The notes under the pieces were generated by a model, which was not told the origin of the DNA, did not search any database, and saw nothing but the letters and a program-made list of their open reading frames with translations. From NCBI GenBank assembly GCA_963828735.1, contig CAWHFW010000005.1, positions 2,432,001 through 2,496,000 on the forward strand: a DNA stretch of 64,000 nucleotides, read 5' to 3'. Source of the DNA: an uncultured Gemmatimonadales bacterium (lineage in GTDB: Bacteria > Gemmatimonadota > Gemmatimonadetes > Gemmatimonadales > GWC2-71-9). Within the stretch, counting starts at the first letter, position 1. Every line of letters starts with the position of its first letter. Made by a program: the position numbers and the translations under genes. Below are positions 1-64,000 of the stretch, one piece after another.

Positions 1-197
1 TCGCCCTGCTGGCGGGTGCCGCCACCAATGCCTACTATCGCCGCTTCTTCGACACCGCGCTCACGTTCTCGCTCATCACGCCGGAGATCGTGTTGTTCAG
101 CGTGGCGCTGTCGCTCGCCCTCGGCGTGGTCGTGGGGGCGGTGGCGGCCTGGCGGCTGGTGCACACGCGGCCGATGGTGCTCTGGGGACGCGGATGA
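1..197 (+). CDS. ABC transporter permease, C-terminal part (runs off the 5' edge)
   Basis: Frame from base 3 reads ALLAGAATNAYYRRFFDTALTFSLITPEIVLFSVALSLALGVVVGAVAAWRLVHTRPMVLWGRG*, which looks like an FtsX-type C-terminus. Its stop overlaps the next start (ATGA). Confidence 0.7.
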   Translation, partial: ALLAGAATNAYYRRFFDTALTFSLITPEIVLFSVALSLALGVVVGAVAAWRLVHTRPMVLWGRG

Positions 198-1384
198 GGG
201 GTGTCGCCTGGGGCCTCCGGAGCCTCGTGCGCCAGCCGCTTCGCACGGGCCTCTCGTTGACGGGCATCGCGGTCGCCGCAGCGATGCTGCTGGACATGGT
301 CATGCTGAGTGGCGGCATCGACAAGTCGTTCTCCGAACTCGTGCTCCGCCGCGGGTTCCAGATGCGCCTCACGCCCAAGGGCACGCTGCCGTTCGACAGC
401 GAGGCGAGCATGGCGGGCGCCTCGCGGATCCTCGCCACGCTGCGCAGCGACCCGGACGTGGCCGCTGCCGGGGCGGTCCTCGGCACGTCGCTATACGGAC
501 GGAGCTCCGATTCGCTGGTCACGCTCTTCGGCTACGGCATCGAGCCGGAGGCGCAGGCGCTGTACCAGCTCATGGCGGGACGCGATCTCGCGCCAGGCGA
601 TACCGCCGGGGTCGTGCTGAGCGAGCCGGCGGCTCGCATGCTCCGGGCCTCGATCGGCGATACCGTCACGCTGATCGGTCGCTTGGACCCGCAGGTCGTC
701 ACCGCCACCCTGGGCCGCCGTCTCGTGGTGCGCGGCACGGTCCGCTGGATCTACGACTCTCGCGGCCAGCCATCGGTCGGCACCGTGCTGCCGGTCATGC
801 AGCGGCTGGCCAGGCAGTCCGTGGATCGCGCCTCCGTGATCCTGGTGAAGGCCCGCCAGGATGCCGCGGTGCCGGCATTGACCGAGCGCGTGCGGCGGCG
901 GCTTCCCCAGGTCGAGGTCAACAACGTCGCCGATCTCGTCGCCCATTTCCGGGAGCGCCTGGTCTACTTCCGCCAGCTTTCGTACATCCTCGGTAGCATG
1001 AGCCTGATCGTGACGGTGCTGCTGATCGCCACTCTGCTCACGATCACCGTGAACGAGCGGCTGGGCGAGATCGCCACACTGCGGGCCATCGGCGTGAGTC
1101 GGGCCACGGTGGTGCGTCAGGTCCTGACGGAGGGCACGGCGCTGACGCTGGCGGGAGCAGGGTTCGGCATCCTGCTGGGATTGGCCACCGCACGGTACCT
1201 GGACGCCATCCTCACCAGCTTCCCCGGCCTTCCCGCGGCGTTCTCCTTCTTCGTTCCCCGGGCGGAGGCGCTGGCGTTCGCGGCGCTCGTACTCCTCGTG
1301 ACCGGGACGATCGCGGGCCTCTACCCGGCCTGGCTCGCCTCGCGCGCGCCCATCGCCGTCACGCTTCGGGCCGAGGCTACGTGA
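194..1384 (+). CDS. ABC transporter permease, MacB/FtsX/LolE family
   Basis: N-terminal TM helix, periplasmic domain, ERLGEIATLRAIG motif and three C-terminal TMs ending LYPAWLASR. Confidence 0.9.
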   Translation: MRGVAWGLRSLVRQPLRTGLSLTGIAVAAAMLLDMVMLSGGIDKSFSELVLRRGFQMRLTPKGTLPFDSEASMAGASRILATLRSDPDVAAAGAVLGTSLYGRSSDSLVTLFGYGIEPEAQALYQLMAGRDLAPGDTAGVVLSEPAARMLRASIGDTVTLIGRLDPQVVTATLGRRLVVRGTVRWIYDSRGQPSVGTVLPVMQRLARQSVDRASVILVKARQDAAVPALTERVRRRLPQVEVNNVADLVAHFRERLVYFRQLSYILGSMSLIVTVLLIATLLTITVNERLGEIATLRAIGVSRATVVRQVLTEGTALTLAGAGFGILLGLATARYLDAILTSFPGLPAAFSFFVPRAEALAFAALVLLVTGTIAGLYPAWLASRAPIAVTLRAEAT

Positions 1385-2055
1385 CCGTGCCGCCCCTGCT
1401 CGCCCGGGAGCTCCGTAAGGACTATCCGATGAACGGCGTGACCGTCCACGCGCTGCGGGGCGTGTCCCTTCGAGTCGATCGTGGCGATTACGTCGCCATC
1501 GCCGGCCCCTCGGGCAGCGGGAAGTCCACCCTGCTGCAGCTCCTCGGCGGCATCGACACGCCCTCGGCCGGGAGCGTGGAAATTCTCGGAACGAGGCTCG
1601 ACACGTTGAGCGACGGCCAGCTCACACGCCTGCGCCTCACGCGGCTCGGATTCATCTTTCAGCGCTTCCACCTCCTGCCGGTCCTCACGGCCCGTGAGAA
1701 CGTCGAGCTCCCGATGGCCGAGGCAGGCGTCTCCCGGGTCGATCGCCGAGCGCGCGCCCGCGAGCTGCTCGCGTACGTCGGGCTCGCTCACCGCGCGGAG
1801 CACCGGGCGACGCAGCTCTCCGGCGGCGAGATGCAACGTGTCGCGATCGCCCGCGCGCTCGCCAACCGGCCGGCGGTCCTCCTCGCCGATGAGCCCACCG
1901 GCGAGCTGGACGCGGCCACGGGCCATGACATCCTCGACCTCTTCCGACGCCTCAATGCCGACGGCACCACGCTTGTCGTGGTGACGCACGACGAGCGGCT
2001 CGCCGCGGAGGCGGCGCGGGTCATCCACATGCTCGACGGGAGCATTCGCGACTGA
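1381..2055 (+). CDS. ABC transporter ATP-binding protein, LolD/MacB-like
   Basis: Walker A GPSGSGKST, signature LSGGEMQRVAIARAL, Walker B LLADEPTG, H-loop VVVTHD. Confidence 0.95.
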   Translation: MTVPPLLARELRKDYPMNGVTVHALRGVSLRVDRGDYVAIAGPSGSGKSTLLQLLGGIDTPSAGSVEILGTRLDTLSDGQLTRLRLTRLGFIFQRFHLLPVLTARENVELPMAEAGVSRVDRRARARELLAYVGLAHRAEHRATQLSGGEMQRVAIARALANRPAVLLADEPTGELDAATGHDILDLFRRLNADGTTLVVVTHDERLAAEAARVIHMLDGSIRD

Positions 2056-3515
2056 TGCTGCTCACCCTGGCCTTCCGCCACCTGTGGGTTCGGAAGCTCC
2101 GCTCGCTCTTCCTCCTGCTGGGATTCTCGCTGGGAGTCGGGGTGATGGTGGTGCTGCTGTCCGTTGGCGAGGCCATGCTCGACCAGAGTCGGGACGTCTC
2201 GCTCGTCGGAGGCGGTGAGGTGACCGTGCTCCCGCTCGGGATCGACATCGAGGCGATGCGCACCGGCGGTCTCAGCAGCATGTACTTCGGCATCGACCGC
2301 GCCCGGTTCCTGACCCGTCAGGCGCTCGGCGGCCCGCGGTACGCCGCCGTGATCCGCGCCGTCGCGCCGGGCATCGAGGGCAAGCTCCTCTATCTGTGCA
2401 AGGACCAGGGCGCCTGCCGTCCGACGGCGGTCCGCGCGGGCGCCGAGATCCCGAGCCGCGCCGCCGCGCTGGGAGCCGGCCTCGACGTCCGCGAGGGCCG
2501 CTGGGGCGACACCCCCGGCGACTCGGCGTACGTCGCTCCGACCGCCCAACAGCTCTATGACGAGCTGGACCGGTTCCATATCCCCGCCAAGCCCGACAGC
2601 ACCTGGGGCGAGTGGCAGTACTTCAACCTCACGGTCTCGCCCCACGAGTGGTGGTACGTGACGTATCTGGTCGGCGGTGCGGTGCCGACCGGCCGGTGGG
2701 GAGGCAGGCTCCTCGTGACGCATCGCCGGGCCGACGGCGGCTATGAGCGCTTCACGACAGACGTCCCGGCCGAGCAGGTGTCGCTCGACACCGCCGCGGC
2801 GGACCTGGTCATCGGCGCGAGCTCCGTCCGGCAACGGGACGGGGTCTATCGCCTCGTGGCTCGTGCTAGGGGCGAGCGGGGTCCACTTCGGCTGGACCTC
2901 GAGATCCGCCCGGAGACCAATCGCTATTTCCCGCCCGTGGAGCTTCGTGACGACGAGTTCCTCTCGGGATACGTCGTACCGGGCCTCGGCGCCGCCGCCA
3001 GCGGCACGATCTGCGTCGCGGGTCACTGTGACCGTCTTTCGGGCGCGCCGGCCTATCACGACCACAACTGGGGGGTATGGCGGGACGTGACCTGGGAATG
3101 GGGCGCCGCCCGCGGCGCAGCGCTGAGCCTCCTGTACGGCGGGGTCTACGGGCCCGAACACGAACGGAGCGGAACGCGCGCCGTGACGTCACCGTTCTTT
3201 CTCACGCTCGTCGACTCGCTTGGCGTGCGACAGGTGCTGCGGTTCGGTCATCTGGCCTACGAAGGCGCGATGCCGGCCGAGGGCGCACGAGATGCCCTGG
3301 CGCCCGCGCGCTTCTCGCTCCTGGCCACGAGGGGGGCGGACAGCGTGCGACTCGCGGTCGAGGTCGAGCACGCGCTCGCAAGCGAGATGCGCGCCTCGGC
3401 GTTCGACCGGCTGTTCTTCCAGATGCGGGGGCGCTTCACGCTGCGTGGACGCGTGGCTGGCGCAGAGGTGAGCGACACTGGCCGGGGCTTCTTCGAGACT
3501 TATCGCACCAGATAG
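2055..3515 (+). CDS. Protein with an ABC-permease-like N-terminal anchor fused to an AttH/CrtC (lipocalin-like) domain
   Basis: N-terminus LAFRHLWVRKLRSLFLLLGFSLGVGVMVVLLSVG resembles the first MacB helix. EWQYFN and AYHDHNWG..WEWG resemble AttH/CrtC-like motifs. Confidence 0.6.
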   Translation: MLLTLAFRHLWVRKLRSLFLLLGFSLGVGVMVVLLSVGEAMLDQSRDVSLVGGGEVTVLPLGIDIEAMRTGGLSSMYFGIDRARFLTRQALGGPRYAAVIRAVAPGIEGKLLYLCKDQGACRPTAVRAGAEIPSRAAALGAGLDVREGRWGDTPGDSAYVAPTAQQLYDELDRFHIPAKPDSTWGEWQYFNLTVSPHEWWYVTYLVGGAVPTGRWGGRLLVTHRRADGGYERFTTDVPAEQVSLDTAAADLVIGASSVRQRDGVYRLVARARGERGPLRLDLEIRPETNRYFPPVELRDDEFLSGYVVPGLGAAASGTICVAGHCDRLSGAPAYHDHNWGVWRDVTWEWGAARGAALSLLYGGVYGPEHERSGTRAVTSPFFLTLVDSLGVRQVLRFGHLAYEGAMPAEGARDALAPARFSLLATRGADSVRLAVEVEHALASEMRASAFDRLFFQMRGRFTLRGRVAGAEVSDTGRGFFETYRTR

Positions 3516-3528
3516 ATTCCGCGCGTCC

Positions 3529-6443
3529 ATGAGCGAGCTCCTCGACCGGCTCCGGGCCGCGCTGGCCGGCCGCTACGGCCTCGAAGGCGAGGCGGGCGCG
3601 GGTGGATGGCGATTGTCTACCGGGCGCACGACGTCCGGCACAATCGCACGGTCGCGCTCAAGGTCGTCCGTCCGGAGCTGGTCGGCGCCCTGGGCATCGA
3701 TCGGTTTCTGCGCGAGATCGAGCTCGCCGCCAGCCTTCAGCACCCGCACATCCTTCCGGTGTTCGACAGCGGCGCCGTGGACGAAGGCACTCCGCGGGCC
3801 GTGCCGTGGTTCGTCATGCCGTTCGTGGAGGGGGAGTCGCTCCGCCAGCGACTTCAGCGGAGCGGGCGCCTCCCGGTGGATGACGCCGTCGCGCTGGCGG
3901 GCGAGGTGGCGGACGCGCTCGCCTACGCGCACGCTCACGGCGTCGTCCACCGTGACGTGAAGCCGGAAAACATCCTGCTGACCGGAGGCCACGCGGTCGT
4001 GGCCGACTTCGGCGTCGCCAAGGCGATCGAACGCGGCGCCGCGGTGACCGCGACCTCGGGCACCACGCCGCAGCTCACGCGCGTGGGCATCGCGGTCGGC
4101 ACGCCGGAGTACATGAGCCCCGAGCAGGCCACCGGCGCCGACGTCGTGGACGCGCGCGCCGACCAGTACAGCCTCGCCTGCGTCCTGTACGAGATGCTGA
4201 CTGGCACGCCCCCGTTCACCGGCGCCAATCCCCAATCGGTCATCGCCCAGAGCATGACGGCCCCGCGCCCTCGCGTGGCGAAGCTTCGCCCGGACGCGCC
4301 CGCCGAGCTCGAGCGCGTCGTCGTCCGGGCGATGGCCGCCGACCCCGCGGAGCGCTTTCCCGACATGACCGCGTTCGGCGCCGCGCTCCGCGTGTCCCGC
4401 GGGTCAGGCGCCGTCGTCGGCCGGCGTGCCCTGGTGATCGGCGGAGTGGCGATCGCGGTGATCGCCGCGCTGGTCGGGGCGTGGCTCGGCACGCGCGCCA
4501 GCGCACACAAGGTGGCGCCCGCGGCGGAGGTGCTCGCGATCCTGCCGTTCAATGCCAGCGGCCCGGGCGTCGGGTTGCTGGGCGAGGGCATGGTGGACCT
4601 GCTCTCGACCAACCTGCGAGGGGTGGGCGGTATCCGGACGATCGAGCCGCGCGCCGTGCTGCACCGCTGGTCGAGTCGAGGCAAGAGCGGCACCGACGAG
4701 GTGAGCGACGCCCTGGCGCTTGGCCGGGAGCTCGGGGCCGGAAGCGTGGTGGTGGGAAGCGCGGTGTCCACCGGCCCCCGCGTCCGGCTCGCCGCCGATC
4801 TCTACGCCGTCGGCGGCGACCGGCTGGGCCGGGCCCAGGTGGACGGCCCCGCCGACAGCGTGCTCGGCCTGGTGGACCGGCTCAGCGTGGCGCTCCTGCG
4901 CGACGTGTGGCGCTCGCGCGAGCCGCTGCCGAGCCTCCAGATCGCCGGGCTCACGACCGACTCGCTCGCCGCCTTGCGCGCCTACCTCGAGGGCGAGCAG
5001 GCCTACCGACGGGTGGCGTTCGACACCGCGCTCGCCGCCTACACTCGGGCCATCGAGGTGGACTCGACCTTCGCGCTCGCGCACCTCCGCCGGGCGCTGG
5101 TATACGGCTGGACGGGGGGCTACGGCAGCGCCCAGTCCAACCAGGCCGCCGAAGCCGCGTTCCGGTTCGCCAACCGGCTTCGGCCGCAGGAGCGCCGCCT
5201 GCTCGACGGCTATCACGCCTTCGAGCTGGGTGAGCCCCGCGCGATCGACTCGCTCCGCGCGTTCGTCAACGCCTATCCCGACGACCTGGAAGGCTGGTAT
5301 CTCTACGGCGAAGCCCTGTACCATCTGCGGGCCTTCGCGCCGGTGAGCCCCGATTCCACCATTCACGTGCTCGATCACGTGCTTCGGGCGGACTCGACGC
5401 TGGTACCGGCGGTCATTCACCAGCTCAACCTGAGCGTCATCTACCTGAATCGCGATCAGTACTATCGATCACGGCGCCTTTTCGACCGGTACGCCCCGCC
5501 GCTCCATCGTGACGCGGAGGATCTGGCCGCGGCCATCGCGTTCGGTCCGCCTCCCCCCGACTCGTTCTTCGCGCGCGTCACGTCCCAACGCTTCGGCGCG
5601 ATCGGGATCATGGCCGTCGGCACGGTGTGGCGCCGCCCCATGGCCACTTCCGACACCGTGCTCGACCTCTTCCGCTGGGCCGCGCGCTCCGGTCCGGGGA
5701 CGCCCGGGTTCCGGATGACCGAGCTGCTCGCTCGTATGTACGCGACCGTCGGCCTGGGACGGCTCAAGGAGGCACTGCCGCTCATTGACTCGCTCAAGAC
5801 AATCGCGCCGGGTCCGGCCGCTGGGGCGATCGCCGGGCCCATCGCTCTGGGCATCGCGCCCCCCTCGTTCGGCGGACACCGCCTCGACAGCCTGATGGCC
5901 TCCACGCCGCCCGGAGCGTTGCGTCAGTACGGGAGGGCGTTCTTCGCGCTGAGTCGAGGCGACGTGGCGGCGGGTCGACGTGAGGTGGAGGAAGGGCTGG
6001 CCCTTGGAGACACGATCGGACCAACCATGCACGGGATGCTGGTGGCCACTGGTGGCTGGGCGTCCCTCGTGGCGGGCGACACGCTCGCGGGCGTGCGCCA
6101 ATTGCGGCAGGGAATCAACGAGGTCTCGGGACCAACCGCCGCTCCGATGTCCGCCTTTCTCCGCTTCCAGCTGGCGTTGGCGCTCTCCGCGCGTCCGGAG
6201 ACGCGAGAGGAAGGCATCCGCTGGCTGCGCTACGCCTTCGACGATCCGGAGAGCTACCTGATCCCGCTCACGTATCTCGCCCTGGGCCGGGCGTGGGAGG
6301 CGGGAGGGCAGCCCGACTCGGCGCTCTACGCGTACGGCAAGTTCGTTCGGCTGTGGGACCGCGCCGATCCATCGTTGCAGGGCAGGGTACACGAAGCGCG
6401 CGAGGCGATGACGAGACTGAGCGCGGAGCGGAAGGGGAACTGA
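3529..6443 (+). CDS. Hanks-type Ser/Thr kinase with TM, TolB-like and TPR region; 1-nt frameshift near 3605
   Basis: MSELLDRLRAALAGRY..GAGG continues as MAIVYRA in another frame. VALK, HRDVKPEN, DFG and GTPEYMSPEQ are present. Confidence 0.9.
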
Positions 6444-6688
6444 GGCGGGCGGGGCGCCCAACGCGGCACCCTAGAGTCCCACCCGCACCGGCACCCCTGC
6501 GGCCCCGAACCGGAACGCGCTGGTCGTGGAGCTCACGGCGCTGTTGGTCAGGCCCCCGAACGCCTCCACCCGATTTCCCGTGCCCCACCGCCGGCTCAGA
6601 GTCAAAGGCGGTTTGCCCCCGCGACGCTCGGGTGAGTGCCACTATCGTCACAGCGCGGAGTGCCCGCGAAGGATGTATGTTGGAAGGT

Positions 6689-7126
6689 ATGCCCTCGGAG
6701 GAACTTCCCCAGACTCTTGCGCCTGAGCAAGCGCCTGACACGCGTGCGGTCGGCCGAGCCCTGATAGACACCTTCGGAAAAGGGTGGGCCAAGCCTAACA
6801 TCGACCAGCTGATGTCAGTCTTCACACCAAGCGCGGTTTTCGTCGAAACGCCGTTTTCCGAACCGGTGCGCGGGGCCGAAGCCATCCGGCGCTGGTGGCT
6901 CGACGCCCCCTACAGTCAATCCGAGATCACCTTCACCTCGGGCGAGATCTACGCCGCAGGACCCTGGTTCTCGACCGAGTTCAAGTGCGTGTTCCGGCGG
7001 AAGCGGACCGGTGAGTGGGTGGACGCTCGGGGAGCGATCTTTTGTGAAACGGACCGGGGCCTAATCAGTGAGATGCGGATGTATTGGCATCGCTGGAATG
7101 GTGGTCGCGAGACCAGCAAGGCCTAG
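6689..7126 (+). CDS. SnoaL/NTF2-like protein
   Basis: FGKGWAKPNIDQLMSVFTPSAVFVETPF..RGAEAIRRWW pattern; GGAAGG upstream of the ATG. Confidence 0.75.
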   Translation: MPSEELPQTLAPEQAPDTRAVGRALIDTFGKGWAKPNIDQLMSVFTPSAVFVETPFSEPVRGAEAIRRWWLDAPYSQSEITFTSGEIYAAGPWFSTEFKCVFRRKRTGEWVDARGAIFCETDRGLISEMRMYWHRWNGGRETSKA

Positions 7127-7343
7127 CCGTTCCGGCCGGCCATCCTCAAAGAGGACAGTCGCTTGGGCCGGAGAGCTTCAAAGAGGACGACAGGGAACCG
7201 GACGCTGTCACTAAGTGTTGACAGCTCATGGCAGTAGCCTGTGGCACAGGGCTGGCAGTGCGGAATACGGACTTCTGTGTGATCTACAACCCGGTGCCTA
7301 GTCGAAGTTTCCACGCTGGAACAGCGGTAATTCGGGAGGTGCC

Positions 7344-9041
7344 ATGATCACGGCCCTGCTCCTTCCCCTCCTCGCTCTCGGCGGCCCACGCGAGGCGGTG
7401 CGGTCCGTGGGTAGCGATGACCCGGCCATCCAGATTTGGATCAGCAACGATCGCCGGTTTCTCCCCGGAGACGGCGCCAAGGTGCAGGTCCGCACCCGCG
7501 AGGATGGCTATCTCCTCGTGCTTCATACCGATCCTGACGGCAACCTCCGAGTGCTGTTCCCGCTGGATCCGGGAAACGACGACTTCATCCGAGGTGGGAC
7601 CAAGTACGAGATCAAGGGTCGAGGCGGTCGCGAGACGTTCACGGTGGGCGATCGCCGCGGCCAAGGGACGGTGTACGCCGTCGTGTCCCGCGATCAGTTC
7701 CGCTTCGATGAGTTCGTGCTGGGCGATCATTGGGACTACCGCAAACTGGCGCCCGGCCGCCTCTCGGCCAACCCCGAGCAGGAGCTGAACGACCTGGTTC
7801 GCCGCATGGTGGACAACAGCTTCGACTACGACATCCTCACGTACGACGTGCTGGAACACGTCGTCTATGCCTCGGAGTACAACTCCGGCTACTACGACGG
7901 CTGCGGGTACTCGTACTCGTGCGGCGGGTCGTATTACGGCTCCTACGGGTTCTCCGTAGGCCTGTTCTTCGGATGGCCGTACTATCGGCGTCCGTACTAC
8001 GATCCATTCTTCGTCGGGGTCACCCCGTACTACAGCCCGTTCTTCTACAGTCCCTACTACTACCATCCGTACTACTACCGGCCATACTACGCGCCCGCGT
8101 ATTACCCGGGCTACGGGTACCCCTACTACGGGTACTACGGATCTCCCTATTACTACGGCAATCACTACTACGGCTACTCCGGCAATCATTACTACGGCAA
8201 CTACGGCAATCGGTACTATCCGGGCGGCGCTGGAGGTCCCTTCACTCCGTATCGTTTCCGGCCGGCGGATGGAGCGTCCGCCAACTACCGCGGCCGTCAA
8301 TTCGTGAACACGGTCTATATGCCGCCGGCGGTGCGCGGCCGGTCAGTGAGCGCGAGCCCCGTCCGTCGCGTCACCGACACGCGGCCGGCTGCCGCTGCTC
8401 CAACGATCGACGGTCGCGCCAGGGTCCCTGCCGGGGAGGCAGGTGCGGCCCGTCGCGCCGCGGATCGTACGCCCTCACACTCGGCTGACGCGAACGGGCG
8501 ACGGGTCGAAAACCGCATGGCTCAACCGAGCATCGACGCGCGACGCGCGCGCCAGCCTGAACAGGTGAGGAGCATCATTCCAGACAGCCGCAGCCGGGCC
8601 GACGCGCCGAACATGCCGACGGAGATTCGCGTGAGCCGCACCGACGATACGCCCCGACGGGCAGTGGACCGTTCGTCGGAGTCGCGCGGCAACGGCACGC
8701 CACAGCGCATCGAGGCCCGGCCGGCGCATCGGGACGAGGGCAGCCGGTCTGATGGAGGCGGGTATGCAGCCCGGGACACTCGCGGCGATGCGCAGCCCGA
8801 CCCGCGCCGTGCCGACGCGCAGTCCGGTGAGGCGAGCGGAGTGTATCGCCCCGAGCCACGGTCGGACGATCGTGGAGGGGACCGCGGCGGGAGTCGCGGC
8901 GGCGATCGTGGCAGCGATCGTGGCAGCTATTCTCCGCCTTCGCGCTCGGCACCGCCATCCGGGGGGGGCGGGACGTGGGGTGGGTATGGGGGTGGCGGTG
9001 GTGGTGGCGGTGGTGGCGGCGGAGGGTTCCGCCGGCGGTGA
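7344..9041 (+). CDS. Secreted DUF4384-like protein with a Tyr/Pro/Gly-rich segment and a disordered Arg/Gly-rich tail
   Basis: Signal peptide; GDGAKVQVRTREDGYLLVLHTDPDGNLRVLFP; GGGAGG ribosome-binding site. Confidence 0.75.
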   Translation: MITALLLPLLALGGPREAVRSVGSDDPAIQIWISNDRRFLPGDGAKVQVRTREDGYLLVLHTDPDGNLRVLFPLDPGNDDFIRGGTKYEIKGRGGRETFTVGDRRGQGTVYAVVSRDQFRFDEFVLGDHWDYRKLAPGRLSANPEQELNDLVRRMVDNSFDYDILTYDVLEHVVYASEYNSGYYDGCGYSYSCGGSYYGSYGFSVGLFFGWPYYRRPYYDPFFVGVTPYYSPFFYSPYYYHPYYYRPYYAPAYYPGYGYPYYGYYGSPYYYGNHYYGYSGNHYYGNYGNRYYPGGAGGPFTPYRFRPADGASANYRGRQFVNTVYMPPAVRGRSVSASPVRRVTDTRPAAAAPTIDGRARVPAGEAGAARRAADRTPSHSADANGRRVENRMAQPSIDARRARQPEQVRSIIPDSRSRADAPNMPTEIRVSRTDDTPRRAVDRSSESRGNGTPQRIEARPAHRDEGSRSDGGGYAARDTRGDAQPDPRRADAQSGEASGVYRPEPRSDDRGGDRGGSRGGDRGSDRGSYSPPSRSAPPSGGGGTWGGYGGGGGGGGGGGGGFRRR

Positions 9042-9074
9042 GCCGGCTGCCTGACAACACCCCGGCATGGCAGA

Positions 9075-9100
9075 GGGGGCATGACCGAAGTCATGCCCCC
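9075..9100. terminator. Hairpin between convergent genes
   Basis: GGGGGCATGAC-CGAA-GTCATGCCCCC, a perfect 11-bp stem. Confidence 0.6.
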
Positions 9101-9138
9101 GCTGCATTTCTGCGCTACCGTCGACTGGGTGCTCGAAG

Positions 9139-9606
9139 TCAGGGGGGAGTATGCCGCTGGGCATACCCGGTCCCCCACTCCAGGAGCTCGGCGCTGCGCA
9201 AGCCGACGCGCATGGCCTGGCCGACCGCGTCCTCCTCTTCGAGCCCATGATCCAGCATGAGAAATGGCAGCAACGCGCCGCCGACGCGGTTCCCACTTCC
9301 GCAGTGGACGAACACCTGGCGATCGCCGGCCCCACGAAGGATCTCGAGGACGCGGTCGAGCGTCTCGTCGGTCATCGTGCCGCCGGCGACCGGCACGTTC
9401 TCGTATTCGAGGCCCAGCGACCGCGCCACGGCCGGCTCGTCGAAGGGACGTGGCTCCATCGGATCGCGCAGGTCGAGTACGAGCTGGCCGCCTGCCGCCT
9501 TGAACGCGGCGAGGTGGGCGGGCGATGGCTGACCCCCGGTGACCACCGTGGAGACCAGCTGGCAGGCGTTGGGAACGCCCTGGAGCGCTTCCATCGGCGA
9601 GCTCAT
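9139..9606 (-). CDS. Protein-tyrosine-phosphatase-fold protein (DUF442 / sulfur-transferase-like)
   Basis: GGQPS, VLDLR..E and the CX5R motif VFVHCGSGNR. Confidence 0.8.
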   Translation of the reverse strand: MSSPMEALQGVPNACQLVSTVVTGGQPSPAHLAAFKAAGGQLVLDLRDPMEPRPFDEPAVARSLGLEYENVPVAGGTMTDETLDRVLEILRGAGDRQVFVHCGSGNRVGGALLPFLMLDHGLEEEDAVGQAMRVGLRSAELLEWGTGYAQRHTPP

Positions 9607-9959
9607 GAATGTTCCGTCTGGGGCTCGGTACCCCGGTAGATGACGACCTTTGCCCGCTCGAGCGTGATCAGGCCGCCACCGATCATACGGTCGAGCTCCG
9701 GCAGGATCGCCTCGATCTTCTCGGCGGTCTCCACGCATTCCACGATGAGGGGCAGGTCGAGCGAAAGGCGGAGGATCTTCTCGCTGTGAATGCCGGCGCT
9801 GGCGCCGAAGCCCATGATGCCCCGCAGCACGGTCGCCCCGGCGAAGCCGCGCTCGCGGAGGAGCAGGACAATCGCCTCGTAGAGGGGCTTGCCGTGATGC
9901 TTGTCCCGCTCGCCGATGTGAATGCGCATCAGCGTTCGCTCACCGGTCAGGCCGTGCAT
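9603..9959 (-). CDS. DUF190 (PII-like) protein
   Basis: LMRIHIGERDKHHGKPLYEAIV..GATVLRGIMGFG..LSLDLPLIVE; a known neighbour of crcB. Confidence 0.9.
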   Translation of the reverse strand: MHGLTGERTLMRIHIGERDKHHGKPLYEAIVLLLRERGFAGATVLRGIMGFGASAGIHSEKILRLSLDLPLIVECVETAEKIEAILPELDRMIGGGLITLERAKVVIYRGTEPQTEHS

Positions 9960-9999
9960 CGGCGCCCCTCCACCGCATCATCCATCATCTCGTGCGAGC

Positions 10000-10389
10000 T
10001 CACAATTTCATGCGCACGGCGATCAGCTCTCGTGCCGCGGCAAATCCGAGGAACGTCGCGAGCAGCGAGACGCCGACGCTCAACAGGACGTACAGGGCCG
10101 CCCTGGGCCACTGGCCGTCCTCCATGAGCGCGGCCGTCTCGTAGCTGAACGTGGAGAACGTGGTGTACCCGCCACAGAAGCCGACCGTAAGGAAGGCGCG
10201 GACTTCGGGCGTGATCGTCGGCGTCTCGACGCCATAGCGCAGGATCATGCCGAGCAGGAACGACCCCGTGATGTTGACGGCGAGGGTGCCGACAGGGAAG
10301 GTGCCGGCGGTCAGTCGCTGGATGACGCCGCCGAATAGATATCGGCTGACTCCACCGATGGCGCTTCCCACCGCGATGTACCAGAGCAT
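10000..10389 (-). CDS. crcB: Fluoride channel Fluc/CrcB
   Basis: GSAIGGVSRY, FPVGTLAVNITGSF and GFCGGYTTFSTF motifs. Confidence 0.95.
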   Translation of the reverse strand: MLWYIAVGSAIGGVSRYLFGGVIQRLTAGTFPVGTLAVNITGSFLLGMILRYGVETPTITPEVRAFLTVGFCGGYTTFSTFSYETAALMEDGQWPRAALYVLLSVGVSLLATFLGFAAARELIAVRMKL

Positions 10390-10412
10390 GCTGGAAGGTA
10401 TACATTTCGGCC

Positions 10413-12230
10413 GTGCTCCGCCTCGCCATCGCTCAGCTGCGCCCCCGAAAGGGAGCCTACGAGGAGAATCTCCGGCGGCTCGGCGCCGTGTTCCGGGACG
10501 CCGCCGAACAGGCCGAGCCGCCTGAGCTGGTGGTCGCGCCGGAGGCGGCCCTCACCGGGTACTTCCTCGAGGGCGGCGTGCGCGAGCTCGCCCTGAGCGC
10601 GGACCAGCTCTTCCACGACCTGGCCTGCCAGCACCGCGACGCCAAGGCCCCGTCACTCGACGTGGCCCTGGGGTTCTACGAGGTGCACCAGAACCGCCTG
10701 TACAATTCGGCCATCTATGCCACGCTCGGCGGTGCGGACGCGGGCATCCACCACGTCCACCGGAAGGTCTTCCTGCCGACCTACGGCGTGTTCGACGAGG
10801 AGCGGTTTGTGGAGGCGGGGCGGGGTGTGCAGGCGTTCGACACGCGGTGGGGGCGTGCGGCCATCCTGATCTGCGAGGATGCGTGGCATTCGTTCATGCC
10901 CATGCTCGCGGCGCTCGCCGGCGCCCAGCTCATCCTGATTCCGAGCGCGAGCCCCGCTCGCGGGGTCGTCTCATCCGAGGAGGCCCCCGGCCGGCCGGCC
11001 AGCCTCGGGAGATGGACGCGCATCGCGCAGGACATGGCCGGCGAGCACGGCGTGTATGTCGCCCTCGCCCAGCTGGTCGGGTTCGAGGGCGGGAAGGCCT
11101 TTCCGGGTGGGAGCCTCGTGGCGACTCCTCGGGGGGATGTGCTGGCCGAAGCGCCGGTGTTCGACGAGGCGGTGCTTCGGACGACGCTCGATTTCGAGGA
11201 GATCACCCGCGCGCGGACCGATCTTCCGCTCCTCGCGGACCTCGAGATGCGCTTGCCCCATCTGCTGGGCTCGCTGCACGACGCGCGTCGTGGCGGGCGA
11301 CCGGGCGGCGGCTCGAAGCGGGAGGCCGGCGGCGAAGACGGCGCCGGGGCATCCTCACGCACTGCCCCGCGGCCCGCGCTCGCGCCCATCGCCATGCGCG
11401 CTCGACCCGACCTTGATCCATTGGAGATCGATCCGGAGCTCACGCGCCGCTGGCTCGTCGAGTTCATCCGGGACGAGGTTCAGCGCCGGCGTGGGTTCGA
11501 GCGCGTGGTCATCGGTCTCTCCGGCGGGGTGGACAGCTCGTTGGTGGCCTACATAGCCGCGGAGGCCGTCGGCGCCGGCAACGTGATCGGTGTGCGCATG
11601 CCGTATCGGACCTCGAGCTCCGAGAGCCTGTCGCACGCGCAGCTCGTCATCGACGCGCTCGGCATTCCGGCCGAGACGGTGGACATCAGCGCGGCGGTGG
11701 ACGGTCTCGCCGCGGCCGTGCGGGAGAAGCCGGGGCCGGGACGTCTCGGCAACATCATGGCCCGAACGCGCATGATCACGCTGTTCGACCTGAGCGCCGC
11801 GCATCGGGCGCTGCCACTGGGGACGGGCAACAAGACCGAGCGCCTGTTCGGCTACTTCACCTGGCACGCGGACGACTCGCCCCCGGTCAACCCGATCGGC
11901 GACCTGTTCAAGACGCAGGTCTGGGCATTGGCCCGACACCTTGGAGTCCCGGACGTCATCGTCTCCAAGCCCGCGAGCGCCGACCTCATCAAGGGACAGA
12001 CCGACGAGGGCGACTTCGGCATCAGCTATCCGCGTGCCGACGCGATCCTCCACTGGATCCTGCTCGGGTACAAGGCGCCGGAGATCGCCGCGCTGGGCTA
12101 TGCGGAGGCGGAAGTCGAGCTGGTGAGGAAGCGCCTCGATTCCACCCACTGGAAGCGGAGGCTTCCGACGGTCGCGATGTTGAGCGGAACGGCGATTGGC
12201 GAGTACTACCTCAGGCCGGTGGACTACTGA
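10413..12230 (+). CDS. nadE: Glutamine-dependent NAD+ synthetase
   Basis: Nitrilase domain (PE, RKVFLPTYGVFDEER, ICED) plus synthetase domain (GLSGGVDS, GNIMARTRM, TGNKTE, NPIGDLFKT, SADL). Confidence 0.95.
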   Translation: MLRLAIAQLRPRKGAYEENLRRLGAVFRDAAEQAEPPELVVAPEAALTGYFLEGGVRELALSADQLFHDLACQHRDAKAPSLDVALGFYEVHQNRLYNSAIYATLGGADAGIHHVHRKVFLPTYGVFDEERFVEAGRGVQAFDTRWGRAAILICEDAWHSFMPMLAALAGAQLILIPSASPARGVVSSEEAPGRPASLGRWTRIAQDMAGEHGVYVALAQLVGFEGGKAFPGGSLVATPRGDVLAEAPVFDEAVLRTTLDFEEITRARTDLPLLADLEMRLPHLLGSLHDARRGGRPGGGSKREAGGEDGAGASSRTAPRPALAPIAMRARPDLDPLEIDPELTRRWLVEFIRDEVQRRRGFERVVIGLSGGVDSSLVAYIAAEAVGAGNVIGVRMPYRTSSSESLSHAQLVIDALGIPAETVDISAAVDGLAAAVREKPGPGRLGNIMARTRMITLFDLSAAHRALPLGTGNKTERLFGYFTWHADDSPPVNPIGDLFKTQVWALARHLGVPDVIVSKPASADLIKGQTDEGDFGISYPRADAILHWILLGYKAPEIAALGYAEAEVELVRKRLDSTHWKRRLPTVAMLSGTAIGEYYLRPVDY

Positions 12231-12288
12231 CGCGCTGAGACGCTTTTCATCCATCCGCGCTTCGCCCTCCCTCCTCCGAGGAACCCCG

Positions 12289-12753
12289 ATGCAGCCCGCT
12301 TCGCGCCCGATGTCGCACAGCGTCGGCACCATCACCACGTTCGTCATGCCCAACATGCAGAACGTCCTGGGCGACCTGTTCGGTGGGGAGCTGATGGCGC
12401 TGGTGGATCAGGCGGCGGCGGTGGCGGCGATCCGCCACGCGGGCGGGCCGGCCGTGACGGCGAGCATCGACCGAGTGGACTTCCGGGAACGCATCCGGGT
12501 CGGATCGCTGGTCACCTGCGAGGCCACCGTGGATTTCGTCGGCAACAGCTCGATGGACATCACGGTCGAGGTGTACGCCGAGACCGTGAGCACCGGCGAG
12601 CGGCGCCACACCCACACCGCGCACGTCGTGTTCGTCGCCATCGACGAGACCGGGAAGCCGCACCGTGTTCCCCGGCTGATTCCGGAGACACCGGAGCAGC
12701 GGGAGCGCTACGCGCGGGCGGAGTCGCACCGGCTGGGCAAGCGCCCGGCATGA
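12289..12753 (+). CDS. Acyl-CoA thioesterase (hotdog fold)
   Basis: NVLGDLFGGELMALVDQAA..VTASID..VGNSSM..VFVAID. Confidence 0.9.
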   Translation: MQPASRPMSHSVGTITTFVMPNMQNVLGDLFGGELMALVDQAAAVAAIRHAGGPAVTASIDRVDFRERIRVGSLVTCEATVDFVGNSSMDITVEVYAETVSTGERRHTHTAHVVFVAIDETGKPHRVPRLIPETPEQRERYARAESHRLGKRPA

Positions 12754-13595
12754 GCGGCCGCGCTTTCGCGCTGGTGCTGAGCGGCGGCGGCGCCAAGACG
12801 GCCGCCCACCTCGGAGCCGCGCGTGCGCTGGCCGAAGCTGGACTGGCTCCGGCGCGATACGTGGCGACCTCGATGGGCGCCGTCATCGGGGCAGGGCTCG
12901 CCGCCGGCACCGCCCCCGACGTGCTGCTGGACCGGCTGGTCGACGTGGGAGCCGCCGGGGTCGTGCGGGACCCGCTGGCGCTGGTGGCCGGACTCTTCGC
13001 GCGCGCGCTGTTCCGGCCGGCGCCACTGCGGCGCGCGTTCGAGGCGCTGGTCCCCGCGCGCCGCTTCGCGGAGCTGCGCACCCCCCTCACAGTGGCGGTG
13101 GCCGATCTCGACTCACGCGAGCTGGTGCTGTTCGGCGCGAACGGCGAGGATGCCCCCCTGATCGACGTGCTCTGCGCCACCTGCGCGCTGCCACTCTACT
13201 ACCCGCCCGTGATGCTCGGCGGCCGCCGCTGCGGCGACGGCGGGCTTCGAGGAGTACTTCCGCTCGCGGCGGCCGCCGCGGTCGCCGTGGAGCCGGTCGT
13301 GGCGGTGGACGTCGGACCGGGGCTCGATCTGCCTCAGGGCGCGGCCGCGGGCATCCCACCCCTGATACGCGCGCACGACGAGGCCCTGGGCATCGTGATG
13401 GCCGCGCACACCGGGGCGCTCCTGGAAGCCTGGCGGTCCGACCCCCGACGCCCTCCGCTCACCTACATCCGTCCGCGGGTCGAGCCCAACGCGACTTTCC
13501 AGGTCGACCGCATGCGGCGCTACGCCGAGGAAGGCTACCAGGCCGCGCGTGCCGCGCTCGCGGGCTTGACCCCCACCTCGTTCGGCGCAAATTGA
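12750..13595 (+). CDS. Patatin-like phospholipase
   Basis: LVLSGGGAK, ATSMGA nucleophile elbow and DGG. Confidence 0.9.
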   Translation: MSGRAFALVLSGGGAKTAAHLGAARALAEAGLAPARYVATSMGAVIGAGLAAGTAPDVLLDRLVDVGAAGVVRDPLALVAGLFARALFRPAPLRRAFEALVPARRFAELRTPLTVAVADLDSRELVLFGANGEDAPLIDVLCATCALPLYYPPVMLGGRRCGDGGLRGVLPLAAAAAVAVEPVVAVDVGPGLDLPQGAAAGIPPLIRAHDEALGIVMAAHTGALLEAWRSDPRRPPLTYIRPRVEPNATFQVDRMRRYAEEGYQAARAALAGLTPTSFGAN

Positions 13596-13600
13596 GCCAC

Positions 13601-14008
13601 ATGAAAGCCTCTGAGGCGATGGTGCGCGATCCCCACGTGGCGGTAGCAGGTGTGATGGCCAGCGAAGTGGCGATCATGCTGAAGACCCGCAACATTTCGG
13701 TCGTGCCCGTGGTGGACGATCACCGCACCCGTCGCTTCCTGGGCACACTCAGCGACCGCGACCTCGTCACCCGCTGTCTCGCCGAGGGCAAACACCCCTG
13801 GCACACGCGGGCCGACTCGCTGATGCGCACCAACTCTCCGGTGGTGCGGCCCGACCAGGAGCTGGACGGGTACAAGGTACGGATGGATCTGGACCCCAAT
13901 GAATCGCACCTGCGCCCCACGATTACGGTGGTGGACGGCGACGGGCTGGTGATCGGATTCATCAGCCACCCTGAGCAGATTCCCGGGGTCGAGATCGTCT
14001 GGGGGTAA
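13601..14008 (+). CDS. CBS-domain protein
   Basis: MVRDP..VVPVVDD..GTLSDRDLV CBS pattern. Confidence 0.8.
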   Translation: MKASEAMVRDPHVAVAGVMASEVAIMLKTRNISVVPVVDDHRTRRFLGTLSDRDLVTRCLAEGKHPWHTRADSLMRTNSPVVRPDQELDGYKVRMDLDPNESHLRPTITVVDGDGLVIGFISHPEQIPGVEIVWG

Positions 14009-14010
14009 CC

Positions 14011-14436
14011 ATGCCGGAATTCAAGCTGTTCACCCTGTCCGAGGCCGAGCGCACACTCCCGCTGGTGCGGCGAATCGTGCACGATCTCACGTCGGAGTAT
14101 CCGACGTGGCGCGCGGCGGTGAGCCGATTCGAGATTCTGACCGGCGGCGCGCGGGCGGACTGGGGCGAGACCCAGGAGCTCGTGGCGGCGCGTGAGGAGG
14201 TCACGATGCACGCCGAGCGGATCAACCGCTACCTGCAGGAGCTCGACGCCATCGGATGCGTGTTCAAGGGCTTCGAGGCCGGCCTGGTGGACTTCTATTC
14301 GCTGCGCGAGGACCGGCCGATTTTCCTCTGTTGGCGACTCGGTGAGGACCGCATCACCCACTGGCACGAGATCGAGGCCGGCTTCGGCGGCCGCCAGCCG
14401 ATCGACGGCGCCATCCTCTCCTCCCTGAGCACATGA
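14011..14436 (+). CDS. DUF2203 family protein
   Basis: FTLSEAERTLP..GLVDF..LCWRLGEDRITHWHEIEAGFGGRQP. Confidence 0.9.
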   Translation: MPEFKLFTLSEAERTLPLVRRIVHDLTSEYPTWRAAVSRFEILTGGARADWGETQELVAAREEVTMHAERINRYLQELDAIGCVFKGFEAGLVDFYSLREDRPIFLCWRLGEDRITHWHEIEAGFGGRQPIDGAILSSLST

Positions 14437-14891
14437 TCCGTTTCTGGCTGTTGCTTCATCTGCTCGGCTTCACGATGTGGCTGGGCGGGGGGCTCGCCAC
14501 CATGGTCGCGGGCATCACCGGCGGGAAGGAGCAACCGCCTGGGCTCGCGGCCGTGGCCCGCGCGCAGGCGGCAATGCAAAAGACCATCATCGCACCGGGC
14601 GCCCTGCTGGTGGTCCTGTCGGGGCTCATCCTCACGTTCTCGGTGTCCGGCCGCATGGGCGAGCTCGTGGGCTTCAACGTCTGGCTCATCGTGATGCAGG
14701 GAGCCGGACTGGTGGGGGCGCTGGTGGTGCTGTTGATCGGACTCCCGACGGCCGCGAAGCTCTCGCGACTCGACGCGTCCGGGCCCGGTGCGGCGTATTT
14801 CGACGAGCTGCGGCGGCGGCAGAAGGTCGTCGGGTCCGTGTCGGGCACGCTGGCGCTCGTGGCGCTGGTGGCGGGGGCGATGTTGGCGTAG
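14433..14891 (+). CDS. Four-helix membrane protein (DUF2269/CopD-like)
   Basis: LHLLGFTMWLGG followed by hydrophobic segments; translationally coupled to the gene upstream. Confidence 0.65.
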   Translation: MIRFWLLLHLLGFTMWLGGGLATMVAGITGGKEQPPGLAAVARAQAAMQKTIIAPGALLVVLSGLILTFSVSGRMGELVGFNVWLIVMQGAGLVGALVVLLIGLPTAAKLSRLDASGPGAAYFDELRRRQKVVGSVSGTLALVALVAGAMLA

Positions 14892-14974
14892 GTCGCACGA
14901 GCGGGGTGTGGCGGATGGCAGAATCGTCCGTGAGTCGGTAGCAGCCACCCACGCCGAACGCACGAGTCGCGAGG

Positions 14975-15271
14975 TCAGCTCGCCGGCCAGCCGGCGGCTA
15001 GATCCTCCCAGGACGGATTCGTCTCCTCGATCAACGCCATCTTTCGTCTGCGGGTCCAGCTTTTCAGCTGCCTTTCCCTCCGCATGGCGTCCCTGGCCTC
15101 TCCCGCGGCCTCCACGTGCACCAGCCGGGAGGTTGCGTGGCGAAAGACATAGCGGTAGGGGTCAGCCCCTCCGCGGTGCTCGGCGACGCGACGGATCAGG
15201 TTGTTCGTGATGCCGATGTAGAGCTCGCGTGCATCGCTCGCGAGGATGTAGACGTAGAACACCCGGCGCAT
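14975..15271 (-). CDS. GIY-YIG nuclease (small stand-alone)
   Basis: YVYILAS..LYIGITNNLIRRVAEH..RERQLKSWTRRRKMALIEETNPSWEDL. Confidence 0.9.
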   Translation of the reverse strand: MRRVFYVYILASDARELYIGITNNLIRRVAEHRGGADPYRYVFRHATSRLVHVEAAGEARDAMRRERQLKSWTRRRKMALIEETNPSWEDLAAGWPAS

Positions 15272-15402
15272 GCCCACCAGTTTGGGACCCCATCGTCAAC
15301 GTCGCTTCAACGGCTGGTCAGGGCCTTTCGGGGCGTTCCGGGTGACTCTTACGCGCGACGGTCGCGCGCCCAAGTCCCGTCGCCGACCGCTGATCTCGCC
15401 TC

Positions 15403-16155
15403 TCACCGCTCACCGCGCCCGCCTCTCACCGCGCCCGCCTCCCGGCCCTCTGCGTCCGTCCCTCTGGCGGTCGACCGCCGGCCCGTCCGACACACCCTGC
15501 TGACGGGACACTCCTCGCACCGCGCCACGCGCGCCGTGCAGATGAGGGCGCCGAGCTCCATGATGGCCTGGTTGAATGCCCACGCCGTGCCTCCGCTCCG
15601 ACGAGGCATGATGGCGGCCCCGGTCTCCCAGAGGCGGTGGTCCTGCCCACGCTGAGCGAGCCGCGGGTGGAAGGCCCGGCGGATGACGCGGGCCACGTTC
15701 GTGTCGATGGCCGGCGTCGCCCGCTCGTAGGCGAAGCTGGCCACCGCGCCGGCCGTGTAGCGGCCCACGCCGGGCAGCGCCAGGAGGCGCTCGGGGTCGG
15801 ACGGAATGATGCCGGCGTGCTCGGCAACCACCGTCCGGGCCAGGAGGTGGAGGTTGGCGGCGCGACGATAGTAGCCGAGTCCGGCCCAGGCCTCGCGGAC
15901 CATCGCAGGATCCGACCGCGCCAGAGATTCGACGGTCGGATACCGGTCGAGGAATCGGTGATAGTAGGCCTCCACCCGCGTCACCTGCGTCTGCTGCAGC
16001 ATGAACTCGGCGACCGTGACGTGGTACGGGTCGCGCGTGCGGCGCCAGGGGAGGTCACGGCCGTGGCGGCGAAACCAACGCAGCAGCCGGCGCCGGAACT
16101 CGGTCGCGTGCGCGGGCGCCGAACGGGCGCGGGCAGGGGTGGACTTGGGAGCCAT
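15403..16155 (-). CDS. mutY: A/G-specific adenine glycosylase (short MutY, catalytic domain only)
   Basis: LPWRRTRDPY..EFMLQQTQV, WAGLGYYRRA, LPGVGRYTA and the 4Fe-4S Cys motif CTARVARCEECPVSRVC. Confidence 0.85.
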   Translation of the reverse strand: MAPKSTPARARSAPAHATEFRRRLLRWFRRHGRDLPWRRTRDPYHVTVAEFMLQQTQVTRVEAYYHRFLDRYPTVESLARSDPAMVREAWAGLGYYRRAANLHLLARTVVAEHAGIIPSDPERLLALPGVGRYTAGAVASFAYERATPAIDTNVARVIRRAFHPRLAQRGQDHRLWETGAAIMPRRSGGTAWAFNQAIMELGALICTARVARCEECPVSRVCRTGRRSTARGTDAEGREAGAVRGGRGER

Positions 16156-16221
16156 GGGGGGTGAAGATAGAGGGTCAACGCGGTGCCCGGCCACGCCGGG
16201 GAGCCCCGTTCCGCCCCTTCG

Positions 16222-17049
16222 ATGCCCGACCGCCTGCTCACCAGGAGCCGCTCCCCGCTCATGGCCACCGAAGCTCTCGCGCTTCCCCGACTGGTCGGTC
16301 GCTGGTTCCTGAACGCGACTTCCCACGTCGGCCGGGTGTCGATGCTGGTGGTGGATTTGGTGCGCAGCCTCAACGAGGTCCGCATCTGGGTCCCCAGGAT
16401 GTTCACCGAGGCCTGGAACATCGGCGTCGGCAGCCTGTTCATCGTGCTCCTCATTTCCGGCTTCGCCGGCGGCGTCACGGCGCTGCAGGCCCGGTACCAG
16501 TTCACCGGCACGATCCCGATCTACTACCTGGCCGGCGTGATCGTCGAGTCCATCGTGCTCGAGCTCGGCCCCGTGCTGACGGGGCTTATCCTGGCCGGCC
16601 GGATCGGCGCGCGGTACGCCGCCGAGCTCGGGACGATGCGGGTCACCGAGCAGATCGACGCGCTGGAGAGCCTCGGCCGCTCGCCGTCGTCGCATCTGAT
16701 CCTCCCGCGGGTGATCGCGGGGCTCATCATGATCCCCGTGCTCACCGTGTTCGCCGACGTCATGGGCATCGGCGCCGGCTGGTTCAGCATGAAGCTGGTG
16801 CTGCCGATCACGGACTCCGACTTCGCCTACGGCGCGCGCACGTTCTGGCGCTCGTTCGACGCGACCTATTCGGTCATCAAGGCGTTCGCCTTCGCCGCCT
16901 GCATCACCGTGATCTCGTGCTACATGGGGTTCAACACCAAGCAGGGCGCCGAGGGCGTGGGTCGCTCGACCACCGGCGCCGTCGTGAGCAGCTCGGTCAT
17001 GATCCTGCTGCTCGACGTCATCCTCACCAAGCTGCTGCTCAACCAATGA
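16222..17049 (+). CDS. mlaE: MlaE family ABC permease
   Basis: ELGPVLTGLILAGRIGARYAAELGTMRVTEQIDAL and GAEGVGRSTT. Start codon uncertain (16183/16222/16261). Confidence 0.9.
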   Translation: MPDRLLTRSRSPLMATEALALPRLVGRWFLNATSHVGRVSMLVVDLVRSLNEVRIWVPRMFTEAWNIGVGSLFIVLLISGFAGGVTALQARYQFTGTIPIYYLAGVIVESIVLELGPVLTGLILAGRIGARYAAELGTMRVTEQIDALESLGRSPSSHLILPRVIAGLIMIPVLTVFADVMGIGAGWFSMKLVLPITDSDFAYGARTFWRSFDATYSVIKAFAFAACITVISCYMGFNTKQGAEGVGRSTTGAVVSSSVMILLLDVILTKLLLNQ

Positions 17050-17798
17050 TCGAACTGCGCGACGTCTACAAACGCTTCGGCAAGCAGGTCGTCCTCGACG
17101 GCGTGAACTTCAACGTGGAGGAGGGCGAGACGGTCGCGCTGCTGGGACCGTCCGGCACCGGGAAGAGCGTCCTCCTCAAGCACATCATCGGCCTGATCCA
17201 TCCCGACCGCGGGACGATCATCGTGGACGACAAGGATGTGGTGCGCCTCAAGCGCCACGAGCTGGCCGAGTTGCGCTCCCATATCGGATACGTCTTCCAG
17301 AACGGCGCGCTGTTCGATTCGGACGACGTGTTCGAGAACGTCCGGCTCGGTATCACCGACGACGCCAAGTACCGCGACCTCGACTACGCGCACACGCGCG
17401 TGGCAGAGTGCATCAAGCTGGTGAATCTGCCGCCCGAGACGGTGGACAAGTTTCCGGCCCAGCTCTCGGGCGGCATGCGGAAGCGCGTGGGCATCGCCCG
17501 CGCGATCGCGGGGAACCCCAAGTATCTGCTCTATGATGAGCCCACGTCCGGCCTCGACCCGGTGAACGCCGACGTGATCGACGAGCTGGTCCGGAGCCTG
17601 GCCGAGACGCTAGGGGTCACGGGCGTCATGGTGACGCACGACGTGCGGGGCGCGTTTCGCACCGCCAACCGGCTGGCCCTGCTCACCGGCGGGAAGATCG
17701 TCCAGCAGGGCACGCCGAAGGAGTTTCTGGCGTCGAAGGACCCGAGGGTGCAGGAGTTCCTCGAGCGCGACTTCCACAACGCCATCATCGCAGCCTGA
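17046..17798 (+). CDS. mlaF: MlaF family ABC ATPase
   Basis: MIELRDVYKRFG, GPSGTGKS, FQNGALFDS, LSGGMRKRVGIARA, YDEPTSGLDP. Confidence 0.9.
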   Translation: MIELRDVYKRFGKQVVLDGVNFNVEEGETVALLGPSGTGKSVLLKHIIGLIHPDRGTIIVDDKDVVRLKRHELAELRSHIGYVFQNGALFDSDDVFENVRLGITDDAKYRDLDYAHTRVAECIKLVNLPPETVDKFPAQLSGGMRKRVGIARAIAGNPKYLLYDEPTSGLDPVNADVIDELVRSLAETLGVTGVMVTHDVRGAFRTANRLALLTGGKIVQQGTPKEFLASKDPRVQEFLERDFHNAIIAA

Positions 17799-17805
17799 GC
17801 CGCCC

Positions 17806-18718
17806 ATGGACCTCGCCTACAAGCAGGAAGCCACCGTCGGCACCCTGGTCATCCTCGCGTTCGTGCTGTTCTTCGTCGGCACGACCTGGCTGAGCGGGCG
17901 GTCCGTCGGGGTCGGACAGCGACAAGTTCTACAAGATCCAGTTCACCGACGCGTCCAATCTCAAGGCCAGCTCCGTGGTGCGGATCTCGGGCGTGGGTGT
18001 GGGCAAGGTCGAGAAGATCAGCCTCGCCGACGTCGGCAAGGTGGTCGTCTCGGTGAGCCTGCCCGAGCGGATCAAGCCGCGGCTCGACGCGACGGCCTCC
18101 GTGGTGGCGGTCGGATTCGTGGGCGACGCCGCCATCGAGTTCGACCCGGGGAAGGCGCCCGAGGCGCTGCCGCGCGACCACATCATCATCGGCAGCATGA
18201 AGTCGGGGCTGACCGATCGCGCCGCGCAGCTGAGCGACCGCGCCGACAGTGTCCTCCTCGGCGCGCAGTCCATCGTCAATCAGAAGACGGCGGACGAGCT
18301 GTACGAGACCATGAACGCGCTGCAGGCTACCCTCAAAGCCACGCAGCGGACCATGGCGGTGTTCGCCGATCCACGGAACGGCGTGTCCGCCGAGCTCACC
18401 AAGACCATGGCCTCGTTCCGCTCGCTCGCCGGCCGGCTCGACAGCACGCTGGCGAACCCCGCGCTCGCCCGGACGCTCGGGCGCGCGGATACGCTGACCG
18501 CGAACCTGGCCACGATGACGGCGCAGCTCACCACCACGGGCGCACACCTCGACAGCGTCCTCGCGGGCGTCAACAGCGGTCGCGGCACGATCGGCAAGTT
18601 CGCGACCGACAGCGGGCTGTACACCGACCTCCGTGAAGTGAGTCAGAGCATGAAGCGATTGCTCAACGACCTGGAGAAGCACCCAGGCAAGATCCCGGTG
18701 ACGGTGAAGATCTTCTAG
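17806..18718 (+). CDS. mlaD: MlaD/MCE protein, apparent frameshift near 17920
   Basis: The N-terminal TM (MDLAYKQEATVGTLV) is in one frame and the MCE domain (FTDASNLKASSVVRISGVGVGKV) is in another. Confidence 0.8.
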
Positions 18719-18792
18719 CACGGGGGAGGCTGGGCGTCGCATCGCGCGTTCCACCCTCTCCGCCCGCTCCATCCTCCGTTACTTTCCCCCCC

Positions 18793-19707
18793 ATGCTTTC
18801 GGTCACCTTCCTCGGCACCGGCGCCGCCTGTCCAACGGTGGAGCGCAACGTCTCCGGCCTCGCGCTCCAGCGGGAAGGGGAGACGATGCTCTTCGATTGC
18901 GGCGAAGGCACCCAGCGCCAGATGATGCGGTACGGCGTCGGGTTCTCGTTCGCGGAAGTCTTCTTCACCCATTACCACGCCGACCACATGTTGGGGATCA
19001 TCGGGCTGCTGCGGACGATGGGCCTCCAGGACCGCACGGCGCCGGTGACCTTGTATGGCCCGCGGGGTGGCGACCGGATCCTCACCGCGGCGATGAGCCT
19101 GGGCATCGAGCGCAACAAGTTTCCGGTCACCGTGGTCGAAGTGCGGCCTGGGGAGCGGCTCCGCCGCGAGGAGTACGACATCGTCGTGTTCGAGACCGAC
19201 CACCGCGCCGACACGGTGGGCTACGCGCTCGTCGAGCACACCCGGAAGGGCCGGTTTCACCCCGAGCGCGCCCGCGAGCTGGGAGTGCCCGAGGGACCGA
19301 TGTGGGGGCGCCTGCACCGGGGAGAAGCCGTGCGGCTGGACGACGGCCGCGTGGTGAGCCCGGAGGATCTGGTCGGCGCGCCGCGACGGGGTCGCACGGT
19401 GGTCTATTCCGGCGACACGCGGCCCCATCTGCCGCTCCTCGAAGCGGCGCGCGGAGCCGATCTTCTCATCCATGAGGCGACGTTCGGAGGGGACGAGGCC
19501 GCGCGTGCGGTCGAGACCGGGCACAGCACGGCGTCGGAGGCCGCGCGCGTGGCGCTCGACGCCGGCGTGCGGCGGCTCGTGCTGACGCACATCAGCCCGC
19601 GCTACAGCCGGGACGCGCCGGAGCTGCTGGCGGAGGCGCGCGCGGTGTTTCCGGAGACGCTGATCGCCCGGGACGGGATGGAGGTGGAGGTGCCGTTCGC
19701 GGAGTGA
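18793..19707 (+). CDS. rnz: Ribonuclease Z
   Basis: FLGTGAACPT, FDCGEGTQRQ, THYHADH, exosite GVPEGP, SGDTRP, HEATF, HST, LTHISPRY. Confidence 0.95.
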   Translation: MLSVTFLGTGAACPTVERNVSGLALQREGETMLFDCGEGTQRQMMRYGVGFSFAEVFFTHYHADHMLGIIGLLRTMGLQDRTAPVTLYGPRGGDRILTAAMSLGIERNKFPVTVVEVRPGERLRREEYDIVVFETDHRADTVGYALVEHTRKGRFHPERARELGVPEGPMWGRLHRGEAVRLDDGRVVSPEDLVGAPRRGRTVVYSGDTRPHLPLLEAARGADLLIHEATFGGDEAARAVETGHSTASEAARVALDAGVRRLVLTHISPRYSRDAPELLAEARAVFPETLIARDGMEVEVPFAE

Positions 19708-19808
19708 GGTGATCGGCTCGATGGCCGCGGGCACCGCGACTTTCGAGAGAGCGACGTGCTCGCCTATTCTTCAGCATCCCGACCACAACCCAACCCTCTG
19801 GAGAGCCG

Positions 19809-20441
19809 ATGCGCGCGAAGCCGTCGAGCTACGAGCTGGCCCTGCTCGGAAGCATGGTGGTCCTGCTCGCCTGGTCAGGGATCCGGCCGCACGACCGGTT
19901 CACCTGGCGGCTCGAGACCGCGCCGATCTTCATCGGGGTGCCCGTCCTCATCTGGCTCTACCCGCGGCTCCGTCTGACCCCACTGACCTACACGCTCGTG
20001 TGGCTCCACTGCCTCATTCTCATGCTCGGCGGCCACTACACCTACGCCCAGGTGCCGCTCGGATTCTGGATGGAGGGGTGGCTCGGCTTCAGCCGGAACA
20101 ATTACGATCGGATCGGACACCTGGCCCAGGGATTCATCCCGGCGATGCTCGCCCGCGAGATCTTCATCAGGCGCTCGCCGCTGGCGGGGAGCCGATGGCT
20201 GCCCTTCCTCGTCGTCTGCTTCTGCCTGGCGTTCAGCGCTTTCTACGAGCTGATCGAGTTCTGGACCGCCCTGTCCGCGGGCGGGGCGGCGACGGACTTT
20301 CTCGGCACCCAAGGCGACGTGTGGGACACGCAGTGGGACATGCAGCTGGCGCTCATCGGATCGATCGTCTCCCTGGTGATGCTGTCACGGGTTCAGGACC
20401 GACAGCTGGCGAAGCAGGGCGTCCCGAATCGGTCCGCATAG
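19809..20441 (+). CDS. DUF2238 membrane protein
   Basis: GGHYTYAQVP..RNNYDRIGH..FLGTQGDVWDTQWDM. Confidence 0.9.
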   Translation: MRAKPSSYELALLGSMVVLLAWSGIRPHDRFTWRLETAPIFIGVPVLIWLYPRLRLTPLTYTLVWLHCLILMLGGHYTYAQVPLGFWMEGWLGFSRNNYDRIGHLAQGFIPAMLAREIFIRRSPLAGSRWLPFLVVCFCLAFSAFYELIEFWTALSAGGAATDFLGTQGDVWDTQWDMQLALIGSIVSLVMLSRVQDRQLAKQGVPNRSA

Positions 20442-20530
20442 CTCCGCTCGGGCCTGGTCCCGTGCCGGCGCAGGCCTTCCGCCGATTCGGGGCGCGAGGG
20501 GCCTTGGAGCGCATGGTAGATTCCTCCTCC

Positions 20531-21694
20531 ATGAGAATTCATTTCCAGTCTCGCGTGGGCCAATCGATCGTGACCGCAATGGCATTGGCCGGATCGCTCA
20601 CGGGCTGCGGTGGAGAGAGCGGCGCTCGCCCGCCTCGACGGGATCCCGCCGCCGTCGCTGGCTCCAAGGCCCCCGTATCGGCCGTTAGCGAACCCGCGAC
20701 TCCAGCCTGGATTCCCAAACCGATCGTCGTTCAGCCGCACCCCAAGGCTGTCCGCCAGGATACCGCTCGCATCGCCCTCGTCGCGGACACCACGCGCGTC
20801 GATTCCGGAGGAGCCCCGGCGAAGCGTCTCGCCCGGAAGCGGGCTCCCGGCGAGCGCCGACCCTACGAGCTCACCCCGGCCGACTCAGCGCGCTGGCCGG
20901 TGAAGGGACCCGCGCCGCTTCCCGGCGCCCTGCTGCCCGAGAACCGGATCGTTGCTTTTTACGGGAACACCAAGTCCACGCGGATGGGCATCCTCGGTCA
21001 GCTGCCGCCGGCGGAGATGCTGCCGAAGCTCGAGCGGACGGCGGAGGAGTGGGCCAAGGCCGACCCGGGACGCCCGGTCATGCCGGCGTTTCACCTGATC
21101 GCGACGGTGGCTCAGGGCAAGCCGGGGGCGGACGGGAAGTATCGGCTCCGCCATTCCGACCGGGTCATCGAGCAGGTGCTCGGGTGGGCCGAGGAGCGCG
21201 GCTGGGTGGTGTTCCTGGACGTGCAGATCGGGCACAGCACCGTGGCCGCGGAGCTACCGCACCTGGTGAAGTACCTGGAGCGTCCGTACGTGCACCTGGC
21301 GCTGGACCCCGAGTTCGCCATGACCCGCGGGGGTGTTCCGGGCGGGCGAATCGGCACGCTCGACGCCACGGACGTGAACTACGCCGTCAAGCTCCTTGCG
21401 GACATCGTCGACAGGAAGAAGCTCCCGCCGAAAGTGCTTGTGGTGCATCGGTTCACGCAGCGCATGTTCACCAACCACGACAAGGTCGTGCTGGACCCGC
21501 GAGTCCAGGTAGTGGTGGACATGGACGGCTTCGGCGCTCCGTGGGACAAGGAAAAGGCGTACAAGCTCTTCATCGTGCCCGAGCCCGTGCAGTACGCGGG
21601 GTTCAAGCTCTTCTACAAGAACGACAAGCCGATGATGACGCCGGCGCAGGTGACCAAGCTCTGGCCGGCGCCGGTGTACGTGCAGTACCAGTAG
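20531..21694 (+). CDS. Lipoprotein of unknown function
   Basis: Lipobox LTGC; conserved-looking C-terminal domain (RIVAFYG..LALDPEF..DMDGFG..GFKLFYKND..YQ). Confidence 0.75.
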   Translation: MRIHFQSRVGQSIVTAMALAGSLTGCGGESGARPPRRDPAAVAGSKAPVSAVSEPATPAWIPKPIVVQPHPKAVRQDTARIALVADTTRVDSGGAPAKRLARKRAPGERRPYELTPADSARWPVKGPAPLPGALLPENRIVAFYGNTKSTRMGILGQLPPAEMLPKLERTAEEWAKADPGRPVMPAFHLIATVAQGKPGADGKYRLRHSDRVIEQVLGWAEERGWVVFLDVQIGHSTVAAELPHLVKYLERPYVHLALDPEFAMTRGGVPGGRIGTLDATDVNYAVKLLADIVDRKKLPPKVLVVHRFTQRMFTNHDKVVLDPRVQVVVDMDGFGAPWDKEKAYKLFIVPEPVQYAGFKLFYKNDKPMMTPAQVTKLWPAPVYVQYQ

Positions 21695-21705
21695 CGCGAC
21701 CGCTC

Positions 21706-23379
21706 CTACTCCATCGCCAGCGTCACATCCGACTTCGCCCACACCTTCTTGAACTGGATCGCGACGGAATCCGCGTCACGGCCCCGCCCCTGCGCGCGGA
21801 GCGCCTCGGAGAGTCCGTAGAGCGACCAGCCGTTGTTCGGGAACTGCACCAGGTCCTGCCGGTACGCCTGCTCCGCATCCCTGGTGCGCCGGGCGGCCAG
21901 GAGGACGGCGCCGAGCTGCTGGCGGAGCGGAAGTGGCCAGGCGGTGGGCTCATCGTAGACCAGATCATCCTCGATCGCGATGCCATGCGTGAAGCTTCGC
22001 ACGGCCTCGTCGGTCTTGCCGGCTCTCGCCGCGATATTGGCCGCGAGGTGGCGCTCGGCGATCTGGAGCAGCGCCCGGCTCGAGTTGAGGTTCGCCATCT
22101 GCTCGGGCGGAGTCTTCGCCGCGATCGCGCTCACGCTGTCGAGCGCTGCCCGCGCCGAGTCTGCCTTCCCCTTCGCCGAGAAGGCGAGCCCGCGCGTGTA
22201 GTACCAGATCCCGGTGGTGTAGCGGAGCCCAGGCGCCGGCGCGGGCTCCGCCAGGATGTCGTCCCATCGTGAGAAGCGGGCGAGCGTGAACAGCACCACC
22301 GGCGAGTAATACTCCAAGGGCGGGATCATGTGAACCACGTCCGCTGGAACCTTCTCGACGATCGTCCGGGCCGCCGCGAGTGCCTCGGCGCTCCGCCCCA
22401 TCATCTCGAGCGCCTCCCACATGACGTGGTAATTGTGGGGCACGTATCCGAGCGGATACACCCCGGTCGGGTGACGCGAGTCGAGATACTGCTGGTCCAC
22501 GTGCACCGCAGTCGCGTTGTGATCGACCGCCTCGTCCCAACGTCCGAGCCGCATGTAGATGTGCGTCGGCATGTGGACCAGGTGACCAGCGCCGGGCACG
22601 AGGCTGCCGAGCCGCTCGGCGCACGGCACCGCCTTGGCCGCGAAGTTGGAGGCCTCGATCGCGTGGATATAGAAGTGGCACGCACCCGGGTGGTTCGGAT
22701 TGCGCTTCGTCACGTGCTCCAGGACCGTCACCTGCTCCATCGTGCTCGGCGCGAGCGCCTTGCCCGCGTTGGTCCAGTAGTTCCACGGCCGCAGGTCCAT
22801 GAGCGCCTCGGCGTAGAGCGTGGCGGCGTCGTCGTCCTTCGGGTAACGGCGGGACACCTCGCCGATGGCCTTGGCCCAGGCCGAGTCCTCGGCGGCTCGG
22901 CTGGCGGCGGGCTCGGCGACGTAGCGCGCCTCGAGCGCCTTGATGTATGCCTGCTCCCTGGGACTCACGCCGGGAGCGAACCGGACCGCCTGCCGCAGCG
23001 CCGCCCACGCGGGACGCACGGCCGCGGTGTCCATCGGGAGGTTGATGTTGGGGCCCAGCGCGTAGGCGATTCCCCACCAGCACATCGCGCAGGTGGAGTC
23101 CTCCCGGGTGCCCTCGGTGTACGACTTGATGGCCTCGTCGTGGTTGAAGCCGTAGGTGAGCCGGAGGCCCTGATCGAAATACTTCTGGGCCACGGGCGAC
23201 CGGGTCGTGATCGCCATGTGGTAGGTGCCCAGGTTGTCGTAGAGCGGCGTCCGGCCGCCCGACGAGGAGTCGGCCGGAGCCATCTCCATGTCGTGGTTGT
23301 GGCCTTCGTGCTCCTGGGCCGCCAACATCCCTGCCGCTGTGCCCATCATCGCAACCGTCACCAGCCATGTCCCGCGCAT
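21706..23379 (-). CDS. Secreted TPR protein
   Basis: Signal peptide; AQKYFDQGL..GFNHDEA; HPGACHFYIH; GHLVHMPTHIY; NGWSLYGL. Confidence 0.85.
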   Translation of the reverse strand: MRGTWLVTVAMMGTAAGMLAAQEHEGHNHDMEMAPADSSSGGRTPLYDNLGTYHMAITTRSPVAQKYFDQGLRLTYGFNHDEAIKSYTEGTREDSTCAMCWWGIAYALGPNINLPMDTAAVRPAWAALRQAVRFAPGVSPREQAYIKALEARYVAEPAASRAAEDSAWAKAIGEVSRRYPKDDDAATLYAEALMDLRPWNYWTNAGKALAPSTMEQVTVLEHVTKRNPNHPGACHFYIHAIEASNFAAKAVPCAERLGSLVPGAGHLVHMPTHIYMRLGRWDEAVDHNATAVHVDQQYLDSRHPTGVYPLGYVPHNYHVMWEALEMMGRSAEALAAARTIVEKVPADVVHMIPPLEYYSPVVLFTLARFSRWDDILAEPAPAPGLRYTTGIWYYTRGLAFSAKGKADSARAALDSVSAIAAKTPPEQMANLNSSRALLQIAERHLAANIAARAGKTDEAVRSFTHGIAIEDDLVYDEPTAWPLPLRQQLGAVLLAARRTRDAEQAYRQDLVQFPNNGWSLYGLSEALRAQGRGRDADSVAIQFKKVWAKSDVTLAME

Positions 23380-23529
23380 CGTCAGTCTCCTTGGCGTGTG
23401 GCCATTCTACTGCTCACCGCCAACCTACGGCGGCCGCGCAAGAGGTACTTCGCCCAAAACTACCATTCGCTCCATGCGCAGGTCATGGCCGAAAGCGGCC
23501 ATGGACACCCCCGCGCACGGGTGACGCCA

Positions 23530-23655
23530 CTACAGTAGTCCCGCCTTGGCGGCCCAGGCAACGGCGGCCGCCCGGGAGGGGAAGTCCTGTCTTCGTGAGG
23601 ATGTTGGTCACGTGCCGGTGGATGGTATGCTCACTCAGCTCCAGGCGAGCCGGCC
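23530..23655 (-). pseudogene. LuxR-type HTH remnant
   Basis: Manual translation gives ARLELSEHTIHRHVTNILTKTGLP/SRAAAVAWAAKAGLL* with one extra C. No upstream domain is visible. Confidence 0.6.
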
Positions 23656-23814
23656 GGCCTCCAGGCTATGATCGGCGGGGTTCGTAGGAGAGCGGTGGCC
23701 AGAGTGGGGGTCTCGGAGGCTCCGGGACTCCTGAGAAGTATCGCGGTGATGCTCCTTACGGCATGACGGCGGGGGCCGCGCCAGATTGGCGCATCCTTTG
23801 ACCGGGGAGCCCCA

Positions 23815-24102
23815 ATGGCTGGGAGAACGAAGCGGTTAGCGAAGGCGGTGGTCGTGCTCGCGACGAGCGCGGCGGTACGGAAGGCGGTGCAGAAGGCAGC
23901 GGAGGATCCGCGGGTCAGGAAGCAGGCCATCAAGGTCGGTGCCGTCGTAGGAGCAAAGGCCCGGGCCGCGGGCAGGGCGGCTAGCAAACGCGCGACCGCG
24001 CTTGCACAGGACGCGGGCACGCGCATGGGAAAGAAGCTTGCTGGACCCCGGAAGACCGCGGGGAAGAAAATCAAACGGCTGGGCAAGGTGGTCGCGGGCT
24101 AG
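23815..24102 (+). CDS. Small basic Lys/Ala-rich hypothetical protein
   Basis: GGGGAG RBS, ATG start, followed by a terminator hairpin. Confidence 0.65.
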   Translation: MAGRTKRLAKAVVVLATSAAVRKAVQKAAEDPRVRKQAIKVGAVVGAKARAAGRAASKRATALAQDAGTRMGKKLAGPRKTAGKKIKRLGKVVAG

Positions 24103-24125
24103 AGCGGGATCATGGGTCGGGAGTT

Positions 24126-24159
24126 GCGAAGGGGCGTGCCGCGGCACGCCCCTTTTCGC
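24126..24159. terminator. Probable bidirectional terminator
   Basis: GCGAAGGGGCGTGCCGCGGCACGCCCCTTTTCGC between convergent genes. Confidence 0.7.
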
Positions 24160-24188
24160 CTCCTGTACCCACGGCCCGCTGGATCGCC

Positions 24189-25388
24189 TTAGCCGCGGTC
24201 GAAGCGAAACAATTCGGCGTCCGGATTCGGCCGGCCGAGGAAGAGGTCGAGCAGGATTCCCGCCGCGATCCAGCTGAACGTGATGCCGTTGCCGCCGTAG
24301 CCCAGCGCGAAATAGCCGTGCGGGAACTGCCGCGCGGTCCCGATGCAGGGCAGGCCGTCGGGCGTCTCGCCGAAGGTCCCGCCCCACCGCCAGTCCGCGT
24401 CGCCGCGAATGGCCGGAAACATCTCCCGGAACTGCCGCTCGAGCCGCTGACAACGCTTGACGAGGAGCACGTCGCGCTTGTGCGCCCGGGAGAAGGGCGT
24501 GTCGGCGCCGCCCACGATGGCGCGGCCATCGGCCGACATGCGGGCGTAGAAGTAGGGGCGTGCCGTCTCCCAGATGAGGCAGCGGTCCTCCCCCCACCCG
24601 TCGGCGCCGTCGAGCGGCTCCGTCGCGAAGGCGTAGGTGCTGAGGAGGCGCACGAGCGAGCGGTCGAGGAACTCGGGCGTCTCGTAGCCGGTCGCGAACA
24701 CCGCCTTGCGAGCGTGCACCCGTGCCCCGCCGGAGGTGCGGAGCTCGACACCCTGGCGCTCGCTATCGTAGCCTACCACCGGCGTACGGTCGTACACCTC
24801 GAGCCCCGCGGCGGTCGCCTCGGCCAGCAGCTTGTGGGTCAGGCGGTAGGCATCGACCTCTCCCGCGACGGGCGAGAGCAAGGCGGCCGGCCGCGAGAAC
24901 GAGAAGCGCTCGCGGATGTCGCGCTCCGAGAGCAGCTCGAGCTCGATGCCGGCCGTGCGGCGGGCAAGCCACTCCTGCTCGAGCACCCGGCGGTCGCGAC
25001 GGCGGCTCGCGAGATACAGGCTCCGGGTCGCGCGCCAGCCACACGCGTCGCCGGCCAGCGACGCGATGCCGCGCACCGCATCCACGCAGAGCTGGTAGCT
25101 CCGAACGGCGCGGTCAGCGCCGACGCGCTCGATCAGGTCCACGAGGTGGGTGTCGATCTCGTACTGAATGAGGGCGGTGCTCGCGGCGGTGCTGCCGCGG
25201 GCGATCTCGCGGGATTCGAGCAACACCACGGCGATGCCCTCCCGAGAGAACCGATGCGCCACGAGCGCGCCGGTGATCCCGCCGCCGATGACGGCGACGT
25301 CGCACGTGCGATCGCGATGGAGGCGGGGGTACACAGCGGGCAGGCCCACGAGGGTCGGCCAGAGCGGGGTGCCACTCGTCAGGTCCAT
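24189..25388 (-). CDS. FAD-dependent oxidoreductase (DAO/DadA family)
   Basis: DVAVIGGGITG, GSTAASTAL, WGGTFGETPDGLP, LGYGGNGIT. Confidence 0.9.
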   Translation of the reverse strand: MDLTSGTPLWPTLVGLPAVYPRLHRDRTCDVAVIGGGITGALVAHRFSREGIAVVLLESREIARGSTAASTALIQYEIDTHLVDLIERVGADRAVRSYQLCVDAVRGIASLAGDACGWRATRSLYLASRRRDRRVLEQEWLARRTAGIELELLSERDIRERFSFSRPAALLSPVAGEVDAYRLTHKLLAEATAAGLEVYDRTPVVGYDSERQGVELRTSGGARVHARKAVFATGYETPEFLDRSLVRLLSTYAFATEPLDGADGWGEDRCLIWETARPYFYARMSADGRAIVGGADTPFSRAHKRDVLLVKRCQRLERQFREMFPAIRGDADWRWGGTFGETPDGLPCIGTARQFPHGYFALGYGGNGITFSWIAAGILLDLFLGRPNPDAELFRFDRG

Positions 25389-25563
25389 GAGTCACATACT
25401 GGCGCCCTGCCGGGAGGAGGCGCGGTGACGCGGGTCGCGGGGCGCCGATCGGCTAACCCGCGCGGCTGGTCGCCCAAGGCGGCGCCGTAACCGGAGGCGG
25501 CGTCGCTCGTTAGCGGGCGTCGATCGAAGTGGTCAGTGCGGAGCTTGGGGGCCGCATCGAGCG

Positions 25564-25592
25564 TTGACGGGCCTACCCCCGCCCGCTAGGTT
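25564..25592 (+). promoter_or_regulatory. Sigma70-type promoter of the tRNA pair
   Basis: TTGACG-17 nt-TAGGTT ending 24 nt before tRNA-Ala. Confidence 0.65.
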
Positions 25593-25616
25593 TACGGCCT
25601 CGCGGGACGAATCCCT

Positions 25617-25689
25617 GGGGCTGTAGCTCAGCTGGGAGAGCGCTGCAATCGCACTGCAGAGGTCAGGGGTTCGATCCCCCTCAGCTCCA
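25617..25689 (+). tRNA. tRNA-Ala(CGC)
   Basis: GGGGCTG..CAGCTCC acceptor stem with G3:U70; anticodon arm CTGCA-ATCGCAC-TGCAG; GGTTCGA T-loop; CCA not encoded. Confidence 0.95.
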
Positions 25690-25708
25690 TGACAATCGAA
25701 GGCAGTAC

Positions 25709-25781
25709 TGCCCCTTGGTGTAACTGGCAACACGCCTGACTCTGGATCAGGAGAGTCCTGGTTCGAGCCCAGGAGGGGCAA
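25709..25781 (+). tRNA. tRNA-Gln(CTG), anchor of the downstream array
   Basis: TGCCCCT/AGGGGCA acceptor stem (U1-A72); anticodon arm CCTGA-CTCTGGA-TCAGG; GGTTCGA T-loop. Confidence 0.95.
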
Positions 25782-25782
25782 T

Positions 25783-25813
25783 GGCCGGTGCAATTGCACC
25801 GGCCGTTTTCTTT
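25783..25813 (+). terminator. Terminator after tRNA-Gln
   Basis: Perfect palindrome GGCCGGTGCAATTGCACCGGCC followed by GTTTTCTTT. Confidence 0.75.
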
Positions 25814-26041
25814 GGGGGGCCTGCTGGGGCCAGCCATGCCAACATGCCAGGAGCGCACGTGAGCGGTTCGTTCGTGCGGGCACGAAAGCGTTCATCCCTT
25901 TCTGAAACAATCCTCACCAACATCTCACCCCGTCTTATATCTCTGAAAGACACTTTGTACTTCCTCGAATTGTTGTCACCGTCGCGCGTTACACCGGCAA
26001 TAGGTCGCCGCCACGTTAATGACTCGAAAGACGGGAACACT

Positions 26042-27079
26042 ATGTCTCGACCAACGCTACTCGCCACCACGGTGGGCGGCCTCTGCCTGGCACTCGTGGC
26101 CTGTGAGAGCCCCTCCGGGGCTGGCCTCACGGAGCCAGAAACCAGAGGCCAAACGGCTCCAAGCGCAGCCGCCGCAGGCAGTGCTCTAACATTCAACGGC
26201 ACCTGGAGGACGATGCCCTCCCTTCAGCCGGCTCGCTGGCGGCATGCCGCGGATGTCCTCGGCAAGTCCATCGTCGTGGTTGGCGGGCTGAGCGGAGACC
26301 AACGGCAGGCCTTGAGCAGGGTCGACGCGTTCAATGTGGAGACGCGGACCTGGACTGCGTTGAAATCCTTGCCGATTCCGTTGTATGACGTCAACGGGGC
26401 GACCCCCGTCCAAGGCAAGCTTTACGTTTCAGGAGGGAGATCGTCACCGGACGAAGACTGCGCAAAAACTCTGTTCGTCTATGACCCCGCGACGAACTCC
26501 TGGGCTCGCAAGGCAGATATGCCATTCAAGGGGTGTGTCGGGGTCCAAGCTCACGTTCACGGTCAACTCTACGTGTACACCTTCCCCCAATCACCGCCGG
26601 ACATAAGGCTCTTCGCGTCGTACAATCCCAAGACGGATAAGTGGGTGCGCCGGCCCCTCCCCAAGGGCTTGCACTTCGCTTACCCAGTGGCCGGCGCAAT
26701 CGACGAGAAATTCTACCTCACTAGCGGAGAGGCGTTCACAGGACTTTCCGATAGTGAGCTCGAGGTCTATGATCCAGCGACCAGAACGTGGACCACGAAG
26801 AGTCCTATGCCCAGTGGACGGTCCGTTGCGTCCGCCGCCGTCCTGCATGGGAAGCTCTTTGTGGCCGGGGGTGTAGTGGACCGGAACGGCCTGGCGATTG
26901 TGACCGGCGCCATCGAGGCATATGACCCCCTGAGCGATACCTGGGCCACCGGACCGTCGATGCCCACTCCGAGGGCGCACGCAGCTTCCGCGTGGGCAGG
27001 TGGGAGGTTCTTCGTCATCGATGGTATTAGAGGTGGTCCATTGAGCAGCCAGGTCGAGGCCTTGTCGACGGCGTACTAG
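26042..27079 (+). CDS. Kelch-repeat beta-propeller lipoprotein
   Basis: Lipobox LVAC; six kelch-like repeats (VVGG..FNVETRTW, LYVSGG..YDPATNSW, and so on). Confidence 0.9.
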   Translation: MSRPTLLATTVGGLCLALVACESPSGAGLTEPETRGQTAPSAAAAGSALTFNGTWRTMPSLQPARWRHAADVLGKSIVVVGGLSGDQRQALSRVDAFNVETRTWTALKSLPIPLYDVNGATPVQGKLYVSGGRSSPDEDCAKTLFVYDPATNSWARKADMPFKGCVGVQAHVHGQLYVYTFPQSPPDIRLFASYNPKTDKWVRRPLPKGLHFAYPVAGAIDEKFYLTSGEAFTGLSDSELEVYDPATRTWTTKSPMPSGRSVASAAVLHGKLFVAGGVVDRNGLAIVTGAIEAYDPLSDTWATGPSMPTPRAHAASAWAGGRFFVIDGIRGGPLSSQVEALSTAY

Positions 27080-27120
27080 TACAGGTCAACACAGGCTCAC
27101 AACAGGCGACGTAGGCAAAG

Positions 27121-27150
27121 GGCCCCACTGGTCGCTGAACCAGTGGGGCC
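27121..27150. terminator. Hairpin after the kelch gene
   Basis: GGCCCCACTGGT-CGCTGA-ACCAGTGGGGCC. Confidence 0.65.
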
Positions 27151-27368
27151 GCTCGCGGCCAAACATCACCTCATTCCATGACGGTAGAGCTTAGCAATTC
27201 CAGCCCCTCGATGAGCTGAGTCTCACACACCCCTCGGCTCACTTCAGCACCTCACAGGCGCTCGGCATCGACGGCGAGCGGGTGAACGCCCACGAGCGGG
27301 AACGCCTGGCCAGCGGCCCGCTCTACCGTCAACGTGGAGCATGGCGGCTCTCCGCTGGGCCGACTTCA

Positions 27369-27574
27369 GCAAACTGTGACATTTGAGTGGGTAAAGTACG
27401 GCAAAGTCGAGCATTCAAGTGGCCAAACTCCAGCATCGGGTGACACGAACTCGCGTAAAGGCTGCAAGTTGCTGGAATTCGGGGTGTTCTACTGCCCCCT
27501 CTGGATCAGGAGAGTCCTGGTTCGAGCCCAGGAGGGGCAATCAAGCCCGGCAACGACTTAGCTGTTGCCGGGCT
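27369..27574 (+). repeat. att-like junction R1: arm + tRNA-Gln 3' half (27499-27540) + hairpin
   Basis: 42 nt identical to tRNA-Gln from CTCTGGA to GGGGCAA; upstream arm GACATTTGAGTG..CAGCATCGGGTGACACGAACTCGCGT..CAAGTTGCTGGA; hairpin AGCCCGGCAAC..GTTGCCGGGCT. Confidence 0.95.
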
Positions 27575-28339
27575 CGGCAAGGCCGTTGGGGGATCATCCT
27601 CACGCGGACTCGATCAAGCAAGAGCGGGGTACCTGCAGCGGAGGCTAGTGTACCGCTGCTATCAGGCGTTATCTGGATCCGCGAGCCTGACACACTGGGC
27701 GCTTCACCATTGCCGCAGCCAGCACCCAAGCCCAAAACAGAGCTGCCAAGTATTCCCGTAAGGCGGTGCACAAGCTGGCGGCGCGACACATGAGCCGAGA
27801 TCAATTCTTTCCAAAACGAAGTAAGAAGGCTGTCCATCTGACCCTCCCTTGAAGGAGTTAGCGAGGTAGGACATTTCCTGTGACTTCGTTTCCCACTGTT
27901 CGTCTGGCCGATCAACCATAGGTATGTCAGAACACTTCAGACCATGACTGAGTCAGCTCAAGCAATTGGAGGGGATACGCGGGCCCAGTCCATGCTCGAC
28001 TTCATGGCGCTTTGATGGTACAGGTAACAGTATGGGCAAGCCGCGGAAGGTGGACGACACGGCTACGCGGCTCACTGTGAAGATCGGCGAGATCCACGGC
28101 CATAAGGCGAACCTCAAAGCCGGCTGGTGGGTGCAGGCGAGGCTAGCCGTGGCTATTTGCAGCCCTGTGTGAGTTCCTCTGTGAGTTAGTTCCAGCGTTA
28201 AGTTCCCCGGAAAGCATGCCACAAGCTTCCATCCGGCCCTCTCAGCTGGTAAGCCCTCCTGAGGCAATAGGCGGCCAAGCGCCGGTCTACTGGCTTGCCG
28301 ATGCCGCTTCTACTTGGGATCAGAGAGATCGGTACCTCA

Positions 28340-28616
28340 CCAACCCGTAGATGAGCTGTCCGGAACCGACCTAGGGCTATCTCCGCAACCTTGGCATTCC
28401 CGGTGGCCCGATTCATCTGAGCATCAGAGTGTCCAGCCGTGCGTTCACGGAGTCCATCAACCGCATCTGCTGCCGCATGTCCATGCTCATCATCATGCCG
28501 TGATGCATATTGTCCGTGGCATATGCGGCCGGGTTGCTGCGCGGCCAGTGGGTGGGGTGGGTTCCGAGGAGCAGCGTCAACAGAGCCGCTCCGAATGCTC
28601 CGACCTTCATAGTCAC
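28340..28616 (-). pseudogene. Small secreted Met/His-rich protein, frameshifted or truncated
   Basis: Signal-like N-terminus and MHHGMMMSMDMRQQM. The helix RLDTLML appears to continue as MNRATGNAKVA in another frame. Confidence 0.45.
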
Positions 28617-28690
28617 AGCTCCTTATCCCGACAATGTGGCGCCGCCGAATGGATGCATCCGGCGGCGCCTTGATACCCGGGCAACGGCGC

Positions 28691-29804
28691 TTATGGAATG
28701 TACTGCAGGTTGTCAGCAGGCGCGGGGACTCCGCCCACCAGCTCGATACGCGGGCTGCCATTGCGCAGGACCTTGGTTCCCGCGGCGTTGACCACAGGGC
28801 TCGGCAGCGAGGCCCGCCGGGTCCACGCGTCGGTCACCGGGTCGTACACGATGGTGACATCCAGTTCCTGGAGCTCATTTGCGATCGGATCGTACCGAAG
28901 GCCGCCCATCACGTACAGCTTGCTACCCAGCACGGCCGTTGCCACACCGCTGCGTGCCAGTCCCAGTGGATTCTTGGCCGTCCACCGGTTGGTGGCAGGA
29001 TCATAGACGGACAAGCGTCCCTTATTTCCATAGTCTCCTCCCATTACGTAAAACTTTCCCCCAATCACCCCTCCCGCGAGCGGTGTCCACACCATCTCAT
29101 GCGCCGTCGCCGCGGGAAACGGCGGAGCGAGCGTGACCCACCGGTCGGTTACCGGGTCGTAGCGGAACAACCGTGGACCGGTGAGGTCGCCTTCGCAGAC
29201 GTCATCCTCAGTGTAGTACACGCGCGAGGAGCACCGTGTGACCACGTAGAGCTTGCCGTTGATCACGCCGGTCACACCGTTGGATCCCACCGTCCAGTCC
29301 TTACGTGGGACCTCCGATCGTCGGAAGGTCGTGCTTCCGGGTCCAGGTATTCGTGCCGGGATCGTACACGTAGAGCGCCCTAGTGGGAGGAGCGTCTCCG
29401 CTCGTTGAGAACCCGCCGGAGACGTAGATCTTTCCGTTGATCACGCCGGCGCCGTTGGACGACGCCAAGGGAACGGGGAGCGGCCGCCGCTCGGTCCAGG
29501 TATTGGTGGCGACATTGTAGGCCGTGACCTTCCTCAGCGGGCTCACCGGGTACACATCGGTAAATCCGCCTATCGCATAGACGATCGACTGCCCGGCTGC
29601 GTTCGTCACTGTAGCCACAGCAAGATTTCTCCGCACGCTCGGCAGGTTTTTCCGTGTGATCCAGCTGTTGCTGGCAACTACCAACTCGGGCCCGCTCAGC
29701 GTGGGCTCCGCTGGCTGGGTCGGCTCGGTTGAATTATCGCTGCACGCCGCGACCCAGGCCATGCTGAGGGCCAGTGCGCCGGGTACTAGTGAACAGTATC
29801 TCAT
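28691..29804 (-). pseudogene. Second kelch-repeat lipoprotein, split by a frameshift near 29300 (or a sequencing error)
   Basis: MRYCSLV..VAAC lipobox. Kelch repeats occur in both 29301-29804 and 28691-29290, which are offset by one base. Confidence 0.8.
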
Positions 29805-30199
29805 TGCGGTCTCTTCTTCCTTGGCGGGAGCGGCGCTCCCAGCAACCACGTACTCGGCGAGCGATTCACGCCAGCCGCTGCCTGATGCTCTAGGCAGGGC
29901 AATTATGCATCAGAGGCTCGGAAACGGTGGTGAGGTCCTGCTGAAGAATTCTTCATCCCTCCACCTTGCCCCCCGGGGTTCCTTGCAGCAACAATGAGCC
30001 GCACTCACCTCGGGATACATGCCCGGGTGTCCGGCGCCTGGTGCTTCATCGGCAGCGGGTCACGCATCGGAATCACAGCACCACCACTCGCAGCACCGGA
30101 GAACCTCCGAGGATCTTCTCAGTGCGCGGTACTGCATAATTGACGGTGCTGACACCGTGCGCATTCTACGAGGCTACAAGAAGTGTGGCTGCGGATCCG

Positions 30200-30411
30200 G
30201 CAAAGTACGACGTTTGAGTGAGTAAGTACGGGCAAAGTCCGGCATCCAAGCCGGCAAACTCTGGCAGCGGGTGACACGAACTCGCGTAAATGGTGGCAAG
30301 TTGCCGGAGTTTAGGCGGTTACAGCGGTCCCTCTGGATCAGGAGAGTCCTGGTTCGAGCCCAGGAGGGGCACTGAAAGCGCCGCATCGGGTTTCCCCGGT
30401 CGCGGCGCTTT
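30200..30411 (+). repeat. att-like junction R2 (tRNA half 30331-30371)
   Basis: Diverged arm, tRNA-Gln 3' half and hairpin AAAGCGCCGC..GCGGCGCTTT. Confidence 0.95.
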
Positions 30412-30462
30412 CCCTATTTGCGGCTCATGGCGGAGCAGAGTAGCCGGCCGGTCGCGTACCCC

Positions 30463-30501
30463 TTGCGCTCCAGTTGCCAGGTGTGTATGATGATCATCAT
30501 A
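30463..30501 (+). promoter_or_regulatory. tetR promoter with overlapping palindromic operator
   Basis: TTGCGC-17-TATGAT; perfect 16-bp palindrome TATGATGATCATCATA at 30486-30501. Confidence 0.7.
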
Positions 30502-31094
30502 TGAGAGCCGCCACCTCGAGAGGACCCGCCCCCAGCCGTAAGGAAGCCACCCACGAGCGCATCGTGGAGACCGCCGCCCGTGCCATTCGGCGGAGCGGGT
30601 ACGATGGCGCTGGCGTGGCCGAGATCATGAAGGAGGCAGGCCTCACCCACGGCGGCTTCTACGCTCACTTCGACTCGCGCGAAGGGATGTTGGCCGAAGC
30701 GGCAGACCGGGCCGGCGCTGACACAGTGGCCTTCCTGACGCGGGTCGCCGCTGCGGCACCGGCCAAGCAGGAGCTCGAGGCCATGCTCCGCAGCTATCTC
30801 TCGAAGGAGCATGTGGCAGCCCTCGACGGCGGATGCGCCGTCGCCGCGCTCGGCTCGGAGATGCCACGCCAGTCGACCAAGGTGCGCCGGGCCGCCACCC
30901 GCCGGATCAAGGAGATGATCGATCTGGTCGCTCGCCAGTCGCCGGATTGGGGCCAGCCTGGTGCGCACCAGCGCGCGCTCGTCACCATGGCTACAGCGCT
31001 CGGAGCCTTGGTCCTGGCCCGCGCCGTGGACGACCCCAAGCTCTCCGATGCGGTGCGCGAGGCGGCCCTGAACCATCTCACCCGAACAGGCTGA
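30501..31094 (+). CDS. TetR/AcrR family regulator
   Basis: THERIVETAARAIRRSGYDGAGVAEIMKEAGLTHGGFYAHFDSRE HTH. Confidence 0.95.
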   Translation: MRAATSRGPAPSRKEATHERIVETAARAIRRSGYDGAGVAEIMKEAGLTHGGFYAHFDSREGMLAEAADRAGADTVAFLTRVAAAAPAKQELEAMLRSYLSKEHVAALDGGCAVAALGSEMPRQSTKVRRAATRRIKEMIDLVARQSPDWGQPGAHQRALVTMATALGALVLARAVDDPKLSDAVREAALNHLTRTG

Positions 31095-31130
31095 TACTAT
31101 GCGCCGGTGCCGGATTTGCGTTTGCCTAGG

Positions 31131-31150
31131 AATATGATGATCGTCATATT
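31131..31150. promoter_or_regulatory. Second copy of the TetR operator, upstream of the SDR gene
   Basis: AATATGATGATCGTCATATT, a near-perfect palindrome whose 16-bp core differs from the first operator at one base. Confidence 0.7.
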
Positions 31151-31189
31151 GCAGTTGAAGAATGGACCCCAAGAGAAAGCGAGCACGGT

Positions 31190-32014
31190 ATGGCAGGCAA
31201 TCAGCAGCAGACTCGGCCCGTGGCGATCGTGACGGGCGTATCGGGAGGGATCGGCGAGGCCACCGCGCGGGCGCTTCACTCGGCCGGCTATCGGGTGTTC
31301 GGCACCTCACGCCGGGCGCCAGCGACGAAGTCGCCGGGGATCGAATACCTGGTGTGCGATGTGACCAGCGAGGAGTCGGTGCAGGCCGCGGTCGGTGAAG
31401 TGCTGTCCAAGGCAGGCCGCGTCGATCTCCTGGTCAACAACGCCGGGGTGGGATTAGTCGCCGGCGCGGAGGAGTCGTCGCTAGAACAGGCGAAGTCCCT
31501 CTTCGACGTCAACCTGTTCGGCCTGATTCGCATGACCAAGGCCGTCCTTCCCACCATGCGGAATCAGCGGGCGGGACGGATCGTCAACCTCAGCTCGGTC
31601 ATGGGGCTGATCCCGGCGCCGTTCATGGCCCTGTACGCAGCCAGCAAACACGCGGTGGAAGGCTATTCCGAGTCGCTGGACCATGAGATCAGGGGCTCGG
31701 GTGTCCGAGTGGTGCTGGTCGAGCCGGCTTATACCCGGACCGCTTTCGAAGGGAACGTCTACCAGGCAGACCAGCAGCTCGATGTCTACCGGTCGGCGCG
31801 AACGAATGCCGAGGGAGTTCTGCGGGATGGGATGAAAACCGCCGACACGCCGGAGCTGGTCGCGAGCGCTGTGGTGAAGGCCTCCACTGAGCTCAATCCG
31901 CGCCGCCGCTACACCGCAGGACGGGCCGCGCGCCAGATCAGTCTGCTCCGGCGCTTTGTTCCCACCGCGGCGTTCGACAAGAGTCTGCGGAAACAGATGC
32001 GCTTACCCGCTTGA
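31190..32014 (+). CDS. Short-chain dehydrogenase/reductase
   Basis: TGVSGGIG, NNAG, S..YAASK catalytic motif. Confidence 0.95.
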   Translation: MAGNQQQTRPVAIVTGVSGGIGEATARALHSAGYRVFGTSRRAPATKSPGIEYLVCDVTSEESVQAAVGEVLSKAGRVDLLVNNAGVGLVAGAEESSLEQAKSLFDVNLFGLIRMTKAVLPTMRNQRAGRIVNLSSVMGLIPAPFMALYAASKHAVEGYSESLDHEIRGSGVRVVLVEPAYTRTAFEGNVYQADQQLDVYRSARTNAEGVLRDGMKTADTPELVASAVVKASTELNPRRRYTAGRAARQISLLRRFVPTAAFDKSLRKQMRLPA

Positions 32015-32047
32015 AGCTATTCACGATTGCGCCTGAGGAGGCCCCCA

Positions 32048-32542
32048 ATGTTCACCAGAATCCAGAGTCCTGCGTTTGCGGTGCTGAGCCTGGGGCTCGT
32101 ATCCATCGGACACTCGCCGAATCGTCAGATTGTGACTCCGGCCGATACGGCAAGTCAGAATAACAAGATCGAGTTGTCCTATCATGTGAAGGCGATCAAG
32201 CGCGACAGCTCGGGACAGTACACCATGTCGGGTACGGTGAATGGCGAGCGGCAGGGTAAGGCGACCCTCGTGTTCGGCTTCGACGAGGGGTCGTCCGGGC
32301 AAGCCGGCAAGATACTGGTTCATTCGTACTGGGTAGTCACCGCGGTGCCGGCTTCAGAATCGTTCAAAGCAAAGTTGAGTGGAACCGCCGAGGCGGTCTC
32401 GGGTCAGACCCACCTGGTCGGCAAGATCACCGAAGGCGCCAACAAGGGGCATCGGGTCGAGACCAGCAGCCGGCTGCTCAACTTCGGACCTAACCATTCG
32501 CTCAGTGACATCGACGGCAACATGACTATTGACGGGAAGTAA
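32048..32542 (+). CDS. Secreted beta-rich hypothetical protein
   Basis: AGGAGG RBS, signal-like N-terminus, alternating beta-strand pattern. Confidence 0.6.
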   Translation: MFTRIQSPAFAVLSLGLVSIGHSPNRQIVTPADTASQNNKIELSYHVKAIKRDSSGQYTMSGTVNGERQGKATLVFGFDEGSSGQAGKILVHSYWVVTAVPASESFKAKLSGTAEAVSGQTHLVGKITEGANKGHRVETSSRLLNFGPNHSLSDIDGNMTIDGK

Positions 32543-32619
32543 GGGGTCGCAGAATGACCCCCATATCATGGGCTTTGCCGACAGGGCTGCCTCAGACAGC
32601 GACAGGGGCCCCCGACGGT

Positions 32620-32812
32620 GCGGTGTCCCACCGGGCGCGATGTTCGTGCCCCGGCCGCCCACGTAGCCGAGCCAGATGTTGAGCATGCCGAGCGGCTCCA
32701 GGTAGCGAGCGTTGGCGAGCGGGCCGCCATCCACCGGCTCGAACCCTATGCTCCCGGCCAGTCGGCGCACCGTATCCTTGGCGTCGGCTTCGTCGCCCGC
32801 GTAGAAGACCTC
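32620..32812 (-). pseudogene. C-terminal fragment of an NADPH-dependent F420-reductase-like oxidoreductase
   Basis: VFYAGDEADAKDTVRRLAGSIGFEPVDGGPLANARYLEPLGMLNIWLGY. The N-terminal Rossmann part is missing and the fragment ends next to the R3 arm. Confidence 0.75.
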
Positions 32813-32853
32813 TGACAAGAGATCGGCGCAAAGCCTCTCGGTTTGAGAGTGTG

Positions 32854-33088
32854 ACAAACTCTAACATTTGAGTGAGTAAAGTACGGCAAAGTCCAGCATG
32901 AAACCCAGCAAACTCCAGCATCGGGTGACACGAACTCGCGCAAATGACTGCAAGTTGCTGGAATTCGGCTGGTTCTGCGGGTCCCTCTGGATCAGGAGAG
33001 TCCTGGTTCGAGCCCAGGAGGGGCAATGAAGCCCGGCAACGACTTAGCCGTTGTCGGGCTTCGTCTATTTACCCGCCTGCCGTAGGTT
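32854..33088 (+). repeat. att-like junction R3 (tRNA half 32985-33026)
   Basis: Arm, 42-nt tRNA half, AAGCCCGGCAACG hairpin, then CCCGCCTGCCGTAG. Confidence 0.95.
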
Positions 33089-33099
33089 CTCTGCTCTGC

Positions 33100-33400
33100 C
33101 TAGCCTACAATCCGCAGCTGTCTCGGAGCGTTCATCACCCGGAGCATCGACGCCTCATCGGTCTGCTGGTAGCACGTGAGACGGGTGTTGGTGTCTCTCC
33201 AACCCCCAGTTGCTTTCACGTCAACCAGTGGGAGATCCTTCCGCTCCCGTAACCCTTCCGCCGGAACGGATGCCAAGCACCTCCCTTCAGGTGTTCCAGA
33301 CCGGCTTTCTGTTCCGCCACGAGGAGTTGTTCTCCAAAGATCTCGCGGGGCCGGAGTCGCGTCAGAGTGTGGGAAAGATCGTGTGGGTGTGAGGTGCTCG
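33100..33400 (-). pseudogene. Tyrosine recombinase C-terminal remnant (frameshifted)
   Basis: REIFGEQLLVAEQKAGLEHLKGGAWHPFRRK / ERKDLPLVDVKATGGWRDTNTRLTCYQQTDEASMLRVM, showing HxxR, W and the catalytic Y. Confidence 0.8.
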
Positions 33401-33561
33401 TACACTCGCCCTGCCACACTCGCCCTGCCACTCCACGAGGTGGCGGCCGGGTTGCATGAGAACCTCGGCTGCGGTCGGAAACGGACTCCTATGGTGTACG
33501 CCGTCCCGAGGATCGTAAGAGCCTTGGCAGCCCTTTGCCGGGAGGCATGACCCCCGTCCGA

Positions 33562-34123
33562 TTATCCTCCAGCTGCCCGCCGCAACTCCCGGGCGGCGAC
33601 AACTAAATCCAATGTCTGCACCCGCATCGTGCGACTCAGTTTCCAGTGCCAAGGCGAGCTTGCTCAATCCGGCGTGCGCCCGCACGATCTCAATCTCAGC
33701 GGCGGCCGCCAGGTCGGTGGCGCGGGTGATGGCGTCACGCACCGCGTGGTGGAGGTCGTCGGCGGTGAATGGTTTGAGTAGCACCCGGACGGGAGTGTCC
33801 GACGACTCGATATAGGGCACCGCGTCGGGATCGGCGGACATGCAGAGAAGGGCGACGCTCGGCCGATACCGTCTCAGCGTTTCGGAGACCTGACGCCCAT
33901 CAATTCGCGGCATCGAGAGGTCGGTCAGGACCAGATTGAACGGCTCGGTGCGCGCTTGAATGAGTCGCAGTGCGGACTCACCGTCCGGAGCCTCCTCGAC
34001 GTGAAAGCCTTCGGCTTCGAGCATGCGGCGGAGGATCCCGCGCACCGACAGGTCATCATCGACCACTAGCACGGTGGCTCCATACCAGATCGGACCGTGG
34101 GCCGTGGTAGGAACTTCGGCCAT
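33562..34123 (-). CDS. Response-regulator receiver protein, probable frameshift near 33640
   Basis: VLVVDDD, LVLTDLSMPRIDG, MSA, LLKPF. A plausible helical tail SRTMRVQTLDLVVAARELRRAAGG* lies in a second frame. Confidence 0.8.
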
Positions 34124-34204
34124 GTGGCATCTGCCGGGAGTGGGTTACCGGCGCGTGACTGGGCTACCTGATGCTAACGCCGTTCGAAGTGTTTGTCACG
34201 AAAC

Positions 34205-34322
34205 CGAGCCGACCACGACGAGCCCAACCTGATCATCCAGCGTGCCGGCTAGCGCCAGTGCTTCTTCCTTGTCTCCAGCCGTGAACACGACGTAGCCGGA
34301 CTTCGCAAGCATCCTGGCCGTT
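34205..34322 (-). pseudogene. Fragment of a second receiver domain
   Basis: Manual translation TARMLAKSGYVVFTAGDKEEALALAGTLDDQVGLVVVGS. Confidence 0.5.
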
Positions 34323-34579
34323 TACGGCCGCCCCAGCCTCTTCCTGGGCGTTGAAAGGAAGGCCGTCTGCCTCGTCGTGTATCCGGTGGTGCACTTTCGA
34401 CTCTATGACCTGGTCGATCGTCATTTTCTCCCGTTCACGGGTAGGCAGCATGTTCGAGGTGCGTCTGCGCGAGCCCGGCGACTACCCTTCGTCAGCCATA
34501 CTTTCGCAGATGCCACCAAGGAGGCGGTCGGGGTGCTTCGCGTCCTCCCCCCGTGTCGCGGGACGGTGAGGGCCGATCG

Positions 34580-34924
34580 ATGAAGGTCTACGATCCTGCG
34601 ATCGTCGCACGAGAGGCGTTTGCCGCGCACCCAGCGCGACCGGCCATGGCCGTCGTGCACGACGCACCGGACGCCCGGCTCGTCGTCTTCCGCCTCGCCG
34701 CGGGTCAAGCCGTCCCGGTACATACCTCCGTGTCCTCGGTGGTGCTCCACGTCCTCTCGGGGTCGGGGCTGGTGAGCAGCGCCGATGGCGAGCGTGATGT
34801 GCGCGCCGGCATGGTCGTTGCCTACGAGCCCCAGGAACCTCACGGGATGCGAGCGCTGGCCGAGTTGATCGTGCTCGCCGTCATCGCCCCTCGGCCGGCA
34901 AGCCGCCGAGGCCCTTTGGAGTAG
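34580..34924 (+). CDS. Cupin-domain protein (copy 1)
   Basis: LVVFRLAAGQAVPVHTS..VLSGSG..YEPQEPHGMRA; nearly identical to 42396-42743. Confidence 0.85.
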   Translation: MKVYDPAIVAREAFAAHPARPAMAVVHDAPDARLVVFRLAAGQAVPVHTSVSSVVLHVLSGSGLVSSADGERDVRAGMVVAYEPQEPHGMRALAELIVLAVIAPRPASRRGPLE

Positions 34925-34960
34925 CGCAGCTGGAATTTCCCAAGCGCTGGCCGTCTAGGC

Positions 34961-35043
34961 AGCCCAGGAGGGGCAATCAAGCCCGGCAACGACTTCGGTC
35001 GTGCCGGGCTTCCGCCAATCTGGTGTGTGAGTCAGTGAGTGAG
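34961..35043 (+). repeat. Right-half junction R3b (last 16 nt of tRNA + hairpin + TGAGT arm)
   Basis: AGCCCAGGAGGGGCAA-TCAAGCCCGGCAACGAC..GTGCCGGGCTT..TGTGTGAGTCAGTGAGTGAG. Confidence 0.9.
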
Positions 35044-35282
35044 TTGCTTCGCAGATTCCCGCGCGGCGCAGCGCGATCTCGACTGGGCTCGCTACAGAAA
35101 TACGGGGGCGCGGCGAGCAGGTCCAGCAGCTCGAGGGCCGGAGGATCTGCGCAGCAACGGTACGGCGGAGCTTGGCGCTCGTTACCTTTCCTCGGGAGGT
35201 GCTGTACGTCTATAGGTGTCACTGTTCTTGCAGCCACGGCGTGTGTGATGCGCAACGAGCAGGCCGCGGAAAGGAGCTCATC

Positions 35283-35636
35283 ATGACTGGGCCGACGCCT
35301 CACCTGTCGAAGGAACTCCCGCCCGGGACCCAGGACTACTTAGCGCATAGGCTGGACGGTGCGCGCGATCTCTACCTGCTGGCGCTGGCTTTGGGCGACC
35401 GCCCGGAGGGGTCCGCTCTCGTCGGGCGAATGATCCGTGAGGCCCGCATCCACTTCGCGGCAGTGATCGAGGAAGCGCGGATCGCCGGGCTCGCCACGGG
35501 CGCTATCGCCGTGATGCTCGGCAAGCGGAACATCGAGTTGGCCGACAGCATCCGGCCCGAGCTGTGGGCGGGCGTCGAACAGCTCCTCGCCGAACGAGCC
35601 GCCCGCAAAGTACCGGCGCGGCGCGGTCGGCCCTGA
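35283..35636 (+). CDS. Hypothetical protein
   Basis: AAGGAG RBS and ATG; helical protein-like composition; upstream of the SnoaL gene. Confidence 0.55.
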   Translation: MTGPTPHLSKELPPGTQDYLAHRLDGARDLYLLALALGDRPEGSALVGRMIREARIHFAAVIEEARIAGLATGAIAVMLGKRNIELADSIRPELWAGVEQLLAERAARKVPARRGRP

Positions 35637-35649
35637 CCGCGGAGGGTGC

Positions 35650-36105
35650 ATGGAGGATGAGCTGCAGCAGTTGGTCGAGAAGGACCGCATCATCGACACC
35701 ATCAACCAGCTGTTCATCAGCACGGACACCCGTGACTGGCCGACGGTGCGGGCCTGCTTCGCCGACACGGTCGACTTCGACATGACATCGCTCCCGGGGG
35801 GCAAAGCGAGCCAGTTGACGCCGGACCAGATCGCCGCCGCATGGGAGGAAGGCCTTCGGTCACTCCAGGCCATCCACCACCAAGTCGGCAATTACCGAGT
35901 CAACCTCGAGGGCGAGCAGGCGACGGCCTTCTGCTATGGCACCGCCTCCCACTACCGGCCGACGCGGTCCGGACGGAACATCCGCGTGTTCGTGGGCAGC
36001 TACGATCTCCATCTACGGAGCGTCGAGGGTCGCTGGCAGATTGATGGTCTCCGCTTCACCCTCAAGTACATGGATGGCAACGCAGAGCTCGAGAAGGGCG
36101 AGTGA
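35650..36105 (+). CDS. SnoaL/NTF2-like (scytalone-dehydratase-like) protein
   Basis: IIDTINQLFISTDTRDW..FADTVDFD..HHQVGN..GSY..GRWQI. Confidence 0.85.
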   Translation: MEDELQQLVEKDRIIDTINQLFISTDTRDWPTVRACFADTVDFDMTSLPGGKASQLTPDQIAAAWEEGLRSLQAIHHQVGNYRVNLEGEQATAFCYGTASHYRPTRSGRNIRVFVGSYDLHLRSVEGRWQIDGLRFTLKYMDGNAELEKGE

Positions 36106-36227
36106 TCCGTCGCTGGACTGCACATCGATCGCCTTCACCCGTTCACGTCGAGCGACGCTTCATCGACCCCGCACTGCTTCCCTACGCGCAAGTCGGCCTT
36201 CGGATTGGAAGTCGCGGAAAGAAGGCA

Positions 36228-36490
36228 GCAAACCGTGACATCTGAGTGAGTGAAACACAGCAACGTGCGGCACGAAATCCATCAAACGCCAGCATCGGGT
36301 GACACGAACTCGCGTGAATGCGTGCAAGTTGCTGGAATTCGGCTGCTCACCATGGCCCCTCTGGATCAGAAGAGCCCTGGTTCACCTTCGGTGGCCTTCG
36401 GCTCGAGCCCAGGAGGGGAATCAAGCCCGGCAACGACTTCGGTCGTGCGGGGCTTTCGCCTATCTGGGGGTGTGTGAGTTAGTGAGCGAG
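36228..36490 (+). repeat. att-like junction R4 (degenerate; 21-nt insertion in the T-loop)
   Basis: Diverged arm; CTCTGGATCAGAAGAGCCCTGGTTC[ACCTTCGGTGGCCTTCGGCTC]GAGCCCAGGAGGGGAA; hairpin; TGTGTGAGTTAGTGAGCGAG. Confidence 0.9.
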
Positions 36491-36513
36491 TTGCTTCGTG
36501 GATTCCCACGCGC

Positions 36514-36690
36514 TCACTTGTGACTCGGACTCGCCGGGTCAGTGCGAGCGGTCGGGGATCGCTCGAACTCGACCACCGACCGCAGGGTGTCGTCGTCGCA
36601 CTGCCGATAGCACTGCTGCAATGTCCCGATGTCGAGCCAGCCGCCCCCCGCCGCCACACCCAAGGAGATGGGGGGTGCTCCATGACGCGC
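36514..36690 (-). pseudogene. Tyrosine recombinase extreme C-terminal remnant
   Basis: VAAGGGWLDIGTLQQCYRQCDDDTLRSVVEF aligns by eye with the GGW..T...CY...D stubs at 33.1, 41.1 and 53.7 kb. Confidence 0.7.
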
Positions 36691-36701
36691 CAGCCGGCGT
36701 A

Positions 36702-38075
36702 TCACTTCTCGCGCGGCTCCGAGAGCCTTCGCTCGTACCAGGAGAGAAGTGGCCGTGCGCTGATGCCGTGCAGCAGGATGCTGGCCGCAACGACGGAGAT
36801 CGTCACCCCCGCCAGCTCTGTCGCGGCCGGACCCGAGACGCCGTGGCTCAGGGCGTAGCTCAGGTAGTAGAGGCTCCCGATTCCGCGAATGCCGAACCAC
36901 CCCATGAGCCAGCGCTGCGAGTTCGTGGTCGGCGTGCCCACGAGCATCAGCCGGGTCGCGCCCGGGCGGATCACCAGCATGAGCAGGAGCGCGAGGGGAA
37001 CGGCCCGCAGGTCCCAGTGAGTCGTGAGGCACACCCCCACCAGAACCACCAGCAGCAGTTCAACCAGTCGCTCGACCGTATCACCGAACGAGATCGTCTC
37101 CGCCACCAGCACGCCCGCGGCGACTGCCGGCTCTCGCAGCTCCTCCGCCCCGACGCTCGCGCCGACCAGGTCCTCCGCCGGCGGATGTGACGAGGCCTCG
37201 GTCGCGGGATCCCTTACTGGCGGTGCCGGGCTCCGTACCTGCTCGGGATGCGGCGTCTCCCGCGTCACGTGCAGCTCGGCGTGGCGCAGGCCGACGCCGG
37301 CGGCGAAGGTCGCCAGGAATCCCCACGCGCCGATGGTTTCGGCGCCGACATAGGAGAGCGCGATGAGGGCGAGCGCCAGGAAGTCGCTCGGCGCATGGGT
37401 GTCCTGCTGCAGGCTGCGGAGCCAGATGGCTACTCGCCCCACCGCGCGGCCGAGCCCGAAGCCCAGGAGCAGACCGACGGGCACCGCCCACACTACCCGC
37501 GCCAGCACCCATTCGCCGATCCAGCCCCCTGGGCCGCCGTGCTCCGCCCAGATCAGGGCGAGGACGACGAAGGGAAACGCCGCGCCGTCGTTCAACCCGG
37601 CTTCGCCCGATAGCCCGTAGCGCACCCGGTCGTGGTCGGTGGCGCTATCCACCTTTACCATGCTGGCCAGCACCGGGTCGGTCGGGGCGAGCACCGCGCC
37701 CGCCAGCAGGGCCATCGCCGGATCCAGCCCGAGCAGCAGGTGGGCACACAACGCCACGCCGAGGATGCTCGCCACCATCACGGGCCCGGCGAGGCGATAC
37801 GCCGCGACCCAGGCGGGGTGCCGCAACGGCAGCCGCAGTTTAAGCCCGCCCACGAAGAGCGCGACGATCACCGCGATCGCAGTGAGCCGTTCGAACCACG
37901 GCCCCGCCTCGCGCAGGTCGATGCGTAGCCACCCGAAGCCAAGCGGACCGATGGCCACGCCCAGCGCCAGATAGATAGCCGACGTCGAGATCGGGAGGTT
38001 CCGCAGATAGGCGGAGGAGAGTGCCATCAGCAGCAGCACGAGGCCGCCGAGCGCCATCCAGCCGAGAAAGCTCAT
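36702..38075 (-). CDS. Cation:proton antiporter (CPA1/NhaP-like)
   Basis: LAPTDPVLA, SGEAGLNDG, WFGIRGIGS and many TM helices. Confidence 0.9.
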   Translation of the reverse strand: MSFLGWMALGGLVLLLMALSSAYLRNLPISTSAIYLALGVAIGPLGFGWLRIDLREAGPWFERLTAIAVIVALFVGGLKLRLPLRHPAWVAAYRLAGPVMVASILGVALCAHLLLGLDPAMALLAGAVLAPTDPVLASMVKVDSATDHDRVRYGLSGEAGLNDGAAFPFVVLALIWAEHGGPGGWIGEWVLARVVWAVPVGLLLGFGLGRAVGRVAIWLRSLQQDTHAPSDFLALALIALSYVGAETIGAWGFLATFAAGVGLRHAELHVTRETPHPEQVRSPAPPVRDPATEASSHPPAEDLVGASVGAEELREPAVAAGVLVAETISFGDTVERLVELLLVVLVGVCLTTHWDLRAVPLALLLMLVIRPGATRLMLVGTPTTNSQRWLMGWFGIRGIGSLYYLSYALSHGVSGPAATELAGVTISVVAASILLHGISARPLLSWYERRLSEPREK

Positions 38076-38155
38076 TGTGCTCAACGCCCCGTTGGTTCCA
38101 TCGCGTGCGGGCTAGTCGGAGGCGACGGCGCTGCGGTGGAGCCGGCGTTGTTCGG

Positions 38156-39262
38156 CTACTCCTCCCGCACGCCGATGTCGGAGCGAACTGGCCTGGACCC
38201 GGGTCTCGACGCCGAGACCATGCCCCAGACCGCGATGAACATCGCGGCGATCACCGGCCCGAGGACGAAGCCGTTGATGCCGAAGATTGCTATGCCGCCC
38301 AGGGTGGAGATCAGCACGACGTAGTCGGGCATCCTGGTGTCCTTGCCGACCAGGATCGGGCGCAACACGTTGTCCACCAAGCCGATAACGAGCACGCCGT
38401 ACGCAGTCAGCACGATGCCCTGCCAGATCGCACCGGTCGCCAGGAAGTAGAGCGCGACCGGCAGCCAGACCAGCGCAGTGCCCACCGCAGGCAGCAGGGA
38501 CAGCAGGGCCATCAATGCGGCCCAGAGCGCCGGCGCGTGGATCCTCAGTAGCCAAAAGATCAGACCCCCGAGCGCGCCTTGCACGACGGCGACGACGAGG
38601 GTGCCTTTGACCGTGGCACGGATGACGCCGGTGAACCGGCTGACGAGCGTCCGCATTTGCTCCGGGTGCAACGGAATCGCCGCCCTGATACGCTCGACCA
38701 GTGCGTCGCCGTCGCGCAGCAGAAAGAACAGCAGGTAGAGCATGACGAACAGGCTGAGAACGAAGTTGAGCGTGTTCTGGCCGAGGTTCAACGCCTGTCC
38801 CGCAAGGAACTGGCTGCTCGTCCTCAGTGCAGCCGACAGCCTCTCCTGCACCAGGCCCAGGTTCGTTAACCCGAATCGGTCCAGCAGGCTCGTGACCCAT
38901 CCGGGCAACGCGTTGAAGGCCTGCTGAAGATACCGGCCGATGTCAAACTCTCCCGACTGGATCCTTTCGTACACGCCGGCCCCTTCCTGCACCAGCAAGG
39001 CCGTGATCAGCGTCAGCGGCAGAATCACCAGCACCAGGATCATCACGAGCGTGGCGAACGCCGCAAGCGTGCGCCGCTGCCGCATGGACCGCAGCTGCCG
39101 CCGGTAGAGCGGTGCGAAGACGATCGCGAGGATCACCCCCCACAGCACCGCCCCGAAGAACGGCCAGACGATCCAGGCGAAGGCGAGCGTTACCGCGACG
39201 AGCAGAACCAGGAACGTCTTGTCTTCGAGGGCGGGAGATTCCGCTTGGCGTGGCGGCGTCAC
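38156..39262 (-). CDS. AI-2E family transporter
   Basis: LFFLLRDG, VVAVVQGALGG, LPAVGTALVWLP, DNVLRPILVG, FGINGFVLGP. Start approximate. Confidence 0.9.
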   Translation of the reverse strand: MTPPRQAESPALEDKTFLVLLVAVTLAFAWIVWPFFGAVLWGVILAIVFAPLYRRQLRSMRQRRTLAAFATLVMILVLVILPLTLITALLVQEGAGVYERIQSGEFDIGRYLQQAFNALPGWVTSLLDRFGLTNLGLVQERLSAALRTSSQFLAGQALNLGQNTLNFVLSLFVMLYLLFFLLRDGDALVERIRAAIPLHPEQMRTLVSRFTGVIRATVKGTLVVAVVQGALGGLIFWLLRIHAPALWAALMALLSLLPAVGTALVWLPVALYFLATGAIWQGIVLTAYGVLVIGLVDNVLRPILVGKDTRMPDYVVLISTLGGIAIFGINGFVLGPVIAAMFIAVWGMVSASRPGSRPVRSDIGVREE

Positions 39263-39289
39263 GGCGTCCGCTCGCACGGCGCCATCAGG

Positions 39290-40070
39290 TCCACCGTTGT
39301 CGCAGCACGAACGATGTTGCGCAGCATTCCGGCAATCACCATCGATGAATCCCCCACAGCCCATACCAATAGAACAGCCCCCGGACCGCGACGGGATCGA
39401 AGATCGCGGTCTGCCGTATGAGACTGCCGCCGGCCGCCCACGTCACCTCGAGCTGAAGCCATGCCCGCCCCGGCACCCGCATTTCCGCCGCGAGTCTGAG
39501 TAGCCGCCCGGGCTCCACCGCTTCCACCCGCCAGAAGTCCAAGGCGTCCCCCGGCATCACAGACGCCGGATCCCGCCGGCCCCGCCGCATCCCCGGTCCA
39601 CCCACCACGATGTCGAGAAGCCCACGCAGCCGCCAGAGAGTATTCCCATAGTACCAGCCCGCATCCCCCCCCCGATGCGCGAAATGGGCTGGAATGCCTT
39701 CCTACACCACTGTCGCGTTGCGCACCCGGTCTATCAGCTCTCGTCCCACCTGCGCGTGGACCGGCGAGACCAGCGCTGGCCAGAGGCTCGAGAGCCGCGG
39801 CGCGAGCAGGGGCACGGGAATCATTAGTCGTCTCAACCCTCGGAGCCGCGCGTACTCCCGCATGAGATCGCCGTAGGAAACCCGGTCGGGTTCCCCGATC
39901 TCGTAGACCACGCTCTCTAAGGCTGGGAGATCGAGGGCCTCCACCAAATACGCGGCGAGATCCTCGACGCCGATCGGCTGAGTCGGTGTGTACCACCCGG
40001 CTTGGGGTCACCATCGCCGGGAGCTTCACCACCAGTGAGCGGCCCAGCTCGAACGAAAGGCTGCCGGAGG
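39290..40070 (-). pseudogene. Fragmented DUF2867 / NAD(P)-binding SDR-like gene
   Basis: Pieces in several frames: YEIGEPDRVSYGDLM..IPVPLLAPRLSSLW and VGGPGMRRGRRDP..DFWRVEAVEPGRLLRLAAEMRVPGRAWL..GLFYWY. Confidence 0.8.
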
Positions 40071-40297
40071 GTGGGCGAGAGGCCTCAGACCCGAATGGGT
40101 AGGTATTTGACCCGGCATCGTGCGATCTGCGAATAGCATGGCACACCAGAACTGTGCTCAAGCTGCACGGCGCCCGATGAAGCGAGGATGAACCTGGGGT
40201 GAAACCCCGATGACGGAAGGCATCTTCATGCTTACTTCAGCCGGTACTACACTTCCCTCGAATAGCTTCTCTTTGACTCCCAACGTGAGTGCACGGC

Positions 40298-40714
40298 ATG
40301 CTTCAGCACACTACCCGGTATGGCATCAGTACCACCGTCTCCTTGCCCTATGCCCAGGCCGTGGAACGGACTCGCGACGCGCTGGCGAATGAAGGGTTCG
40401 GTGTTCTCACCGAGATTGATGTGGCGGCGACGCTGCGGAAGAAGCTGGAGGTTGAGTTCCGGCCCTACATCATTCTGGGCGCCTGTAACCCGCCTCTGGC
40501 CCACCGGGCGCTCGAGGCCGAGCTGGAGATCGGGCTGCTGCTGCCCTGCAATGTTATCGTCTACGCGGCCGATGATCCGGAACACACGGTGGTGGCAGCG
40601 CTCGATCCGGTCGAGGCCCTGAGCCTGAGCGGGAACGATGCCATTCAGCCGATAGCGGAAGACGTCCGGCGACGGCTCCAACGTGTCTTAACGACTGTCG
40701 AAGGGATGAGCTAG
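40298..40714 (+). CDS. DUF302 protein
   Basis: EGFGVLTEIDV..PYIILGACNP..IGLLLPCNVIV. Confidence 0.9.
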   Translation: MLQHTTRYGISTTVSLPYAQAVERTRDALANEGFGVLTEIDVAATLRKKLEVEFRPYIILGACNPPLAHRALEAELEIGLLLPCNVIVYAADDPEHTVVAALDPVEALSLSGNDAIQPIAEDVRRRLQRVLTTVEGMS

Positions 40715-40852
40715 GAGCTGCTCTGGAGCGGGGCCAGCTGACGCCCGGAGATGACGGTGACGGTATTCGAGCATGTTCTCATCGCCGCGGAACGAAAGCG
40801 GCGCGGACGTGGTCGTGGAGGTCTTTGCCTGTACTGCTGGAGCAGCGGTTCG

Positions 40853-41099
40853 GCAAACTCCGACATTTGAGTGAGTAAAGTACGGCAAAGTCGAGCATGA
40901 AACCCAGCAAACTCCAGCATCGGGTGCCACGAACTCGCGTAAAGGGTAGCAAGTTGCTGGACTTCGGCTGGTTACCACGGCCCCTCTGGATCAGGAGAGT
41001 CCTGGTTCGAGCCCAGGAGGGGCAATCAAGCCCGGCAACGAGTTAGCTGTTGTCGGGCTTTGTCTATCTGCCCGCCTGCCGTAGTTTCGCCGTAGTTTC
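40853..41099 (+). repeat. att-like junction R5 (tRNA half 40984-41025)
   Basis: Arm, 42-nt tRNA half, hairpin, then CCCGCCTGCCGTAGTTTCGCCGTAGTTTC. Confidence 0.95.
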
Positions 41100-41420
41100 T
41101 CAGGTATGTCCTGCATCTAGACCGCGACGTTTCTCGGGTGCCTCCATCACCCTGAGCATGGAGACCTCATCTGTGTGCTGGTAGCAGGTAAGCAGCGTAT
41201 TGGTGTCTCGCCAGCCTCCTGCTGCCTTCACATCAACGATAGGGCGGTCCTTTCGTTCGGTTGCCCACTTGCGCCGATAGGGGTGCCAGACACCGCCTTT
41301 CAGGCGTTCCAGCCCGGATTTCTCTTCGGCAAGGCGAAGCTGCTGGCCAAGAATCTCCCGGGACCACGGTTCTGATCCATCGCCCGACGGGAATAGCCAC
41401 GTCTCGCCTATGCCTCGAGT
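41100..41420 (-). pseudogene. Tyrosine recombinase C-terminal remnant (~105 aa, in frame, no start)
   Basis: Manual translation GETWLFPSGDGSEPWSREILGQQLRLAEEKSGLERLKGGVWHPYRRKWATERKDRPIVDVKAAGGWRDTNTLLTCYQHTDEVSMLRVMEAPEKRRGLDAGHT*. Confidence 0.85.
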
Positions 41421-41658
41421 TGGACCACACGAACCCTGTACTCGTCTCCCCAGTAACTGGGGTCGCCCTTGAGCGCCGCCCTCGCTTTACGCCGGATGGC
41501 CGCAAGAATTGCACGATCCGTTTCAACCCCGTCAAAGTCAGCGTAGGCGCGCTCAATCAGATTATCAAGACTGACGGCGTGCACCCAGTTACCAGTGTCA
41601 CAAAGGCTGCACGCCTGGACATTCGCGGGCAGCTGGGTCCTTCGGCCCGAAGTCCACG

Positions 41659-42192
41659 TCAGGCGGCCGGACCCTTCAGGCCGTAGGTCAGCACGCCGGA
41701 GACGAGGCGCGCAGGTGCCCTCAGCCGATGCGCCTGAGCGGTGTTGACATCCATGATATGGATAACGTGCACCCCAAGGGACACCAGCACATCGGCGATC
41801 ATTCGCCGATGGCAGCGCCACCAGAGAATCTCCGCGCACATGACCGCGGTTCGGAGCCCCCCTGACAGGGTCAGGAGCTCGAAGAGACCGGCGGCAAACT
41901 CTTCGCCGGTCATATGGTCGGCGTAACCCCGAAATGCGGGGTTCCGCCAAGCCGTGCTCGGAGTGTTCGGGTCTGGTTGGCGACGGCCTCCCAGGTCAGA
42001 AAGCGCAATGTAGGCGATTCCGGAGGCATGGAGCGCGGACTTCAGTGCCGGCTGCCGATACTGCGGTTGGCTGCGAGAGCCGGGAAAGCGCCGGACATCG
42101 GCGACTACCTCAATCCGATACGCCGCTAAGACGGCGAGGAAGTCCGGGAGGGGGCGCGTAGAATGCCCTACCGTCCACACAGTCAGGGTCAT
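41659..42192 (-). CDS. DUF488 family protein
   Basis: WTVGHSTR..DVRRFPGSR..LGGRR..MCAEILWWRCHR. Confidence 0.9.
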   Translation of the reverse strand: MTLTVWTVGHSTRPLPDFLAVLAAYRIEVVADVRRFPGSRSQPQYRQPALKSALHASGIAYIALSDLGGRRQPDPNTPSTAWRNPAFRGYADHMTGEEFAAGLFELLTLSGGLRTAVMCAEILWWRCHRRMIADVLVSLGVHVIHIMDVNTAQAHRLRAPARLVSGVLTYGLKGPAA

Positions 42193-42395
42193 GTGTTAAT
42201 GTATGGGATCGCTGCCACCAGCTGGCTAATTAGGGGGGCACCTTCAGACGACGCGGAGAAGCCGGTGCGGCTCAGTCAGTCGCGCGCGCTCCCTGAACGG
42301 AGACCCTCTGCGACATCACATAGCGCGCCCTACGGTGGGATAACGACTTTGGCCGCCGCCTCTGCAATCCACGGGGGAATGGCGAGGACCGATCG

Positions 42396-42743
42396 ATGAA
42401 GGTCTACGATCCCGTGGCTGTCGCGCGAGAGGCGGCTGCCGTGCACCAAGCGCGGCCGGCCATGGCCGTCATGCACGACGCACCGGACGCCCGGCTCGTC
42501 GTCTTCCGCCTCGCCGCGGGTCAAGCCGTCCCGGTACATACCTCCGTGTCCTCGGTGGTGCTCCACGTCCACTCGGGGTCGGGGCTGGTGAGCGGCGCCG
42601 ATGGCGAGCGTCATGTACGCGCCGGCATGGTCGTTGCCTACGAGCCCCAGGAACCTCACGGGATGCGAGCGCTGGCCGAGGAGTTGATCGTGCTCGCCGT
42701 CATCGCCCCTCGGCCGGCAAGCCGCCGAGGCCCTTTGGAGTAG
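42396..42743 (+). CDS. Cupin-domain protein (copy 2)
   Basis: Near-identical paralogue of 34580-34924. Confidence 0.85.
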   Translation: MKVYDPVAVAREAAAVHQARPAMAVMHDAPDARLVVFRLAAGQAVPVHTSVSSVVLHVHSGSGLVSGADGERHVRAGMVVAYEPQEPHGMRALAEELIVLAVIAPRPASRRGPLE

Positions 42744-42773
42744 CGCAGCGGGAATTTCCCAGGCACTGGCCGC

Positions 42774-43472
42774 TCAGGCAGCCACCACGCCGAACAACTT
42801 GCCGAGGGCCGCCGTCAGGCCCATTGCCAGAGCGCCCCAGAACACGACACGCAAGGTCCCCACCCAGGGCCGTGCCCCACCGGCCCGGGCCGCCACCGCC
42901 CCCAGCAGGCCGAGGCAGACGAGCGAGGCACCCGCGACCAGGGTCACGAGCCAACGAGTCGGGCTGCAGCTTGCCACCAGCAGGGGCAAGGCTGCTCCAA
43001 CGGCGAACGTCGCCGCCGAGGTCAGCGCCGCCTGTACCGGCCTCGCCTGCAGCACCGCCGAGATGCCCAGTTCGTCGCGCGCATGGGCACCGAGCGCATC
43101 GTGGGTCATCAGCTGCGCCGCCACCTCGGCTGCGAGCGTGGGCGTGAGACCGCGATGCTCGTATATCGTGGCCAGCTCCGCGTGCTCCGCCACGGGACTT
43201 CCCGCCAACTCGCCCCGCTCGCGCGCCAGATCCGCCTGCTCGGTATCAGCCTGGGAGCTCACCGAGACGTACTCACCCGCCGCCATCGACATGGCGCCCG
43301 CCACGAGCCCGGCCACCCCGGCGACGAGCACGGCGGGGCGCGAGGCCTCGGCGGTAGCGACCCCGAGCACCAGGCTCGCGGTCGACACGATGCCGTCGTT
43401 GGCTCCCAGGACGGCCGCCCGCAGCCAGCCGATGCGCTCCGTACGATGCAACTCCGGATGGATGGTCCGCAT
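42774..43472 (-). CDS. VIT1/CCC1 iron/manganese transporter
   Basis: WLRAAVLGANDGIVS..AMSMAAGEYVSVSSQ..HARDELG. Confidence 0.95.
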   Translation of the reverse strand: MRTIHPELHRTERIGWLRAAVLGANDGIVSTASLVLGVATAEASRPAVLVAGVAGLVAGAMSMAAGEYVSVSSQADTEQADLARERGELAGSPVAEHAELATIYEHRGLTPTLAAEVAAQLMTHDALGAHARDELGISAVLQARPVQAALTSAATFAVGAALPLLVASCSPTRWLVTLVAGASLVCLGLLGAVAARAGGARPWVGTLRVVFWGALAMGLTAALGKLFGVVAA

Positions 43473-43545
43473 GCAAAGCTTGCTCCAAAGTGGGAGACCC
43501 GGATCGCGGTCCCGGTGCCTGACCGACGGCCGGCGAGGTCGGCTT

Positions 43546-44034
43546 CTAGGTACTTGTCGTGTTCTTCGGCGCCGCCATTCCGGCTGTCGGGCGGATCTCG
43601 TCATGCCGGATCTGACCGCCGTCGAGCGCGGCGAGGGCAAAGAACGTTGCGCTCACTACCAGGCCGACCAGCACGGCGATGCTGACGTCCCTTCGGTACG
43701 GCCGCCCGCCGCGTGCGAGCCACAGCCCCACGAGAGCGGCCGCACCGGTCACCAGCACCGCGATCAGTCCAGCCTCGGCACGCTCCTCATGCGCCTCGAC
43801 GCGCCGCTCATCAAACCACGGCTGGTTCTCCACTTGCTCTTCGGCCGGCTCGCCGGTGAGGTAGATGGGAATTGTCGTTATCGCGAGCAGCACCGCGAGC
43901 AGCAGACCGATCTGCGTGACGTCGCGTGAGCGGCGGAGGAGGCCCCAGACCAGAACCAACGGCGCGAACAGCATGGTCCCGAGCACGGGGATGTGGTTCA
44001 GGACGAGGTGCAGATGAGCAGGGCTGAGGTCCAT
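43546..44034 (-). CDS. Membrane protein, DUF2231-like (possible heme ligands)
   Basis: HLHLVLNHIP..TGEPAEE..AHEERA..GGQIRH with four TMs. Confidence 0.7.
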   Translation of the reverse strand: MDLSPAHLHLVLNHIPVLGTMLFAPLVLVWGLLRRSRDVTQIGLLLAVLLAITTIPIYLTGEPAEEQVENQPWFDERRVEAHEERAEAGLIAVLVTGAAALVGLWLARGGRPYRRDVSIAVLVGLVVSATFFALAALDGGQIRHDEIRPTAGMAAPKNTTST

Positions 44035-44679
44035 ACGGCCCTCCGAGAATGCTGGGTGTGAGGCGATGCTACCCAATTCCAAACATTGCGCGAGATCACG
44101 CGCGCGCCAAGACTCTCGTGCGAATGTCTCAGTGCGGAGGCGCAACCTCGAAGCAGCAGCGAGACCGCTCGCCACGCTCGCAGCGCTCGCGCACCGGTGC
44201 CTCCAGCAATTCGGCAAGCAGACTCTCCATCGCCCGGCACACCTCCGGCCGGCCGTGCACCGCTACGGTGGCGGTCCCTGTTGTCCGTTGTGTTGTCTAT
44301 TGGGGGCGGCATTGTCCGACAGTTCACGAGATTAGACGTGGACAGGTGGCGGGGCCGTCTAGTTGAGAAGTAGTTATGAGACTAGGACTTGCCTCGTAAC
44401 ACCTGACGGCAAAATGTGGGGGAGACGCGGCCAAAAAGCGCCTGATAGTCGTCAGCGAGCCGTATTCGCGTCACCCCGGTGCTCGCTCCCCTATTGGTTT
44501 TCTCCGCAAGTACACCGAAGCGGAACCATCCGGGCACCCATCACCGGCCGCCATTAACACGTGGTGCCCTGGCTGGCCGAGGAGCCGTCTGGCCGATCGG
44601 CTGCGGCAGATCCTGCAGCCCGTGGGCGTGAGCGCCGGAACTCCTGAACGCCCGCTGAAGCCCAGCGACCCTCGCGCGA

Positions 44680-45180
44680 GTGCGATATGCGGAATGGAAC
44701 GCATCTTCGCGTGCCGTTCATCAAACCTTCACCTGCGCCCTCCTAGCATGGATGGTGCCCACTCAGAGGCACGGACCCTATGTGGGCCTGGACGCCGGAT
44801 GCCAAGCGGGCCGGGAGGCATGTACGACATACGCACAGACCTCATACACTCCAGCCGATTCGCAGGCGACCGGTAAACGGCTGGACAACATCGGGTGGGC
44901 TGTCTTCTTCATCCTTACGGGTGCGCTCTGGCTGGTCCCCGAATCCCAGGTGCCCCCGGGCACATGGTTCATCGGAGTCGGCCTGCTTCTGCTGGGGCTC
45001 AATGCGGTGCGCAGGATGAGCAGCCTGCCGGTAAGCGGCTTCGGCACCATTCTGGGCGTGCTCGCACTCGCCGCCGGCGTCTCCGCGTTCCTGGGCATTG
45101 AGGTGCCTATCGTTGCGATAGGCCTGATCCTGCTCGGGCTGGGTCTGCTAGCGCGGGAATTGAGCGCTCGACGTGCTTGA
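44680..45180 (+). CDS. Small membrane protein (true start probably further downstream)
   Basis: KRLDNIGWAVFFILTGALWL followed by four short TMs; overlaps the arsA start. Confidence 0.55.
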   Translation: MRYAEWNASSRAVHQTFTCALLAWMVPTQRHGPYVGLDAGCQAGREACTTYAQTSYTPADSQATGKRLDNIGWAVFFILTGALWLVPESQVPPGTWFIGVGLLLLGLNAVRRMSSLPVSGFGTILGVLALAAGVSAFLGIEVPIVAIGLILLGLGLLARELSARRA

Positions 45181-46969
45181 GGGCATCAGGCCAGCAACAG
45201 AGCTGCCGGAGGGGGCGACCCAGTATCTCCTGTTCACAGGCAAGGGAGGTGTCGGCAAGACCTCCCACGCTTGTGCAACAGCGGTGGCCTTGGCCGATGC
45301 CGGGCGACGGGTACTCCTCGTGAGCACCGACCCCGCATCGAACCTGGATCAGGTCTTCGGGCTCAAAATCGGGCGGGAGCCCACGCCAATTCCCGAAGTG
45401 CCGGGGCTTTCCGCCATCAATATCGATCCCGAGGCTGCGGCACGCGCCTACCGCGAGCAGGTGGTCGCACCGTATCGGGGGGTCATGTCGGATGATGCAG
45501 TGGCGGGTCTGCTGGAGCAGCTCTCTGGGGCCTGCACCGTCGAGGTCGCCGCCTTTGACGAGTTCACCGAGCTACTGACGCCAGATGGTACCGCGGCAGG
45601 GTACGATCACGTCGTCTTCGACACGGCCCCTACCGGCCACACGCTTCGGCTCCTGCAACTCCCCGCCGCCTGGACGGAGTTCCTGGATACCAACGAGCGT
45701 GGGGCCTCCTGTCTCGGCCCGGCCTCTGCACTCAAGACGCAGCACGCGCGGTATGGCGCCGCCGTTGCCGCTCTTGCCGACCCCAAGCGCACCACGGCCA
45801 CCCTGGTCGCCCGCCCCGACCGCGTTGCCCTCGAGGAGGCCGCGCGCACCGCGGGCGAGCTGGGCGCCCTCGGTCTTCGGAACCAGCGCCTTTTGGTAAA
45901 TGCTGTCTTTCATGCCACCGACCGAAGCGACCCCCTGGCCGTTGCCCTAGAGGAGCGGGGTAGAGCCTCGCTTGCAGCAATGCCGGCAGCGCTCCGGGAC
46001 CTGCCCCGCACTGACGTGCCGCTCCTCGCGTCCAACATCGTGGGCGTTCCGGCACTCCGCCGGCTGGCTGCGGTGGATACCTCGGGAGCGCCTGCTCCCG
46101 AGCGGGCCGAGCTTACCACCACGGACCTCCCGCCGCTCGAGGACCTAATCGACGAGATTGCAGCCGCAGGCCGCGGGCTGGTCATGGTGATGGGTAAGGG
46201 CGGCGTGGGGAAGACCACTATAGCCGCCGCCATCGCGGTTGACCTCGCCAGCCGAGGACTTCCGGTACACCTCACGACGACGGACCCCGCCGCGCACCTC
46301 ACCCAAGCACTGGGACAGGAGATCGCCGGCCTGAAGGTGAGTCGGATCGATCCCGCTACCGAGACGATCGCCTACCGCGAGAAGATCGTGGAGCGGTCGG
46401 CACGCACGCTCGACCCAGACGGGCTTGCACTTCTCGAGGAGGACCTCCGCTCGCCGTGCACGGAGGAGGTAGCCGTCTTCCATGCCTTCTCCCGCCTCGT
46501 CTTCGGTGCACGCAACGAGATCGTCGTCATGGACACGGCGCCCACCGGCCATACCCTGCTCCTGCTCGATGCCACGGGCGCCTATCATCGGGAGATGCTG
46601 CGCACGACCGCAGGGGCGGCGGGCAAGGTCCAGACACCCCTCATGCGCTTGCGTGATCCCGACTACACCCGGGTACTCCTGGTGACGCTGGCGGAAACGA
46701 CCCCGGTGCTCGAGGCGGCAGAGCTTCAGTCGGACCTCCGCCGGGCCGGGGTGGAGCCGTTCGCCTGGGTGGTGAACGCCAGCCTGGCAGCGGCAGGGCC
46801 GCGGGATCCGGTGCTGGCCGCCAGAGCCGCAGCCGAGCTCGAGCAGATCGCGCTTGTGAGGACCACCTTGGCGACCCGTATAGCCGTGGTGCCCTGGCTT
46901 GCCGAGGAGCCGCTCGGGGCCGATCGGCTACGGCACATCCTGCAGCCGGTGAGCGGGCCGGCCGGCTGA
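45173..46969 (+). CDS. arsA: Arsenical pump-driving ATPase, two-domain
   Basis: Two GKGGVGKT and two DTAPTGHT motifs; metal-site Cys contexts SGACT, ASCLG and SPCTEE. Confidence 0.95.
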   Translation: MLEGIRPATELPEGATQYLLFTGKGGVGKTSHACATAVALADAGRRVLLVSTDPASNLDQVFGLKIGREPTPIPEVPGLSAINIDPEAAARAYREQVVAPYRGVMSDDAVAGLLEQLSGACTVEVAAFDEFTELLTPDGTAAGYDHVVFDTAPTGHTLRLLQLPAAWTEFLDTNERGASCLGPASALKTQHARYGAAVAALADPKRTTATLVARPDRVALEEAARTAGELGALGLRNQRLLVNAVFHATDRSDPLAVALEERGRASLAAMPAALRDLPRTDVPLLASNIVGVPALRRLAAVDTSGAPAPERAELTTTDLPPLEDLIDEIAAAGRGLVMVMGKGGVGKTTIAAAIAVDLASRGLPVHLTTTDPAAHLTQALGQEIAGLKVSRIDPATETIAYREKIVERSARTLDPDGLALLEEDLRSPCTEEVAVFHAFSRLVFGARNEIVVMDTAPTGHTLLLLDATGAYHREMLRTTAGAAGKVQTPLMRLRDPDYTRVLLVTLAETTPVLEAAELQSDLRRAGVEPFAWVVNASLAAAGPRDPVLAARAAAELEQIALVRTTLATRIAVVPWLAEEPLGADRLRHILQPVSGPAG

Positions 46970-47057
46970 AACGTGTCAGTGCAGCAGGAGGACAAGTCCT
47001 ATGGCCCACCTCCAAGGACACGCCAGCCAGCCGAGGCTCCCCGATGAGTCTGTCAGA

Positions 47058-47471
47058 ATGACAAGGCTGCGATTCGTTCTGCGACTTCTCTCGGTTGGCT
47101 TCCTCGTAGCGTTCATTCCGTGGATCACACTCATTCTCCTGAAGGCGCCGGCGCTCGCGCCGGGCGGAAGCCTCGCGCCACTGCTCAGGTTCCAGCCCTA
47201 CAATCCCCACTACGAGAGCATGATGGCAGCCATCTACATAGCATGGGCTGTCATGCTGTGGCGTGCCTCAGGCGACCCTGCCAAACACACCCTGTTCATT
47301 GAGTTCACCATCTGGGCGACCGCCGCTCATGCCCTGGTGATGTTGATCGCTACTCCGATCCAAAAGGGCCTCGTTATGGCAGTCGTGGAGGGCTTGCCGC
47401 TGGTCGTGATAGCAGGGGTGCTCTGGTGGCTCAGGCCGAGGGTATCAGGCAGATCTCCAGCCTCGACGTAA
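47058..47471 (+). CDS. Four-TM membrane protein
   Basis: Hydrophobic segments; YESMMAAIY..DPAKHTLFIEFTIW..HALVM. Confidence 0.6.
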   Translation: MTRLRFVLRLLSVGFLVAFIPWITLILLKAPALAPGGSLAPLLRFQPYNPHYESMMAAIYIAWAVMLWRASGDPAKHTLFIEFTIWATAAHALVMLIATPIQKGLVMAVVEGLPLVVIAGVLWWLRPRVSGRSPAST

Positions 47472-47544
47472 GCGACCGCTTCGCCCACGAGCGCCACTAA
47501 CGCCTTACTTGCGCGCCGCCATCAGGCGGTTCGCGAGGGAGTGC

Positions 47545-48010
47545 TCAGGCGTGAACCGGCTCGGCCTCAGAGTTCGCTTCCTTCAGCCTCTCGATGATCT
47601 TGTCGGCTACCTGGCGCGCCACGGCCTTGCGCTCCTCCTCCGGCACGTCCTCCATCAAGAAGACATCGGTGTACTTCTTGTAGAGCGGCAGCGCATCGAT
47701 TTCGATCAACTTTCCATCCTCAAGCAGCCCCTTTAGCGCTCGCCCATTGCACTTGAGGAAACATCCGTCGATCACGACACTCTTGCCAGCTTCCTTGACC
47801 CAGCGTGCCATGGAGGAATGGGCACAAAGAAGGTTTCCGCAAAGCACGCGCGTGCATAGCCGGGCAGCTCCTGGGCCACGAGATTGGCTGCCTGCCTGGC
47901 GATCTCTCCCCGGATGCAGGGTCCCTCACATGCGAGAACCGGTATCTTCCGCTCAGCGATGGCGCGCTTTGCGAAGGCCTCACCCGCCGGGGCAGTCATA
48001 GCGTCCATGG
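47545..48010 (-). pseudogene. DGC-domain putative zinc-binding protein, frameshift near 47835
   Basis: VLACEGPCIRGEIARQAAN..RACF in one frame and VVIDGCFLKC in another. Confidence 0.7.
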
Positions 48011-48143
48011 ATCGCCCCACCATGTCCTGGGCCTGCAGGCATAAGCGACACGGTACTGCTGCGGTCGAGATTGCCGGTGTCTGGCAACCGAGCTACCAGC
48101 GAGGAGATCGCTAGTGGACCGTGCTGAGGCACGTCAGGATCCA

Positions 48144-48354
48144 GCAAACGTGAGCATTTGTGTGAGCAAACCACAGCAAAGTCGACCATCAGACCAAGCA
48201 AACCCCAGCATCGGGTGACACGAACTCGCATAAAGGTTAGCAAGTTGCTGGAGTTGAGCCGGTTACAACGGCCCCTCTGGATCAGGAGAGTCCTGGTTCG
48301 AGCCCAGGAGGGGCAACTCAAAGCGCGGTGGCTGCTTCGCAGCCGTCGCGCTTT
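48144..48354 (+). repeat. att-like junction R6 (tRNA half 48275-48316)
   Basis: Diverged arm, 42-nt tRNA half, hairpin AAAGCGCG..CGCGCTTT. Confidence 0.95.
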
Positions 48355-48400
48355 GCCTATTTGGGGGAACCTCAGCGCCGCAAGCGGCGGCTTACTCGGC

Positions 48401-48565
48401 TCACAGCGATTTCACGCACCGGAAACCGAGATGATTCGTGCCGGTGCTGATCTCGCCCTTGCCGCGTGTGCTGACGATATAGCGCGAGCAGAACTGATCG
48501 GTGCAGAGAAAGGATCCGCCGCGATGGACACGTTTCTTCACGCCGGGTTCGTCGGGATTAAAGAA
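48401..48565 (-). pseudogene. C-terminal fragment of a formylglycine-generating enzyme (SUMF1/FGE) family gene
   Basis: KRVHRGGSFLCTDQFCSRY..RG....GTNHLGFRCVK. Confidence 0.85.
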
Positions 48566-48792
48566 TCGGCTGGACCTTGTGGATTGCGGGCGACGGCTCC
48601 GATGGCGGCCCTTCATTTCTTTGAGAGGTATAAAGACAACTCGGAAAGATGTCTGTACCCCTTCAACCAGCCTCTGAACGTTGCCGCGGTAAGAGATAAA
48701 CAGCCAGCGCCGGTTCACCGGACTGCAGGAGCAGTGGGCGGCCGGCGCTCGCGTACTTCGAAGCTTTCCGAGAATTAGGCTCGCGCAGGCCG

Positions 48793-50511
48793 TTACCCCC
48801 GCATCGCCGCGGCGATGACGCCTGGTACCTTCGGCCAACTTGCCCGCTCATCGAGGTAGGTGAGCCGCCGGTTGACGACGTGAGCAGTCCGGTGGCTCGG
48901 GAACGTGACCGGCTTGGGCACAACGGTGAGCGGATGCCGAAGGACAGCTTTCTCGATCCCCGCGAGCATTGTCGTATTGTGCACCCAGCCGGTGCCGCTC
49001 TGGATATCCGACGGTCTCGCGTCGGGGTACGCTCCCCAGGGTGGGGTGCCGTACACGAAGGCGAAGCCGCTCCACGCGTTCAGCGAAACGACACCATAGC
49101 GGAGCCGCGCGATCGCCCGCTCGACTGCCTCGGCGATCCGTGGGTCCTTGAGCGACGCGGGGTGGACCACAAGGTCGGCGCACAGCGTCCCCCACAGCCG
49201 GTTGTTGGCGAACTCCACCGCGCGCTCGAGGAACTCCAGCGGATCGTCGCTGCCGACTTCGGTCTCCACGAGCGCCGGACAGAACGGCTCGTTAGTGAAT
49301 GCCGTCTCCCGCGGGTCGGTAGCATCCAGTCCTGGGAGCAGCATCCACGGAAGCCGGTCGGAGCCGGCCTGTCCTATCAACCTAGTGCCTACCCGCCCGC
49401 GGCTGAGTTGGCTCCAACGGTCCTCCGCACCCGGGTAGTACGCAGCGCGCGTCGGTGCGGCACTCAAGGCCCGCTCGACTCCGTTGATGACCCTCGCCCT
49501 AGCGGGCCATCCCTTCGGCGTGACCAAGACTCTTGGCGTGTTGCAGTTGAAGCCTGCGTTGTGGGCCAGCGCGCCCGCGATGCTCTCCGCCTGGAAGGCC
49601 AGCTCCCTGTCCTTGTACGGACCAGGCATGATGAGTACGGGCGACATGTTTCCGAGCTCTGCCGTTACCGGCTTGGTCAGAAGCATTGTCCCGCGCGCCT
49701 TGCGTAGCTCCTGCTCCGGCCCTGGCGGGCCCCACATAAGCGCGTCATAGGTGGCGCTGGAGCCCGTCAGATGCACCTCGTCGACCCCGGGGTGATGTGC
49801 CAAATAGGCGCCTTCATCCACCCCGCCGTAGACCACCGCCAGGTAACCTCGCTGGATCGCCTCGGCGAACGCCGCCTTGATCAATGGCCCGGCATAGGCG
49901 TTGATCGGGCTCATCTTGAGCAGGCAGACCTTAGCCTCGTTAAACAGCTTGGTGACGACGTCCATGACCGGGATGCAGGTGAGGTTGCCTGCACCCAGGA
50001 TGAGCACCGTCCGCCCGTCGTGCCGTCGCCCGCGGTAAAAGGGCGCGCGGGTGGCGTGCATCTCCGCTTCGGTGACGCGGGCCTGCATCCGCACGTCCAC
50101 CGTTACCCCGGCGAACAGAACGCCGTCGATCGCGTTCGCGGGGAAGACCCGGACAATGAGCCGCTCGTCCGCTGATCGGGTGACCGGGCCGATGGACGTA
50201 TTGCCGGTACGTTGGAGCGACATGAGGGACTCGGCGACCAGGCGGAGCTGACGGATCACCGGCCAAGGACCGGTCGCCCATTCTTGGCCTTCGGTCGGGG
50301 TGCCGGCGGGAATGCCCTTGGCGACGCAGGAAGCACGGACGATCTGGTCCGCCACCCGGACGTACCCGGCCTGCATGGAGCGGGCGAGCGCGATGCGGTC
50401 TGGCATCGGGAGCCGAGCGAAGGCTGGCGCGGCTTCCCGAAGCCGGGCCACCGCCTCATCAAGCTGGCGCTGCGTCGTGGCGTGCACGGCAGCGACGGTC
50501 TCTGGTGTCAT
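48793..50511 (-). CDS. Aldehyde dehydrogenase family protein
   Basis: HLTGS, ELGNMSP, NAGFNC (catalytic Cys) and EPFCP. Confidence 0.85.
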   Translation of the reverse strand: MTPETVAAVHATTQRQLDEAVARLREAAPAFARLPMPDRIALARSMQAGYVRVADQIVRASCVAKGIPAGTPTEGQEWATGPWPVIRQLRLVAESLMSLQRTGNTSIGPVTRSADERLIVRVFPANAIDGVLFAGVTVDVRMQARVTEAEMHATRAPFYRGRRHDGRTVLILGAGNLTCIPVMDVVTKLFNEAKVCLLKMSPINAYAGPLIKAAFAEAIQRGYLAVVYGGVDEGAYLAHHPGVDEVHLTGSSATYDALMWGPPGPEQELRKARGTMLLTKPVTAELGNMSPVLIMPGPYKDRELAFQAESIAGALAHNAGFNCNTPRVLVTPKGWPARARVINGVERALSAAPTRAAYYPGAEDRWSQLSRGRVGTRLIGQAGSDRLPWMLLPGLDATDPRETAFTNEPFCPALVETEVGSDDPLEFLERAVEFANNRLWGTLCADLVVHPASLKDPRIAEAVERAIARLRYGVVSLNAWSGFAFVYGTPPWGAYPDARPSDIQSGTGWVHNTTMLAGIEKAVLRHPLTVVPKPVTFPSHRTAHVVNRRLTYLDERASWPKVPGVIAAAMRG

Positions 50512-50517
50512 GGTCGG

Positions 50518-51057
50518 TTACCGGGAGGCGGTCCGCGGGGTACTGATCTCGCCGCTCCACTCAATCGTATAGTCGGTCGGCGAGGTCATCCCTCCCCTAT
50601 AGCTCCCGGTGCCAGTCACCCCATCGTACTGGCCGGTGCCCTTGAGCTTGGACCAAGTTCCTTCGAATCGTGTAATGGGCTTCTGGTCGGGGCCGAGGGT
50701 GGTAGTCACCTTGCCTTGCCAGCGTGTCACCGTCGTGTCCGATCCCAGGATGTCGGTAATGTATCCCTGATGCGGGCCGTTGCCTTGCGTGAGGTCGGCG
50801 ATTTCACGGCTGATCGCCGTGGCACCGTCCATGTACGCTGACTTGCCCGTGTTGCGATTCGAGCCGTGCGACTCGGTGAGAAGTAGGATCGGATCGCGCG
50901 GGCTCGCTACTGGCAGGGCCTGCTGCTGGGCCACCTTCATCGTAAAGACGCCCGAGATCTGGAGCCGCTCCCTCGTCGGACCGGTACCGAGAGTGGCGGC
51001 TGTGATTGCCGGTACTCCGAATGCAACGAGCGCGTAAGCGAGGCTGGACCTGGACAT
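50518..51057 (-). CDS. Secreted beta-barrel-like hypothetical protein
   Basis: Signal peptide; FEGTWSKLKGTGQYDGVTGTGSY motif; AGGAG RBS. Confidence 0.65.
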   Translation of the reverse strand: MSRSSLAYALVAFGVPAITAATLGTGPTRERLQISGVFTMKVAQQQALPVASPRDPILLLTESHGSNRNTGKSAYMDGATAISREIADLTQGNGPHQGYITDILGSDTTVTRWQGKVTTTLGPDQKPITRFEGTWSKLKGTGQYDGVTGTGSYRGGMTSPTDYTIEWSGEISTPRTASR

Positions 51058-51206
51058 GGCGGAATCTCCTGGTATGAGGGTTGGCGGCGGCGCCGGACGG
51101 AATCGCCTTGCAGCCGGTCCGCACGGGGTCTACAATAGGCCCGGAGCATCAGCCCGAAATCACATGGATCTCAGCCGGCGCTTCCCTTCCCGCGGGGCGT
51201 CTCAGG

Positions 51207-53402
51207 GTGTTGCAACTCCAGGTTCTCGGCAGTATCACGGTCACCGCCAACGGCGGCGCGACCAGCGGTGCGGCCGCGCAACGCAAGGCGCTCGCCCTCC
51301 TGGCGTTGCTCGCGGCCGCCGGGAGGCGCGGCCTCAGCCGCGACCGGATCCTGGCCATGCTGTGGCCTGAAACGCCGGCCGATCGGGCCAACCACCGTCT
51401 CACCCAGCTGCTCTACAGCCTGCGGCGCGACCTCGGCTCGGCCGAGCTGTTCCTCGGGTCGGCGGACCTCCGGCTCAATTCCGAGGCACTCGCGGTCGAC
51501 CTGGCTGAGTTCACCGCCGCACTCGAGGGGGGTGAGTTCGCGCGCGCCGTTGCAGCCTATGGGGGCCCTTTCCTGGATGGGTTCTTTCTCAGCGGCGCGT
51601 CCGACTTCGAGCACTGGGTGGAGCAGGAGCGTGCCCGCCTCGCTCAACGGCATACCGCCGCCCTGGAGGCGCTGGCCCGCGGCGCCGCCATGGACGGAGA
51701 CATTGTGGCGTCCGCCGGTTGGTGGCGGCAGCTGGCTCTGGTCGAGCCGCTCAACAGCCGTGTGGCCGTCTGTTACATGGAGGCGCTCGCCACCGCCGGC
51801 GATCGGCCCAGCGCCCTTCGCTTCGCGCGGGCGCACGAGACGCTGCTGCGCGATGAGTTCGACACGGGGCCAGATGCAGCGGTTGTCGCCGCGGCCGAGC
51901 GACTGAGGTGCCTGCCGGCCGCATCGCCGGCTACCGGTGCGTCGGCCGCGCCTGCCATCGCCGTACTGCCGCTCGCTAATCTCACACCTGACGGTGAGGC
52001 TGAGTATTTCAGCGATGGATTGACGGAAGAACTCGCTAACGCCCTGGCCCGAGTACCCGGCCTGCGCGTCGCCTCCCGCACATCGGTCTACGCCCTCCGT
52101 GGCAAAGGTCTGGACGTGCGGGAGATCGCCGACCAGCTAGGGGTGATCGCGCTAGTGGAGGGCACTGTGCGCAAGGTGGGGAACCGCATCCGCCTGTGTG
52201 TCCGGCTGCTCGATGCGGGTGACGGCTCCCAACTTTGGTCGGATACCTACGACCGAACCCTTGAGGACGTGTTTGTGCTTCAGGAGGAGTTGTCGCGAGC
52301 GGTGACGGCGGCGCTGCCCGTCGGGCTAGGCCGCCGTACGCCTCCGTCGGTGCGTCCACCGACGACCCTGCTGGACGCGTATACGCTGTACCTTCGCGGT
52401 CGGTATGCGGCCCAGAAGCGAACGCCTGAAGGGCTATCCCTGGGGATCGAGTACTACGAACAGGCGGTCGAGCGGGATCCGGGCTTCGCCCTAGCTCATG
52501 CCGGGCTCGCCGAGTGCTGGGCGCTCCGCGGGTTTCCGGAGTTCGGCGATTTGGAGTGGTCTAAGGCCGTGCCGCGGGCGCGCGCGGCCGCCCTTGAGGC
52601 CCTCCGGCTCGATCCGCGCCTGGCTCAGACCCATACTTGGCTCGGCGTCATCCACTTTCTCTATGACTGGGACTGGGCCGCCGCGGAGGCGGAGTTCCGC
52701 CGAGCGCTCCACCTGGATCCGAACCACGCCATCGCCGAACTTTGGTACGCAGTTTTCTTGGGGGCGATGGGACGACATGAGGAGAGTCTCCGGCGCATTC
52801 TCCATGCTGAGGCGGTCGAGCCGCTCTCACTTCCGATTCGGCTCTCAGTGGGTCGTTGCTACTACTACGCCCGGCGCTACGAGCAGGCGCACGATGCGCT
52901 GGCTAGCCTGCTGAAGAGCGAGCCGGGCCACGAGCTCACGGTGGTCTGGCTGGCTAGGACCCTCTGCGCTCTCAACCGGCCGCTCGATGCGGTGGACCTG
53001 TTGGAGCGGCTGGTGGGGGCGGAGCGAACCCCGTATGTCCGTTTCATGCTCGCCTACTCGCTTGCGACCTCGGGTCGTGAAGAGGAGGCGCGTGTGCTAT
53101 ACGGTGACCTGCAAAGGGACTTCGCTGAAGGACGCGCGGGGGCTCTGTGGATGGGAGCGATTCTGGCACGTCTGGGCGAGCGCAACGCCGGCTTGGAGCT
53201 CTTGCAGGAGGCCGTCCGTCGCCGGGAGCCCTTCGTCGTCTGGCTCCCGTGCGATGAGCGTTATGATCCGCTTCACAATCACCCGGGCTTTATCGCCCTG
53301 CTCCGGGAGCTTCGATTCGGCGCTGCTGTAGACGCGGCCGATTCCAACGAGGTGAATCTTCCCTTGTCCGAGACTCGGTCGGGTAAGCTTGGCCGAGAAT
53401 AA
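51207..53402 (+). CDS. SARP-like regulator: wHTH + BTAD + TolB-like + TPR
   Basis: LQVLG..LALLA..SRDRILAMLWPE, GPFLDGF..FEHW, IAVLPLANL..EYFSDGLTEEL and TPR repeats. GTG start approximate. Confidence 0.9.
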   Translation: MLQLQVLGSITVTANGGATSGAAAQRKALALLALLAAAGRRGLSRDRILAMLWPETPADRANHRLTQLLYSLRRDLGSAELFLGSADLRLNSEALAVDLAEFTAALEGGEFARAVAAYGGPFLDGFFLSGASDFEHWVEQERARLAQRHTAALEALARGAAMDGDIVASAGWWRQLALVEPLNSRVAVCYMEALATAGDRPSALRFARAHETLLRDEFDTGPDAAVVAAAERLRCLPAASPATGASAAPAIAVLPLANLTPDGEAEYFSDGLTEELANALARVPGLRVASRTSVYALRGKGLDVREIADQLGVIALVEGTVRKVGNRIRLCVRLLDAGDGSQLWSDTYDRTLEDVFVLQEELSRAVTAALPVGLGRRTPPSVRPPTTLLDAYTLYLRGRYAAQKRTPEGLSLGIEYYEQAVERDPGFALAHAGLAECWALRGFPEFGDLEWSKAVPRARAAALEALRLDPRLAQTHTWLGVIHFLYDWDWAAAEAEFRRALHLDPNHAIAELWYAVFLGAMGRHEESLRRILHAEAVEPLSLPIRLSVGRCYYYARRYEQAHDALASLLKSEPGHELTVVWLARTLCALNRPLDAVDLLERLVGAERTPYVRFMLAYSLATSGREEEARVLYGDLQRDFAEGRAGALWMGAILARLGERNAGLELLQEAVRRREPFVVWLPCDERYDPLHNHPGFIALLRELRFGAAVDAADSNEVNLPLSETRSGKLGRE

Positions 53403-53468
53403 GCGCCACATCAGGTACGCTGATGTGGCGCTTCGCCTATTTCCATGGGGTGTGAGTCAGTGAGTGAG
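53401..53468 (+). repeat. Right-half junction without tRNA sequence (hairpin + TGAGT arm)
   Basis: AAGCGCCACATCAG-GTACG-CTGATGTGGCGCTT-CGCCTATTT..GGGGTGTGAGTCAGTGAGTGAG, laid out as after R3b and R4. Confidence 0.75.
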
Positions 53469-53587
53469 GCTATTCCGGCGCTCTAGCCTCGACTGCACGT
53501 TGAAGCGACGCTAGCCGGCGCAGTGGAAGCTGATTCGGACCACGCAGAGGAATTGACGAGGCTGCCAACCAGCATCCCACGCGGCCA

Positions 53588-53724
53588 GCAGACTCCGACA
53601 TTTGAGTGAGGAAGGTACGGCAAGGTCGAGCATTCAAGCCAGCAAACCCCAGCATCGGGTGACGCGAACTCGCGTAATTGGTAGCAAGTTGCTGGAGTTT
53701 GGGTGGTTACAGCGGCTCCTCTGG
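53588..53724 (+). repeat. Left-half junction R7 (arm ending at CTCTGG)
   Basis: Complete ~130-bp arm; identity to the tRNA stops after CTCTGG. Confidence 0.9.
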
Positions 53725-53726
53725 CC

Positions 53727-53849
53727 TCACGCCCTGCGTTTTGTGTCGAACGTGGGCGGCCCTGGCTTCACGAACTCCGCCACGGCGCGCAGGGTGTCGT
53801 CATCCGGCTGCTGGTAACAGTCGATGAGCGTGCTGATGTCCTTCCAGCA
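53727..53849 (-). pseudogene. Tyrosine recombinase extreme C-terminal remnant
   Basis: Manual translation WKDISTLIDCYQQPDDDTLRAVAEFVKPGPPTFDTKRRA*. Confidence 0.7.
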
Positions 53850-54428
53850 TCAAGAGTTCTCTGGCGATTATAGTCGCCGCCTGTTTCAAATCAGCTATGG
53901 CGGGAAGGTGCTGAACTCGCAACGAACGTTCGATCTGCTTCTGAATGCCTCGAAGTTTCATAAGGATCGCGACAAGCAGGTTGCACTCGAAGAGCTCAGG
54001 AAGGTGTTCCCGCCCGATATTTCTGGACGCGGTGTTCTATGACATTCTCGTGGACAAAGCCGTCGCCATGTTGAACCCGGCGTATTTGATTGGGCAGCTG
54101 CAGCGGCTCACGGGCACGCCAGAAGCGTCCGAGGGACCTCCTCCAGATGCGTTCTCTGGTGGTGTTGGAAGGTAGTTGAGCGTCTCAGGCGAGGGCACGG
54201 GAAGGGTCCGCTGCTCGGCCCAGACGCCAGCCGCCTCATCATTGCCCGGAACCTGTCCGTGCCCTTGAGTATCCGTTTCCAATGCAATGATCGCAATCAG
54301 ATGTGGAAGAACTTTAAGTTAAGGTACCGGTTCATCATTTCAGGCCGGTCAGATATCGGGCCCTAGACCCCAAGGCGAAGGGCCGATACCACTTCGGTGG
54401 GTCGGGCCGTTCGCTTCCGCGCCCGCTG

Positions 54429-57395
54429 CTACTCAACACCGAGCCGCACCAGCCCTTCCCGCGCTTCCGCCACGTAGGGCAGCAGCTCCCGATCTGGTCG
54501 GCGCCAAGCCGCCAGCACGAAGCCGAAGCACTCGGCCGCCTTCCGCGCGTCCCCGAGCCGTTCGGCGATACGGCCGAGCTCGAGCGTGGCGAGCACGAAC
54601 GAGGGCGTGCTGCCGCCGCTCCACCGCCAGCGCTCCAGCACGGCGCCGGCGCGCCGATCGTCACCGCGAGCCGCCAGGAGCCGCGCCAGCGTCAGGTTCA
54701 GGTGAAAGCAGTTGGCGGTGTACCAGTCGGCCAGGCAGAGCGTGTCGGGGATCGCGCTCAGCTTCCGGATCGCCGCGCCCGTATCCCCTCGTGCCAGATC
54801 GAGGAACGCGACGCTCGTCTCTCCGAGCAGCCGAGCCCGCAGGGCCGCGTACGGGGTGGCGGGTGCCCGCGCCGTGCGAGCCGCCTGGGCGCCGAAGCGG
54901 CGCAGGGCCGCCGTGTCGCCGCGCGACAGCCACCAGGGCAGCCCCCTCAAGTGACGGGGAGTGTAGAAGAGCCCCCAGGCGGCAGTTGTCTCGAGGGAGC
55001 GACCGAAGGTCGCACGGGCCAGCGAGTCCGGAACGATCCCGAGCAGGCTGAGATCCACGGAAGGGGCGACTGAAGTCGCTCCACGGCGAGGCCAAGGGCT
55101 GGCGCAGCAGCCGCTCATTCACGGCATAGGCCTCGCGCAGGTGGCCCCGGAATGCGAGTGCGCGAGCCAGGTACTGCGGCCACATGACCGAGTCGCGGAC
55201 CCAAGGGACGACGCCTCCACCTGCGTCTCGGCCAGGCTCGCCGAGGCGCCGCAGCACCCGAATTGCGGTCTCGGCCGTGTCGGTCCAGGAGGAGAGCTGG
55301 TTGAGCGCAGCGCCCCAGATGGTGTAGACCGATGCCGTGTCGAGCATTCGCTCCGCCTCGGCTCTGCCGCCGGGACCCGGATCCAGCAACAGCGCCGCCA
55401 AGCGGATTTCGGATCCGTGCGGGGAGGTCGAGTCGAGGGCCAGGTAGGTGGCCGCGTAGCGCCGGGATTCCTCCGGGCGTCCAAGGGACAGAAGCAGTGC
55501 CGGCATGTGCTCGTAGGCTGGCCCGAAGCCCGGATCCAGCGCGATTGCGCGGGTGAAGGCCTCGAGTGACACGGCCGGCGGCCCGGCAATGGGCCATGGT
55601 TCGTGGTCCATGCGCCATTCGCCTAGCGCATACCAGGACACGGGGTCTTCGGGGTAGCGTCGGACCGCCTCCTCCGCCGCCGACACTGCGCGGAATTTCA
55701 GGTGGACGAACGCCTCCGCATCGGTCACCTCCGCCGCTGCGAGGTTGAAGGAGTCGGCGACGATGTAGAGACTGTCCCGCGGGGGAAGCCCGTGGTTGTG
55801 GAGGGTCGCACGCCGCCGGTACTCCTCTTGTGGCCGGTACGCGCCGGTCGTCGGCGGGTTCCAGCCGAGCACCATGGCCATCTGTGCCAGCGGCAGCGCG
55901 AACGTGCTGTCGGCCGCGATCGCCTGATCGTAGCGGGTGAGCGCCGAGTCCCACTGCCCCCGCCGGTAGAACTGTTCGCCCTGGAGGAACGCCTTCAGCG
56001 CCGGCAGCGACTTCGAGCCGATCGACGTCCCGCGGGCCGAGCCGATCGCCCGGGCGGGCGAGAGCACCCTCAGCGCCCGGATCCCCAGGGAGTCAGCCAG
56101 CTCGGCGATGCGGGCGGCCTCCCCCGACACCTCGATGTCCGTCTTTCCCATTCCTCCGGCACGGTCGAGCAGGGCGGCGCGGAGCGTCACCGAGTCCCGC
56201 CCTCGCCGCACCACCGCGCCGTAGAGGACCAGCCCCGCGCCGGTGCGGCGGCCCAGCTCCTCGGCGGATGTACGATCGGCCCGGCCGCTCCAGCGCCGGA
56301 GCACCACGCTCGGCGACACCGTGCGGATCGGGCCGGCCCCGTCGAGCGTGCGGGAGAGCACGTCGCCCATCCCCTCCCGCCAGACCTCGAGTGACGGCTC
56401 CAGCACCTCGAACGGGGCGACCGCGAGCAGGTTGGCGTCGCGGGCGTCTTCGGCGGCAGGCCGAGTGCGGAGCCAGACGCCGGCGCCGGCGAGAGCGACC
56501 AGGAGCACCGCCGCAGCGGCCAGCAGACCTCGTCGAACGGCCGGACTCACGGCCCCGCTGGGCGCGCCTGCCGCGGCTTCCAGCGCCCTCGCGAAGGCCG
56601 GCGCGTCCGCGAACCGGTCCGCCGGCGCGCGGGCCAGCGCCTGCCTTACGGCGCGCTCGACCGGTCGCGGGACGTCACGCACCGTGCAGAGGTCGGGCAC
56701 GGGATCCGTCAGCCGACGGGCGATGAGGGCCTGTGCCGTCCGCCCGGTGAACGGCGGCTCGCCCGCGAGCATCTCGTACACCACGCACCCGAGCGAGTAG
56801 ATATCGCTTCGGGGGTCGAGATGATGGTCGGCCGCGGCCTGCTCCGGACTCATGTAGGCCGGCGTGCCCAGCGCGAAGCCGGTCTCCGTCAGGCGCTCGC
56901 CGGCGGCGTCCACGGCTCGGGCGACGCCGAAGTCGGCGAGCACGCATCGCTCGCCCTGGAGCAGGATGTTCTCGGGCTTGACGTCGCGATGGATGATGCC
57001 CTGCCGCTGGGCGTATCCCAGCGCGTCGGCCACCGCCCGGGTGATCCGCACCGCATCCGCCAGCGGGAGCTGGGGCTCGCGCGTCAGTCGGTTCCGGAGC
57101 GACTCGCCCTCCACGTAGGGCATAGTGAACCAGAGCCGGCCGACAGTTTCACCGGAGTCGTGGACCGACAGGATGTGTGGGTGGTCGAGGCGGCCGGCAA
57201 GCTTGATCTCCCGGATGAACCGCTCGGGACCCAGCGCGTGCGCCAGCTCGGGATGCAGGACCTTCAGGGCGACCGGCCGGTCGTGCCGGAGATCGCGGGC
57301 GAGATAGACCGTGGCCATGCCGCCACGGCCGAGCTCACGCTCGAGCACGTAGCGGTCCCGGAACGCGTCGGCGAGCTCTTGGTTGACTGACGTCG
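54429..57395 (-). CDS. Hanks-type Ser/Thr kinase with TM, TolB-like and TPR region; frameshift near 55070
   Basis: LGRGGMATVY, HRDVKPEN, DFG, GTPAYMSPEQ. The C-terminal helices (VDLSLLGIVP..EAREGLVRLGVE) continue in ORF 54429-55118. Start approximate. Confidence 0.9.
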
Positions 57396-57562
57396 CGTCA
57401 CTGCCTAAGGAGAGATACTGCAATGTGTCGGGCGAACTCGGGCGCCGCCAGCCGCGATTCGAGGCTTCCGGATCGGAGAGAGCAACAGCGGTAACGCTGC
57501 TCGTCAGTCCACGGGCTCGTAACGGACCGCTCCGTCGGCGATGATGATGTGCCTCAGTCCCG

Positions 57563-57715
57563 ACAAACTCTGACATTTGTGTGAGTAAAGTACGGCAAAG
57601 TCGAGCATGAAACCCAGCAAACTCCAGCATCGGGTGCCACGAACTCGCGTAAAGGGTAACAAGTTGCTGGACTTCGGCTGGTTACCACGGCCCCTCTGGA
57701 TCAGGAGAGGCCCAG
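57563..57715 (+). repeat. Junction R8 (arm + truncated tRNA half 57694-57709)
   Basis: Arm almost identical to R5; the tRNA match ends at GGAGAG, then GCCCAG. Confidence 0.95.
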
Positions 57716-57727
57716 CTGCGTCCGGTC

Positions 57728-60700
57728 TCAGTGCCGGCCCGCGGCACGAAGGAGCTCGGCCAGCTCGATTCGGACCGTGTCAGCTTGAGCCCTGAGCCGG
57801 GGCTCGGGGGCACTCCGAAGCGCGAGATAGTGACGATAGGCCCGGATCGCGCCCGCCGTGTCACCCAGTGACGCTGCGAGGCGGCCCTCTTCCCGGCGAT
57901 AGCGCACGTAGTGAGGATAGGTGGCGCAGCCGATGATCCGCCGGCGAAGGGCGGCCAGCGCAGCCGCCGTATCGCCGGCGTCCTCGTGGAGTCGCGCGGC
58001 GACCAGGTTGCCATAGGTGAAGAGTGGGGGTCTGCCGAAGTCGAAAACGTTGAAAGGCATCCGCGGGTTCGCCAGCACGGAGTCGAGCTGCCGCAGGCGC
58101 ATCCGGGCTTCAGGTGAGCCTTCGCGCGCATCGAGTTGAGCTTCGAGCAGTAGCGCAAAGGCGCGAGGCTCGTCGGCCTGCCACACGCTGTCGGGGTGGG
58201 GCTTTGCCCCGCGGAGGTCGGCAATGGCTAGACGCACCGGGCTCAGGTTACCGACCTTCAGGTTGTACTGGCCCGCCGCGTAGCGCGCCAAGGTTGCGTC
58301 GCGATCTGCGGCGGCGAATCGTGATCCAAGTTGCCGCTCCAGGCTTCGTGCCCCCTCGGCGGCTTGCCCGGAATCACCATCGGCAAACAGCCCGTCTAGT
58401 ACGGCGAGACTCTGCCCGCCAATGCCTGGCCAAACCCTTGAGAGGGGGGGCGATTTACCGGGCCGTCCAGAGGTCAGCTCGTAGCGACTCCAGAGTAAGG
58501 CAGCGAGCTTCCGTTCCTCCGCGGTCGCCGCCTGAGCGTACGCGCGTCGGTATAAGTGCTCCACGCCGCCGGTGTCGAGAGGCACGGCTCCGTCCAAGGC
58601 ATTGACGAGCAGATTTGTCGGCAAGGGGCCGAGGGCGCTGTCGCTCGCGAGCAATCGCCGGGCTTCTGCCGTATCACCCAGCCATACGGCGGGATGCCAC
58701 AGCCGCGCAATCGTGAACGACGACACGGAGTCTACTTGCCGGAGGAGGGCTCGCCCGCGAAGCACGCCGGCCGTATCATCGAAGAGCGCGGCGACCTCGG
58801 TCAAGTGCTGAAGGGTTGGGGCGTAGCTCGAGTCGAGCGTCAGCGAGCGAGCAAAGGCTGCGACTGCACGCGGAAGTGCCTCGGGTACGCTGGCCAGGGC
58901 GCCAAGGTGGAAGAGGCCGTCGGCGAGCTTGTACCATGCGTCCGGGCTATCCGGAGCCAGCTCCACGAGGCGCTCCGTCGTTTCCACCATGTCGCGCGCC
59001 CCGGAAGGTGCGGGGTACCTCGGGCCGAGTTGAACGGTGAGGCGGGCCAGATCTCGGGCCGACAAGCGATCGCGGTGGCGCCAGGCAGCCTCCACGGGTG
59101 CATCGCTTCGTCCACTCGTCTGCCACTCGCCGGCTCGCGCCGTGCCCACGCCCGCGAGCGCGAAGGTGGAATCGATCTGGAACGCGTTGACGAACTTCTC
59201 GGACGCTTCACCGAACCTGCCTCGCCTCAGCAGCGCCTCGCCGTCCAGGTAGGCCCGCAGCGCCGGCAGTGACGTGCTGGTGAGCCCAGCGAGCCGCTGC
59301 TCCCCCTCTCCCGACCCGAGCGCGAGGAGGGTCGCCGCCAGGCGGTCCACGAGCTGCGTCAGGCTGTCCGGCGAACCCTCCGCCGTCGCGCGGGCACGCA
59401 CCGACCCGCTCGGCACGTCCACGATGCGGGCGCTCAGGGAGACCCTGCCGCGACTGCCGACGACTTCCCCTTCCACCATCCGTCCCGCACCGAGAGCTGC
59501 AGCCACCCGGACCGCGTCGTCCTCAGGCAGCTCACCGCCTCCGCGCGAGGCGCGGCCCCAGGCGGCCAGGAGCGTTCGGGGGTCTGCCGGCCGCAGGGCC
59601 GCCGTGCCGCTCAGCTTGGTCGACAGGAGGTCTACCATTCCCTCCCGCAGGTAGCCGAGTGAGGAATCCGCACCGGTGACCCGGAAGGGGGCGACGGCGA
59701 TGACGCTCCGGTCGAGGGCCACCGGCCGCTCATGGTTTCGCATGAGCGCCACCATGGCCACGAGCGTCAGGGCCGCGCCGCCGCCTGCCACGAGCCAGCG
59801 GGTGCGGTGGGACCCTTCCTGGTGCCGCGCTGGGGCCCGCTCGAGGACATGGGTGGCGGCCGGCGTCGCGACGCTGGGCCGAAGCGACTGGGCCATCTCA
59901 CCCGCCGACGCGAACCGGTCCGCCGGCGTGCGGGCGAGCGCGCGCTGCACGACGTCGTCCACGTCAGCCGGCACCTCCGGCCGCGTCACGCGAACGGGCG
60001 TAGGCGAAGTGCTGAATCGCTTCGCCATGATTGCCTGCGCCGTAGGTCCCGTGAACGGCGGCTCACCGCAAAGCATTTCGTACAGCACGCATCCCAGTGA
60101 GTAGATGTCGCTTCGGGCATCGAGCTGGCGCTCACCTGCCGCCTGCTCCGGGCTCATGTACGCGGGGGTGCCCACGGTGAGCCCGGTCTGGGTCAGCGCC
60201 TCCTCGCTCGCGAGCGCGCGGGCCACCCCGAAGTCCGCGATGAGCGTGTTGCCGTCACGGGTGAGGAGCAGGTTCTCGGGCTTGATGTCGCGGTGGAGGA
60301 CGTCGTGCTCGTGGGCGTATTGGAGGGCCTGTGCCGCTTCGCGCCCGATCCGGAGGGCGTCCTCGAGCGAGAGCTGCCGGTCGCGCGTCAGTCGCTCGCG
60401 CAGGCTCTCGCCCTCGACGTACGGCATGGTGAACCAGAGCTGTCCACCCGACTCGCCCGAGTCGAGCACGGTGAGGATGTGCGGGTGCTGCAACCGGGCT
60501 GCATAGCGGATTTCGCGCTGGAAGCGATCGGGACCGAGCGTGGTGGTAAGGTCAGGGTGGAGTACCTTCAGCGCCACCGATCGGTCGTGCCTGAGGTCGT
60601 GCGCGAGATAGACCGTAGCCATGCCACCACGGCCGAGCTCGCGCTCGAGCGTGTAGCGGTCGGTCAGGGCGGCCTTGAGGCTTTCCAGAGGCTCGGTCAG
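57728..60700 (-). CDS. Hanks-type Ser/Thr kinase with TM, TolB-like and TPR region
   Basis: LTDRYTLERELGRGGMATVY, HRDIKPEN, DFG, GTPAYMSPEQ. The frame extends upstream of the ATG at 60622; start uncertain. Confidence 0.92.
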   Translation of the reverse strand: MTEPLESLKAALTDRYTLERELGRGGMATVYLAHDLRHDRSVALKVLHPDLTTTLGPDRFQREIRYAARLQHPHILTVLDSGESGGQLWFTMPYVEGESLRERLTRDRQLSLEDALRIGREAAQALQYAHEHDVLHRDIKPENLLLTRDGNTLIADFGVARALASEEALTQTGLTVGTPAYMSPEQAAGERQLDARSDIYSLGCVLYEMLCGEPPFTGPTAQAIMAKRFSTSPTPVRVTRPEVPADVDDVVQRALARTPADRFASAGEMAQSLRPSVATPAATHVLERAPARHQEGSHRTRWLVAGGGAALTLVAMVALMRNHERPVALDRSVIAVAPFRVTGADSSLGYLREGMVDLLSTKLSGTAALRPADPRTLLAAWGRASRGGGELPEDDAVRVAAALGAGRMVEGEVVGSRGRVSLSARIVDVPSGSVRARATAEGSPDSLTQLVDRLAATLLALGSGEGEQRLAGLTSTSLPALRAYLDGEALLRRGRFGEASEKFVNAFQIDSTFALAGVGTARAGEWQTSGRSDAPVEAAWRHRDRLSARDLARLTVQLGPRYPAPSGARDMVETTERLVELAPDSPDAWYKLADGLFHLGALASVPEALPRAVAAFARSLTLDSSYAPTLQHLTEVAALFDDTAGVLRGRALLRQVDSVSSFTIARLWHPAVWLGDTAEARRLLASDSALGPLPTNLLVNALDGAVPLDTGGVEHLYRRAYAQAATAEERKLAALLWSRYELTSGRPGKSPPLSRVWPGIGGQSLAVLDGLFADGDSGQAAEGARSLERQLGSRFAAADRDATLARYAAGQYNLKVGNLSPVRLAIADLRGAKPHPDSVWQADEPRAFALLLEAQLDAREGSPEARMRLRQLDSVLANPRMPFNVFDFGRPPLFTYGNLVAARLHEDAGDTAAALAALRRRIIGCATYPHYVRYRREEGRLAASLGDTAGAIRAYRHYLALRSAPEPRLRAQADTVRIELAELLRAAGRH

Positions 60701-60895
60701 AGAGACGTGCCGGAGCGGGGTACCTCTAGGCTATACCCGAGGGCACTGACAGACCAGAGCCAGCCGCAATTGCTACCGTTTCTGCTACAGTTTCTCCGGG
60801 CAAAACCGGGCATTTCTGGGCAGGGAAGCGGGCACCATGCTCGGTAAGTGACCGTTTCCGGGCAACTTGACCGGAACCGCTGCCCCGGCGGTACC

Positions 60896-60979
60896 GACTC
60901 TGGATCAGGAGAGTCCTGGTTCCAGCCCAGGAGGGGCAACTCGAAGGTCCGACCCTGCTTCGGTGGTGTCGGGCCTTTT
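60896..60979 (+). repeat. Last visible junction R9: tRNA-Gln 3' half (60896-60939) + terminator-like hairpin, with an unrelated upstream arm
   Basis: GACTCTGGATCAGGAGAGTCCTGGTTCCAGCCCAGGAGGGGCAA (one mismatch to the tRNA); AAGGTCCGAC..GTCGGGCCTTTT. Confidence 0.92.
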
Positions 60980-61080
60980 CGCTACCGTTCATTGCTGATT
61001 CGGGGCGCCGTTGTGAAGACGGTGCTCAGCGCCACAACCGCTGGTGGCCAGCCTTCCCAGCACCGCGCCTCCGCCGCGGC

Positions 61081-63786
61081 TCACCTCCCAAGATGCGCCA
61101 GTGCCCGGCGAATCGCCGTGGTATCGCCGTGCAGGGTATCCAGCCGGAAGAGCACGTCCTGCAGGCCGGCGCGCAGGGCCTCGAGCTCCACCAGGGCGCG
61201 CTCGGGTTGCAGGGTGATGCGGTGGCCGGTCTGCTGCAACGCCACCAGCGAGTCCGGCGGCCAGTCCGCGGGCCAGAGCCCCTCCAGGATGTGGATGGCG
61301 CGCTCGAGCCGCGAGAGTGTAGAGGGTACGCCGTCGAGCAGCGAGTCATTGCGGCCGACCGGCAACTCGACCTCGAGGGTCGAGGTCGTACGGATGTCGG
61401 CCTCCGGCACATGGATCACGATGCTCGCCGCGTTGCCGTCATAACTCCAGCCAGGGGCGGGCGGAACCGGCTCGGCGTCGGGCCCGCCGGCGGAGGTCGC
61501 AATGGCAAGCTGCTGGGCCGCGTCCGCTCCCCGCTTGCCGCCGGCGTAGCGGATTTCTGCTCCGTTCCACAGCACGCGCTGCGGGGGCCAGCTGTCCACC
61601 AGCTGGATTACGTACCCGCGCCACGCTGGGAGCCCCTCGAAGTCGCCGGTGGTTGGCCCGATGTGCAGGTGCACCGTGCCATCGGCGTCACGCCGCTGGC
61701 TCACGGGCGTCCACGCGAATTTCCCGCTCTGATAGCCCAGGTCATCACCGGCGTCCTGGTAGACACGGGTGTCCCCCGAATCGCCTGGGAAGACGGTTAG
61801 GGCGAGCAGGTCTTTCGGCTGCGCGTCGCTGCGGAGCGCCGTGGTCGCCATCGGGACGAGGGCGCCGGCCCGGACGTACACCGGTACCTCGTCCAGCGCG
61901 AACGTACGGCTGACCACCGCGGGCCCGTGGAGGCGCGTGCCGGTGGACCACTCGTACCAGTCGCCCGGCGGCAGCCACAGGCGCTGGTGTGCGAGCAGCG
62001 TGTCGGGTGACATCGGCGCGGTGATCGGCCGCACGATCATGTCGGGGCCGAAGCCGTACTCGTCCGCGAAGTCGTATGCCGCGCTGTCCGCCGGCCAGTC
62101 GTAGTACAGCGGATGCACGAGGGCCACGCCCGTATCGTGCGCATGCCGTGCCGCGGTGTAGATGTACGGGATCATGGCGTAGCGCAGCATGAACGCTTGA
62201 CGCATTACCCTGAAATACTCCGTGGGGTATGCCCAGATGCGCCGCTCGGCATCGGGATTCTTCGTGGTATGCGTGCGCAGGATCGGGCTGAAGATGCCGA
62301 ACTGAATCCAGCGCGTGTACAGCTCGGGCGAGACCTCTCCGTTCAGGTGCCCGCCGATGTCGTGGCTCCAGTAGCCGAAGCCTACGTTCGCGGCGGTGGC
62401 CGTGAAATACGGCTCGAAGGCGAGCGCGTCCCACGTGGAGTACGTATCGCCGGAGAAGCCGATCTGGTAGCGGTGGTTGCCCAGCCCCCCCCAGCGATGG
62501 AAGATCAGTGGACGCGCCTTGCCCTCCGCCTGCATGTGCGTGAAGAAGAGGTAGTTGACCCACCAGGTCGGGTTGAGCCCGGCCACGGCAGTCGTGTCCC
62601 ACTGCTGCCAGTCCAGCCACCAGAAATCCACGCCCTGCCGCTCGAGCGGAGCGATAATGTCCTTGAAATAGGCCTCGGCGAAACGCTTGTTCGTCGGCCG
62701 GAACGGGACGTACCGCTTGGTGGCGGGATCGATCCCCATGTCCCGCGCCATCTCGGGGTAATGCGTCTCCCATGGCTGAATGCCGCCGGCGGGATGCAGG
62801 TTGAGGGGCGTGCGCACGCCCTGCCGCGCTGTCCAGTCGAGGAACCGTTCGGGATCCGGGAAATAGGCGGAGTTCCAGGAGTATCCGGTCCACCCCTTGG
62901 CCTGTCCCGCCTGGTCCTGGGGCGCGTTCTCCCAGCGCAGCTCGAACGTGTTGTGCCAGTCCATGTCGATCACGAGCACGTCGAGCGGCACGTCGAACCG
63001 GTCGAACTGGCGGACGAGGTCCGTGAACTCCTGGTCGGTGTAGGCCCAGTAGCGCGACCACCAGACGCCGAACGCGAAACGTGGCGGCATCGGCACCCGA
63101 CCGGCCACCTTGATGAAGTCGGCCAGCCCGCCCTTGTAGTCGTGGCCGTAGCCAAAGAAATAGAGGTCCTGGCGCTCGCCCGCGGGCCGCGCCACGACCC
63201 AGGGCCATGGGCTCTGGTCGAACAGGGGGCGCTGGCTGTCGTCCAGCACGGTCCAGCCCGCGCGCGACAGCAGGCCGGGCTCCAAGGGGACGGGACCCTT
63301 GGCACCGTCCAGCGTGCGCGTCGTGCCCTTGAGGTTGGCACTGTCCGACTCGCCCGGGCGCCAGACGACGTCGCGCCCGTCCACGCGCAGCCGCACCTCG
63401 AGGTTGCCGGGGCGGAAGCGCCCGCTGCCGCGCCTGTAGCGCAGCGTGAGGTCGTCGGTCTGAACCGTAAGCCAGCTGCCGGCGCGGCGCACGGTGTGGT
63501 GTGGGACGGCGAGGCGCCGGTGGATGAAGACGAGCGACGCCCGCTTCTCGAAGTGTCCGTCCGCGCTCCATTCCATCCGCACCAGCCGAGGCGTGAGCAT
63601 GGTGAAGCGCGCGTGGCCCTCGACGACCGTAGCCGCCGGGTCGGCCACCGGATCAGCCGTGGCGACCTGTGGCGCCATCAAGGCAGCGGGGGCTTGCGGC
63701 CGCGACGGCGTCTGGACCGCTGCGCCCGTGGCGGCTGGCGTCATGAGCGCTAGGGCACCAAGGCTGACCAGCGCCAACGTACGCAT
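61081..63786 (-). CDS. Secreted glycoside hydrolase family 31
   Basis: Signal peptide; WWSRYW, IDMDWH, DFWWLDWQQ nucleophile, HRYQIGFSGDT, WSHDIGGH, ELYTRW. Confidence 0.92.
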   Translation of the reverse strand: MRTLALVSLGALALMTPAATGAAVQTPSRPQAPAALMAPQVATADPVADPAATVVEGHARFTMLTPRLVRMEWSADGHFEKRASLVFIHRRLAVPHHTVRRAGSWLTVQTDDLTLRYRRGSGRFRPGNLEVRLRVDGRDVVWRPGESDSANLKGTTRTLDGAKGPVPLEPGLLSRAGWTVLDDSQRPLFDQSPWPWVVARPAGERQDLYFFGYGHDYKGGLADFIKVAGRVPMPPRFAFGVWWSRYWAYTDQEFTDLVRQFDRFDVPLDVLVIDMDWHNTFELRWENAPQDQAGQAKGWTGYSWNSAYFPDPERFLDWTARQGVRTPLNLHPAGGIQPWETHYPEMARDMGIDPATKRYVPFRPTNKRFAEAYFKDIIAPLERQGVDFWWLDWQQWDTTAVAGLNPTWWVNYLFFTHMQAEGKARPLIFHRWGGLGNHRYQIGFSGDTYSTWDALAFEPYFTATAANVGFGYWSHDIGGHLNGEVSPELYTRWIQFGIFSPILRTHTTKNPDAERRIWAYPTEYFRVMRQAFMLRYAMIPYIYTAARHAHDTGVALVHPLYYDWPADSAAYDFADEYGFGPDMIVRPITAPMSPDTLLAHQRLWLPPGDWYEWSTGTRLHGPAVVSRTFALDEVPVYVRAGALVPMATTALRSDAQPKDLLALTVFPGDSGDTRVYQDAGDDLGYQSGKFAWTPVSQRRDADGTVHLHIGPTTGDFEGLPAWRGYVIQLVDSWPPQRVLWNGAEIRYAGGKRGADAAQQLAIATSAGGPDAEPVPPAPGWSYDGNAASIVIHVPEADIRTTSTLEVELPVGRNDSLLDGVPSTLSRLERAIHILEGLWPADWPPDSLVALQQTGHRITLQPERALVELEALRAGLQDVLFRLDTLHGDTTAIRRALAHLGR

Positions 63787-64000
63787 GCCGCGACCTCCTG
63801 TGCTACTTGGCCGGCGCCGCTCCGTCGTTGCGCACGATCTTGCGCCCTTCATGACGAAGCCGACTCGCCGCACTGCGGTGACGTCCACCCTCGGGTCTCC
63901 ATCGGTCGCGACGATGCCGTTCGGCATCCTCGGGCGGTGCTAGTGGTTGGTATGGTCATTTCCATGGTCGCGCCAGTCAACCCCGGGCGGGACTCGCAGC

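Follow-up and report, generated by a model that had tools for sequence, protein, structure and literature searches.

Organization of the tRNA-Gln locus

The window, i.e. the whole stretch of 64,000 nt analysed here, contains a tandem array of cargo modules that starts within an intact tRNA-Gln(CTG) gene. Its features are given below with coordinates and strand.

25616..25690, +, tRNA-Ala(CGC), conserved upstream neighbour; the Ala/Gln pair is also present in relatives
25709..25781, +, intact tRNA-Gln(CTG) serving as integration target; all junctions share identity with it from 25740 (anticodon loop)
25740..27498, +, module 1: tRNA 3' half, terminator, kelch-repeat gene, arm A (27369-27498)
27499..30330, +, module 2: kelch gene split over two ORFs, small protein, arm A (30200-30330)
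28166..28548, -, cryptic right end within module 2, lacking a tRNA half but with type-A arm repeats and an integrase stub
30331..32984, +, module 3: TetR, SDR, unknown ORF, arm A (32854-32984); 99.5% identical to module 1 of genome G122
32985..36358, +, module 4: type-C arm repeat, integrase stub, response regulator, cupin, SnoaL, arm A (36228-36358)
33103-33350, -, integrase stub of module 4
34961..35050, +, right half alone, made up of the terminal 16 nt of the tRNA, a hairpin and type-A arm repeats
36359..40983, +, module 5: type-A repeats, clade-A stub, Na/H exchanger, AI-2E transporter, DUF302, arm A (40853-40983)
36383..36403, +, T-loop insert of the displaced half, 21 nt, double hairpin
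36517-36780, -, clade-A integrase stub of module 5
40984..48274, +, module 6: type-C repeats, integrase stub, DUF488, cupin, VIT1, ArsA ATPase, arm A (48144-48274)
41103-41486, -, integrase stub of module 6, the longest of the array
48275..53719, +, module 7: aldehyde dehydrogenase-like gene, BTAD/TPR regulator, hairpin and type-A repeats, arm A (53588-53719)
53401-53470, within module 7, hairpin with type-A repeats
53720..57693, +, module 8: 6-nt core remnant, clade-A stub, Ser/Thr kinase-TPR, arm A (57563-57693)
53730-53849, -, clade-A integrase stub of module 8
57694..60897, +, module 9: 19-nt core remnant, Ser/Thr kinase-TPR, type-B arm (about 60767-60897)
60898..64000, +, module 10: GH31 glycosidase; extends to window-equivalent 64181, followed by 8 more junctions

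A previous sequence-only reading of this DNA had described about ten modules behind an intact tRNA-Gln(CTG). The array and the intact tRNA are both real, but the array is longer, with 17 displaced tRNA-Gln(CTG) junctions over ~63 kb, of which 9 are inside the window and 8 beyond it, up to window-equivalent position 88583. Measured core-to-core the modules are 1.2-7.3 kb long, and they are multi-gene with cargo in both orientations. A Pfam scan of 85 ORFs (81 from the array and the stretch behind it) recovered no phage, conjugation or replication genes, as had been noted from the sequence.

The conserved arm and the junctions

Arm A, a segment of ~130 nt, is present at all eight starts proposed earlier (27369, 30200, 32854, 36228, 40853, 48144, 53588 and 57563); the 17-mer at its centre matches 8 times, where chance would give 0.02, and the arm profile matched nothing in 20 shuffles of the array. 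The further claim that arm, tRNA half and hairpin recur as one unit is true of the arms but not of every half: 1) at 57563 only 19 nt of the half are left and the hairpin is absent; 2) at 53588 a 6-nt core remnant is directly followed by an integrase stub. The copy at 36228 carries the 21-nt insert in its T-loop. Of two supposed right halves, that at 34961 is genuine, while that at 53401 comprises a hairpin and arm repeats with zero tRNA letters. A distinct (type-B) arm does precede 60898, where a different-arm copy had been placed near 60896, and the cryptic right end at 28166 had been overlooked.

In a relative this arm closes a tyrosine-integrase element, which supports the earlier view of it as an att arm: it is the distal attachment arm of such an element. 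The profile has 23 matches in the genome, 19 of them in or behind the array and 4 at two sites elsewhere, the first next to a tRNA-Lys gene and the second next to a fragment that we read as tRNA-Lys-like, both with tRNA-Gln halves; we accordingly rejected a genome-wide repeat. A known RNA was likewise discarded, Rfam having returned solely the two tRNAs, as was a structured RNA or attC site: the one inverted repeat of the top strand, in which just one of 9 pairs has changed on both sides, is in our view probably a palindromic protein site. Homogenisation of arms within arrays was also set aside, identity being 75% within genomes vs 77% between genomes.

The sequence-only reading had further supposed that each internal junction is a complete attP, and this is not supported. 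Arm A terminates 49 of the 76 closed modules, and these arm-A-ended modules have a median size of 2.8 kb. Most modules have a core at both ends, yet matching proximal arm repeats begin just 5 of these 49, as counted by a strict motif over 150 nt that misses degenerate or deeper copies. There are modest gradients along the array: arm score, from a profile built from relatives only, drops with distance from the tRNA (rho -0.59, p 0.016, n 16), and mismatches in the tRNA half grow (rho 0.51, p 0.043, n 16). The relatives-only profile supersedes an earlier estimate of rho -0.72, which came from a circular profile.

Integrases and candidate helpers

The array has no intact integrase, as had been stated, but only seven C-terminal stubs, which occupy the position of the intact integrase genes. 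Across the genome the full PF00589 matches are just XerC- and XerD-like, and an intact cognate integrase is absent. The arm is present in 58 of 103 genomes of the genus and an uninterrupted clade-A (cognate) integrase in 0 of the same 103, a rarity of the helper that may be overstated because the relatives were chosen partly by the arm itself and metagenome bins lose mobile DNA. Intact clade-A integrases are found behind tRNA-Gln, with type-A repeats, on four metagenome contigs (L090, L091, L093 and L094). The cognate integrases bear an N-terminal extension, their intact elements have arm repeats on both sides, and on the integron integrase model TIGR02249 the cognate integrase scores 22 bits vs a cut-off of 265.

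Helper candidates carry just an excisionase-like HTH, defence cargo and, on one contig, a NikA/MobA-like gene scoring under the NCBIfam cut-off; no replication genes were seen in them and, beyond this gene, no relaxase or T4SS. An adjoining 365-aa ORF was rejected as a relaxase, its Atlas neighbours being unnamed or HEPN-like. In the array-bearing genome both a coupling protein and a PF03432 relaxase are absent. A phage helper was also rejected: viral contigs gave 0 matches to the arm and none to the integrase, and phage and plasmid records just distant ones (28-31%), though this rejection is weak because soil Gemmatimonadota phages are probably poorly sampled.

Complete elements, intermediates and movement of modules

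Comparison with relatives, all of which are metagenome bins, recovered several stages of such elements. Module 1 of G100 is a complete element of 12.4 kb with an intact integrase and the same repeats at both ends. G046 has a complete 22-kb element with an intact clade-A integrase, the same repeats at both ends and an arm-A homologue at its end; behind it lies a module of 1.8 kb that has this arm too but lacks an integrase match. G070 has an internally deleted clade-A integrase, type-A repeats and a stretch of 16.1 kb closed by a canonical arm A, with no junction between. G070 and G019 are deletion intermediates between an integrase-bearing element and an integrase-less module.

Both the content and the order of modules differ among relatives. 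Module 3 (TetR/SDR, 2.65 kb) shares 99.5% identity over its full length with module 1 of G122, where it has a different rank and different neighbours, whereas the flanking DNA is 67-77% identical; four of the alleles marking the G122 copy recur in contigs of runs from four studies. Module 12 and module 1 of G113, again with different neighbours, are 96.1% identical vs 68-84% for the flanks, and equal in length once a 21-nt insert is removed. Close kin are also found for distal modules (module 13, 97.7% over 1.8 kb to G118), and module 12 further matches G002 (98% over 685 nt). Four module families are common end to end among 111 closed modules, and the left boundaries of shared modules lie exactly at the core, whatever is upstream. 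Hence, judging from these alignments, integrase-free modules very probably move between species with exact ends; the proposed non-autonomy of the modules is also supported. Short contigs showed no circles, empty sites or helper-module composites in transit, and there was no clean module circle among the 15 joints listed (22 further); read depth at joints sums organisms and was kept out of the evidence.

Hairpin inserts in displaced T-loops

Hairpin inserts of 21 or 24 nt are confined to the T-loops of displaced halves, being carried by 16 of 91 such halves vs 0 of 38 intact genes. They stack up to three units, and are layered, being present at 8 of 8 distal but 1 of 7 proximal displaced junctions that retain the T-loop. 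Their structure is conserved despite sequence change: among 24 distinct parsed units, 21 pair at all four positions of the first stem, which has seven variants. The inserts are not dispersed through the genome: of the 10 matches to the 21-mer 9 lie within tRNA-Gln halves, as do all 5 of those to the 24-mer. A Y1 transposase was rejected as their source, none being present in this genome; a genome-wide double-hairpin search with a loose pattern gave 87 matches, mostly chance, and single insert-bearing halves, when folded as DNA, did not exceed their shuffles. The inserts provide an internal order of events for the array.

Cyanobacterial small dispersed repeats SDR4-6 are likewise structured elements of 21-24 nt. 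The inserts resemble them in size, structure and precise position, a likeness drawn from these properties, precise insertion being documented for SDR5 (PMC4390886). They differ from SDR4-6 in sitting at the T-loop of displaced tRNA-Gln halves, with up to three stacked.

Proposed mechanism of accretion and mobilisation

We propose that the locus is, on balance, probably a tandem accretion array of CIME-like, cis-mobilisable modules at tRNA-Gln(CTG) in a genus of soil Gemmatimonadales, hitch-hiking on rare visiting integrase elements. Going by the anatomy, several tyrosine-integrase clades would have entered the anticodon loop, restored the tRNA and pushed older modules outward, in line with the repeated entry envisaged earlier; going by the intermediates, deletion would then have removed the integrase and the tRNA-proximal arm, leaving the tRNA 3' half, terminator, cargo and distal arm. 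These two steps are almost certainly correct. The integrase-less modules very probably pass between species with exact ends, and for this we lean towards travel in cis: a visiting clade-A element may land at the intact tRNA, its integrase may recombine the proximal arm of the helper with the distal arm A of the resident module, and the composite would leave and integrate in a new host, where the helper is lost afterwards. Modules might additionally be pruned, and mosaic arms left behind, by homologous recombination of one arm with the next. As this scheme needs of the module the distal arm and tRNA half alone, it matches what modules keep, and the one-arm asymmetry fits cis-mobilisation better than trans.

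Modules might instead be true cassettes mobilised in trans, with a visiting or remote integrase recombining two successive arm-A junctions, or RecA popping out a module, and the one-armed circle integrating at the tRNA unaided. The small size of arm-A-ended modules, the conservation of the arm where the cognate integrase is missing and the presence of arm-A modules free of integrase matches directly behind the intact tRNA in G000, G113, G117, G122, G015, G026 and G007 are all consistent with this. However, arm-binding tyrosine integrases normally require both arms, and the N-terminal extension of the cognate integrases and the doubly armed intact elements argue against it, as do the lack of an intact cognate integrase in this genome and of circles among short contigs; we therefore consider it unlikely. 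It is similarly doubtful that arm A plus the tRNA half alone is a sufficient recombination site, which would make the modules a genus-wide pool of one-armed cassettes using a borrowed clade-A integrase, i.e. a tRNA-based integron analogue time-stamped by a new family of T-loop micro-elements.

Another alternative keeps an integrase-built scaffold but attributes present spread to homologous recombination, e.g. after natural transformation, with the tRNA half and arm as homology. Five arms of one cargo-side lineage differ at 1-3 of 58 nt on the cargo side and 6-15 of 42 nt on the core side, the pattern is reversed in two G002 arms (core side identical, cargo side 14 of 58 different), of the 9 differences that separate the arms of module 3 and its G122 twin 7 fall within the last 44 nt, and ComEC is present. 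Such mosaic arms show that homologous recombination probably also acts at the array, but other cognate arm pairs lack the core-side excess and deletion of a neighbour would also produce mosaics. Moreover, recombination alone would not add modules at one end, would blur insert layers that are in fact clean, and sits poorly with left boundaries exactly at the core regardless of upstream DNA, making it an improbable main route. That the locus is an inert graveyard of decayed, vertically inherited islands, or an assembly artefact, is largely refuted and very improbable: stubs, deletions and truncated halves are indeed common and every genome compared is a metagenome bin, but the near-identity of module 3 and its twin stands far above the background beside different neighbours, four of the alleles that set the G122 twin apart recur across four studies, and the array sits inside a single 2.76-Mb contig without Ns with arm copies only about 75% alike. 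The cis-mobilised accretion array remains our preferred reading.

Relationship to known systems

Integrons are one-ended arrays of small cargo units added beside a fixed site, and here too small cargo units accrue at one end beside such a site. However, the array has multi-gene modules in both orientations, double-stranded arm-type sites, no attC boxes and no IntI. Paired R boxes (by the general attC consensus) were found at 0 of 17 junctions, a bottom-strand consensus fold was matched by 4 of 30 column shuffles, and no integron integrase beside an attI was found among the full PF00589 matches of the genome; the integron analogue proposed from the sequence, having moreover no resident recombinase, is not supported.

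In kind the architecture is already described for Dehalococcoides ssrA islands and streptococcal CIMEs. Strain VS of Dehalococcoides has 11 ssrA repeats (PMC2764846), 15 of 31 ssrA islands lack an integration module and were proposed as CIMEs (PMC3146451), and one tDNA is followed by up to 11 displaced target fragments with similarity in ~150 bp around each (PMC2764846, PMC3146451). Stacked fragments and many integrase-less modules are shared with our array; there a serine recombinase module uses tmRNA, while here several tyrosine-integrase clades use tRNA-Gln, with 17 junctions, a genome without an intact integrase, smaller modules and near-identical integrase-free modules across species. Streptococcal CIMEs consist of 1.2-13 kb of att-flanked cargo that has neither a recombinase nor transfer genes; decayed elements are farthest from the target gene, and mobilisation is by a helper integrating alongside (PMC5704250, PMC7563491). 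Our modules likewise lack functional recombinase and transfer genes, and they derive by deletion from integrase-bearing elements (seven stubs; G070, G019); in contrast, the streptococcal composites comprise two or three elements, with a conjugative ICE or IME as helper, while here up to 17 are stacked, most modules are one-armed and no conjugation system was found.

Prochlorococcus tycheposons, transient tRNA integrase elements that push older material outward (bioRxiv 10.1101/2020.12.28.424599), share fragmented integrases, partial tRNAs, an inward-facing integrase and defence or metabolic cargo, a likeness drawn from these features rather than from integrase lineage. Their remnants are said to be without clear boundaries, whereas here ends are precise and modules move, and there is no replication module. 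An intact tDNA with a displaced fragment in direct orientation, as used by Islander, is present here, but a tyrosine integrase of its own for each island is found in G100 and G046, against stubs in our array; because Islander requires an integrase per island (PMC4383910), it skips integrase-less ones. In the literature covered, which included few subscription papers, we found no description of Gemmatimonadota tRNA islands, integrase-less or integron-like tRNA arrays, or T-loop inserts.

Tandem integrase-less islands are usually treated as dead remnants, but here they move between species with exact ends, and the arm of these arrays occurs in over half of the genomes sampled from a soil genus in which few cells seem to contain the integrase. 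Identification of the cognate integrase, of both its arms and of a helper-module pair that exists in nature makes it directly testable whether decayed att-flanked islands amount to a functioning gene-capture system, and whether a single arm suffices. The locus is a large, still-moving case of the known island pile-up, and not a true integron.

Structure and extent of the tRNA-Gln array

The array behind the tRNA-Gln(CTG) gene is real, larger than first described and mobile, and is a variant of a known architecture. Both ARAGORN and Rfam call the intact gene and the neighboring tRNA-Ala; two extra ARAGORN tRNA-Gln(CTG) calls in the source genome (contig 4, 85199-85293; contig 5, 1368399-1368487) have no likeness to the real gene and appear spurious. 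The principal features are:

Window 25709-25781: intact tRNA-Gln(CTG), next to tRNA-Ala (ARAGORN and Rfam)
Window 36383-36403 and source-genome contig 5, 2496206-2520651: 21/24-nt T-loop inserts, layered along the array
Window 25764-25830, and on further contigs L036:6631-6700 and L024:123-212: 66-100-nt units

The ~130-nt arm (arm A) is present in the window in eight copies, starting at 27369, 30200, 32854, 36228, 40853, 48144, 53588 and 57563, with identity to tRNA-Gln from the anticodon loop on downstream of every copy. Chance recurrence is excluded, since the central 17-mer of the arm has 8 matches against 0.02 expected. The repeated units of the sequence-only reading were recovered, some of them less complete than described there: the tRNA half shrinks to 19 nt at 57563 and 6 nt at 53588 and is missing at 53401. 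Across the genome assembly, which has 7 contigs and is 97.5% complete and 5.2% contaminated, the array outgrows its first description: it reaches position 88583 in window numbering carried past the window end and has 17 displaced junctions (tRNA-Gln halves at module boundaries), its modules measure 1.2-7.3 kb, and decayed copies lie still farther out. Its cargo is metabolic and regulatory, comprising kelch proteins, TetR/SDR, transporters, ArsA, kinases and a glycosidase, and the sequencing runs containing this stretch come from soil or rhizosphere wherever a habitat is recorded. One kelch gene (28691-29609) is divided into two ORFs, by a true frameshift or a sequencing error. Modules 4 and 6 share a cupin gene (34560-34964 and 42376-42783, 93-94% alike), each carry a type-C integrase stub and are read as paralogous. 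The array of the related genome G113 contains a second, decayed tRNA-Ala/tRNA-Gln pair (L069 near 11462).

Integrases and the nature of the arm

The array lacks an intact integrase, as the earlier reading had stated, and holds seven C-terminal tyrosine integrase stubs oriented toward the tRNA. A search of the source genome for full-length counterparts recovered no intact cognate gene, the only two full PF00589 hits being read as XerC and XerD; it did recover a full-length family member at tRNA-Ile (contig 5, 597390-599276), which is only about 40% identical and split over several frames. These frameshifts could be sequencing errors of a long-contig bin. A second integrase stub faces this gene. 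The array and its relatives display at least four arm types, every type with repeats of its own. In G100 a 421-codon integrase frame lies directly behind the tRNA, in a 12.4-kb element whose two ends share their short repeats, and metagenome contigs carry intact genes of clade A, the integrases cognate to arm A, behind tRNA-Gln with matching repeats. G046 has a 22-kb clade-A element closed by an arm-A homologue; the 1.8-kb module behind it ends in this arm too and gave no integrase hit. In G070, which belongs to the genus, an internally deleted clade-A gene starts a 16.1-kb element closed by canonical arm A. As arm A or its homologue ends the clade-A elements of both genomes, it is their distal attachment arm, and a module consists of tRNA 3' half, terminator, cargo and arm. 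Intact elements encode an excisionase-like HTH protein and mostly defence cargo. A NikA/MobA-like gene occurs in one of them, and none showed a recognisable relaxase or secretion system. The named relatives of these integrases come from Gemmatimonadales and Gemmatimonadota bins.

Arm A is present in 58 of the 103 genomes of the genus (28/46 among the best genomes), 4 of the 58 being flagged unpublished and entering tallies only. The same 103 genomes yielded broken clade-A integrases in G070 and G019 and no uninterrupted one, an absence that means not found in the genomes searched, because bins lose mobile DNA. In the source genome, 19 of 23 arm-profile hits lie within or behind the array, contrary to a genome-wide scatter, and 4 at two other sites, one adjoining a tRNA-Lys gene and the other a fragment read as tRNA-Lys. 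Pieces of arm A and tRNA-Gln halves lie off-array, close to tRNA-Lys genes or to a fragment resembling tRNA-Lys (L007:9335-10700; L006:12260-12400; source contig 5, 753620-753700), two of them inverted around an SDR-like gene, and a lone, near-identical arm-A junction lies off-array in G113 (contig 1 near 10092) and G100 (contig 1 near 8339). Computed folds show that the last letters of arm A, together with the core start, are able to mimic an acceptor stem by pairing with the 3' end of the tRNA (27494-27540 and other arm-A junctions). A conserved stretch upstream of some tRNA-Gln halves (L104, L106; L066 near 325; L033 near 3480) may be the 3' end of a group I intron.

Movement of modules

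Comparison of module content downstream of tRNA-Gln(CTG) across relatives, which the earlier reading had proposed, revealed the same modules beside different neighbors. Module 3 (30331-32984) is 99.5% identical end to end to module 1 of G122, with differing neighbors on both sides, against 67-77% identity in the DNA preceding the tRNA. Mis-assembly is argued against by the recurrence of four alleles of the G122 copy in run contigs from four studies. Likewise, module 12 matches G113 module 1 at 96.1% against a 68-84% background, and the two are equally long if a 21-nt insert is discounted. Such end-to-end sharing involves four families and 13 pairs among 111 closed modules. Modules move between genomes, as these comparisons show. 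The cargo is drawn from a wider gene pool, as TetR/SDR matches occur in 53 of 103 genomes (three unpublished), in many without att sites nearby.

The proposal that every internal junction is attP-like did not hold. Arm A closes 49 of the 76 closed modules, and only 5 of these 49 start with matching repeats (7 with repeats of another type), so the junctions appear to be mostly half-sites, as cis-mobilisation predicts. A helper, a visiting integrase element, landing at the tRNA would bring integrase and proximal arm; a passenger module would need only the distal arm and a tRNA half able to restore the gene upon helper departure. This cis step would follow the accretion-mobilisation of CIMEs (integrase-less, att-flanked cargo units), as outlined in PMC5704250 and PMC7563491. 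Arm score drops with distance along the array (rho -0.59, p 0.016) and tRNA-half mismatches increase (rho 0.51, p 0.043); hence modules look to have been added at one end only. No module circles were seen in the short contigs of sequencing runs. It is improbable that the one-armed modules are free cassettes.

Purely site-specific movement is opposed by the mosaicism of the arms, whose cargo-side and core-side halves are frequently uncoupled. Between module 3 and its G122 twin there are 13 differences over 2,520 nt, but 9 in the 134-nt arm, 7 of these 9 adjoining the core. Neighbor deletion through recombination between successive arms would give such mosaics, and so would exchange by transformation; the source genome possesses ComEC. 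The arms at 40853-40983 and 57563-57693 have only 4 differences in about 130 positions beside unrelated cargo, which we read as probable recent recombination or conversion within the array.

T-loop inserts

Double-hairpin inserts of 21 or 24 nt, all at one T-loop position, occur in 16 of 91 displaced tRNA-Gln halves (9 in the source genome) versus none of 38 intact genes. Sequence changes in the first stem, which has seven variants, preserve its pairing in 21 of the 24 units that were parsed; the remaining three look mis-parsed. Source-genome junctions 13-18 have two units each, 11, 12 and 5 have one and the remainder none, and inserts are absent from the twins of modules 12 and 13 in other genomes. 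We read this layering as probably two insert waves, each hitting the halves then present. Relatives stack up to three units, and the same double insert is present in G098 and G104. This T-loop position also receives related units of 66-100 nt, which restore the 3' end of the tRNA and bring a terminator; 18 of them were seen behind intact genes. Their final stretch is often antisense to the T-loop target. In the source genome, the terminator that follows tRNA-Gln looks like a remnant of such a unit. No Y1 transposase, a possible mover of the inserts, was found in the source genome.

Comparison with known systems

The suggested analogy with integrons fails: the array has no IntI, and attC boxes occur at 0 of 17 junctions. 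It works like a CIME array, with class assignment withheld over two defining CIME features. In the literature searched, we found no description of such tRNA arrays or T-loop inserts for the Gemmatimonadota. Arrays of this general type have been described: Dehalococcoides VS carries 11 ssrA repeats, each surrounded by similar sequence (PMC2764846), an integration module is missing from 15 of 31 ssrA islands, for which CIME status was proposed (PMC3146451), and Prochlorococcus islands have the same mode of growth (bioRxiv 10.1101/2020.12.28.424599). Relative to these arrays, as far as the cited sources describe them, the tRNA-Gln array differs in its size, its genus-wide spread with a rare helper, its one-arm asymmetry and its direct signs of cross-species movement.
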